From positions 27,342,001 to 27,406,000 of the forward strand of contig NC_047033.1 of the NCBI RefSeq assembly GCF_902652985.1: a DNA stretch of 64,000 bases, written 5' to 3'. Made by a program: the position numbers and the translations under genes. Positions within the stretch are counted from its first letter, which is position 1, and every line of letters starts with the position of its first letter. The notes under the pieces are model-generated. The model saw only the letters and a program-made list of their open reading frames with translations. It made no database searches and was not told where the DNA came from. This stretch comes from Pecten maximus. Its lineage: Eukaryota. Shown here one piece after another: positions 1-64,000 of the stretch.

Positions 1-117
1 TTTAACCCCAATCTGGGGTGATTGACACCTTCACTTCTCTGACACATTGACATGACTCAGATTTACACACCTTCACTTCTCTGACACACTGACATGACTC
101 AGATTTACGTGTTACAG

Positions 118-240
118 GTGCCTCTTTGTGTACATCGGGAAGAATTGCTGTCACATCTCGACAGGATTCCTTCCTACTGCCAGCAGCTTCAGGCCACGCT
201 AAAGTCTCCTACGTATGGAAAGTCAGCCACATTTAACAAG
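118..240 (+). CDS. CTNNAL1: alpha-catulin (vinculin/alpha-catenin family), internal coding exon; gene continues upstream of the window
   Basis: Acceptor ttacag|GTG, donor AAG|gtacga; 123 nt encoding VPLCVHREELLSHLDRIPSYCQQLQATLKSPTYGKSATFNK, resembling the invertebrate alpha-catulin C-terminal domain. Confidence 0.85.
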
Positions 241-556
241 GTACGAATGTTAGCCTCATTTAACAAGGTACGAAAGTCAGCCACATTTAACAGGGTACGA
301 ATGTTAGCCTCATTTAACAAGGTACGAAAGTCAGCCACATTTAACAAGGTACGAATGTTAGCCACATTTAACAAGGTACGAAAGTCAGCCACATTTAACA
401 AGGTACGAATGTTAGCCACATTTAACAATGTATGAAAGTCAGCCACATTTAACAAGGTACGAATGTTAGCCACATTTAACAAGGTACGAAAGTCAGCCAC
501 ATTTAACAAGGTACGAAAGTCCGCAACATTTAACAAGGTATGAAAGTCAACCACTT
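213..556 (+). repeat. 27-bp tandem array (about 12 copies) containing the alpha-catulin splice donor
   Basis: Unit gtacgaaagtcagccacatttaacaag. Confidence 0.95.
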
Positions 557-591
557 AAAAACTGTCCCAATGTCACCATATGTATGCGGTA

Positions 592-1422
592 TGAAAGTCG
601 GCCAGTTAACGAGATATCAAAGTCGGCCAGATAACGAGATACCAAAGTCGGCCAGTTAACGTGATATCAAAGTCGGCCAGTTAACGAGATATCAAAGTCG
701 GCCAGTTAACGAGGTATCAAAGTCGGCCAGATAACGAGATACCAAAGTCGGCCAGTTGACAAGATATCAAAGTCGGTCAGTTAACGAGATACCAAAGTCG
801 GCCAGTTAATGAGATATCAAAGTCGGCCAGTTAACATGATATCAAAGTCGGCCAGTTAATGAGATACCAAAGTCGGCCAGTTAACATGATATCAAAGTCG
901 GCCAGTTAATGAGATATCAAAGCTTACCAGTTAACGAGATATCAAAGCTTACCAGTTAACGAGATATCAAAGTAGGCCGGTTAACGAGATTTCAAAGACG
1001 GCCAGTTAACGAGATATCAAAGTCGGCCAGTTAACGTGATAGCAAAGTCGGCCAGTTAATGAGATACTAAAGTCGACCAGTTAACGAGATATCAAAGTCG
1101 GCCAGTTAACGAGATATTAAAGTTGGTCAGTTAACGAGATATCAAAGTCGGCCAGTTAACGAGATATCAAAGTCGGCCAGTTAACGAGATATCAAAGTCA
1201 GCCAGTTAACGAGATATCAAAGTTGGCCAATTAACCAAATATCAAAGTCAGCCAGTTAACAAGATATTAAAGTCGCCCAGTTAACAAGATATCAAAGTCG
1301 GCCAGTTAACAAGATATCAAAGTCGGCCAGTTAACAAGATTCTAAAGTCGGCCAGTTAACGAGATATCAAAGTCGGCCAGTTAACCAAATATCAAAGTCA
1401 GCCAGTTAACGAGATATCAAAG
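592..1422 (+). repeat. 25-bp tandem array (about 33 copies) related to the 27-bp donor array
   Basis: Unit aaagtcggccagttaacgagatatc. Confidence 0.95.
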
Positions 1423-1533
1423 TTAGTTCACTAGAATTTGTCTTTTTCATGTCTCCTTACTCTGAGTATTAATGACTTTGTCTTTTTCATGACTCGTACT
1501 CATTCTGCGTATTCACAACTTTCTGTTTAATAG

Positions 1534-1617
1534 GTGGACAGTGCTATACAGGAGACGAAAAACTTGATGAATGCCATCGCAAAGGTTGTCACCACCAGTT
1601 TCATCTGTGCTACTAAG
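1534..1617 (+). CDS. CTNNAL1: alpha-catulin penultimate coding exon
   Basis: Acceptor tttaatag|GTG, donor AAG|gtaaga; encodes VDSAIQETKNLMNAIAKVVTTSFICATK (IQETKNLMNA motif typical of alpha-catenin/catulin); phase 0/0. Confidence 0.88.
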
Positions 1618-2197
1618 GTAAGAAAACCCATTGGATCTTAACTCCAGGGGAATGATCCTTAAGTCGACAGATATGAGGCTTGCTGAGTGTTTGGCAGCTC
1701 AAGTATCTTTGGGAAAGCTTCTAAGTCCAAAAGTATACACCTTACACCCTCCTAATTTGGTTTATACATTTATTAGAGGTCCAGGAGGGATGTTATGGCA
1801 AAATCATCAAGAAAATATTTTTTTTTTCTTTTCGTATTTTAACATTTTGTGGACTTAACTTTTTTAGCACCAAAATCCACTTTAAAGATTTTTGGGGCAA
1901 GTTTTGGAAAGCTTGCGAGTCCACACCCTTCTTATTTAGTTTATACATCCATTAGAAGTCTAGGAGCGATATTATGTGACGTACAATTTCAAAATGACAT
2001 GCTTATACATACATAAAAAAATAATGCATAGTGTGATTACTGCCACTGGTGAGTTTTCGCAATCATTGATTGCACTTGTTAAAACTTCTACTGGCTTATA
2101 AAGGATATGTAGATAACAGAACATGCCATAATTTAACTTGTAGATTTGATATGTTATCAAGTTTACTTAAATTGTATACTTCATATTTCTATTGCAG

Positions 2198-2380
2198 TAC
2201 AACATTGACTATCGTCGCTCACCAGGGGGCAGTAGAAGATGGCGTAGCCAGTCGTCGGCTGATGCACGTTCCAACAGCTCTGACAATGAGTCGGTGTATA
2301 GCAGCTCAGCTGATGGGATGCAGCGGAGTTCATCATCAAGTCGACAGTTCTCCAGCAATAATAGCCTCGACAGAGCATGA
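2198..2380 (+). CDS. CTNNAL1: alpha-catulin last coding exon (Ser-rich tail, stop TGA)
   Basis: Acceptor tttctattgcag|TAC in phase 0; YNIDYRRSPGG...LDRA*. Confidence 0.75.
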   Translation, partial: YNIDYRRSPGGSRRWRSQSSADARSNSSDNESVYSSSADGMQRSSSSSRQFSSNNSLDRA

Positions 2381-2739
2381 CTGGAGGCGGGGCTAGAATG
2401 AGTCTGCTGGGGTCAAAAGGTCAACGACTGCTGATGTCATCAATTCATCAAATATTGACTGCTGACTCTCAAATGAAAGAATGTGATTGATTTAGAGCAT
2501 GTTTTGTCAATATTTAGATTTAGGGGTCAATAACTGGGTCAAGAAGGTCAGTACCATAAACTGACCATGAAGGCTGTGAGGTTAAGTTCTGTCGGCCAGG
2601 AGACTGACATCCCGAGACAAGGTCATACATGATTATTATACTTTTTGTCAAGGTCAGATGAGATTGGATAAGAAAAAGCATGATCATAAAATGTTTAATA
2701 CAGGTTATGTTACTTGGATTACTACCCATTCACAGGGGA

Positions 2740-3540
2740 CAGCTAGAGTTATTCCCCTTTTACAGATGAGCGACTAGAGTTATTCCCCTTTTACAGATGG
2801 GAGAGTTATACAAGAGGAAGGGCTGGAAGGCTGAAGTTATTGCTCTTTTGCAGGAGAGAAACTGGTGTCATTCCCTTGTTCAAAGGTTAAAGTTACATAG
2901 AATAATGTTACCAATTTACAGAAGAATGACTAGAGTTATTCCCCTTTTACAGATGTGAGAGTTATATATGAGGAATGCTGGATTTATTGCTTGGAAGGCT
3001 GGATTTATTGCTCTTTTACAGGAGAGAAACTGGTGTCATTCCTTTGTTTAAAGGTTAAAGTTAATATAGAATAATATTACCAATTAACACGGGGCATTTT
3101 CAGTAATTTCCCTCTTACAGAACAATAACGAGTTATTCCCCTTCTACAGATGAGCGAGTTGGTCTTTGTTTATGTGAGGAAAGCTGAAGTTATTTATCTT
3201 TTGAGAGGAGAAAAACCGGAGTCATTCCCTTCTTACAGGAGAGAGAAACTGAAATTATTCCTATTTATATGTACACTAGAGGACTAGAGTTCTCCTTTAC
3301 TTTGAAGGAGGCTGGAGTTACTCCCCTTTAACCTGAGGATGACTGCAGAGGCAGGAGTCACACCTCTTTTACAGGAGGGAGGCTGGAGTTACTCCCCTTT
3401 AACAAAAGGAAGACTGCAGAGGCAGGAGTCACACCTCTTTTACAGGAAGAAGGCTGGAGTTACTCCCCTTTAACGTTAAGGAAGATTTCAGTTATTTTCC
3501 TTTTGTACAAGGGGATTGGAATTACTCCCCTTTTCCATTT
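2740..3540. repeat. Degenerate short-period repeat in the probable alpha-catulin 3' UTR
   Basis: Recurrent ct(a/g)gagtta(t/c)tccccttt(t)acag core. Confidence 0.7.
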
Positions 3541-5764
3541 GAAAGCCACAAATTATTCCTATTTTGTATTAATGGACCCTAAGATGGTCCCCTTTTCCTA
3601 TCTGTGAAATATGGTGTGTTATTATTTTGTTTGAAAGGCTTGTGTTCACAATGATAGACGTCTATATTATTATATACATATTTTACATATTTTTTTGTTG
3701 TAATCTTGCCATTTTATTTACAAGGCGTATATATATTTTGTTGTTGTTGTTGTCATGATTTAGATCAGTAATTTTACCTGATAGGGTATGTGTTTGATTA
3801 TTATTTATTCCATTTTTATTATCGGAAAGACAGAACCTGCCTTTACAGGTAAAATATCATAGATACTACTTCGCTGACACTTGTATACACTGCCTCACAC
3901 AGCATCTACATAATGACACCCACAGTATAGAAATAGGTCTAATCAACAGCTTCCTCGGAAAAAAAAATGGTAAAAATGATCACTTTAAACCCTGAAGTTA
4001 TCCGATTCATAGAAAATATACAGGTGGAGTATGGTAGAAATTCTTCACGATCCAATTAAGTATTTATCCTCTTTAAATTTAAAAGATGATATATATTAAT
4101 ATTTAAAGCTCAGATTTTTGGAGAGTGATAATAGTATATGGTATGTAAATTTCTGTATTTCATGAAAATATTTAACAGTTTGTATTTTTTTTCAATTGAT
4201 CATCATCATCTTTGTCGGAGATGTAGCTTCTTTATCTGTGCAGATAAATCTTGTTATAATGCCACAGTTTTACATGAAGAATGTTGGCATTATAACAGGT
4301 TTCCTCATGTTGGTTCTGAATTTTTTTTTTTTAAATATTCCATAAACAATTCCACAATTAAAAACAATTATTTATTGAATTGTCCCTGCAAAATGACCGT
4401 GATCCATGTGTGTCACCGTAAGTGTCCTATAATCCTCTAAAATACTGTAACAGATTTATATAGTGCCACTCACAATGTTTTGGGTGTCATGTATTGTCCT
4501 ACAACCTACTGACTTCTCGCTCAGAAAAAACCCAGGTCTGATATGGCCCGGGGCCCATAGATTTGATCTGTGGGTAAGTAAATATTGCTGACTACTTGCC
4601 CGATTGGCAAGTGCAAATTTCTCAATTTTTTACCTTTCCCCTAGATTAATTGAAGATACTACTAATTCAGTTTGATTGGTCCACCATGTTTCACGTTTGG
4701 GTAAGTACTTTTGAATCCTAACTTGCCCGAAGGACCAGTTATGCTGATTTTTTTCTTCCTTCACTTTAATTGTCAGTTCTCTCACTGCCGAAATATTTCC
4801 TAGACCCCTTTTCTTTGGAGCACTTGTGCATCTATCTTCAGTTTTACTCAGTTCAATCCAAATATTCTACCACAGGCTCAAGAATGGTTATGTTTTTCAT
4901 AATCCGATTTATTAAAATGTTTGTACATTTCCTTATAGTATTCCCATTTTTTGTGATTGACACGATTTTAATGTTTAGTTTCGTGGTCATCATCATTACA
5001 CTAAGAAACTTGAAACAAGTTTTGACCAGTTTGTACACAAATCAGTGTATACACCAATCCAACGGACATTTCAGTAAATAATTGGGTTTTTCTTTGATAT
5101 CTTGGTATACAGTTTAATCTAAAGCCAAAGAATTTCATCAATTTCCCCATAAATGAGATTTTGATGTTGGAAGCAATGTCTAACAGTTTATAAACCCAAA
5201 ATATCTTATAGTACAATTCTTAATACATGAATCCTTTTTTTACGCAGATTAGGAGTGGAGTTGTCTTTTCGTTCTCTAGTATGTTTAATTTGATGTAGTA
5301 TTTTTATCCATGGTTGAAGTATAGATCTCGGTTACTGAGAAAGATAAAACGTATTATTAGATGTTTACTGTGATAGTTATTTTAATTATATATTGTATTT
5401 TAATAGTATATGGCTTTCAAGTGAAAGATAATTGATGTTGAAATGTTCAAAACATGTATTGCTACTTACAGTAGAGGTTGGTTGTCAAGTGTGATAATGT
5501 GGCCCGTTTGACCTCAGACTAATGGTGTTATTAACGATGAATTTTAACCTTTTACTAATGTGTGCAATCATTTTAGATGACAGCTTTGTTGCCTGATGAT
5601 AGATATTTATATCCTGCAATCGTAAAGGCCACCATTGTTGGCTTCTAAAACTTCTAAAAGGTAGTTATAATGTTAATGCTTGTCATTTGTGAGTGGCAGG
5701 TTTTCTTGACACTCAAGTTGATAGTACATCTCAAGTTTATAAAACATATAGGTAATGGACATAT

Positions 5765-6460
5765 TATAATGAGACACTTGGGCGTAAGTCAAGACATGAG
5801 GGTATATCATAAGACAATTGGATATTGGTTATGATAGACACTTGGGTACAGTTATAAGACATGTTGGTACATAAGACACTTGGGTACATTTTTAAGACAT
5901 GTAGGTATATGATAAGACTCTTGGGTACAGTTATAAGACATGTGGGTACATAAGACACTTGAGTACAGTTATAAGACATGTGGGTATATGATAAGACACT
6001 TGGGTACAGTTACACAAGACATGTGGGTATATGATTAGACACTTGGGTACAGTTATAAGACATATAGGTATATGATAAGACACTTGGGTACAGTTATAAG
6101 ACATGTTGGTATATGATAGACACTTGGGTACAGTTATAAGACATATTGGTATATTATAAGACATATTGGTATATTATAAGACACTTGGGTACAGTTATAA
6201 GACATGTTGGTATATGATAGACACTTGGGTACAGTTATAAGATAGTTGGTATATGATAAGACACTTGGGTACAGTTATAAGACATGTTGGTATATTATAA
6301 GACACTTGGGTACAGTTATAAGATAGTTGGTATATGATATACACTTGGGTACAGTTATAAGACATATTGGTATATGATAAGACACTTGGGTACAGTTATA
6401 AGACATGTTGGTATATGATAGACACTTGGGTACAGTTATAAGACATGTAGGTATATGAAA
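5765..6460. repeat. About 40-bp minisatellite
   Basis: Unit gacacttgggtacagttataagacatgttggtatatgataa. Confidence 0.9.
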
Positions 6461-6562
6461 AATCACTATTTCAGATACTTTGTAAAGTTAAGAGAATTGA
6501 ATATAATTAAGTTTAAGATGCCTCATTAATTATTGAGATAATTTTTTTGAATTGAGTAAAAG

Positions 6563-6825
6563 GAATGGAGAATTCAGTAAAATTGCCAGGATAATTAAGC
6601 AATAGAGAATTCAGTAAAATTGCCAGGATAATTAAGCAATAGAGAATTCAGTAAAATTCCCAAGGTAATTAAACAATGGAGAATTCAGTAATATTCCCAA
6701 GGTAATTAAACATTGGAGAATTCAGTAAAATGGAGAATTCAGTACAATTGCCAAGGTAATGAAACAATGGAGACTTCGGTAAAATTGCCAAGGTAATTAA
6801 ACAATGGAGAATTCAGTAAAATTGT
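6563..6825. repeat. About 37-bp minisatellite
   Basis: Unit aatggagaattcagtaaaattgccaaggtaattaaac. Confidence 0.85.
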
Positions 6826-7639
6826 TATATATCTAGTATGTAGACAAAAATTTGCAATGTTACCTGTTTTCCTGTATGGTTTAGACTGGTGATATTCTTT
6901 GTTATTTTCCTCCCCAGTTGTCTCCCTTGTCTGGCTCCTCATTCACAATTTTTTACAAGTCTTACCGCTGTGGGTTTTGGTATGTACCATGGTATAGTGT
7001 TCACACAGTTATAGGTATTTGTTATATGATATCTTGCAATTCCAGAGAATTTTAAGATCTCGTACATATATAACGTTATCGTTTACATAGGACAAGATCT
7101 CCAAGAAGATTACACACTAAAATTTCATCATAGGGGATATCTCTGAAATGATTTCTGAATAATGAAACTTTGTACAATTTTTCTTAAATCTACATTGGAA
7201 ACTTTTTAACTTTCAGCTTTAGATTTATTAAATGACAAACCAACCATGTCAATTCACAATGTTGTAACATTCTAATGTATCTTATTTCCAGACATTCAAT
7301 TTAATTTTTTTAATCAGAGAATGGACAGTTTTCAGTAATGAAGAACTACAAACACAAAATATTGCACAAAGTTTCTCTTTTTGTTTAATTTCACAACATA
7401 CTTGTATTCACTTTGAAGAATTTCATCATCTTTTCATCATTTCGTGTTTTTTTTTTTGTGCTGTGTAGTTTAAACATTCCGATGGCTAGGTCTTCAGGGT
7501 CCTCAGTATAGTCCTCAAATCAAACTGAAATTATATATTGTGTATAATATATATTTAAATATTACTTTTTTAGGATAAATTTTAGAAGTTATATTATAAG
7601 TGTTTAAGGTGATGATATTATACAGGAAATAGAGACTTT

Positions 7640-8130
7640 ATTGATGAAATACATGTATATTGTACATCATATATTGTACATCATATAATTGAGAATTATT
7701 GATGAAATACATTATTGTACATCATATATTGTACATCATATAATTGAGAATTATTAATGAAATACATTTATATTGTACATCATATAATTGAGAATTATTG
7801 ATGAAATACATTATTGTACATCATATAATTGAGAATTATTAATGAAATACATGTATATTGTACATCATATAATTGAGAATTATTGATGGAATACATTATT
7901 GTACATCATATAATTGAGAATTATTGATGAAATACATTATTGTACATCATATAATTCAGAATTATTAATGAAATACATGTATATTGTACATCATATAATT
8001 GAGAATTATTGATGGAATACATGTATATTGTACATCATATAATTGAGAATTATTAATGGAATACATGTATATTGTACATCATGTAATTGAGAATTATTGA
8101 TGGAATACATGTATATTGTACATCATGTAT
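7640..8130. repeat. AT-rich minisatellite of about 40-44 bp
   Basis: Unit attgatgaaatacatgtatattgtacatcatataattgagaatt. Confidence 0.9.
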
Positions 8131-8496
8131 ATGATTTTATGAGCAGAGAGTGTATCGGAATATTTACTTGGAATGTAGTGATATCTCCCAAGATTGAAGA
8201 AAAGGTTGGAGAACCTTCACATAACGACGTATGTTAAAGAATTTGTATGTACGACTTAAACAAGACGATATTTAATAAGATTTTTTGTTTCATTATTCAA
8301 AACATACCCAGGTATATTTTTTTCTTCAATATATCCGATGTAAGACTTTTTTTAGTTCTAGTTACCTCCCTTTGTACTGTCTATTGTGTCCTATCCAACA
8401 TCTACAATTAGTTCACTATATCATTTTAGAAGCAACCCCATCCTCAAAATTTATATAATATTTTAAGTTTTAAGTTTCCCCAACCTGAGAAAGTTG

Positions 8497-8559
8497 TAGT
8501 CTCGCACGCCCCAGACTTTTGTTAGAGGCGGTCTCGAGTGTCTGGGGAATGCGAGACTA
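8497..8559. mobile_element. Tiny inverted-repeat element (MITE-like hairpin)
   Basis: tagtctcgca..ccccagac ... gtctgggg..tgcgagacta. Confidence 0.55.
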
Positions 8560-8704
8560 TGGATATTGGACAATGTGAGAGAGACCTCACATCAGTAGAG
8601 AATATTTTGGCTATCCACAAACACAAGTGATCAAGCTGAGAGGATTACCAGCTGTTCTAAAGAGGGTAAAACATCTTACTCAGTTGTATATAAAACCTAG
8701 TGGC

Positions 8705-9030
8705 GAGTTGATTCCGAACCTTGACAGAATTTCCAGAGATGTTGTGGTTGATTCCAAGCCTTGACGGAATTTCCGGAGATGTTACGGGTGATTCCATGTC
8801 TGGACGGAATTTCTGAAGATGATGTGGTTGATTCTGAGCCTTGACGGAATTTCTGGAGATGTTGTGGTTGATTCCAAGCCTTGACAGAATTTCCAGAGAT
8901 GTGGTTGATTCAAAGCCTTGGCTGAATTTCCAGAGATGTAGTCGAATCCAAGTCTTGACTTAATTTCCAGAGATGTTGTAGTCGATTCCGAGCCTTGACA
9001 GAATTTCTGGAGATGTTACGAGTGATTCCA
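8705..9030. repeat. About 40-bp degenerate minisatellite
   Basis: Unit gattccaagccttgacagaatttccagagatgttgtggtt. Confidence 0.85.
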
Positions 9031-10768
9031 TTTCCATTTTCATATGACCCTTCACCCTCAAACTACATCAACCCATGCCTGACCTGGGTTAGAAGAATTC
9101 CGACTACAGCAACTATGCTTTGTTTGTGCATGCGTCACCATTTGGAAGCAAGGCAGTGACGGGTTGTTATTTATACACACATATAATATTAGAAGGAACA
9201 GTCTGGCTCTAGTAAATAGTTGACGATCAAAGTAGTGGGCCTTAGGGAAAGTATTTTGACAGTCACAAAGGGAGGTAATCTTGGAAATTTATTAAGGAAA
9301 TATTATAACCCGTATATCTAATTTACATGTGATCTCGCACAAGTCCCAGCTACCGTAATAAATATCAGAATTTCTAAGTTCTTCATCCCTGATGGCGATT
9401 TCCAGAAATCTTTTCTTTATTTTTATTTTCCTATATATTGATCAACAAAAATGACATTTCAACCAGAAAGGATTGAAGTAGATATGGCTTTATAGATAAA
9501 TTATTGACAATATTTTTAGTGCAATGTTTTATTAAAACCTTTTGTGAAATGTGCAAAACTCAACAATGAGTCTGTATTTTGTTTCAGATTTTAATGCCAC
9601 GATGTTTATACATTTTAGAATATTTTAGTGTTATGTTGCAGCATATTTTGAATATTTTGTTGTTTGTGAATCATAGCTGGCCATTTCTCTTTTCAACACA
9701 CTTTTAATTTTCACCCTGAAGCAAGCTTAAGTCATGGCAAGATAGCCGTCGTCAGCTTTTCTGTTCTAAGACGACTAGTTGAATGCCACCCACTCACTCT
9801 AATATCAATGGAGTTTTACTTGTAATGAAGGCCAGATTAAAACACATCATATATACTGTCACAAATTTCAGAGTAACATTTCCATGTTCTTCATGTATCA
9901 TTTACCGGTATATGAAATATTTTGGAAAATCAAAGAAGCTCAGGTTTGCCTCATGATTTGTAGCGAAAGTATTCAAAATGAGACGAAATTACATTGACCT
10001 TTTGCAACTTTTGGTAGCTGTCATTAGTAAGCCTGACTTACACAACAAGGTAATTCACATCGGTGACTAACACCATCAAGGCTTCATATGCAACTGAAAA
10101 AGTTTCCAGAGATATTACCACAACTTTACCAGACACATTCCTAGATCTAGTTAAAATAACAATTAGTTACCAGGTCAGTGATTCAGGCCAATTGGGCCTC
10201 TTGTTACTTTATTTATTTGGTGCTTTACTGTTTTATTATAAGTGTTGTATTACTGATGAATTATTTTATGATTTTTAGTTAAACCTTAATTACATTAATT
10301 ATTATTTTACATTTTGTCAATGTAATATATATCTTGTTTATATCAGACAACTGTATCTTGCCAAAGTATACATACCGAGGTACATAGTACTTATTATTAG
10401 AACGGACAGTCTGCCATGAAGTCAAGTTATCCCAGAAAGTGATGGACAACAGATTATTTTTTTTTTATTTGCCATTAAAATGACTTAGTTATTTCATATT
10501 ACCAGGTATATCAGAATTTATACTTCATTAAAGGGAGGTAATAGTTAATATAAGGGGAGATAATTCCTCATAAGGGGAGGTAATATGCTTCTGTTAGTTT
10601 CACTGTTGCATGTAGCTGAACTAGGCCATGTTAATGAAGCCAATGTTAGAATTCCCTCCCCATATCAGTTTGTGGTGACAGAACTTGTTCACTCTTTTGT
10701 GTGCTTTATTATTGCCATGGAAGTTTTAAATGGAACTCGTTGTTAAAGAATTCATCATGATTATCGTG

Positions 10769-10810
10769 AATAAAATTCTTATAAAAGTGTTCTTCTTTGT
10801 ATTGTTTCTG
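10769..10810 (+). terminator. Candidate polyadenylation signal of alpha-catulin
   Basis: AATAAA at 10769-10774 followed by a GU/U-rich tract (gtgttcttctttgtattgtttctgttgtgtgg). Confidence 0.4.
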
Positions 10811-10844
10811 TTGTGTGGTAGTTCTCAGTCGACATGTCAGATAA

Positions 10845-10889
10845 GAATCACAACACACAAGGCGGAGGTAAAATTGGATCAGTTTTATT
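10845..10889 (-). terminator. Candidate polyadenylation signal of CDK14
   Basis: Minus-strand AATAAA at 10884-10889 followed about 20 nt later by ttgtgtgttgtgatt. Confidence 0.4.
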
Positions 10890-12829
10890 TCTCTGACTCC
10901 TTAATAGTGAACTATATAACTCCCAAAAATGTAAACTATCAAGCTCAGAGTTTAGTTGTCTCAATTCTTTCACAAATGGTAAGATTTTGACAAGTAAGCA
11001 ATTTCAGAGGTCAGGTGGGGTCACATAGTGAGCTAAGGTTGCTGTCTTAAAAATTAATTTAAGAGAAAATTTACATAAAACCCTCAATAGTTTCCATTAA
11101 ATCTGAACAAGCTAGCAGGTTATCTCCCTTGAATGACCTCAACATCGATGACTAGCCAAATCTTACCAAATGTGAAGATTCACTAGATTTAAGTCCGCTG
11201 TATCACAGCTTTCAATTGTTAGGAAAACATAGCACATGAAAAAAGTTTATAAATGTTGAGCATGACACACAGCTTACTAGAATGAACTACAAAGTCTACA
11301 ACTGTAATGAACTCTGCATTAGTTGACTAAGTTTACTCAAATAGATTAATTCACTAGCTCTACCAAGCGTATTAGGGTGAATTTAGATTTAAACTCAATG
11401 GACTGTAAACTAGTGAACTTGAAATATTCCTTTATACTTAGATTACTGTAGTACAAGTTTACAATTATAGTAGACAACCTTAGATAATTCTGTGATCATA
11501 AAATCACGAGAATTGCGGCATTTAACAGGGATAATCGACATTGTTTCACTTGGGGGCTTGCATACATGTATACTTTCCTGCAGTAAAAGGCGACAGATTT
11601 TTAAATGTTAAGAAAATGGCCTCAGCCTGGATTTGTTGAGAATTCGGATGTAAAACAGGCTTACTATAATAAATAAGGAACATGACATCAATCCACGTAT
11701 GATAACAATTCAGATCTACACAATAGGATAATAAAAGACAATAATACATTATTTCAGTAAATACATCTTAACCGTGGTGAAATATACTTTGTATGATAAA
11801 GTGATGGTATTACGATGATACAAAACATGAAATTTCCCCTTTTTTACATCAAGTGGATTATTTTTAGTAAATCATCACACACTATCATATGAAAGCCTGT
11901 TGTCATAATATGACATATGCCCCTGTATAACTTTGTAACTGACCTGGCTATAGCCTGCTGATGTACCCAACATGGCCATATGAACAACTGTAGGACATTA
12001 AAAGTCACAGATAATGAAAGCCAGTCATTTTCGTATCAAAATTTGCTTTTTTCATTATAAAATACGGGAAATAAACGCGAGAGACATCACTACGTATCTC
12101 TGTCACTTGTAACACTGATTCACCACGCTCACCAATAAGCCCATGCTTATTGATAGGCCCAGCGTTATACAGATTTCACAGGCAACTGTCACAAGTAAAT
12201 TGGTTTTATACCCATTTAATTATACTTGCCCATCCCCACATTTCTATATATAAGACGAATTGATTTCGAAAATTCTTTTAAAAAGTAACTTCCACCGCGC
12301 GGTACATGGTACAACAAGTCTTCACGAAACATCAGCACTACTTCCGACAGAATCATGTAACATAACAATGGAATAAAATCGGTGACAATCATGTCGACAC
12401 AAATACATCATATTATGCAAAGGATTATGGCACACACTAAAACAATGGAAGCAAGATGGAGCATGTAAACAAAGGCAGGAACCACGAGGCCTGTTAAGTA
12501 TAGAGGTCGCAGTTCGTGTTGATAAAAATTGAAAAGGTCCCCAATTTAATCTGAAAAGAAACGTATATATAATACCCAGAGCGAACCTTGGAAGGTAATT
12601 ATAAACTACAACCTGTATACAGAAAATACCTCAATCATGTTCCATGCCTGTGTGCATTCAAATAAAGTTTATGCTTGGTTGTCGCATGATTTAACATACA
12701 CAATATGGAAATAAACAAATCTAAGTCATTGACATGGAAGACAAAAAAATAATTGGTGTGAATGTTTGGACATATATCCAAAAATAGCACTATAACACAA
12801 CTAAAAATGTAAGCATGGTGTCGGGACAA

Positions 12830-13240
12830 AAACTCTGGAATCACAATTTGTTCTAATAAACACACCTCTTGGGTGCCTGAAATAACAGCTGTAGTTGTTC
12901 TAATAAACACCCCCAAGGTGCCTGGAATCACAGCTGTATTTGTTCCAATAAACACCCTCTAGGGTGCCTGGAATCACAGCTGTATTTGTTCTAATAAACA
13001 CACCTCTTGGGTGCCTGAAATAACAGCTGTAGTTGTTCTAATAAACATCCCCTATGATGCCCGGAATCACAGCTGTATTTGCTCTAATAAACACCCCAAG
13101 GTACCTGGAATCACAGCTGTATTTGTTCTAATAAACACCCTCTAGGGTGCCTGGAATTACAGCTGTAGTTGTTCTAATAAACACCCTCTAGGATGCTTGG
13201 AATCACAGCTGTAGTTGTTCTAATAAACAACCCCCTATGG
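12830..13240. repeat. About 46-bp minisatellite
   Basis: Unit gtgcctggaatcacagctgtatttgttctaataaacaccctctagg. Confidence 0.9.
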
Positions 13241-25536: not shown

Positions 25537-25890
25537 AACTTACAACATACTCAAACACAAATACAATTATACTTACAACATACTCCAACACAAATAAAAT
25601 CACACTTACAACATACTCCAACACAAATACAATTATACTTACAACATACTCAAACACAAATACAATTATACTTACAACATACTCAAACACAAATACAATT
25701 ATACTTACAACATACTCAAACACAAATACAATTATACTTACAACATACTCAAACACAAATACAATTATACTTACAACATACTCAAACACAAATACAATTA
25801 TACTTACAACATACTCAAACACAAATACAATTATACTTACAACATACTCAAACACAAATACAATTATACTTACAACATACTCAAACACAA
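25537..25890 (-). repeat. 33-bp array (11 copies) containing the exon 8 donor
   Basis: Minus-strand unit TTTGTGTTTGAGTATGTT|gtaagtataattgta. Confidence 0.95.
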
Positions 25891-25968
25891 AAGTTAGCGT
25901 TTCCTTGGTGTGTATGATGTCATGAAGTGTGACAATGTTAGCGTGTTTTAGACCCTTCAGAAGTGAGG
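25874..25968 (-). CDS. CDK14: CDK14 exon 8 ([32 protein letters not shown])
   Basis: Acceptor tttttcag|, donor GTT|gtaagt. Confidence 0.95.
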
Positions 25969-26239
25969 CTGAAAAATAAACAGAGAAATTATTAATCTCT
26001 GGAAATTTAACTATTTATCTTGGTCACAGGAATATAGGATTATTACATAACAATAAACACAGGTAGACAATTGTAACCTATATAGGTAAATCAATCTCAC
26101 TAGTTGCATCAGTTATAGGTTTTTAAAACCAAATCGAACGGAGGCAGCCATTTTGTTACGTCATCATCATTTCAAGACCAAAGGTCCTTGTCAATATTAT
26201 GATGTCACAACAGACTTCTGACTGAGATAGCCAATCAAA

Positions 26240-27655
26240 ACACTCCAGGGTATATTACACTCCGGGGTATATTACAGTCCAGGGTATATTACACTCTGGG
26301 GTATATTACACTCCGGGGTATATTACACTCTGGGGTATATTACACTCCAGGGTATATTACACTCCAGGGTATATTACACTCCAGGGTATATTACACTCCA
26401 GGGTATATTACACTTCGGGGTATATTACACTCCGGGGTATATTACACTCCGGGGTATATTACACTCCAGGGTATATTACACTCCGGGGTATATTACACTC
26501 TGGGGTATATTACAGTCCGGAGTATATTACACTCCAGGGTATATTACACTCCAGGGTATATTACACTCCGGAGTATATTACACTCCGGGGTATATTACAG
26601 TCCGGGGTATATTACCGTCCGGGGTATATTACACTCCGGGGTATATTACACTCTGGGGTATATTACACTCCGGGGTATATTACAATCCGGGGTATATTAC
26701 ACTCCAGGGTATATTATACTCCAGGGTATATTACAGACCGGGGTATATTACACTCCGGGGTATATTACACTCCGGGGTATATTACACTCCAGGGTATATT
26801 ACAGACCGGGGTATATTACACTCCGGGGTATATTACACTCCGGGGTATATTACACTCCAGGGTATATTACAATCCGGGGTATATTACACTCCAGGGTATA
26901 TTACACTCCAGGGTATATTACAGACCGGGGTATATTACACTCCAGGGTATATTACACTCCGGGGTATATTACACTCCGGGGTATATTACAGTCCGGGGTA
27001 TATTACACTCCAGGGTATATTACACTCCGGGGTATACTACACTTCAGGGTATATTACAGACCGGGGTATATGACACTCCGGGGTATATTACACTCTGGGG
27101 TATATTACACTCCGGGGTAAACTACACTCCGGGGTATATTACACTCCAGGGTATATTATAGTCCGGAGTATATTACACTCCGGGGTATATTACACTCTGG
27201 GGTATATTACACTCCGGGGTATATTACACTCCAGAGTTTATTACACTCCGGGGTATATTACACTCTGGGGTATATTACACTCCGGGGTATACTACACTCC
27301 GGGGTATATTACACTCCAGGGTATATTATAGTCCGGAGTATATTACACTCCGGGGTATATTACACTCTGGGGTATATTACACTCCGGGGTATATTACACT
27401 CCAGAGTTTATTACACTCCGGGGTATATTACACTCTGGGGTATATTACACTCCGGGGTATACTACACTCCGGGGTATATTACACTCCAGGGTATATTATA
27501 GTCCGGAGTATATTACACTCTGGGGTATATTACACTCCGGGGTATATTACACTCTGGGGTATATTACACTCCGGGGTATATTACACTCCAGGGTATATTA
27601 CACTATGGGGTATATTACACTACGGGGTATATTACACAACAGGGTATATTACACC
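26240..27655. repeat. 17-bp minisatellite (about 80 copies)
   Basis: Unit tatattacactccgggg. Confidence 0.95.
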
Positions 27656-27707
27656 AGTTTCATAAAGAGGACAAATTAACTGGATATAAGGCCCATTATA
27701 TCTTTAC

Positions 27708-27787
27708 CTTCTCTGATAGCAGTAAACGGTGCTCCCTCCTCAGCCTGTAACCGGATTTCCTTCAGAGCAACGATCTGATTGGTTAAA
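27708..27787 (-). CDS. CDK14: CDK14 exon 7 (LTNQIVALKEIRLQAEEGAPFTAIRE)
   Basis: Acceptor tgtttcag|, donor AAG|gtaaag; diagnostic PFTAIRE helix. Confidence 0.97.
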
Positions 27788-27844
27788 CTGAAACATAAGT
27801 ATTTCAACTCATTAGAATAACAATTATCACTCCTACAGATATGA

Positions 27845-28800
27845 TATACATACCTGTATGACATACACCATACACCATACACAACTGTATGACCAGTATG
27901 CACCTGTATTATAAACATGCCTGTATGACAAACACACCTGTATGACAAACACACCTGTATGACAAACACACCTGTATGAATTACATGCCTGTATGACATC
28001 TACACCTGTATGACATCCACACCTGTGTGACATCCACACCTGTGTGACATCCACACCTGTATGACATTCACATCTGTATGAATTACATGCCTGTATGACA
28101 TTCACACCTGTATGACATCCACATCTGTATGACATCCACACCTGTGTGACATCCACACCTGTGTGACATCCACACCTGTGTGACATATACACACCTGTAT
28201 GACATCCACACCTGTGTTACATCCACACCTGTATGACATCCACACCTGTATGAATTACATGCCTGTATGACATACACATCTGTATGACATTCACACCTGT
28301 ATGGCATACACACCTATATGACATCCACACCTGTATGACATTCAAACCTGTATGACATACACACCTGTGTGACATCCACACCTGTATGACATCCACACCT
28401 GTGTTACATCCACACCTGTATGACATCCACACCTGTGTTACATCCACACCTGTATGACATTCAAACCTGTATGACATACACACCTGTATGACATACACAC
28501 CTGTGTGACATCCACACCTGTATGACATCCACACCTGTGTTACATCCACACCTGTATGACATCCACACCTGTATGAATTACATGCCTGTATGACATACAC
28601 ATCTGTATGACATTCACAGCTGTATGGCATACACACCTGTATGACATTCACACCTGTGTGACATCCACACCTGTATGACATTCACACCTGTATGACATTC
28701 ACACCTGTATGACATACACACCTGTATGACATTCACACCTGTATGACATACAAACCTGTATGACATGCAAACCTGTATGACATACATGCCTGTATAGACA
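27845..28800. repeat. 17-bp minisatellite
   Basis: Unit cacacctgtatgacatc. Confidence 0.95.
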
Positions 28801-29509
28801 CTTCTGACGTTTGGGGGGATTTAGCTCTTGAAATGCTTTATCAATACATCTTATGATCCTGACAAGATAAATGAAGAATGCTACTACAGAAAGTTGGACG
28901 GTGAAGGACAAGATCTCAGAAGTGTGTCAGCATTCATAACTTTTGATTCCCTTTGGCTCTGTATCCTGCTGTCTAAATTAATGGTTCTGTAATTTGGTTG
29001 AATATAACATTGATGTGAAATCAAATCAGCTGCTTGGGCTCCATCCTTTCCTACTTCAGGAGAGACACCATTTGTACAAATGTATTAATTTTGATTTCCA
29101 TACTCAAAACATGCTGCCACATAAGGTTGATATATCTGCTTTGTACTTTTGTACGTTGTTTAATGCAAAAGTTGATGGATGACAGCTAGCTAGAAGAGGC
29201 ACTACACCATTTAATACATGACATAATAGAAGAGGCTCTACACCATTTAATACATGACATGACAGAAGAGGCTCCACACCATTTAATACATGACATGACA
29301 GAAGAGGCACTACACCATTTAATACATGACTTATCTCCTTAACCAGTGAGAAACTTTGTTTCTTTTTTTTCTTTTTTTTTCTCGACACGGTTTTCCCTGC
29401 CGTTTTCATGATAGTGAAAAAATATACTGGTAAACAGTGCAATGAACATATTGTCTCGCTGTGAAATCAACCATTAACAAATATAGACATAATTGGTGAA
29501 TATTTCATT

Positions 29510-29639
29510 ATCACAGCTCTCTATCCATGGCTACATATCTAATACACTTACCAACTAAACCCTTTGTAGACAGTATCACAGCTCTCTATCAATGGCTACA
29601 TATCTAATACACTTACCAACTAAACCCTTTGTAGACAGT
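29510..29639 (-). repeat. 65-bp direct duplication spanning the exon 6 donor
   Basis: ACTGTCTACAAAGGGTTTAGTTG|gtaagtgtattag occurs twice (GT at 29616 and 29551). Confidence 0.92.
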
Positions 29640-29708
29640 TGCATAGCTCCCCTCACCGAGCTGTTCCAACTTTTGGTAAGAATCAGCCTTCCCGAACGGT
29701 GAATTCCC
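29617..29708 (-). CDS. CDK14: CDK14 exon 6 (GNSPFGKADSYQKLEQLGEGSYATVYKGFS; Gly-rich loop)
   Basis: Acceptor tctttccag|, donor TTG|gtaagt; kinase subdomain I. Confidence 0.95.
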
Positions 29709-29736
29709 CTGGAAAGACAAAGGCTCACTACTAAAG

Positions 29737-30259
29737 TTTGGTTTGGTTTATTTTATTTAACGTCCTATTAACAGCCAGGGTCATTAAGGACATGCCAGGT
29801 TTTGGAGGTGGAGGAAAGCTGGAGTTTGGTTTGGTTTATTTTGCTTAACGTCCTATTAACAGCTAAGGTCATTTAAGGACGGCCTCCCATGCGTGCAACA
29901 TGCATGTGTGTGGTGAGTGCGTATGTGTGTTTTGGGAGGCTGCAGTATGTTCGTGTTAAGTCTCCTTGTGATAGGCCGGAACTTTTGCCGATTTATAGTG
30001 CTACCTCACTGGAGCATACTGCCGAAGACACCCAGCAGCACACCCCACCCGGTCACATTATACTGACAACGGGCGAACCAGTCGTCCCACTCCTTTTATG
30101 CTGAGCGCTAAGCAGGAAGCTGGAGTACCCGGAGAAAAACCACCGGCCTATGGTCAGTACCTGGCAACTGCCCTACATAGGTTTCAAACTTGCAACCCAG
30201 AGTTGGAGGGCTAGTGATAAAGTGTTGAGACACCTTAACCACTCGGCCACCGCGGCCCC
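29737..30259 (-). mobile_element. Full-length tRNA-derived SINE with target-site duplication, interrupted by a second SINE
   Basis: Head ggggccgcggtggccgagtggttaagg (A box), gtttgaaac (B box); (aaacc)n tail; TSD cactactaaag at 29726-36 and 30260-70. Confidence 0.88.
29826..30116 (-). mobile_element. Nested 5'-truncated SINE of a different family with the same 3' tail
   Basis: TSD aagctggagt at 29816-25 and 30117-26; tail gtccttaaatgaccttagctgttaataggacgttaa. Confidence 0.82.
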
Positions 30260-30334
30260 CACTACTAAAGGCCACGGCAATACTTCTGTATCACAACGTA
30301 ACAATTAATGTTCTCATACTGCAAATGTACATAT

Positions 30335-30545
30335 TTTAGTGGTGATATCATTTTAGTGGTGATTTTACTTTAGTGGTAATCTTATTTTAGTGGTAATCTT
30401 ATTTTAGTGTTGATTTTATTTTAGTGGTAAATCTTATTTTAGTAGTAATCTCATTTTAGTGGTAATCTTATTTTAGTGGTAATCTTATTTTAGTGATAAT
30501 CTCATTTTAGTGGTAATCTTATTTAAGTGGTAATCTTATTTTAAT
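30335..30545. repeat. 17-bp minisatellite
   Basis: Unit ttattttagtggtaatc. Confidence 0.85.
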
Positions 30546-31284
30546 GCTCTTTGCACAGGAAGCATTAAAATTTCCTTAATTGTGATGGCGCTTAGCCTAG
30601 TACTAACTTTTACTCTTATTGACTATTTCTATAGAAATTATACAGAAGGGCCAATACTTTGTAGTGCTAATCTGTTATGTGGAGATTTGAGATCTCCAAA
30701 AATAATCTGTTTACAGTAATAATTACCAATATGTTGTTTAACAACTTGTGTTAATTTTTTGCTTCCAAAAATGAGTACGGTATTTATCTGCAATTAATCA
30801 CCTTCTCACAAATAAGCCCCCTTCTTCAATTTTAAAATAGTTGGCTCAAAATGGCCACATAGTTGATACATATCAAAACTACTAAACAGAACTTTTACAC
30901 TTATTTTTCCATGTTTGTCACAGCTAAAACTAGCTCATGGTTATTAAATTTCCTGCAGTATCACATTGTAACTGTTATCAGCGACAATAATATATACTTG
31001 TGTGTATACAGTGCATTCCGCTTAATCGGGTTGCCTATTTGCGGAGACTTTTTACCCGATTAACCGACTTATACAATAAGCCGAAATGCACGTGGCCATC
31101 TTGGATTTGGTCCGTAATGGTTGTCAGACTTGGGTCGATTTTGGATGAAAATATTTGCGTTATTATTGTTAATAAACAGTGTTTTTGTTTGTGCTTTTAC
31201 TGAATGTCAAATTGTCAGATTACTATTACTAATTGTATCAAAATACATGTACATGTATACAAATATATATTAAATGGATGCGTA

Positions 31285-31366
31285 TACCGTATATGACCTA
31301 ATAAGGGCACCCCCATGCATTTATCAATTACCCGCACCCTGCGCCCTTATTAGGTCGTATACGGTA
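31285..31366. mobile_element. 82-bp MITE (TA-flanked, Tc1/pogo-like ends)
   Basis: taccgtatatgacctaataagggc ... gcccttattaggtcgtatacggta. Confidence 0.7.
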
Positions 31367-31528
31367 TATAAATATTGGTGGAGTATCCATTTTCACACTA
31401 ATTTTTAATGGACCAAGAATATTACCAGCTAAACAGTATATGGAAGAAGCGATTTCACAAAAGTTTTGCTAATTCTTATTTACATGAAAAGTTTTGTAAT
31501 CACTGTTGATAGGACAGGCGATACATAC

Positions 31529-31692
31529 TCCGTAACTAGATGTTCGTTTCGGAGAGAACTGTCGTAGATATGTATGACCCTCAGACTTAGGTCGTTCATG
31601 TTTTTCATTATCAGGCGGTGAGTCAAGATCAAATGTTCCGTCAAGCATATCCCCAGCTGAATGATGCCGCTTTACTGGAGCATGGTTCTTAT
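31529..31692 (-). CDS. CDK14: CDK14 exon 5 (NKNHAPVKRHHSAGD...KRTSSYG)
   Basis: Acceptor tttttgacag|, donor GGA|gtatgt; phase 1/0. Confidence 0.8.
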
Positions 31693-33213
31693 CTGTCAAA
31701 AACAAATCATGGTTCTTATCTGTAAAGAACAACACATCATGGTTCTTATCTGTCAAAAACAACGGATCATGGTTCTTATCTGTCAAAAACAACAAAGCAT
31801 GATTCTTATCTGTCAAAAACAACAGATCATGGTTCTTTGTCAAAAACAACAGAGCATGGTTCTTATCTGTCAAAAACAACAGATCATGGTTCTTATCTGT
31901 CAAAAACAACAGAGCATGGTTCTTATCTGTCAAAAACAACAGAGCATGGTTCTTATCTGTCAAAAACAACAAAGCATGGTTCTTATCAGTCAAAAATAAT
32001 GGATCATGGTTCTTATCTGTCAAAAACAACAGATCATGGTTCTTATCTGTCAAAAACAACAGAGCATGGTTCTTATCTGTCAAGAACAACAGATCATGGT
32101 TCTTATCTGTCAAAAACAACAGAGCATGGTTCTTATCTGTCAAAAACAACAAAGCATGGTTCTTATCAGTCAAAAATAATGGATCATGGTTCTTATCTGT
32201 CAAAAACAACAGATCATGGTTCTTATCTGTCAAAAACAACAGAGCATGGTTCTTATCTGTCAAGAACAACAGATCATGGTTCTTATCTGTCAAAAACAAC
32301 AGAGCATGGTTCTTATCTGTCAAAAACAACAAAGCATGGTTCTAATCAGTCAAAAATAATGGATCATGGTTCTTATCTGTCAAAAACAACAGATCATGGT
32401 TCTTATCTGTCAAAAACAACAGAGCATGGTTCTTATCTGTCAAGAACAACAGATCATGGTTCTTTGTCAAAAACAACAGATCATGGTTCTTATCTGTCAA
32501 AAACAACAGATCATGGTTCTTATCTGTCAAAAACAACAGAGCATGGTTCTTATCTGTTAAAAACAACAGAGCATGGTTCTTATCTGTCAAAAACAACACA
32601 ACATATTGGTTCTTATCTCTCAAAAACATCAGAGCATGTTTCAGAGCATGTTTTTATTTGTCAAAAACAGAGTTTTTATGTTTTTTTATCAGCAAAAAAC
32701 AACACAACAAGCTTATGGTACTTATTTGCCAAAAACAAAGAATGGCACTTATCTGTCGATAATAGCAGATCATTGCTCTTACCTATCAAAAACAACAGAT
32801 CAACGTTCTTATCTCTTAAAAACAACAGATCATGGTTCTTATCTGTCAAAAACAACAGATCATGGTTCTTATCTGTCAAAAACAACAAATCATGGTTCTT
32901 ATCTGTCAAAAATAATAGATCATGGTTCTTATCTGTCAAAAACAACAAATCATGGTTCTTATCTGTCAAAAACAACACATCATGGTTCTTATCTGTCAAA
33001 AACAACAGAGCATGGTTCTTATCTGTCAAAAACAACAGATCATGGTTCTTATCTGTCAAAAACAACAGATCATGGTTCTTATCTGTCAAAAACAACAGAT
33101 CATGGTTCTTATCTGTCAAAAACAACAGATCATGGTTCTTATCTCTCAAAAACAACAGATCATGGTTCTTATCTCTCAAAAACAACAGATCATGGTTCTT
33201 GTCTCTCAAAAAC
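31679..33213 (-). repeat. 30-bp array (about 50 copies) containing the exon 5 acceptor; fills almost all of intron 4
   Basis: Minus-strand unit tgttgtttttgacag|ATAAGAACCATGATC. Confidence 0.95.
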
Positions 33214-33268
33214 TAGGGGTATAGATTTTAACACAAACAACAGTGATTTTATCATAAGAAGTTCATAC

Positions 33269-33458
33269 TTGTGAGGCGGTGTACCACGGTAGGCCTGCCT
33301 AGGGTGTGGTATCCGCCAGTGTGTCGGTTAGCTGGGTTGATCCCATTCGGCCCTTCATAATCGTCCTTATGGGAACAGCGCTGGAGAGTGAGATTGGCCC
33401 CAGGGTAGCCTCGCACACCGTCGGGGGAGACACCATTCACAAGACCCTCCTGTTCTGA
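33269..33458 (-). CDS. CDK14: CDK14 exon 4 (SEQEGLVNG...VVHRLT)
   Basis: Acceptor ttgtttacag|, donor CAA|gtatga; 190 nt, phase 0/1. Confidence 0.75.
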
Positions 33459-33582
33459 CTGTAAACAAAACAAAAGGTCTTGTTGTTTATACACCTTTGT
33501 TTAACTAGTTTAACATTTTAATGACTTACAAAACAAGTCATACACAGTGTACCATCAGAACCCATTCTCATTACGAGATACA

Positions 33583-34430
33583 ACCTTACTGATTACTTGG
33601 TCTCGCCCACCTTAATCTTAATCTTAGGTTAGCCCCACCTTACTGATTACTTGGTCACGCCCACCTTAATCTTAGGTTAGCCCCACCTTACTGATTGCCT
33701 GGCCACGCCCACCTTAATCTTAGGTTAGCCCCACCTTACTGATTACTTGGTCACGCCCACCTTAACCTTAGGTTAGCCCCACCTTACTGATTACTTGGTC
33801 ACGCCCACCTTAACCTTAGGTTAGCCCCACCTTACTGATTACTTGGTCACGCCCACCTTAACCTTAGGTTAGCCCCACCTTACTGATTACTTGGTCACGC
33901 CCACCTTAACCTTAGGTTAGCCCCACCTTACTGATTACTTGGTCACACCCACCTTAATCTTAGGTTAGCCCCACCTTACTGATTGCCTGGCCACGCCCAC
34001 CTTAATCTTAGGTTAGCCCCACCTTACTGATTACCTGGACACGCCCATCTTAACCTTATGTGAACCTCACCTTACTGATTACTTGGTCACGCCCACCTTA
34101 ACCTTAGGTTAGCCCCACCTTACTGATAACCTGGCCACGCCCACCTTAACCTTATGTGAACCCCACCTTACTGATAACCTGGCCACGCCCACCTTAATCT
34201 TAGGTTAGCCCCACCTTACTGATTGCCTGGCCACGCCCACCTTAATCTTAGGTTAGCCCCACCTTACTGATTACTTGGTCACGCCCATCTTAACCTTATG
34301 TGAACCCCACCTTACTGATAACCTGGCCACGCCCACCTTAACCTTAGGTTAGCCCAACCTTACTGATTACTTGCCCCCCCCCCCCCTCCCCCACACCCCC
34401 ACCTTACTGATTACTTGGCCACGCCCACTG
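33583..34430 (-). repeat. 48-bp array just downstream of the exon 3 donor
   Basis: Unit ccttactgattacttggtcacgcccaccttaaccttaggttagcccca. Confidence 0.93.
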
Positions 34431-34450
34431 CCCACTGACAAGCTACTCAC

Positions 34451-34491
34451 CTCCTGGTCACTCTCATGTATAGTGTCCTCTTTGGTAATGG
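34451..34491 (-). CDS. CDK14: CDK14 exon 3 (SITKEDTIHESDQE)
   Basis: Acceptor ctttcag|, donor GAG|gtgagt; phases 1/0 fit the neighbouring exons. Confidence 0.75.
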
Positions 34492-34564
34492 CTGAAAGAG
34501 TAAACATTAGCTGGTTAAAGTTTGTCTTATAGACAAAGTAATGAGGTATCATCATCACTGTAAA

Positions 34565-35215
34565 GGAGGAGGGGCAGCCAACATGTGTGTATATGGGCGG
34601 GGGGAGGGGCAGCCATCATGTGTGTATATGGGGGGGGGAGGGGCAGCCATCATGTGTGTATATGGGCGGGGGGAGGGCAGCCATAATGTGTGTATATGGG
34701 GGGGGGGGAGGGGCAGCCATAATGTGTGATATAAGCGGGAAGGGGAGCGGCAGCCATCATGTGTGTATATGGGGGGGGGGGGGGGGGGGGGGAGGCAGCC
34801 ATCATGTGTGTATATGGGGGGAGGGGCAGCCATCATGTGTATGTGTATATAAGGGGGAGGGGAGCGGCAGCCATCATGTGTGTATAGGTGGGGGAGAGGC
34901 AGCCATCATGTGTATATATGGGGGGGGGGGAGGGGCAGCCATCATGTGTGTATATGGGGGGGAGAGGCAGCAATCATGTGTATATATGGGGGGGGGGGGG
35001 GGAGGGGCAGCCATCATGTATGTATATGGGAGGAGGGGCAGCCATCACGTGTGTATATGGGGGGAGGGGATGGGGGGAGAGGGGCAGAGAAGAGTGTGGA
35101 TTAAGGGTCATATGTGTATATAAGCGGAAGGAGAGGGGAGGGGCAGCCATCATGTGTGTATAGGGGGGAGGGGCAGAGAAGAGTGTGGATTAAGGGTATA
35201 GGGGTAAGAGGGAAG
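34565..35215 (+). repeat. G-rich minisatellite with variable poly-G runs
   Basis: Unit ggggcagccatcatgtgtgtatatg(g)n. Confidence 0.9.
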
Positions 35216-35426
35216 GAAGAGATACATCATCAATCATTATAAGAGCATGTGTGATAAGCAGGATACACTGATGTGATGTTTTTACCTGTTTTTTGTACTA
35301 GTATAAAATGTAAAAGTGAGATATCTCCAATAGGATGATTTGACAATGGGGTAACCACCAACATGTCACAAACTGGTCTTAATTTGAGGTGAATGTTCGG
35401 TCATAATACGGCTTTGGGTTCAGGAG

Positions 35427-36295
35427 AAAAGTTGGTCACACAGAACCTACACTATACATTAAAAGTTGGTCACACAGAACCTACACTATACATTAGGAAC
35501 ATTAAAAGTTGGTCACACAGAACCTACACTATACATCAGGAACATTAAATGTTGGTCACACAGAACCTACACTATACATTAGGAACATTAAATGTTGGTC
35601 ACACAGAACCTACACTATACATCAGGAACATTAAATGTTGGTCACACAGTAACTAGACTATACATTAAAAGCTGGTCACACAGAACCTACACTATACATT
35701 AGGAACATTAAATGTTGGTCACACAGAACCTACACTATACATCAGGAACATTAAAAGTTGGTCACACAGAACCTACACTATACATCAGGAACATTAAATG
35801 TTGGTCACACAGAACCTACACTATAGATCAGGAACATTAAATGTTGGTCACACAGTAACTAGACTATACATTAAAAGCTGGTCACACAGAACCTACACTA
35901 TACATTAGGAACATTAAATGTTGGTCACACAGAACCTACACTATACATCAGGAACATTAAAAGTTGGTCACACAGAACCTACACTATAGATCAGGAACAT
36001 TAAATGTTGGTCACACAGTAACTAGACTATACATTAAAAGTTGGTCACACAGAACCTACACTATACATTAGGAACAAAGATAAAAACTCTAAATCTACCA
36101 ATACCAAATTATAGAACTCTAAAACTACCAATGCCAAATTAACAGAACTCTAAATCTACCAATACCAAATTAACAGAACTCTAAATCTACCAATACCAAA
36201 TTAACAGAACTCTAAATCTACCAATACCAAATTATAGAACTCTAAAACTACTAATGCCAAATTATCAGAAATCTAAAACTACCAATACAAATTTT
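35427..36295. repeat. Two adjacent minisatellites (34/43-bp and about 30-bp units)
   Basis: aaaagttggtcacacagaacctacactatacattaggaacatt; agaactctaaatctaccaataccaaatta. Confidence 0.9.
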
Positions 36296-36644
36296 CGAGA
36301 CTTACCTCATGCCGTTCACACCTCACTACTCTTCTCAAAATAATACTGACGATCTGACCATAATTCACAATAGCAGAGCAGAGGAAACAGAACGACCCAG
36401 GTTTATGGTGAAAACACTTCACAGACTGCCTCCCCCTCAAATTTACCACAGTCATGAGAAGTTAATTATCAAAAAGAAAAAACTGTGAACATGGAAACAG
36501 ACAGCAGTACCACTTATCACTGAAAGGCGGGTCATTACCGTATAAACAACAACAGAAAAACCAGAAACTCATTCCACTTTAAACTCTGTAAAAGAGAATT
36601 TCTGTCAAGATCATTACCACTACATCCGAAGTGCTGCCAGAAGT

Positions 36645-38432
36645 TCCAGATAACACAGGTTCAGATAAAGGTGTGTTTATAACAAGTGTCCACATTACAC
36701 AGGTTCAGATAAGGGTCTGTTTATTACAAGTGTCCAGATTACACAGGTTCAGATAAAGGTCTGTTTATTACAGGTGTCCAGATAACACAGGTTCAGATAA
36801 AAGTCTGTTTATTACAAGTGTCCAGATTACACAGGTTCAGATAAAGGTCTGTTTATTACAGGTGTCCAGATAACACAGGTTCAGATAAGGGTCTGTTTAT
36901 TACAAGTGTCCAGATTACACAGGTTCAGATAAAGGTCTGTTTATTACAGGTGTCCAGATAACACAGGTTCAGATAAGGGTCTGTTTATTACAAGTGTCCA
37001 GATAACACAGGTTCAGATAAAAGTCTGTTTATTACAAGTGTTCAGATTACACAGGTTCAGATAAAGGTCTGTTTATTACAGGTGTCCAGATTACACAGGT
37101 TCAGATAAAGGTCTGTTTATTACAAGTGTCCTGATTACACAGGTTCAAAGAAAGGGCTGTTTTAACATGTGTCCTGATTACACAGGTTCAGATAAAGGTC
37201 TGTTTATTACAAGTGTCCTGATTACACAGGTTCAGATAAGGGTCTGTTTATTACAAGTGTCCAGATTACACAGGTTCAGATAAAGGTCTGTTTATTACAG
37301 GTGTCCAGATAACACAGGTTCAGATAAAGGTCTGTTTATAACAAGTGTCCAGATTACACAGGTTCAGATAAAGGTCTGTTTATTACAGGTGTCCAGATTA
37401 CACAGGTTCAGATAAAGGTCTGTTTATAACAAGTGTCCAGATTACACAGGTTCAGATAAAGGTCTGTTTATTACATGTGTCCTGATTACACAGGTTCAGA
37501 TAAAGGTCTGTTTATAACAAGTGTCCAGATTACACAGGTTCAGATAAAGGTCTGTTTATTACAGGTGTCCAGATTACACAGGTTCAGATAAAGGTCTGTT
37601 TATTACAGGTGTCCAGATAACACAGGTTCAGATAAGGGTCTGTTTATTACAAGTGTCCAGATTACACAGGTTCAGATAAAGGTCTGTTTATTACAGGTGT
37701 CCAGATAACACAGGTTCAGATAAGGGTCTGTTTATTACAAGTGTCCTGATTACACAGGTTCAAAGAAAGGGCTGTTTTAACATGTGTCCTGATTACACAG
37801 GTTCAGATAAAGGTCTGTTTATTACAAGTGTCCTGATTACACAGGTTCAGATAAGGGTCTGTTTATTACAAGTGTCCAGATTACACAGGTTCAGATAAAG
37901 GTCTGTTTATTACAGGTGTCCAGATAACACAGGTTCAGATAAGGGTCTGTTTATTACAAGTGTCCAGATTACACAGGTTCAGATAAGGGTCTGTTTATTA
38001 CAAGTGTCCAGTTAACACAGGTTCAGATAAAGGTATGTTTATTACAAGTGTCCAGATTACACAGGTACAGATAAAGGTCTATTTATTACAAGTGTCCAGA
38101 TAACACAGGTTCAGATAAGGGTCTGTTTATTACAAGTGTCCAGATTACACAGGTTCAGATAAGGGTATGTTTATTACAAGTGTCCAGATTACACAGGTTC
38201 AGATAAGGGTCTGTTTATTACAAGTGTCCTGATTACACAGGTTCAGAGAAAGGGCTGTTTTAACATGTGTCCTGATTACACAGGTTCAGATAAAGGTCTG
38301 TTTATTACAAGTGTCCTGATTACACAGGTTCAGATAAAGGTCTGTTTATTTCAAGTGTCCAGATTACACAGGTTCAGATAAAGGTATGTTTATTTCAAGT
38401 GTCCAGATTACACAGGTTCAGCTAAAGGTGTC
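36645..38432. repeat. 44-bp minisatellite (about 40 copies)
   Basis: Unit gattacacaggttcagataaaggtctgtttattacaagtgtcca. Confidence 0.95.
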
Positions 38433-39187
38433 CAATCAATGAAGGTGAGGTTTTGATAACCTTTGTTACAAGCTGGAGATGACATTATTTTTAGTCTCCA
38501 TCAAGAATAGACTTATAAATTAAACTACTGTGAAGGCATCACAGCATACTTATGATATATACTAATATTTGAAGGGACATATATATATTTGCTATGGCAG
38601 ATTTGATTTCCAAAACTAACACTATCAGAACTTTAGTTCAGTAAACAGGAGGATCACATTCCATGATCACACAGATTCAGTTTGTAGAAGAAAATTGGTC
38701 TACAGTGCTTGAATTTTAATTCTATTTCATGATAATGTTTATGTTGACTTTTGAAAATTTCAGGTTGAAAACAAAAAGGAGTATTCTGCTCCTGGAAACT
38801 AACAATTGCCTGCACCATTTTCAATTTAATTTTCAATTCCAACCTTTATCTTCCCAACTTCGTACATAAGTATAGAGCTACATACCATATTCAACATAGT
38901 CTAAAAAAAGAATGAGAGCCATGATGATATAATGCATTTAATTGGTGGGACTGAAATCTAAATACTGGTTACAAAGGTTTCCCTATTATACAGGTTCTGG
39001 TTTATAGACAGAGGCTACACTATGTAGCTGGAAGGAAAACTTCAACACAAAGTCAGAACTGAAGTTTGTTCTCTGGAAGCTTGAGGGATAAAACAGCTGT
39101 AGTATTATAGTAGACCGTAAACCCTGACATGTATAAGCACTTAACTTTCCCTCCAGTCTGCCAGGAAATGTTCAAAACCACACTAAG

Positions 39188-39766
39188 ACAAGAGGCTTGC
39201 AGGGCCTGAATCATCTCCAGTAGATCTCAAAAACAAACTAAATCAAGAGGTTTATAGGGCCTGGATTATCTCCAGTAGATCTCAAAAACAAACTAAATCA
39301 AGAGGTTTATAGGGCCTGGATTATCTCCAGTAGATCTCAAAAACAAACTAAATCAAGAGGTATATAGGGCCTGGATCATCTCCAGTAGATCTCAAAAACA
39401 AACTAAATCAAGAGGTATATAGGGCCTGGATCATCTCCAGTAGATCTCAAAAACAAACTAAATCAAGAGGTATATAGGGCCTGGATCATCTCCAGTAGAT
39501 CTCAAAAACAAACTAAATCAAGAGGTATATAGGGCCTGGATCATCTCCAGTAGATCTCAAAAACAAACTAAATCAAGAGGTGTATAGGGCCTGGATCATC
39601 TCCAGTAAATCTCAAAAACAAACTAAATCAAGAGGTATACAGGGCCTGGATCATCTCCAGTAGATCTCAAAAACAAACTAAATCAAGAGGTATATAGGGC
39701 CTGGATCATCTCCAGTAGATCTCAAAAACAAACTAAATCAAGAGGTATATAGAGCCTGGATCATCA
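39188..39766. repeat. 55-bp minisatellite (about 10 copies)
   Basis: Unit caagaggtatatagggcctggatcatctccagtagatctcaaaaacaaactaaat. Confidence 0.95.
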
Positions 39767-40703
39767 CAGTGGTAATGCCCAATCTGCCAGAAAAGGGTAA
39801 GAATTACGTTGAAGTAATAACATACACATCCCACAAGTCACATGACATAGACGTCGACATTCAATGATAGTCAAACTGACATCCCATAATAGTCACACAC
39901 AGCCCGAACTAGCCATACAACCCACATCCCATAATAGTAAAACTGACATCCCATAACAGTCACAGTTGAAAAGTGAGCGACCCATCCAAAACTAGTCATA
40001 TAACACATCCCATAATAGTCAAACTGACATCCCATATTAGACACACCCACATCTCAAACTAGTCATAAAACACACTCATCGCATAATAGTCATATAACAC
40101 ACATCCCATAATAGTTATAAACTGACATCCCAAAATTGGCAAACTAACATCCCATAATAGTCAAACTCATTTTAACTGATATTCCATAAAAGTCAAACTG
40201 ATATCCCATAATAGTTAAACTGACATCCAGTAATTTAGTCAAATTGATATCCAGAACATTTACAATATAGCAAAAGAAAATTCTCGTGAATCACAATAAA
40301 GATCAGTCAACACATTTGTAGTTATGAACCCTAAGAGGTCTCATCCAGTCCACAGTCAGCTAGATGTACTATTTCAGCACCAAGCCAATCTTTAATGAAA
40401 TGACAGCACTATAACTATTCCAGTTCCAATCACAACTGTATGTATTCCAGGCATGATTCGATCCTCCTCTCTGATCCCAGCTGTCTCAAAACAAACCCAA
40501 CAACCTCCCCTCCACACACTTAACACAGTTTTCTGTCTTCATTTGATCTATTTAGTGTCATTTTTCTCCATCTGCCATTATTCTTTAATCATACTACAAG
40601 TCCCCATATAACCTTGCCAGTTGTACTAATATGTACGTTGACCATAAAATATGATATATATGTCCTAGAAATGACCTTGATATGTGACATCCTTAGAGAG
40701 TAT

Positions 40704-41202
40704 GTTGACCTATATTCTTGTAGTTCTATAAAGCTGACCTATATCCTTGTAGTTCTATAAAGTTGACCTACATCCTTGTAGTTCTATAAAGCTTACCTAT
40801 ATCCTTGTAGTTCTATAAAGTTGACCTATATCCTTGTAGTTCTATAAAGTTGACCTATATCCTTGTAGTTCTATAAAGCTTACCTATATCCTTGTAGTTC
40901 TATAAAGCTGACATATATCCTTTAGTTCTATAAAGTTGACCTATATCCTTGTAGTTCTATAAAGTTGACCTACATCCTTGTAGTTCTATAAAGTTGACCT
41001 ATATCCTTGTAGTTCTATAAATTTGACCTACATCCTTGTAGTTCTATAAACTTGACCTACATCCTTTCATGTCTATAAATTTGGCCTATATCCTTGTAGT
41101 TCTATAAATTTGACCTACATCCTTGTAGTTCTATAAAATTGACCATACATCGATATCCTTGTAGTTCTATATAGCTGGCCTACATTGTTGTAGTTCTATA
41201 AA
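40704..41202. repeat. 29-bp minisatellite
   Basis: Unit gacctatatccttgtagttctataaagtt. Confidence 0.9.
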
Positions 41203-41709
41203 GGTCTACACTTGACTGAGAGCTCTAGATCTATATAACTGGCCTGCATCCTTTACAACAATGTGAGGTTGGCTACTTTCCTAGTCAGCACCTCAGACTT
41301 GGCCCTCCAATCACTTATACATTCACACACACAATGCTGACAAATTGATATCATGGAACTTTGACAGAGGTAAGTACAGCTGAACTGACTAAATCGCTGA
41401 ATATTCAGATCAAAGCCATTTCTTGGGAACGATACTACCTATGTATTAACTGTGTTGGTGAAACATACACACTTGTGGATATATATAATAGATGCTATCA
41501 ATCATCAAATACAGACAAAACATTCATACCGATTTTAACTTCAAACCTATACTTACTTTCGAAACATTAATTTTTTTTTACTTTTTCCAGATTGATGTAC
41601 AACTCGGCTATAATTTGAAAAGAACCTCATTTTGGCAGACGCAACATTACATCTAGACAGAACAAGGATCTCACATAATGGATTTTATCTTATTTCAATT
41701 TACTGATCA

Positions 41710-41974
41710 AACAAGCATGCTGGGTATTGCTATATAGCAAATACAAGTCCCCTACCCGCCCCTGCTAAAAATAGAAACAGAGACCTTGACCCAAAAACCC
41801 TGCAACTCGAACTTGATCTGTATCTACTCATACTGAAGTTACATACCAACTTTCATCTTGAAGCATGACTGAGAAAAGTGTGGAAAACTGAGTGGACGGA
41901 CGGACAGACAAATGGATGCACAGACGGACAGGGAGGAAACCTATAGTCTCCCAGTTTCACCAGTAGGGGACTAT
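41710..41974 (+). mobile_element. Short Helentron-associated (HINE/DINE-like) non-autonomous element
   Basis: acaag start, subterminal IR agtcccctac/gtaggggact, (ggac/agac)n microsatellite, terminal hairpin. Confidence 0.65.
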
Positions 41975-42097
41975 AGTCATGCAGAGGATGGTAACACAAT
42001 GAGATTGGTCAGAGTTCACATCTCTATTAATAGGTCAATCACATCTCTATTAAAACATCAATCACATTTCTATTAAAAGGTCAATCACATCTCTATT

Positions 42098-43143
42098 ACA
42101 AGAGGCCCAAAGGGCCTTAACGGTCACCTGAGATTTGAAATATTTCGGCCAACTAAATTGACCCTTTTTGGCCCCACCCATCAGTCCTAATGAGGTCAGT
42201 CTATGAAGAGTATTTGATTCTAACATATAGTAGATAAGAAGATTTTTGAAATTTCAGTCAATTTGACCCTTTTTGGCCCCGCCAATCAGCCCCTGGGGGT
42301 CAACCAGGGCCAACATGTACATAACATCAAACTGTAATCCCATGCTGATAATTTGAACCAAGTTAGAATGAATTCCAATACAAATCCAACAAATAATAGT
42401 CAAAAATGTGATTTCCCTATATAAACTATAGTAAAGTTTACCCCCTCCCCAGGGGCAAACGTGAGACCCCAGGGTCATGAAATTCACAATTTTGGTAAAG
42501 CACCTGAAGACCCTTCCATCTATGAAGAGTATTTGATTCTACCATATCTGAGAGTAGGGAAGAAGATTTTTGAAATTTTAGTCAATTTGACCCTTTTTGG
42601 CCCCGTCCACCAGCCCCTGGGGGTCAACTAGGGCCAACATGTACATACCATCAAACTGTCATCCCATGCTGATAATTTGAACCAAGTTAGAATGAATTCC
42701 GATACAAATCCAACAAATAATAGTCAAAAATGTGATTTCCCTATATAAACTATAGTAAAGTTTACCCCCTCCCCAGGGGCAAACGTGAGACCCCAGGGTC
42801 ATGCAATTCACAATTTTGGTAAAGCACCACAAGACCCTTTCATCTATAAAGAGTGTTTGACTCCACCATATCTGAGAGTAGAGAAGAAGATTTTTGAAGT
42901 TTTAGTCAATTTGACCCTTTTTGGCCCCACCCCTCAGGCCCCTGGGGGGTGGGGACCATATAATTCACAATTTTGGTTGACCTTCAGCCATAGAAACTTT
43001 CTGCCAAATTTCACTGAATTTTGTTAAGCGGTTTTGGAGAAGAAGTCGAAAATGTAAAAAGTTTACGGACGCACGACGGACGACGACGGACAAAAGGCGA
43101 TTAGAATAGGTCACTTGAGACTTCGTCTCAGGTGACCTAAAAA
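42098..43143 (+). mobile_element. HINE/DINE-like element carrying internal 324-bp tandem repeats
   Basis: acaagaggcccaaagggcc start, IR ggtcacctgag/ctcaggtgacc, (gacg)n microsatellite, terminal stem-loop before an A-run. Confidence 0.8.
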
Positions 43144-45369
43144 GGTCAATCACATCTATATAAAAAAAAAGTCAAACATTGTATCAAATCTGATTATTTT
43201 CAGGTCAATGTCAATTCTATTATATGATAAACCCTCCTAATACAAACACATCACCATGAAAAGCAACCAGTATTAAAATCTTTAACACACTTCCAGCCAA
43301 AATGAATTATTGTAAACCGGAGCCTTCTCAAAGGCATTTAAAACAAGTATTTCAGCATTTGTTCAATTAGATAATCTCAGCTGGCTACATCATCAAAATT
43401 TAATATTCTGGTACGGGCGGCTTTAACTGTCACACCTCCCTATATTCATACAGACTACATACTGGGTCATGTACTCTCCAGATTCACTGTTAAACCTGGT
43501 AATGTAATCAAGAGGCTGATGGGGCCTGTATTTCCCAGAACACCAATCAACACAAGCTATTTTAAGGCAATCACTGCATGAGAAATGAGAATTCTGGCAG
43601 CTGAGGAGGAAATTGTTTCCCGATCATTATTGGTATGCCAGTTTTCCTTCGTCTCCCAGACACAATTCAAATCATCAAATTTTTCCCAAGAGAACCAAAT
43701 CTCATCTGAGCTAAAATGATAAAATATCGTGATCAATAATTCCATTGATTAAAATATAGCCAGATAAATCATTGAGGGCCAGGAAATCAAAGAAAATGTT
43801 CACTGTAGACATTGCTGATTATTGAAATCTGACCTGCAGAATTAGAACACATGATATAGGGCAAACAAAAGAACAAGAGCTACACATATTTATAATGTCT
43901 CCTGTGTCCCTGCTTAATCAAAGCCCGGTTAATGGTAAACTGTAGGGCATATTCAGACTCTGAAATGTGTGTTAGGATGGCCATGCATATATAAGTATAT
44001 TCTAAATTCGGTTATGACTGCACATTGAACTTATGGAGAATTAAGCTCAAATCCCAGGATCTTTATCTTCTCTAATTAATTAACAACGATCAAATAACAG
44101 TTAATTGAAGGGGATATTCAGACTCTGAAATGTGTGTTAGAATGGTTGTATATATCAGAAACAATTAGTCTATTCCAGATTTGTGCATGAATGACAGCAC
44201 ATACTTAGAAAAATTAAGCTCAAATCCCAGCTAATTGGAAAACTTTAATATTGTGCAATTGACAAAGTCCGATTATAATCTATAACCCTGTCCCCCATCT
44301 GGTACGGAATCAGGGGTTACATGCATAATTAAACCCACCACTCACCTTAACATTGATAATGACAACCACTTTTTACAGAATGTTAATTAATCCATGGAAT
44401 AAACTTGTGGATTTTGCAGAGTTTTACCACAATCCAGGATCTTAATCATGATGACTGTTTGGTTATTATATATTGTTTCTAATGTGAAGAATACATTTCA
44501 CCTTCTTCCATGCAATCACAAATGTTTACTGATCCATGATAATTGGTTAATTATAGCCTTTCATTTTTTTTTTTTTTATGAAATCCTTATCTCCATACGG
44601 AAGTATATTTTTGAACATATATCCTTGTTTTCTATGACAGACACATTAGCTATTGTATTATTCCAGATTTGTACTGTTTTTCTGGAAAGTTTCCCACCAG
44701 AATCTAACAAACTATGGGAGGCCCACGTGATAATCAGGACTTTTGACCCAGTGCATCTGAAGGCATTTGAGAGTTATATAAACAAAGACACACATGTTTC
44801 TGTGTGTAGATATTGGCCTTAGTGAGAGATCAGAACACATATGGAGGGGATGAGGAGACTGGGGGAGGGGGACGTAGAGGACTGGGGGAGGGGGACGAAG
44901 GGGACTGGGGGAAGGAGAAAGGCATGGGAGATTGGTACATTAAGGGTATGTCCCTTTGACATCCTGTGCCCTTTCAATGCATCTTTGCTCTTTTCTTTGT
45001 TATCCCTGTGAAAGACAAAAGAAGGGGGGGGGGGGGGGGGGGGGGGGGGGGTGGGTGGGTAAGGGAAATGATACTCAGTAGAAGGGGAAGTCAAAGAAAA
45101 GAAGAAAGAAAGAAGGAGAAACTGGTTTACATAGAAGGATGTTATTACAGTCACAAAGCAATGAAATGGGTAGGAAAGTTCAAAGAACAGAAGATGGAAA
45201 AATGGAAAGGAGTCTGATATTTGTAAATTAGGAAGTCAGGTAAATGAGGAAGGGGGGAGCTGCAGGGCCCCATGGGGACATTTTTGTATACATCAGACTA
45301 TGCATATACACAAAATAGTTGTAATCAATTTATGATGGTCACATAATTACGGTAGAAATCATGCTGGGT

Positions 45370-46730
45370 TTGAGGATACTTACACAGACGTCCAAAGCTG
45401 ACCGATATTGAGGATACTTACAGAGACGTCCAAAGCTGGTCTATATTGAGGATACTTACACAGACGTCCAAAGCTGGTCGATATTGAGGATACTTACAGA
45501 GACGTCCAAAGCTGGCCGATATTGAGGATACTTACACAGACGTCCAAAGCTGGCCGATATTGAGGATACTTACACAGACGTCCAAAGCTGGCCGATATTG
45601 AGGATACTTACACAGACGTCCAAAGCTGACCGATATTGAGGATACTTACAGAGACGTCCAAAGCTGGCCGATATTGAGGATACTTACAGACGTCCAAAGC
45701 TGACCGATATTGAGGATACTTACAGAGACGTCCAAAGCTGGCCGATATTGAGGAAACTTACAGACGTCCAAAGCTGGCCGATATTGAGGATACTTACAGA
45801 GACGTCCAAAGCTGGCCGATATTGAGGATACTTACAGACATGTCCAAAGCTGGCCGATATTGAGGATACTTACAGAGACGTCCAAAGCTGGCCGATATTG
45901 AGGATACTTACAGAGACGTCCAAAGCTGGTCGATATTGAGGATACTTACAGAGACGTCCAAAGCTGGCCGATATTGAGGATACTTACAGACACGTCCAAA
46001 GCTGGCCGATATTGAGGATACTTACAGAGACGTCCAAAGCTGGCCGATATTGAGGATACTTACAGACGTCCAAAGCTGGCTGATATTGAGGATACTTCCA
46101 GAGCGTCCAAAGCTGCCGATATTGAGGATACTTACAGAGACGTCCAAAGCTGGCCGATATTGAGGATACTTACAGACATGTCCAAAGCTGGCCGATATTG
46201 AGGATACTTACAGAGACGTCCAAAGCTGGCCGATATTGAGGATACTTACAGAGACGTCCAAAGCTGGTCGATATTGAGGATACTTACAGAGACGTCCAAA
46301 GCTGGCCGATATTGAGGATACTTACAGACACGTCCAAAGCTGGCCGATATTGAGGATACTTACAGAGACGTCCAAAGCTGGCCGATATTGAGGATACTTA
46401 CACAGACGTCCAAAGCTGGCTGATATTGAGGATACTTACAGAGACGTCCAAAGCTGACAGATACTGAGGATACTTACAGAGACGTCCAAAGCTGGCCGTA
46501 TTGAGGATACTTACACAGACGTCCAAAGCTGGCCGATATTGAGGATACTTACAGAGACGTCCAAAGCTGACCGATACTGAGGATACTTACAGAGACGTCC
46601 AAAGCTGGCCGATATTGAGGATACTTACACAGACGTCCAAAGCTGGCCGATATTGAGGATACTTACAGAGACGTCCAAAGCTGGTCGATATTGAGGATAC
46701 TTACAGAGACGTCCAAAGCTGGCCGATATT
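45370..46730 (-). repeat. 38-bp array (about 36 copies) containing the exon 2 donor
   Basis: Minus-strand unit ATATCGGCCAGCTTTGGACGTCTCT|gtaagtatcctca. Confidence 0.96.
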
Positions 46731-46773
46731 CGCTTCTTCAGCTTTTTCATGCGACTTTGTCGTTTGTCCTTTC
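46705..46773 (-). CDS. CDK14: CDK14 exon 2 (GKDKRQSRMKKLKKRISASFGRL)
   Basis: Acceptor attacag|, donor TCT|gtaagt; resembles the KLKKRLSHSFGRL N-terminal motif of Eip63E/PFTAIRE kinases. Confidence 0.85.
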
Positions 46774-47659
46774 CTGTAATGAATAAATTTAAATATAAAC
46801 ATAATAAAAGATTACAAACAATAAATTCAAATTTAAACAAATGAAGTGATTGTTTTAGACCTGTACATTGTCTGACTCCGACACCAATGACACCATTGTA
46901 TTGATCTGCCTGTTATAGTATTCATATTTAATTGTCAGGAATTCACTTTGAATTAACAATGTGCCTTGAATATGTGCAGTGTTTTGTTTGCTCTTTCATC
47001 GAAAAAATATTATTTGCGTAGTGTAAATTTCATGGAAAAGATGTCCATGGCAGTTACCGAATTTATACACATGGTCGACAAATATAGCTGATTATATGTG
47101 TTGTATCAAATGGAATATATAAACTACAAAATTTCTATCCCCCCCCCCCCCCCCCCCCACCCCCCCATACCCTCAAACACCTCAAAAAATTTACCCAGTA
47201 ATTGGGAAATTATGATTATTGCAATTTTATTGTTTTTGAACATATTTGAAAATTTTACAAAATATTTCACAACACAATTAAGAGACGAAGACATGAGACT
47301 AAAACAATTCAAATACCACGTGGGAAAGTGTTTTATTTTATTTGCTTCATGATGTAACAATGGTCTGGAGTTTCAAAGCCGAGATTGGTTTAGCGGTACT
47401 GTTACTTGTGTCATTAAATAGGTTATATGGCCAGTGAATTTCTTAGGTGACAGACTAGTGGACAGATAGGCTATGGCCATGTAAGATACTGGCTATTTTT
47501 AGCTTGATTAACAATTTAATTGTTCTCTGTAGATCACCATCTGACTCTAAGAATTGTACTTGGCGTCCACAGATATCAGGCCAGGTCAAAATATTTCCTT
47601 GTTTCTTGTGCTGAGTCAATTATTCTTTTTTCATCAATAAAATTCTAATCTTAACACGC

Positions 47660-49557
47660 AACAAGAGATCCCAGAGGGATCTTGGCGCCCACCATTGAAT
47701 GATCTTCATAGGTTCCATGTCAGATTGATCTTTTCTCTACTTTTCCCTTCATTTTACTAATCTGTGCAAATTTAGACATCCCTCCAGTACTTTTCAAACA
47801 AGGGAATACTAGCTATATAAGAAATTTGAGATTTAACGATAATGGCTGTTTGTTTGCCAGGTTGTTTTCAGGACAGACTGGTCCAAAAATGCAATACAGG
47901 GGACCAAGGGGAACCTACTTATGAAATTTGAGAAAGATCCATTCAGTACTTTGAGAAATAGAGAAAACAAACTTCAATTGTCAAAATCCAAGATGGCGGT
48001 CTGTCGGCCATATTGTTTTCCAATTGATCTCAAAATGCAATAAGCATAACGAGGCACCAAGGGGAACCTCCATATGAAATTTGAGAAAGATTCCAAGATG
48101 GCTGCCTGTCGGCCATGTTGTTTTCAGATTGGTCTCAAAACGCAAAATGCATAACTAGGCACCAAGGGAAACCTACATATGAAATTTCAGAAAGATCCAT
48201 TCAGTACATTCTCAGAAATAGTGATAACAAACTTCAATTGTCAAAATCCAAGATGGCTGCCTGTCGGCCATGTTGTTTTCCGATTGGTCTCAAATCGCAA
48301 TATGCATAACTAGGCACCAAGGGGAACCTACATATGAAATTTGAGAAAGATCCCTTCAGTACTTTCTCAGAAATAGCGATAACAAACTTCAATTGTCAAA
48401 ATCCAAGATGGCTGCCTGTCGGCCATGTTGTTTTCGGATTGGTCTCAAAACGATAACTAGGCACCAAGGGGAACCTTCATATGAAATTTGAGAAAGATCC
48501 CTTCAGTACCTTCTCAGATATAGCAATAACAAACTTCAATTGTCAAAATCCAAGATGGCTGCCTGTCGGCCATGTTGTTTTCGATTGGTCTCAAAACGCA
48601 ATATGCATAACTAGGCACCAAGGGAAACCTACATCTGAAATTTCAGAAAGATAAATTCAGTACTTTCTCAGAAATAGTGATAACAAACTTCAATTGTCAA
48701 AATCCAAGATGGCTGCCTGTCGGCCATGTTGTTTTCAGATTGGTCTCAAAACGCAAAATGCAAAACTAGGCACCAAGGGAAACCTCCATATGAAATTTCA
48801 GAAAGATCCATTCAGTACTTTCTCAGAAATAGTGATAACAAACTTCAATTGTCAAAATCCAAGATGGCTGCCTGTCGGCCATGTTGTTTTCCGATTGGTC
48901 TCAAATCGCAATATGCATAACTAGGCACCAAGGGGAACCTTCATATGAAATTTGAGAAAGATCCCTTCAGTACTTTCTCAGAAATAGTGATAACAAACTT
49001 CAATTGTCAAAATCCAAGATGGCTGCCTGTCGGCCATGTTGTTTTCAGATTGGTCTCAAAACGCAAAATGCAAAACTAGGCACCAAGGGAAACCTCCATA
49101 TGAAATCTCAGAAAGATCCATTCAGTACTTTCTCAGAAATAGTGATAACAAACTTCAATTGTCAAAATCCAAGATGGCTGCCTGTCGGCCATGTTGTTTT
49201 CCGATTGGTCTCAAATCGCAATATGCATAACTAGGCACCAAGGGGAACCTACATCTGAAATTTGAGAAAGATCCCTTCAGTTCTTTTTCAGAAGTAGCGA
49301 TAACAAACTTCAATTGTCAAAATCCAAGATGGCTGCCTGTCGGCCATGTTGTTTTCATATTGGTCTCAAAACGCAATATGCATAACTAGGCACCAAGGGG
49401 AACCTACATATGAAATTTAAGAAAGATCCCTTCAGTACTTTCTCAGAAATAGCGATAACAAGAATTGTTTACGGACGGACGGACGGAGGGACGGACCACG
49501 GACCACGGACGCAGGGCAATTTGAATAGCCCACCATCTGATGATGGTGGGCTAAAAA
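47660..49557 (+). mobile_element. HINE/DINE-like element carrying a 155-bp satellite array (about 10 copies)
   Basis: acaagagatcccagagggatct start, IR gcccaccat/atggtgggc, (ggac)n microsatellite, terminal hairpin agcccaccatc..gatggtgggct. Confidence 0.82.
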
Positions 49558-52309
49558 GTAGTTCTCAAATGTTTTTGTGATTATCTGATTTTTATACAAA
49601 TTTCTATCAATTTACTGCTTTGAAGATATCAAACTTGTTAATTACTTACTATGACCTGTAATGAATTATACTATTTCGACAGATTTCTGAAATTTTAAGT
49701 TTTGCATATTAATAAGTAGCATTTCACTAAAGGTCATATCCTTATAATTACGCCCTACAATTACAAGATATAAACAAATCATAAACAATCAGAACAGAGG
49801 TCAATTCATACTCAAAAGAGCTTTTTTTAATTGTGGTAGAAACAGGTTACACAAACTCTTATTTGTGATTGTTGTATTTGGTATTTCTTTCACTCTCATT
49901 AGTTATTTTTCCTAAGTAACAAAAAAAAAACTCACTAAATTGACAAATTACAAACTTAGTTATAATACAACAACCACTGGTTGTGTAACCTCTATTTCTA
50001 CCCCAGTAGGTGGGGTGTTATACAACTCCCAAGGCAGGAAATAATCATTACAACATTTCATAATACAAATTTATACTACAGCCGCTCGTTGTGAACCTCC
50101 ACATATATTCATTATTTTAACGAGTCTACCATAGATAATATTTTCCCCTTGAATTACCAGCACAAGATGAACTCGATCTTCCTAAGGGAGAGATTTCACG
50201 ACACTTTCCTTACAACCAAATATAATTACTCTTATTCAATAACTGGCCATTTAGAAATTAGGTATGAGCTATAAAATCCGCCTTTGGCATGAAGAGCATA
50301 TTAGATAAATGTGTAGGGCTTTCAGCGTACCACATCATTTCCTTTAGGACTAATTATCTGTTGGAATAGATCAGATATTTGATAAAATCTGGCTACTTTT
50401 GCTTTTTGCTCCAATCAATATTTTGGCTATAAGTTAATAGCAGAGTATAGAATCCTGATGATGGAGACACTAAATATCTGTCAATATGATTCCTGATGAT
50501 GGAGACACTAAATATCTGTCAATATGATTCCTGATGATGGAGACACTAAATATCTGTCAATATGATTCCTTATCAGGAAATAACACTTCAAATCAATTTT
50601 ATTATAACATATGCTCATTTTATAAATATAGATCAGAACAAAAATACTGCCGTCGTCAAATTACCCTCTCCCGAACTGAGCAGAATATTAGTTCTGTATT
50701 TGGCCTAAGAAGCGCAAAAGGGATGCATTTTAATTGAACTATTTTTAGAGATGTTTTTCCATGAAAACTGATATAAGGGTTGGAAGAATAATAAAATAAC
50801 TTGTTTTTGAAAAGTAGTGTCTATATTTCCAAGAAAAAGAGGTGAGGGGGTGTTTCTATAGGGACAAGACTAAAAATGTGTTCATCAGGTGGAATAATTG
50901 GAAAAGGCCCACAGGGCTAACGGTTTATATCTTATACTACTCCAAACACTACTTACTAAGCCCTAATGATTTCCACAAAGTTTTGATTAAACTGCAGCTG
51001 TACGGTTTAAACTTCAAAATACGCTAGAATTATAGGTTTTTCAAGGAGTACTGATGGCAAACATCTGAGCTTCCAGGAAAAATAATGACAGTATTTGGTC
51101 ACCATTGAACAGTCCAACATTTCAGGACTCAATTCACCAGTCGTAGGTGTGTTGACCTCTGAATAGAGTCACACTATTGGGGGCTTTTTGGGCCTGTTAT
51201 TGGGCCCCATTCCCAATTGAAATTATTTCATATTTAAGCTAAATTCCCAAAATTTGCAGTTTACTCCTGAAAAAATCTTTCCCAATTCCCTAATTTTCTT
51301 CCCAATATGAGACAAAAAAGGCCCTTTCCCAAACCAGTGAGAAAAAGCCCTAATATAGCATTATATCGCCAGGTAGCTATATATGTAAGTAAAATGTTAA
51401 TGTGACAAAGAAGAAAAATACAATGATTAGATCAGGATTAAACTGACAGGACCTCCGAACTCTTGACGGATGCTTTAACCATTTAAATTTGAGCTACCAA
51501 GCCACACGCGTCTTTCAAGTCCAGAGTCAAATGGTGAATCAAGTCAGTCAGATAGTCATTCAAGTCAGTCAAAGGTCATTCAAGTCAGTCAGATAGTCTT
51601 TCAAGTCCAAGGTCGAATGGTCGATCAAGTCTATATAAGTATCATCTGTATCAAGTTTATGTAAGTCGATCAATTACATGGTGGTCGATCATTTCAGAAA
51701 GTGTATAATACTACTTTAAGTAAAATCACAAGGCATGGATTATCTTATCTGTATCACTACTAAATGTACAATAGCTGTTTGCTGGTTCATGAAAATCTCA
51801 TTTATCTATCGATTGCCATGAGGAAGCAAGGAAAAGCTTTCAACTGACAACTATAAAGATAGCAATCTGTGCCGTAATAAAATACAGAAAATAGTAGTTA
51901 CCAATTGCAGCCAAGTGACAGCCTACGTTTAATCTTTGTTCATTTTTGTGTCTGATTTCTTTTACACAAAAATCCAGCAAAAGCTGGCCAATTTACTATG
52001 CAAATGAGGGTGCTTTGAATTAACTCTGTAACAGCTGTCCAAATCAAAGTTATCTTCAATTTTTAAATTTATTGCAATTTAATTCAATTTTCATTGATTT
52101 TATCCTTCATGTTTTAAAAAAGATTTAAAACTTGAGAAATACAAATGCTGTCTACCTAGTTGATATGCATATGTCTGTCAGGTAATATAACTAAATTGTA
52201 AAACTGCAACACTTAAACCTTTCTCAATATATAATGCAATCAAGTCATATTTACATTAGCTGACACTGGGTAAATAATTGGACCCAACAAAGAAATAGAC
52301 GAAGGCTGC

Positions 52310-53490
52310 ATTCAGTGGCCTTTATAGACAGAATTCTGAGAACACATGTACTTGTCTTTAAATCAATGGCCTTTATAAACAGGTATCTGAGTACATGTGT
52401 ACTTGTCTTTACATAAACAGGTTTTTGATCATGAGTACGCATGTACTTGTCTTTTAAGTCAGTGGCCTTTATAAACAGGTTTTTGAGTACACATGTACTT
52501 GTCTTTAGTCAGTGGTCTTAATAAACAGGTTTTTGAGAACACATGTACAGTGTACCCTCGTCCTATCACCACCCGATTCTACCGCCACCCTCGCATACCG
52601 CCACCTACACCCCTAGAACGGATTTCCCTTCTATATAATTCCCTCGTTAAGTTCGCCACCCTTGCATACCGCCATCCGCCACGTTCATAGCAATACGAAC
52701 GTCCCAAATCCCTATATATTACCCTCGACGATATCGCCATCGTGGTCCGTTTTTCTGCGATCTAGGAACTCTTTAGTGTTCTATTTATAGAATTAGGGAA
52801 TTTCCTTTTTCACAGGTAACTTAGTTATACGCTTGAATGAGTTTCTATCACTCAGGTAGATATATGTATAGATGTTTATATATGTGACATCTACACACAG
52901 GTATGGTTTGATTTGTAATAAAGCATGACTGATTTCTGCTCAATAAGTGTTCTTATTTATGGTATGAACGATTTGGCTTCATCAGTCGAGATGGAAACTC
53001 CGAGACGAAAGCGTGTTCTTCAGACTTGATCCAGTGCCGCATAATTTCCAATAAAATTCGACAGATTGTAACAGATGGCATGAGACAAAAGCAAATTAAT
53101 GACTTTTTTTCAGAAATTACATATGTAAATATGTATTTGTAAGCTACGAAATGTACGGTCAATACCATGGTGTCTTATATGTTAACTCATTGTGTTTTTA
53201 TTAAAACGTTGGTACAACATTATCTTTTACTGTTGTAATGTTCATGATTCGATACTAACGCCACCCTCGTTATACCGCCATAATTGACACGGACGAAATG
53301 TGGCGATATAACGAGGGTAGACTGTACTTGTCTTTAAGTCAGTGGTCTTTATAAACAGGTTTTTGAGTACACATGTACTTGTCTTTAAGTCAGTGGTCTT
53401 TATAAACAGGTTTTTGAGTACACATGTACTTGTCTTTAAGTCAGTGGTCTTTATAGACAGGTTTTTTAGTACAAGTGTACTCGTCTTTTG
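52310..53490. repeat. About 51-bp minisatellite interrupted by a MITE
   Basis: Unit cacatgtacttgtctttaagtcagtggtctttataaacaggtttttgagta on both sides of the insertion. Confidence 0.85.
52548..53324. mobile_element. Tc1/mariner (pogo-like) non-autonomous element
   Basis: TA TSD (52546-47, 53325-26); TIRs cagtgtaccctcgt / acgagggtagactg; subterminal ccgccaccctcg repeats. Confidence 0.85.
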
Positions 53491-54469
53491 TTCAATCTTT
53501 TGACACTTATTATCTTCCAGCCAGTGTAAATGCCATTATTATGTACAATACTTCTTTTATGAAAATGAATAGTTTAAGTTTCAGAAAATCACAAAAGTAA
53601 AGTTGAACATCTGAAAATTTGCCATGTACAATATCAAAAAGTTTGGCCAGTTTTTCAGAGTGGACAGTTTTTTTTAAAGATGATTGATTATCATCCATTG
53701 ATCCAGATCAATTTATTGATCAGCTATCGTGCTTGATGACTTAAAGTGTTAAAAATTAACATGGATAATTTTAAATCTGAGTAGAAAACTAACATTGATA
53801 ATTATAGATCTGAATAAAAATTCATTGCATTTGTAGCAAAATACTTTTGGGAAATTCAAAACATATCATATATATTATCTGTTGATATGGAATTCAAAAT
53901 AGTGACAATCAGAGAAGTCACCTGACCCTTGACCCTTGACCTTAAGTCATCATAGCATGACATTGTCCCGTTCTTGTACTAAATGTTTGTATAGGGAGGT
54001 CCCCGATGATAATATCAAGTACACCACAGGATTTTAATTTTCACTCTCAGATTTACTGTTGAATCTAGCTGATAGTGTAATTTATGATCCCTAAGGATGA
54101 TAATTTCATAAAGTTGATTTGTTTCATAAATTGTTTTTATAACATAATATTAAATTCCGATGCCATGAACATAACAACTACCAATGATATTTTCACATAC
54201 CTCGCATATCCCAAAGGCTACATCAAAGTATTCATTTTGACGCTCTCAAATTTAAGAGCATAACTGAACTTTAAAAATAGATTACATAAATGCCTGGCCT
54301 GCAGGTCTACCATGTAACGCAGCTATGACAAAGTCCTACATGTCCTACGACACCTAGCTGTGTAATTATGTTATTGTGACGTCATAAATAATTTGACGAT
54401 TCAATCAAGAAATGACATCACACCATTCAATGTCTCTGCAGAGAAAAACATACTGTTTAGACGAAATTT

Positions 54470-54812
54470 ACCTGTCTTAATAATTTTCCAGTTTTCTCTG
54501 TCTTAATAATTTCCAGTTTTCCCTGTCTTAATAATTTTCCAGTTTTCCATGTCTTAATAATTTTCCAATTTCCCAAGCTGTCTTAATAATTTTCCAGTTT
54601 ACCTGTCTTAATAATTTTCCAGTTTCCCAAGCTGTCTTGATAATTTTCCAGTTTTCCAAGCTGTCTTGATAATTTTCCAGTTTTCCCTGTCTTAATAATT
54701 TTCCAGTTTCCCTGTCTTAATAATTTTTTAGTTTTACCTGTCTTAATAATTTTCCAGTTTACCTGTCTTGATAATTTTCCAGTTTACCTGTCTTGATAAT
54801 TTTCCAGTTTTC
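54470..54812. repeat. About 26-bp minisatellite
   Basis: Unit cctgtcttaataattttccagtttta. Confidence 0.85.
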
Positions 54813-54989
54813 CCTTATACAGATCTAGAGTGTATTCTCACCTTCTCTGACCTAGTAGAATCAAATATTGACCGAGTATGGAACCCGAGGTCAATATTTT
54901 AGGTTCTACCATGGCCACATGACTATAACAGTACCACCATAATGACCGAATCAAAGGTCCATAATTTTCAGGAAATTTACATTGAGGCA

Positions 54990-55404
54990 CAATCTAATTA
55001 AAATCTAGATGGTCATTCTCACTACGTTACATAAACATCTTACAACATCCCGTATGTATAAGGGGTCACGTCGGGGTGACGTTTGATATGTGTGTATTTC
55101 ACTTTCAGGGTGAATTGTCAATTTGTTGATGTCATCGAAGCAAACCATTTCGTCACAGCATACATCTGAAGCAAACCATTTCAGCACAGCATGCTTTGTG
55201 GGACAAACTGACTTGAAACAAATTGACAGATTATGCAAGCTATGCACTTTAGTCATGCTAATTCGGATATACACTATTCACTTCCAAGATTCTTGAAGTA
55301 GTCATTTGATTGGCTAATATAAAAGGTCACACCGTCGTGACCCCTTTGGGATGTTGTTAGATGTTAACATAGTGAGAATTACCACCTAGATTTTAATCAG
55401 ATTG
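54990..55404. mobile_element. Mutator-like MITE with about 100-bp imperfect TIRs
   Basis: caatctaattaaaatctagatggt... / ...accacctagattttaatcagattg; 9-bp flanks attgaggca / atcgaggca. Confidence 0.75.
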
Positions 55405-56334
55405 ATCGAGGCATTGTGACGTGGCAATGATTGACATCATAAATGCAATACTGACTTGCATTTGGGTGTTTCTAAAGATAGAAACATCGGGTTAATATCT
55501 CTCCGACTCCACATGACCATGCATGTTTTAGTCAATGAAAATGCAAATCGGACCATATCTAGAATTTTCTGTTACATGCAAACAAGACAAAGAATTTATC
55601 AATATATTGTTATGAACATTTACGAAAATTGTGCTGAAAATTTCTCAGATTTACTAGTAGAGAGGAAATATCACAGAGTGTTATATCTAGCTGTTCCGTG
55701 GAATACAAATGCTGGTAATAAACAAGTCAACCAGTATTTGTTCAGAGTTAATGCATGGAACCCATTCATTCTTCAAAACAGGCGTGAAATGAGTTGATCT
55801 AGGGCCCAGTTATAACTGACAGGCCACTTAGGTACAGGAGGAGGAATAATGAGGGGGGGGGGGGGGGGGGGGGGGGGGGAGTAGAAGAGGAGGAGGGGGA
55901 GGAGGAGGGTCAGGTCATATGAAAATAGAAAAATATGGCGGAGTGGAAAAGTGGAGGAAAAGGAGGATGACAACAACAATGATAATGAGGACACCTAGCT
56001 ACCGGTAATTACATGTGGAATCTTCTGATTCCACTTACGAAGATTCCACTAACACTCCTAAATGTAACAGGTTGCCATTTCCTATAAACGATTCACATTA
56101 ATTAGACTCAGATGTGTAGTACAGAGATGAGAGGCTTCACCAATACAAACATAATCTGGCCCTAAACCTTATTTATGATATATATACATCTGACAATCTA
56201 TCACCGTGATAACAGACAATATAAATATACACAATGTCAAAATGTTGAACATCTGACCACATCTGAATCTGACAATCTACCACCATAATAACAGACAATG
56301 GTATGGGAGTCATGTCTCACATAACCTTTAAACT

Positions 56335-56730
56335 GTTGTATGGTTGTGGCCATCGTTGATTTGAAGTATGTTTGTATGGTGGGCGTCGTTGATTTGATCT
56401 AGGTTTGTATGGCGGGTGTCGTCGATTTAACCTAAATTTGTATGGCGGGTGTCGTCGATTTGACCTAGATTTGTATGGCGGGTGTCGTCGATTTGACCTA
56501 GATTTGTATGGCGGTGTCGTCAATTTGACCTAGGTTTGTATGGTGGACGTCGTTGATTTGACCTAGATTTGTATGGCGGGTGTCATCAATCTGACATAGG
56601 TTTGTATGGAAGGTGTCGTCGATTTGACCTAGATTTGTCTCACGGGTACCGGTGTCGTCAATTTGACCCTAGATTTGTATGGAAGGTGTCGTCGATTTGA
56701 CCTAGATTTGTCTGATGGGTGTCATCAATG
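56335..56730. repeat. About 33-bp minisatellite
   Basis: Unit tttgacctagatttgtatggcgggtgtcgtcga. Confidence 0.85.
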
Positions 56731-57879
56731 AAGCAGAAGATGCTTATCCTTCCTGAACATCTGGTCTTAATAACAGAATTTATTATCTTAGCCTTAAATT
56801 TGTTATCAATGTTTTTAGTACTGAACGAAGTAAAGCATTGAAAGGTTGTCAATATATTTAAAATCTCCTTAATCACTTGGTTCAGTAACATTACAAAAAT
56901 ATATGCGAAGCCGAAGATTTACGAACACTTCCACAAATTTGTAATTAATTGCCTTTTCAAAATCATCATCAATGATCGATTTTATTCTAAGTTTATTCAA
57001 TTAAATTCTATTTTTTTTTAGATCATCGGCCCAACACTACCAATAAATTCATTTTTTCTTCATCATCAACCGTTAATCTAACATCCTATAGTGTATACAT
57101 ATTTGAACCTCGTTTGAGCAGGAATTTTGTCTTGGACATATTTTGGATAACGAGGAAGCCCAGTGTATGACAAATGACTGTGTACTACATATATATATAG
57201 ATTAGAGAGCACAGGTAACCATCATTCACATGTAGTCAAAAGTGATTATGTTGCAAATAATTTGGCAGTTGTGTGGATTTGGCTACTACGTTTGGCACAA
57301 ACTGACTTCTGTTAGAGATTTTGGAGATATCGATGGAAATATGTAAACCCCATCAACACACAATGTTCTACTGTTCACCAGGAAGATATCTCGTCAAACT
57401 CAAATCATTATAGCCCAACTTGAGGGTAATCTTTAGCATGTATGGGTAAAGATTTTTAATATTGATGCATTGAGAATAGCCAGTCACCACCACTGTACCT
57501 GATCAGCTCAGGAATTTCTAAGGGGAAAATTTAAGACATATTTTACTTTCAATCTATATACATGTAAAACTACTCAAACAGCTAAGTCATTCTAAAAATA
57601 AAGCGTTTAATGGTTTGGGTGGTGTACATGTTTCATCTTCAAAATCACCAAACCCAACATAAAGTCAAAATTCATCAGTGTTTCTTCAAAAATACATATA
57701 AAACATGATAAAACTGTCTATACTCATGAATTAATCCACCAATAAGCCCCCTACTCACAAATAAACCCCTGTTCAAAAATAAGCCCTTAGACCTGCATAC
57801 AATTAAATCCCCTCACAAATATATAATATAAGCTCTTGATCACAAATTAGACTCATTAATCCTCACATACATAAACCTC

Positions 57880-58645
57880 GAATAAGTCCCTTCACAAATA
57901 AGTCCCCTCACAAATAAGTCCCTTCACAAATAAGTCCCCTCACAAATAAGTCCCTTCACAAATAAGTCCCCTCACAAATAAGTTCCCTCACAAATAAGTC
58001 CCTTCACAAATAAGCCCCATGATCACAAATAAGCCCCATCACAAATAATTATAAGTCCCCTCATCAATAAGTCCCTTCACAAATAAACTCCCCTTACAAA
58101 TAAGCCTTTCCTCACAAATAAGTCCCCTCACAAATAAGTCCCTTCACAAATAAGTCACCTCACAAATAAGTTCCCTCACAAATAAGTCCCTTCACAAATA
58201 AGCCCCATGATCACAAATAAGCCCCATCACAAATAATTATAAGTCCCCTCATCAATAAGTCCCTTCACAAATAAACTCCCCTTACAAATAAGCCTTTCCT
58301 CACAAATAAGTCCCCTCACAAATAAGTCCCTTCACAAATAAGTCACCTCACAAATAAGTTCCCTCACAAATAAGTCCCTTCACAAATAAGCCCCATCACA
58401 AATAATTATAAGTCCCCTCATCAATAAGTCCCTTCACAAATAAACTCCCCTTACAAATAAGCCTTTCCTCACAAATAAGTCCCCTCACAAATAAGTCCCT
58501 TCACAAATAAGTCCCCTCACAAATAAGTCCCCTCACAAATAAGTTCCCTCACAAATAAGTCCCCTCATCAATAAGTCCCTTCACAAATAAACTCCCCTTA
58601 CAAATAAGTCTTTCCTCACAAATAAGTCCCCTCACAAATAAGCCA
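57880..58645. repeat. About 16-bp minisatellite with higher-order blocks
   Basis: Unit cacaaataagtcccct. Confidence 0.9.
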
Positions 58646-59737
58646 ATTCACATTATTGCAGAAATCAACTTAAATATGATTTATAGCTTATAAGTAATTA
58701 GCAAAAAACAAGCTTTACAAACAGCTATATATATATCCTCTCCCTAAACTTTTATACAAAACTTAGGGGTCTTATATATTATTAATCAGGGATTGATAAT
58801 GTACAGTAATTCAACGCATCAATTAAATTTGAACGCATCTCTTCAAATTTTGATTGTTTATAACTATGCGGCAGCCCTGTTAGCAATACAGATACACTGT
58901 CTGCATAAAATTCTGCTGTCTGGTTCTTGTTGATGATTTCCCTGTAGGAACTGTGCTGTTTCCTACGTATCTGGGACGTTTATTTCAGTGATTTCAAGAT
59001 AAAGAGGGACATTTGACATTTACATGCCTACAAGGCCACAATACTATGTTAAACCAGCTGGTCTTGCTTTGTCTACTTAACAATACATTTCAAATCATTT
59101 TAAAATGAAGCTGTACATGTTTTATCCTAAAAATATATATTCATAAATACATATATACTGATACAATTTAATATGATAACATCAACCCTGCAGATTCTTA
59201 AAATATTTGTTGGCCTCACGTAGAACAGCAAAACATTTAATGTCAGCTGTCTGTCAAGCACTTGGAGGATCCTGAGTAATATATGATAGAGAACACCATT
59301 TACATTTCTAGATCTATCATCAATTTCCTCTAAACAAAAACTTCCCCTGGTAGTTGTGTAGTTAAGTCCATCCGCTCTGTCTGGTAAACCATGGTTCAAC
59401 CCTGGGTCACACGAATACAAATAACATATATAATACCTACCAGGGACTTCCAACAACGAATCTCAGTCTACATTTTGGCAATAAGTTAAGACAAATAAGA
59501 AATATGCAATATTTCCCCCAATAAACTCCTCCATAAAAGCAGGGTACTAGTAAATTAATTAAAAATTTAAGTGATTTGCAAAAGTTCCATTTAAGTAACA
59601 CCGAATCTCAGTCTACATTTTGGCAATAAGTTGAAAGAAGAAATGTGTAATATTTCCCCCAATCAACTCTACAACATCGAAGCAAAAGTAAATTAATTTA
59701 AAAATCAAAGTGATTTGCAAAAGTTTTTTTTTTAATG

Positions 59738-59906
59738 CAGGGCTTTCTCTGGGGGCTTTTTGGGGCCGTTAATCAGGGTCCCATTCCCAATTGAAATTAT
59801 TTCATATTTAAGCGTTTACTCCTAAAAATATCTTTCCCAATTCACCAATTTTCATCCCAAAATAAGACAAAAAGGCCCTTTCCCAATCCCTTGAGAAAAA
59901 GCCCTG
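59738..59906. mobile_element. About 170-bp MITE; second degenerate copy at about 51178-51351
   Basis: TIR cagggctttctct / gagaaaaagccctg; shared internal ttcccaattgaaattatttcatatttaagc. Confidence 0.7.
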
Positions 59907-61885
59907 TACTGTCATTTAAGTATATATATTATATATTATAGATGTTTATTTCTCTCGGTACAACTACGACAGGAAATTTAAATCTTTATCTTTGGATCAC
60001 CAACACATAGTGTATATGATACATTGTGCTAATAAATAGATATAGCTTAGAAACACAAATGACGAAGGAAGACAACTTTTTGACTCGTGCCCTGACCGGG
60101 CCTCGAACTCACGATCTACGGCACCCAATTGCCTAGCCAGTATGTTTATATAGATCTATCTGTAAATTTGTAGCGTCTTGTTTGTCACTTAACTAGCTAG
60201 GTGATGAGGCCAGTGGGAATTTCCCTCTGGCATAGAGGAAAGACGTCCACTTACAGAACCAGAGTTCTCTAGTTTGAGCTCCAGTGAGGGCAGAATATTT
60301 CCTATAACTCCTCCGTGAGATGTCAAATTCTGAACGTGATTTGGCAGTAGATGATCATTCACTGATCAAAATATCAATCAAATAATGTTTTCTTCTCTGA
60401 GGTGGTGTCAAATACTGACGGTGTTCTGGCAACTGATATTGTTTCACTGATCAAAAATAATTTATGAGAGGGATGTACTTTTTGCCTTGGAATGAGGAAT
60501 TAGTCAGAAAGAGTAAAAAAAAATACAAGGAAAATCTAAAAACAATATTCCCGTTCCAGTGAACACCATTCCATAGTAAAAACTATCTAACGATAATCCC
60601 ATTTCTGTGAATACCATGCCGAAGTAGAAATTATTTCACAGTATTCCCATTTCAGTGAACATTGTGCCAGAAATAGAAACTAATTAACGATAATCCCGTT
60701 CCAGTGAACATCATTTTGAGGTAAAAACTAATCAACAATATTCTCAGTTTAGTGAATATCATCCCAGAGTAGAAACTTTTTCACATTTCTTTCAGGGGAT
60801 TTTGAATCAGCTCCAAATATCAATTGTACTTTTAGAACAGAAAAGATAAATTTTGGCAGCAGAAAGAACCTTATTATAATTATAGGGCAAATCATTCTAT
60901 ACAATTGTACATTTTTTTTAGAAATTATTTTTTTAACATCAACTGAACTTTTTTAGCAGTCAGATGAGCTTTGCTGTTACCGAGCTTGGGCCAACTGTTG
61001 AATAAATAGCATACATTTCACTAAAACGTAAAGCTTCATCATGTGGATGGGGCTGATATGAAATATTTTACACATTGAATAATATGAAAGGGTTTGAAGA
61101 TGTTAGATGTTTTGTTTCAATATTATTTACAATTGATCAGTTGATACTGGTTGTATTTCCGACATCGATATTGTCTGAAAAAACATCACCGGCTTCATTT
61201 ACGACCATGCGAAAAAAAAACCTTTGGACCTCATTTAAATTAGATGCTAAACTCAGGCTTCTATAGCTCGATCTACTTGCATTGAGAAGATAAACAAACC
61301 GGTCCTGAGGCTGAGACAATTGGGCTTCACACATTACCTGTCACGGGTGTTTTTCACAGTTGACTGGCGTGACCTCGTCTCATGATCGCTCAGGTAAGGC
61401 CGGTTTTCAGAAGTAAATTTTGGTATATTTTAACAGGAACCGGACACAAAATCGGTCTGGTGTTCAGAGGTATCAGTATTTTTTTAATACTATGATAAAT
61501 TTTAAAAGGACCAATTCCGTACAATGACAATTCTTTCGGTATTCAGAGGTGTTCGGTTTTTAGAAGGTTCAGTTTTCGGAAGTTGCACTGTATATATGTT
61601 TGTGAAGATGTAATGACAAATAAAACTATATCTGTACATCAGTGGAATTCAATTTTGATATTTGTATACACACAACATAAACATATGATAGGTCTAAATT
61701 GTTTGTACCACATATTTACATACTAAGTGGCACTGTTTTGACATAACACACGAGTCATGTATATTGTACATCTTTGTCTATTAAATGCATGTTCATCAAT
61801 ATGAAAGGACACATGTATATTAAAACACACATATTTACATCACAGGGCCTCGCGTCAGTTTCCACATTACATATATATATATAAT

Positions 61886-62066
61886 TATATGACACGGGCT
61901 CGTTTTCGGGATTCTGAGAAACCTATGACATGGGGCTTATAGACCGATAACCCAATTTTTTAATAAGGTTTCAGAATGTATATGAATACTTAATTTATAG
62001 TGTTGTGGTTGTTAACTGATGTCATATGTTACTCAGAATCCCGAAACCGAGCCCCTGTGATATATG
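61886..62066. mobile_element. Inverted-repeat (MITE-like) element in CDK14 intron 1
   Basis: acacgggctcgttttcgggattctgag..ac.tatgaca / tgtcatatgttactcagaatcccgaaaccgagcccctgt. Confidence 0.6.
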
Positions 62067-62422
62067 ACATGCACTTCGCATTGATTTCGTCTGGTGGCGG
62101 GGTCAGGGGATACTCGGACTACAAACTATGTACTATAATAGGGACGCTAGCTGTAACAGAACTGAGCACCCAGAGCAGGTGACAAGTACAATGACGCCAG
62201 ACAGGTCAGTGTATTGTGGATAAGACAACAGACTAGGAACTGGGTATCCATGTCCCCTCCCCCGGAGAAATAGGCTCTTCCCCTGGAGAACTAAGGGCTT
62301 TAAATTAAGGAGTTGTAAACATGACTCATAACAAACAAAGAGTTATACTGCTTGTTTGGTGACATCGACCAACTGTTCGTCTGTCAAACAGCCGCCCGCC
62401 TAGTCTACAAAAACAGTCTTAC

Positions 62423-62471
62423 CGTCTCTCATCTTGATTTTCTCCGCTTGGCATTTATTGTCCGACGCCAT
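62423..62471 (-). CDS. CDK14: CDK14 exon 1 (MASDNKCQAEKIKMRD)
   Basis: caaATGGCG start with an in-frame upstream TGA; donor ACG|gtaaga; phase 1 matches exon 2. Confidence 0.7.
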
Positions 62472-62569
62472 TTGGAGGCTGTCTGAGATTCTAGATCACC
62501 CCCATATAACACATCCACATGAATTACATAGCACTGTAACGTTCACTCCTTTTCTTTTAATACACAGTT

Positions 62570-62578
62570 CGCCATTTT
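62570..62578 (-). promoter_or_regulatory. YY1-like motif (AAAATGGCG) near the probable CDK14 transcription start
   Basis: CGCCATTTT on +, about 100 nt upstream of the start codon. Confidence 0.3.
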
Positions 62579-64000
62579 ATGGCATATTGGTAGACACCGG
62601 AATTTTTCATGCAATCTATAGCATACATTAGATAGGTTCCGAATGAACTTGCTCTCAAGGCCTCCGCGAAGCTTGAAATAGAAAGTAGGCGAACTAAGCT
62701 ATAAAATCAGTGGTTTTTGATATTTTACTTTTCTCAAACAGGTTGAGTAGGTTTAGAAAAAAATACATGATAATAAGTAGTTGTTTTTATTTTATACGTT
62801 GATGATATGTTAGAAACTTTTTTTTCAGGCCAAAACGATATAGGCCTATTGATCATTGAGTAGTAACCTAGTGCAAAGGGAAATAACTCGTATAGGCTTA
62901 TTGCCCATTATGATAAGCTGTGTTTTTGATCCGAAATATAAAAAAAAGAGATGGGGGGTGGGGGGGGGGGGGGGGGGGTATTTTATCTATTCTCATATAT
63001 TTATCTTTAAGACACAACTTCAACACATTTTTCAAGACGCATAATTTCCATGGAAAACATTCGTCAAATGTCACGTTTATGGCAGTCCTTCGATATTTGC
63101 TGTCGATGACTTTTACATGTAATATTTTTAAATTTCGTTAAAAACGCGTTTAAAATCATACTTCAATAATGTTTGATTTGTTGAGCATGAATTCTTCTGC
63201 TAAATTATAGATGGCTGAAGATGCCAGAACCTCAGGAAAATTGAAGCAATGGTTGACAACAATATCTGTTCTGAGTTTTATCGTCACTGGATGGTAGCAC
63301 AGACTTGTATATTAGATATGTCGGATAGCTATGTTAAACTTTAGGATACATCATGTACTGTTAAAAACATCACTGATAAGAGATTGTGTGCCAAAGATCA
63401 TTCTATGTTTTGATGTAGCACTTTTTATACAAATAAAATGGAATTGTAGCTAGGCTAGGCATTTTAATCTTTTATTTTGTAGAATATCACATTGTTGTTG
63501 ATGGCCATTGGACACACATATCTCTTGCTTCTAACAATGGCTCTAAAACCAGAATTAGTAGAACTTAAAACAAAAACAAAACAGACAAAAAAGAAGGAAA
63601 AAAATAAAAGAAATAAAAAATAATTTGTATTTTACAATAATTTTTTTTATTGCGAAATATTATCGCAAAGCCTATAGTAACGCGTCAAAATGGGTTTTTA
63701 ACGCGTTAAATTTTAGCTTATGCGAGTAGCTTATTTCATTTCTAAATGAACGGCTTTTCACAATACATATTCCCAGCCATTGAAGACACACAAGAAGAAC
63801 AAGTTGTTCCAATTTTACATTTAGCAATTTTTGATTGAAGGAGTCACAATCCCGATACCAAGCTTTAATTAAAATTTACAAGTCTTATATTCTGCCATTA
63901 TTTGAATACTGTTGTGAGGTTTGGGACGGTTGTTCTCTCGGTGATGCAGACAAATTGGAAAAACTTCACTTAGAAATAGCAAGAATAATTACTGGATTAC

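Follow-up and report, generated by a model that had tools for sequence, protein, structure and literature searches.

Minisatellite-like arrays whose unit lies across an intron-exon boundary have been described in amphioxus under the name of mirages, with units of 10 to ~160 bp at both 5' and 3' boundaries, in Adh3, troponin C, the globins BflGb6 and BflGb9, and PGBD5 (PMC3087553, PMC3902484). In these genes AG and GT are kept in most copies, splicing is normal, the copy at the boundary is spared homogenisation, and both length polymorphism and somatic instability have been shown (PMC3087553, PMC3902484). Human junction minisatellites are known from F7, IFI6, CBS, LMNB2, and PDGF (PMC3087553, PMC3902484, PMC1557585). 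In F7, the first monomer extends across the exon-intron boundary and is followed by identical pseudo-donors, of which none is spliced in place of the donor lying furthest upstream (PMC3087553, PMC1557585).

The arrays reported here from the scallop Pecten maximus resemble amphioxus mirages in having a boundary-spanning unit, in affecting both boundary types, in mostly keeping AG or GT, in leaving normal splicing intact, and in sparing the boundary copy from homogenisation. They differ in belonging to a mollusc and in being far denser, with 8 affected junctions in two adjacent genes, up to 51 copies, whole introns filled, and recurrence at other CDK14 junctions across four species. The human VNTRs (F7 IVS7, 37 bp; CBS, 31 bp; IFI6; LMNB2; PDGF), in contrast, concern donors only, with one isolated case per gene. 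The F7 unit holds 4 exon nucleotides versus 18-26 in the scallop donor arrays, and the F7 site choice is proven by mutagenesis, whereas the scallop choice comes from RNA contigs only. The original prediction knew of no description of such density; the kind of phenomenon, however, is already published as amphioxus mirages and human minisatellites, and the present case carries it beyond a few genes of amphioxus and human into a mollusc. According to the Rogers model, introns are reportedly gained through tandem duplication of an AGGT-containing segment. As in that model, duplication yields extra splice sites in the scallop, and arrays make up most of introns 4 and 14. However, all four scallops have the CDK14 introns at the same positions, so the arrays enlarge old introns and create none.

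The window, i.e., the whole stretch of 64,000 nucleotides that was analysed, belongs to P. maximus chromosome 19 and carries CDK14 on its minus strand (17125-62471, 17 exons), from the first coding exon (62423-62471) to exon 17, which holds the stop (17125-17249). The gene model was obtained by tblastn of P0178 (XP_033728820.1, CDK14-like, Pecten maximus), whose pieces match at 87-100% identity. Exons were placed individually against database proteins and their lengths then added up, giving a total of 1563 nt, which equals 520 codons plus the stop. AG or GT is present at 32 of 32 CDK14 junctions, and exons 8-13 are backed by RNA contigs. Exons 3 and 4 were not located with distant orthologues, while P0178 placed both. 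Exon 2 (46705-46773; P0034 and P0178) and exon 5 (31529-31692; P0178) were found by tblastn, and exon 8 (25874-25968; 25874-25970 in the contigs) by RNA contigs from X6, X8, and X17, all three with AG/GT flanks; exons 10 (23964-24025) and 13 (21934-22027, or 21933-22026) are likewise delimited by RNA contigs. Another database protein, P0007 (18 matching stretches), is of low complexity and irrelevant to the locus. The plus strand contains a single exon (118-240), which we take, following the original prediction, to belong to a putative CTNNAL1-like gene; its acceptor (117/118), donor (240/241), open frame, and AG and GT flanks were read directly from the sequence.

TRF reports 41 arrays that occupy 19,876 of the first 47,000 bases, or ~42% of the locus. 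In CDK14 and the CTNNAL1-like gene, eight splice sites (four donors and four acceptors) are copied in tandem into the neighbouring intron. At six of them, namely the CTNNAL1 donor, the donors of CDK14 exons 2, 6, and 8, and the acceptors of exons 5 and 13, the unit combines the splice site with 12-32 nt of genuine exon sequence. Copies per array were counted by junction k-mer.

Among the donors, the CTNNAL1 array (218-554, plus strand) has 12.5 copies of a 27-bp unit made of 23 nt of exon end and the intron start, according to TRF and the period profile, with GT in 12 of 12 junction copies. An adjacent plus-strand array (590-1423, 33 copies of 25 bp) derives by alignment from the same junction unit; GT has become GA in this distal sub-array, so the donor is lost. 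The CDK14 arrays all lie on the minus strand. At exon 2 (45370-46730), a 38-bp unit (26 nt of exon and 12 nt of intron, the latter starting GTAAGTAT) is repeated about 36 times; of 35 junction copies, 34 have GT and 20 are the same as the real site, and the exon end inside the array is homologous to orthologues. The exon 6 donor is a doublet (29509-29639) of 65 bp (23 nt of exon, 42 nt of intron). At exon 8 (25533-25891), 11 copies of a 33-bp unit (18 nt of exon, 15 nt of intron) are in frame and open, with GT in all 11.

As for the acceptors, the exon 5 array (31681-33213) consists of 51 copies of a 30-bp unit comprising a pyrimidine tract, AG, and 12 nt of exon; AG is found in 43 of 51 copies, and the array occupies 96% of intron 4. 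The exon 10 array (24024-24689; 40 bp, 16.6 copies) derives from the conserved end of intron 9. It reaches just 2 nt past the acceptor, which is thus repeated with hardly any exon sequence. The exon 13 duplication (21996-22153) has a period of 77 and two copies, a 57-nt copy (25 nt of intron and 32 nt of exon) being followed by a 20-nt spacer. The exon 15 array (18332-18672) is decayed, with 5 upstream copies of the acceptor and ~10 nt of exon at a spacing of 35-85 nt; a DNA pattern search gives 6 decayed matches versus 0.56 expected by chance, and the array forms most of intron 14.

These junction arrays had been predicted from the sequence, and TRF and k-mer counts return the same coordinates and copy numbers. 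The surplus copies lie on the intron side at all eight junctions, in line with the claim that they always run toward the intron, and the claimed mixture of ages is likewise seen, from 97% identical copies to the decayed ones at exon 15. Two further cases suggested for exons 14 and 3 do not hold in P. maximus, where the nearby arrays cover neither junction and begin 62 nt upstream of the exon 14 acceptor and 77 nt downstream of the exon 3 donor.

The authentic copy borders the exon, and the decoys appear to be silent. RNA contigs from three runs (X6, X8, and X17) splice the exon-proximal site at exon 8, where they end at 25874 within the first array copy, at exon 10, where they begin at 24025, and at exon 13, where the exon-proximal copy of the duplication is used. 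At the other junctions the same choice is presumed from the RefSeq protein alone, and contigs may miss rare decoy use. Nothing supports the earlier idea that the arrays tune splicing, the RNA contigs having exon-proximal sites only. In recursive splice sites, a pyrimidine tract and AG/GTAAGT are juxtaposed in long introns, with RNA intermediates. Such ratchet points were rejected for the window because each unit has a donor or an acceptor and never the two fused, while some of the genome-wide AGGTAAGT arrays read YAG/GTAAGT.

The arrays are seeded locally from the junctions. TRF finds the units in the window to be mutually unrelated, and the exon 5 unit, the one searched genome-wide, gives 21 exact copies at this locus and one further site (C19:29,018,440). 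A dispersed repeat, transposon, or satellite origin was rejected on these grounds, in agreement with the original prediction, which had argued against one transposon. Relatives without arrays have the exon portion of these units as conserved coding sequence. A donation of the exon 5 start by the array was also discarded, since the first 12 exon nucleotides are conserved in the array-less A. irradians and M. yessoensis. The CDK14 locus of the nemertean Tubulanus polymorphus (L002) has zero minisatellites, which shows that arrays are not inherent to the gene.

Arrays take up 37-44% of the CDK14 locus in all four scallop species and 88-97% of single introns. Comparison with related bivalves had been proposed at the outset, and the three other scallops do carry junction arrays in CDK14, partly at other junctions: at the exon 14 donor and exon 15 acceptor in A. 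irradians, at the exon 5 acceptor in Y. balloti, and at the exon 7, 8, and 14 donors in M. yessoensis. The exon 5 copy number is 51 in P. maximus versus 72 in Y. balloti, and the unit length at the same junction varies across species (33 and 51 bp at exon 8, 30 and 39 bp at exon 14). Most of the between-species difference in intron length is due to arrays; intron 4, for example, is 357 nt long where it has no array and 1.6-2.2 kb where it has.

Under uniform seeding, simulation of the whole window gives 1.48 expected overlaps, matching the earlier estimate of 1-2, versus 6-7 seen (P(>=7) = 2.5e-4). For CDK14 alone, 6 are seen versus 1.55 expected (p = 0.0034). The window was selected for this ~4-fold excess. 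Elsewhere in the genome, kinase and myosin loci provide 3 strict cases versus ~2.4 expected (110 exon ends), in a sample of 50 loci with which the genome-wide junction test is underpowered. CDK14 of the three other scallops has 6 cases versus 3.78 expected (85 junctions, p = 0.17), and the unselected data pooled amount to 9 junction arrays versus 6.2 expected. That unselected junctions are struck at roughly the uniform-seeding rate in both sets supports an explanation by density. A targeted process or selection had been proposed; the underlying excess is real in the window, but it is nearly gone in the unselected data.

The arrays are mirage minisatellites, and we consider it likely that they arise from ordinary minisatellite formation combined with a heavy intron load. 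Short boundary-spanning segments would be tandemly duplicated by the ordinary minisatellite processes of the genome, presumably slippage or unequal exchange, and the resulting junction arrays would then expand, homogenise, and decay like the ~35 other arrays in the locus. Splicing would keep the exon-continuous copy, i.e., the donor furthest upstream or the acceptor furthest downstream, leaving the remaining copies as silent intronic decoys. Scallop introns bear an extreme minisatellite load, with a probability of ~5-6% per junction of sitting in an array seed; many junctions would thus be struck, and the window would represent the upper tail. Such arrays would need no function, their visible effect being introns inflated several-fold. 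Strong 5' splice sites may in addition be moderately favoured. Counting against density alone are the 6-7 overlaps in the window versus 1.5, the donor-triplet excess, and the 18-26 nt clustering.

The last two observations bear on another explanation, in which tandem duplication is linked to the 5' splice site and strong donors, real or cryptic, are mutational hot spots. Its candidate routes are U1- or spliceosome-associated pausing, R-loops, and RNA-templated repair, with one breakpoint ~20 nt upstream. We regard it as conceivable but doubtful. According to genome-wide counts, AGGTAAGT triplets spaced 8-38 nt number 9,708 versus 938, 2,817, and 2,103 for three control words matched to it in composition, although single-word counts are level (59,377 for the donor word versus 58,024 for a control). 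Perfect donor consensus words are 3-10 times commoner in tandem triplets than control words, four of which were compared, and a donor bias is possible from this excess. In terms of distinct loci, AGGTAAGT has 10 in 7.3 Mb, where controls give 14 in 100.5 Mb and 4 in 12.9 Mb, and the tandem donor words AGGTAAGT and AGGTGAGT correspond to roughly 1,000 loci. As in real donors, position -3 is A or C in 14 of the 17 listed donor-word arrays. In 8 of 9 donor arrays that cover a junction, the repeat begins with the last 18-26 nt of the exon, and all four such arrays of the relatives fall within this range, which was set in P. maximus. Random seeding does not predict this edge, and the different unit lengths with which exons 8 and 14 were struck across species also favour a donor link. 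However, unselected junctions have no overall excess, and GGTRAGT occurs in only 2 of 258 arrays versus ~2 expected from base composition (control words 0 and 4). Triplets of the acceptor word TTTTCAGG are not enriched (277 versus 457 for a control), and donor-like words show no clear excess of density in the array seeds of the sampled loci. Moreover, the control words numbered just four to six and array word content is over-dispersed, while the regularities are post hoc and some cases are possibly orthologous and not independent. It is rather unlikely, in our view, that the scallop germ line has a donor-associated duplication with a breakpoint ~18-26 nt upstream, which would have produced about a thousand donor arrays genome-wide and struck the same junctions repeatedly across species.

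An adaptive role would make the arrays tuners of splicing efficiency, sites of U1 recruitment protecting long introns, landing pads for recursive splicing, or in-frame optional peptide inserts. The 27, 30, and 33 bp units of three large arrays, at the CTNNAL1 donor, exon 5, and exon 8, are indeed in frame and stop-free and would, were decoys used, add inserts of 9-11 residues, but by our own calculation the frame of a 30-bp unit is open by chance with a probability of ~0.6, and units of 38, 65, 77, and 40 bp would shift it. The resemblance of many genome-wide donor-word arrays to recursive splice sites and the retention of the exon 5 array by P. maximus and Y. balloti alike fit such a role, whereas the canonical junctions found alone in RNA contigs, the gain and loss of arrays at differing junctions between species, the missing GT of the distal CTNNAL1 sub-array, and the decaying exon 15 copies make it improbable. 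That the arrays stem from the PacBio CLR assembly, as an artefact or through erroneous collapse or expansion, is very hard to believe. Long-read assemblies are prone to errors in tandem arrays, and the copy numbers may not be exact; however, independent short-read DNA contigs (X4) cross the boundary between exon 10 and its array as well as the distal end of the exon 8 array with no differences, exon ends agree with RNA contigs, and comparable arrays exist in independent assemblies of three other species.

Mirages are common enough in this mollusc for statistical study; extrapolated roughly from the few percent of junctions affected, thousands of cases are expected in the genome. The four scallop genomes make array births, sharing, and decay visible at defined junctions of one gene. 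As natural experiments in splice-site choice, the arrays offer as many as 50 identical decoy acceptors or 35 decoy donors, and for gene predictors they form a pitfall. Should both the excess of donor words and the 18-26 nt boundary rule hold genome-wide, they would give a first handle on array birth, whose mechanism the published papers call unclear. As a side observation, a distance of 18-26 nt is reminiscent of an exon-junction-complex or spliceosome footprint.

According to TRF, 42% of the first 47 kb of the window consists of 41 tandem arrays, and at six junctions the repeat unit combines genuine exon sequence with the splice site. Donors of this kind are found at CTNNAL1 on the plus strand (218-554, 27 bp × 12, 23 exon nt) and, on the minus strand, at CDK14 coding exons E2 (45370-46730, 38 bp × 35-36, 26 exon nt), E6 (29509-29639, a 65 bp × 2 doublet, 23 exon nt), and E8 (25533-25891, 33 bp × 11, 18 exon nt). 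The minus-strand acceptors are those of E5 (31681-33213, 30 bp × 51, 12 exon nt) and E13 (a duplication of period 77 × 2, 32 exon nt). The E10 array (40 bp × 16.6) ends 2 nt within the exon, and 5 decayed copies of the acceptor plus ~10 exon nt lie upstream of exon 15, whose acceptor pattern gives 6 matches vs 0.56 expected by chance. Most decoys, i.e., additional intronic copies of the splice site, retain GT or AG, and copies identical to the real site number 20 of 35 at E2 and 30 of 51 at E5. Thus, the arrays described in the original prediction are real and accurately reported according to TRF, junction counts, and RNA contigs, and TRF and junction copy counts confirm its 8 cases with their unit sizes and coordinates; its possible extra CDK14 cases, exons 3 and 14, are unsupported. 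Adjoining the CTNNAL1 donor array is a 25 bp × 33 array (590-1423) derived from the same junction unit with GT changed to GA, so that the distal two thirds of the CTNNAL1 decoys contain no donor. CDK14 exon 7 (27708-27787) has unrelated 17-bp arrays on either side, 52-53 nt off, with 83 and 56 copies (26240-27654 and 27840-28800, respectively).

The window lies at C19:27,342,001-27,406,000 of the searched Pecten maximus assembly (918,306,378 bp, 3,983 contigs). CDK14-type kinases were retrieved by a protein search with the translation of exon 12, and a second search recovered XP_033728820.1, "cyclin-dependent kinase 14-like [Pecten maximus]", which matches the minus strand with 87-100% identity per piece. 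Exon-by-exon mapping of this protein gives 17 coding exons from 62,471 to 17,125, all with AG/GT flanks; the exons were mapped singly, and adding up the individual lengths gives 1,563 nt. RNA contigs from 3 runs join exons 8 to 13 exactly where predicted. The neighboring plus-strand CTNNAL1-like exon (118-240) is placed from sequence.

As for the origin of the units, their exon parts are conserved coding sequence in the scallop CDK14 comparison: array-less scallops have the same 12 nt at the start of exon 5 and the same final 18-26 nt in exons 2, 8, and 14, so the junction seeded the array, not the array the junction. In a genome-wide search the E5 unit pattern occurs at the CDK14 locus and at one site 1.65 Mb away, and nowhere else. 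A 32 bp × 13 array at L052:1074-1500, an extracted locus (C19:29,018,2xx-29,018,6xx), ends exactly at a myosin exon acceptor and has ~20 of 30 positions in common with the E5 acceptor unit, including an 8-nt word after AG. Regarding which copy is used, RNA contigs give the exon-proximal one at E8, E10, and E13, and at the remaining CDK14 junctions the basis is the RefSeq protein only. Decoy use would shift the CDK14 frame at E2, E6, E10, and E13, and would insert in-frame, stop-free units at E5, E8, and the CTNNAL1 donor.

In amphioxus, tandem repeats across exon-intron boundaries go by the name "mirages" (Adh3, TnC, globins, and PGBD5); splicing there is undisturbed and their origin is called unclear (PMC3087553, PMC3902484). 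Human F7, IFI6, CBS, LMNB2, and PDGF provide one example each, and F7 is spliced solely from the donor lying furthest upstream (PMC1557585). Neither a genome-wide test nor a report from molluscs turned up in our literature search on junction-spanning repeats. The scallop CDK14/CTNNAL1 arrays represent a very dense instance of this known kind of structure.

To compute chance expectation, each array was collapsed to one unit (seed) and seeds were placed uniformly, excluding those entirely within exons. At 31 junctions, TRF shows 7 overlaps vs 1.48 expected in simulation (P = 2.5e-4), and CDK14 alone has 6 vs 1.55 (P = 0.0034). Since the window had been chosen for its excess, unselected loci were examined. 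Among 50 P. maximus loci surrounding exon matches to Pkinase and Myosin_head elsewhere in the genome (~296 kb, 110 exon-match ends), 3 strict cases (L003, an acceptor, 54 bp × 9; L022, a donor; L046, a donor, by eye) compare with ~2.4 predicted from ~2.2% seed coverage; 3 more arrays (L052, L027, and L050) end at or close to AG. In the CDK14 loci of Argopecten irradians, Ylistrum balloti, and Mizuhopecten yessoensis, with AG/GT confirmed at all junctions, 2, 1, and 3 junctions are covered vs 1.31, 1.44, and 1.03 expected, respectively (pooled 6 vs 3.78, P = 0.17). Both sets being near expectation, array density accounts for most of the phenomenon. The main explanation is thus an exceptional minisatellite load of scallop introns, through which junctions would be caught within arrays, together with exon-proximal site choice, through which such arrays may be tolerated.

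Arrays make up 37-44% of the CDK14 locus in all 4 scallop species, with individual introns reaching 88-97% and array-free introns spanning 280-1,700 nt, mostly <700. Introns with 75-97% minisatellite include 3, 4, 7, and 9 of the window, 14 of A. irradians (L053), 4 of Y. balloti (L055), and 7 of M. yessoensis (L056). Where an orthologous CDK14 intron lacks arrays, it is shorter several-fold: the array-free intron 4 of A. irradians measures 357 nt, compared with 1,576 nt for P. maximus and 2,230 nt for Y. balloti. Array turnover thus drives intron-length differences among scallops. The CDK14-like locus of the nemertean Tubulanus polymorphus (GCA_964204645.2) spans 8.8 kb and contains no minisatellites, indicating a scallop rather than a CDK14 trait. 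The published king scallop repeat table reports 0.99% simple repeats and 16.7% "unclassified" (PMC7191990), whereas arrays with units ≥10 bp cover 15% of a 200 kb genic sample and 42% of the window locus; minisatellites therefore seem under-reported for this genome.

Besides density, a donor-linked mutational bias is possible. The exon part measures 18-26 nt in 8 of 9 donor arrays covering a junction (units of 27-84 bp), a regularity spotted post hoc: 26, 23, 18, and 23 nt for E2, CTNNAL1, E8, and E6 of P. maximus, 23 nt for A. irradians E14 (from L053:41538), and 18, 19, and 20 nt for M. yessoensis E7, E8, and E14 (from L056:10804, 12002, and 23282). The exception is the L022 donor array (6-9 nt), and 3 more donor arrays start ≤3 nt from the junction. 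This position upstream of the donor resembles that of the exon-junction complex. E8 and E14 donors have arrays in 2 species each, with different unit lengths and the same exon-side edge, which could reflect recurrence, or inheritance followed by indels.

Tandem triplets (3 copies of one word spaced 8-38 nt) were also counted across the whole genome. AGGTAAGT forms 9,708 triplets vs 938 for the reversed word, while both are equally common as single words (59,377 vs 58,024); swapping GT to TG yields a control word with 2,817 triplets, and that word reversed has 2,103. For AGGTGAGT the counts are 5,952 vs 2,205. No triplet enrichment is found genome-wide for the acceptor word TTTTCAGG. Among the rows listed, distinct loci number 10 in 7.33 Mb for AGGTAAGT and 7 in 8.74 Mb for AGGTGAGT, vs 14 in 100.5 Mb and 4 in 12.87 Mb for control words. 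GGTRAGT occurs in 2 of 258 collected arrays, both at true donors, and control words in 0 and 4. Because control words are few and counts over-dispersed, the donor-word excess is suggestive. Perfect donor words are 3-10 times commoner in triplets than reversed or GT-swapped controls, with ~1,000 loci by extrapolation. The listed donor-word units are all distinct, with A or C at position -3 in 14 of 17; many are YAG/GTAAGT, and C follows the word in 7 of 10.

What the first reader, a model, noticed from the sequence alone, without database searches (positions are those of the whole stretch)
31679..33213. An intron made almost entirely of about 50 copies of its own 3' splice site, in frame with the next exon
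CDK14 intron 4 (31693-33268) is nearly all (tgttgtttttgacag|ATAAGAACCATGATC)n. The unit is 30 nt. The length variants in the exon-proximal about 21 copies are 3-nt deletions, so the frame stays open from about 32340 into exon 5 (ORF 31469..32332). Each upstream AG there would add DKNHDLLFLT-type units to the N-terminal extension rather than break the kinase. Copies nearest the donor have degraded cag to gag. Inference: a possible ladder of N-terminal length isoforms, or a very strict last-AG selection.
Basis: partly seen in the sequence, partly recalled or inferred. Interest (0 to 1): 0.8.

Follow-up and report, generated by a model that had tools for sequence, protein, structure and literature searches.

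The report
Splice-acceptor minisatellite filling a scallop intron
Intron 4 of the king scallop CDK14 gene is almost entirely 49 tandem copies of its own intron/exon-5 junction, yet the mRNA uses only the last copy, so this is an extreme example of a known repeat type ("mirage" minisatellite), not a ladder of protein isoforms.

Summary
Window 31693-33213 holds 49 head-to-tail units of 30 nt. They fill 96% of intron 4 (31693-33268) of a minus-strand CDK14 orthologue, and 42 of them keep the AG. The genome matches Pecten maximus xPecMax1.

Each unit is 15 nt of intron tail (pyrimidine tract, TTGAC, CAG) plus 12-15 nt of the exon-5 head. Pearl oyster and ark clam have the same intron position and phase and the same exon head (KNHAPVKRHH), but an ordinary unique acceptor. 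So the array is a scallop-lineage amplification of the ancestral junction. The unit is unique to this locus in 918 Mb.

Transcript contigs from four runs in four studies leave the genome exactly at the last AG and continue into exon 6. Only one run has faint contigs running from exon 5 into the repeat. No database protein carries the DKNHDLLFLT unit. The open frame is a by-product: an antisense frame is open for longer, and only 3 of 90 substitutions would make a stop.

The isoform ladder is therefore not supported. Strict use of the last AG is supported, at contig-level sensitivity.

The class is published: amphioxus "mirages", and the human F7, IFI6 and CBS donor repeats. First readers of this scan noted the same pattern on other DNA of this genome. 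My unbiased samples show only about a 2.4-fold excess.

The parts
33269..33458 (-). Exon 4 of the CDK14 orthologue. It ends ...CTCACAA; its last A is codon position 1.
   Evidence: tblastn of bivalve CDK14 proteins; boundary sequence; donor GT at 33268-33267
31693..33268 (-). Intron 4 (1576 nt, phase 1), about 96% array-derived
   Evidence: The same intron position and phase occur in the Pinctada and Tegillarca orthologues.
33214..33268 (-). Donor-side leader of 55 nt: GTATGA donor plus a stretch that looks like one more, very decayed unit
   Evidence: sequence reading; the decayed-unit reading is inference
32783..33213 (-). Block A: about 14 clean 30-nt units, mostly the ATGATC variant. The first three have GAG instead of CAG. 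They are out of frame with exon 5 because of the core.
32617..32782 (-). Degenerate core (units of 30, 27, 46 and 63 nt) separating the two blocks. It shifts the frame.
31693..32616 (-). Block B: 31 units adjoining exon 5, all of 3n length. It has one in-frame TAG (32344-32342); the last 21 units are in frame and stop-free with exon 5.
31840..32376 (-). Higher-order repeat: three copies of a 180-nt (6-unit) block at 98-99% identity, showing recent unequal exchange
31693..31694 (-). The AG that is actually used (authentic 3' splice site, last of the series)
   Evidence: Contigs of X1, X3, X7 and X9 end their match at 31692-31696.
31529..31692 (-). Exon 5 (164 nt), reading (N)KNHAPVKRHHSAGDML...SSYG. 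Its first 12-15 nt are what every unit copies.
   Evidence: contigs match 31528-31692, and the loose end is the exon-6 start; orthologues
29617..29708 (-). Exon 6 (start of the kinase domain, GEGSYATVYKG). It is joined to exon 5 in the contigs.

Best explanation
This is an acceptor-side 'mirage' minisatellite. A 30-bp segment spanning the ancestral intron-4/exon-5 junction of the scallop CDK14 gene was duplicated in tandem. That segment is 15 nt of intron tail (pyrimidine tract, a TTGAC branch-like motif and CAG) plus the first 12-15 nt of the exon. Unequal exchange or replication slippage then amplified it to 49 units, which now make up nearly the whole intron.

The array is intronic DNA. The spliceosome joins exon 4 to the exon-proximal, authentic AG at 31693/31692, and the 41 upstream AG-bearing copies stay silent pseudo-acceptors. 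The open frame through the last 21 copies follows from a 3n unit that happens to lack stops; it is not a sign of coding.

Shown: the anatomy, locus specificity, ancestral junction and dominant use of the last AG.

Inferred: why the last AG wins. The most likely reason is exon definition. U2AF and U2 would be recruited to the acceptor nearest the real exon body and its donor 164 nt downstream. The U-rich unit sequence that would become 'exon' after any upstream AG would act as intronic context. This mirrors the exon-proximal choice shown experimentally for repeated donors in human F7.
For: Array anatomy.

Locus specificity: a 180-nt query and a 27-nt junction pattern with up to 3 mismatches hit only this intron in 918 Mb (38 hits for the pattern, all here).

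Ancestral junction: the Tegillarca and Pinctada proteins read KNHAPVKRHHSAGDML. Their loci have the same phase-1 intron position, the exon head ..AAAAACCATGCACC.. and unique, non-repeated acceptors. Their introns are about 0.31 kb and 1.86 kb and carry no such array.

Splicing: the exon-5 contigs of four runs from four studies match 31528-31692/31696. The downstream loose end equals the exon-6 start. There is no depth in the repeat in X3, X7 or X9.

No coding use: no protein carries the unit peptide in two word searches of 5.8 billion proteins.

Frame controls: an antisense frame is open for 496 codons, and only 3 of 90 substitutions create a stop.

Class precedent: boundary-spanning tandem repeats that leave splicing regular, in amphioxus (PMC3087553) and in human F7, LMNB2 and PDGF (PMC1557585).
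Against: The RNA evidence is assembled contigs, not raw reads. Contigs drop rare variants and cannot quantify. Only X9 is on record as RNA; the kind of X1, X3 and X7 is a guess.

In X1 the exon contig ends exactly at 31692, which indicates a branch in the assembly graph. A 76-nt contig (depth 2, against 9.7 for the exon) crosses from exon 5 into the repeat, while the unique flank of intron 5 has no depth. Some retention of intron 4, or use of an upstream AG, in that sample is therefore not excluded.

Use of AGs upstream of the in-frame TAG, or in block A, would give premature stops. Nonsense-mediated decay could hide such transcripts.

It is inferred from the 4-nt overhang and from the orthologue alignment. 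The exon-definition mechanism is untested.
Confidence: 0.8

Rival explanations
1. Isoform ladder. A minority of transcripts, perhaps limited to some tissue or stage, use one of the 21 in-frame upstream AGs. This would insert 9-10-residue DKNHDLLFLT-type units into the N-terminal extension of CDK14, much as the two proximal pseudo-donors of the human IFI6 (6-16) minisatellite are used.
For: The geometry allows it: 21 stop-free in-frame units, each with a pyrimidine tract, a yUnAy motif and AG. In run X1 the exon contig breaks at 31692, and a depth-2 contig bridges 31663-31734 with no matching depth in the intron-5 flank. The IFI6 and CBS precedents are in PMC1557585.
Against: There are no such contigs in X3, X7 or X9, although the exon depth is 37 and 41 in two of them. 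The X1 bridging contig runs past the nearest upstream AG, so it is not the +27-nt form. Repeat k-mers pool about 45 copies, so depth 2-5 fits trace pre-mRNA or DNA. No protein with the unit was found in two searches. The open frame has a trivial explanation.
Confidence: 0.1
2. Regulatory decoy. The array is kept because its roughly 40 pseudo-acceptors and GU/U-rich tracts soak up U2AF or GU-binding proteins, or slow the removal of intron 4, and so tune CDK14 output.
For: Most copies keep intact signals (42 of 49 with AG). The higher-order repeat is 98-99% identical. There is possible asymmetric retention of intron 4 in X1.
Against: High identity is what recent unequal exchange produces without any selection. 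Copies decay at the donor end and in the core (CAG to GAG, CTG, CAA). The array is absent in the pearl oyster and ark clam orthologues. The array RNA has no structure beyond chance (z = -0.49). Similar arrays sit at many other junctions, and most arrays in this gene have no splice signals at all.
Confidence: 0.07
3. Assembly artefact. The copy number or arrangement of the array is an error of long-read assembly.
For: Long arrays with higher-order repeats are hard to assemble. Copy number could not be checked, because the reads tool does not take long repeats.
Against: Independent short contigs of run X1 reproduce the exon-proximal units and the exon/repeat junction, differing only by a 3-nt indel. 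The window has no N, and dozens of other arrays with the same texture. The published assembly is PacBio-based and curated (PMC7191990).
Confidence: 0.03

Closest known systems
Amphioxus 'mirage' minisatellites (Adh3; globin genes BflGb6 and BflGb9)
   Same: They are tandem repeats whose unit spans an exon-intron boundary and lie in the intron next to the authentic junction. Both acceptor-side (BflGb6: intron 3' end plus exon 5' part) and donor-side cases exist. Many copies keep AG/GT yet regular splicing is undisturbed. They show concerted evolution and length instability (PMC3087553).
   Different: This case is in a mollusc, not a cephalochordate. The unit is 30 nt against 150-160 nt in BflGb6 (10-72 nt in Adh3). 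There are 49 copies against 3-6. The array fills essentially the whole intron, and 21 copies are in frame with the exon. Somatic instability was not tested here.
Human F7 intron 7 37-bp VNTR and the other donor-side boundary minisatellites (IFI6/6-16, CBS, LMNB2, PDGF)
   Same: The first or last unit spans the exon-intron boundary, so the authentic splice site is reiterated many times. In F7, LMNB2 and PDGF only the exon-proximal authentic site is used, although the pseudo-sites are competent (PMC1557585).
   Different: Those repeat 5' splice sites, with 5-26 copies. This one repeats a 3' splice site with its pyrimidine tract and branch-like motif, about 49 times. In IFI6 and CBS the two nearest pseudo-sites are used, which was not seen here.
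Tandem (NAGNAG-type) alternative acceptors
   Same: They are closely spaced in-frame AGs that can add or remove codons.
   Different: NAGNAG sites are 3 nt apart, share one branch point and tract, and are commonly both used. Here the sites are 27-30 nt apart, each with its own signals, and only the last is seen in use.
Recursive splice (ratchet) sites
   Same: They are multiple internal 3' splice-site-like elements inside an intron.
   Different: A recursive site needs a 5' splice site regenerated right after the AG (AG|GTAAGT). Here the AG is followed by ATAAGA, with no GT (tested by reading), and the intron is only 1.6 kb.

Membership tests
Mirage / boundary-spanning minisatellite | Head-to-tail tandem array of a 10-200-bp unit | tested here: met
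   TRF period 30, 85-91% matches; 49 units
Mirage / boundary-spanning minisatellite | The unit contains an exon end plus the adjoining splice site, and the authentic junction is the terminal unit | tested here: met
   The unit is the intron tail ...TTGACAG plus the exon head ATAAGAACCATG(CTC). The exon head is ancestral: KNHAPV in three other bivalves, with the same intron position.
Mirage / boundary-spanning minisatellite | Locus-specific origin, not a dispersed repeat or transposon | tested here: met
   All 38 hits of the 27-nt junction pattern (up to 3 mismatches), and all hits of a 180-nt query, lie in this intron out of 918 Mb. A looser motif adds only one unrelated array.
Mirage / boundary-spanning minisatellite | Regular splicing at the authentic site despite reiterated signals | tested here: met
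   Contigs of four runs from four studies use 31693/31692. This is contig-level only.
Mirage / boundary-spanning minisatellite | Length polymorphism or instability between alleles | tested here: inconclusive
   One allele in X1 has +3 nt in the last unit. Copy-number variation could not be measured.
Alternative-acceptor ladder (IFI6-like use of pseudo-sites) | Mature transcripts that join the upstream exon to pseudo-sites | tested here: not met
   None in X3, X7 or X9. The X1 low-depth contigs are ambiguous. No protein carries the unit peptide.
Recursive splice site array | AG immediately followed by a GT donor consensus | tested here: not met
   AG is followed by ATAAGA in all units.
Coding tandem repeat (exon) | Frame conservation beyond chance, and presence in proteins | tested here: not met
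   An antisense frame is more open than the sense frame, and 3 of 90 substitutions give a stop. The unit peptide is absent from the databases.

The most novel reading that the evidence does not exclude
The array may not be inert. Under some condition not sampled here (a tissue, a stage, or the population seen faintly in run X1), the nearest in-frame pseudo-acceptors would be used, as in human IFI6 and CBS. That would give CDK14 variants with 9-10-residue inserts whose number can change by unequal exchange. More broadly, boundary-spanning minisatellites would be over-produced or preferentially kept at splice junctions in pteriomorph bivalves, as was suspected for amphioxus, pointing to a link between splice junctions and the birth of minisatellites.
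Probability: 0.12. Interest if true: 0.6.

Novelty: new member of a known kind. Interest (0 to 1): 0.35.

Why it matters
This is a natural competition experiment with 42 AG-bearing acceptors, near-identical in the two clean blocks, in one 1.6-kb intron. Only the exon-proximal one is seen in use. That makes it an unusually clean substrate for testing how 3' splice sites are chosen: exon definition, scanning from a branch point, or the proximity rule. It is the acceptor-side counterpart of the human F7 donor model.

It also extends 'mirage' minisatellites from amphioxus and a few human genes to a mollusc. The Pecten maximus genome paper does not contain the words 'tandem repeat', 'minisatellite' or 'satellite', although arrays make up 41% of this gene.

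There is a practical point as well. Such arrays create long spurious ORFs and decoy splice sites that mislead gene predictors. The pearl oyster CDK14 model is garbled at one of its own arrays.

Tried and rejected
1. Dispersed repeat or transposon origin: rejected. All genome-wide hits lie in this intron. A resemblance to the L090 array (a myosin gene 1.6 Mb away) is limited to that one locus.

2. RNA hairpin over each AG (ATCTGT...ACAGAT): rejected. A 300-nt piece of the array folds no better than shuffles (z = -0.49).

3. Selection for an open frame: rejected on the controls.

4. Recursive splicing: rejected, because no GT follows the AG.

5. Genome-wide 'systematic seeding' of arrays at junctions, tested three ways.
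- This gene: 5 of 33 arrays straddle exon ends, against 1.2-1.3 expected from random placement of the founding unit (P about 0.01). The window was pre-selected, however.
- An unbiased kinase-exon sample: 6 clear cases in 134 boundaries against 1.3 expected (P = 0.0025).
- A second unbiased sample of myosin exons: at most 1 in 76 boundaries against 1.4 expected.
- Pooled unbiased result: 6-7 against 2.75 expected, about 2.4-fold, P between 0.02 and 0.06. This is suggestive, not established.
- Orthologue loci: pearl oyster 3 of 8 arrays (about 1.5 expected by my hand estimate), ark clam 0 of 24.

6. Recovering the scallop's own CDK14 protein, or those of other scallops, by word search: not achieved. 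The length window of the tool (0.55-1.75 times the query) probably excludes them, so the age of the array within Pectinidae is unknown.

Full report
**Observation**

The 30-nt array is real. Tandem Repeats Finder reports period 30 (also 60 and 90) over 31681-33213, with scores of 1512-2182. On the minus strand I cut it into 49 units between 33202 and 31693, plus a partial first unit from 33213. Lengths are 42x30, 4x27, and one each of 33, 46 and 63 nt.

Each unit is an intron tail (TGTTGTTTTTGACAG) followed by an exon head (ATAAGAACCATG, in many copies extended to ..CTC as in the exon). 42 of 49 units end in AG (37 CAG, 4 GAG, 1 TAG). 40 have a yUnAy motif (TTGAC) in their last 12 nt. The 15 nt before the AG are 72% pyrimidine.

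The array is two clean blocks (33213-32783 and 32616-31693) around a decayed core (32782-32617). The exon-proximal block contains three copies of a 180-nt, six-unit higher-order repeat at 98-99% identity. That identity shows recent unequal exchange. Only 55 nt next to the donor lie outside the array, so about 96% of the intron is array.

**Gene context**

A word search with the ORF 31472-32332 (minus strand) found only bivalve CDK14 proteins, from Tegillarca, Pinctada, Mytilus and Patella. All matched the exon-5 part alone.

Mapping those proteins onto the window gives a 17-exon gene on the minus strand from 62471 to 17128. The array lies in intron 4. Exon 4 is 33458-33269, the donor GT is 33268-33267, exon 5 is 31692-31529 and exon 6 is 29708-29617. 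The junction codon is A|AT (Asn).

The exons were searched one at a time by reference. I built and searched no joined spliced model.

The assembly figures are 918,306,378 bp in 3,983 scaffolds, with scaffolds of 60,076,705, 44,824,366 and 32,483,354 bp. They are identical to those published for Pecten maximus (PMC7191990).

**Origin**

The orthologous proteins read ...KNHAPVKRHHSAGDML... in ark clam and pearl oyster (NSHAPV in mussel), so the exon head copied into each unit is ancestral.

The orthologous loci (L009 Pinctada, L010 Tegillarca) have the intron at the same position and phase. They have the same exon head (..AAAAACCATGCACC..) and an ordinary, unique acceptor. Their introns are about 1.86 kb and 0.31 kb and carry no such array.

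The unit is locus-specific. A 180-nt query, and the 27-nt junction pattern with up to 3 mismatches, hit only this intron in the whole genome (38 hits for the pattern).

The array therefore arose in the scallop lineage by tandem duplication of a 30-bp piece spanning the existing junction. The alternatives, insertion of a repeat or recruitment of the exon start from a repeat, do not fit these results.

**What the RNA does**

All runs on offer were Logan contigs. The reads tool states that it turns away long repeats. I therefore laid four runs from four studies on 30550-31810, which is exon 5 plus the last four units.

In every run one long contig (340-2397 nt) matches 31528-31692 or 31528-31696. 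The downstream loose end is the start of exon 6, which fixes the exon-5 donor at 31529|31528. The 4-nt upstream overhang with one mismatch is what exon 4's ...ACAA gives against the intronic ...ACAG.

X3, X7 and X9 (exon depths 36.6, 41.1 and 4.6) have no depth at all in the repeat.

X1 differs. Its exon contig ends exactly at 31692, which indicates a branch in the assembly graph. A 76-nt contig of depth 2 bridges 31663-31734, with a 3-nt insertion that makes the last unit 30 nt, so it comes from another allele. A 60-nt contig of depth 5.4 lies at 31736-31794.

Repeat words pool about 45 copies, so this fits trace pre-mRNA or DNA. It does not exclude some retention of intron 4 or rare use of an upstream AG in that sample. 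Contigs cannot give rates.

Use of AGs beyond the in-frame TAG at 32344, or in block A, would create premature stops. Nonsense-mediated decay could hide such transcripts.

**The open frame**

The exon frame is indeed open for 217 codons (21 units). But an antisense frame is open for 496 codons across the array, and another for 217. In the exon frame only 3 of the 90 possible single substitutions in a unit create a stop.

The 3-nt length variants lie in the TGTTGT micro-repeat or recur as the same deletion in two places. One is simply polymorphic.

Two word searches of 5.8 billion proteins, with candidate lengths of 68-502 aa, found no protein with DKNHDLLFLT units. So nothing indicates that the copies are or were translated.

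**Mechanism**

Shown: an array of competent-looking acceptors in which the exon-proximal one is used.

Inferred: exon definition. The acceptor next to the real exon body and its donor 164 nt downstream is the one stabilised. After any upstream AG, the would-be exon begins with another pyrimidine tract and AG, which is intron-like context. This parallels the exon-proximal choice shown by mutagenesis for the repeated donors of human F7 (PMC1557585).

I tested a structural explanation, a hairpin ATCTGT...ACAGAT over each AG, and dropped it because the fold is at chance level (z = -0.49). Recursive splicing is excluded because no GT follows the AG.

**Comparison with what is known**

Tandem repeats whose unit spans an exon-intron boundary are described.

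- Amphioxus 'mirages' occur in Adh3 and in the globin genes. BflGb6 is an acceptor-side case with 3-6 units of 150-160 bp, and splicing there is regular. The authors thought the phenomenon possibly general in cephalochordates (PMC3087553).
- Human donor-side minisatellites occur in F7, IFI6/6-16, CBS, LMNB2 and PDGF. In IFI6 and CBS the two nearest pseudo-sites are also used (PMC1557585).

The present array meets the defining features of that class. It is an extreme member: an acceptor-side case with a 30-nt unit, 49 copies, filling the whole intron, in a mollusc.

My searches found no report from molluscs. The P. maximus genome paper never uses the words 'tandem repeat', 'minisatellite' or 'satellite'.

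**Is junction seeding a rule in this genome?**

First readers of this scan noted the same pattern in many other windows of this genome.

In this gene, 33 arrays cover 41% of 45.6 kb. Five of them straddle exon ends: the E2 donor (38x36), the E5 acceptor (30x49), the E6 donor (65x2), the E8 donor (33x11) and the E13 acceptor (77x2). Random placement of the founding units predicts 1.2-1.3 (P about 0.01). This window was pre-selected, so I drew two samples without regard to repeats.

| Sample | Boundaries | Straddlers seen | Expected |
|---|---|---|---|
| 67 kinase exons | 134 | 6 clear, 2 marginal | 1.3 (P = 0.0025) |
| 38 myosin exons | 76 | at most 1 probable | 1.4 |
| Pooled | 210 | 6-7 | 2.75 |

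In the kinase sample, one exon (locus L026) has such arrays at both ends. In the myosin sample, two arrays begin or end exactly at the junction.

The pooled excess is about 2.4-fold, with P between 0.02 and 0.06. The pearl oyster orthologue has three such arrays at other junctions (about 1.5 expected, by my hand estimate). The ark clam orthologue has none of 24.

So these arrays are common and well tolerated in this genome. A real bias towards junctions is suggested but not established.

**Verdict**

The 'strict last AG' reading is supported and the 'isoform ladder' is not. The object is a new, extreme member of a known kind.

Noticed in passing
window 45370-46730, 29509-29639, 25533-25891, 21996-22153: Four more arrays of the same CDK14 gene have units that span an exon end plus its splice site: exon 2 donor (38 nt x36), exon 6 donor (65 nt x2), exon 8 donor (33 nt x11) and exon 13 acceptor (77 nt x2). 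Which copy is spliced was not checked with RNA.
   Followed up: partly
window 17000-62600: 33 distinct minisatellite arrays (periods 16-324 nt) cover 18.6 kb, or 41%, of the CDK14 gene span. This is far above the roughly 12-19% seen around random kinase and myosin exons of the same genome. The published repeat table lists only 0.99% 'simple repeats'.
   Followed up: partly
L009:15011-15489, L009:21418-22491, L009:6055-6195: The pearl oyster CDK14 orthologue has its own boundary-spanning arrays at different places: the exon-12 acceptor (114 nt x4), the stop-codon region (144 nt x7) and the exon-7 acceptor (66 nt x2). The deposited protein model P0002 is garbled just before GLARAKS, at the first of these.
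   Followed up: partly
L026 (G000:C12:28893509-28895435): One kinase exon is flanked on both sides by arrays that copy its own ends: 51 nt x13.6 including the acceptor plus 10 nt of exon, and 45 nt x14 including 18 nt of exon plus the donor.
   Followed up: partly
L090 (G000:C19:29017842-29019597), array at locus 374-780: A 32-nt x12.7 array ends exactly at the acceptor AG of a myosin exon. Its unit (..AACCATGA..TTGTTGTTTATGACAG) resembles the CDK14 unit. A genome scan shows these two arrays are the only places with that motif, so the resemblance is probably chance between two acceptor-derived units. This is not resolved.
   Followed up: partly
L086 (G000:C5:46328981-46331730), 969-1769: The intron of about 830 nt between two myosin exons is almost wholly one 22-nt x36 array. 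A 46-nt x17 array then starts 18 nt after the next donor.
   Followed up: no
window 31005-31370 (intron 5): Contigs at very high depth (up to about 10,900 in X7) from all four runs match this stretch at 90-95% identity, with loose ends on both sides. This is probably a dispersed, highly transcribed repeat (31300-31360 contains an inverted repeat). It is unrelated to CDK14 expression.
   Followed up: no
window 34373-34451: The 48-nt array 33583-34373 continues in decayed form up to the exon-3 donor. Its unit (..GTGACCAAGTAATCAGTAAGG..) loosely resembles the exon-3 tail plus donor (..GTGACCAGGAG|GTGAGTAG..), so it may be an old, diverged donor-side mirage.
   Followed up: no
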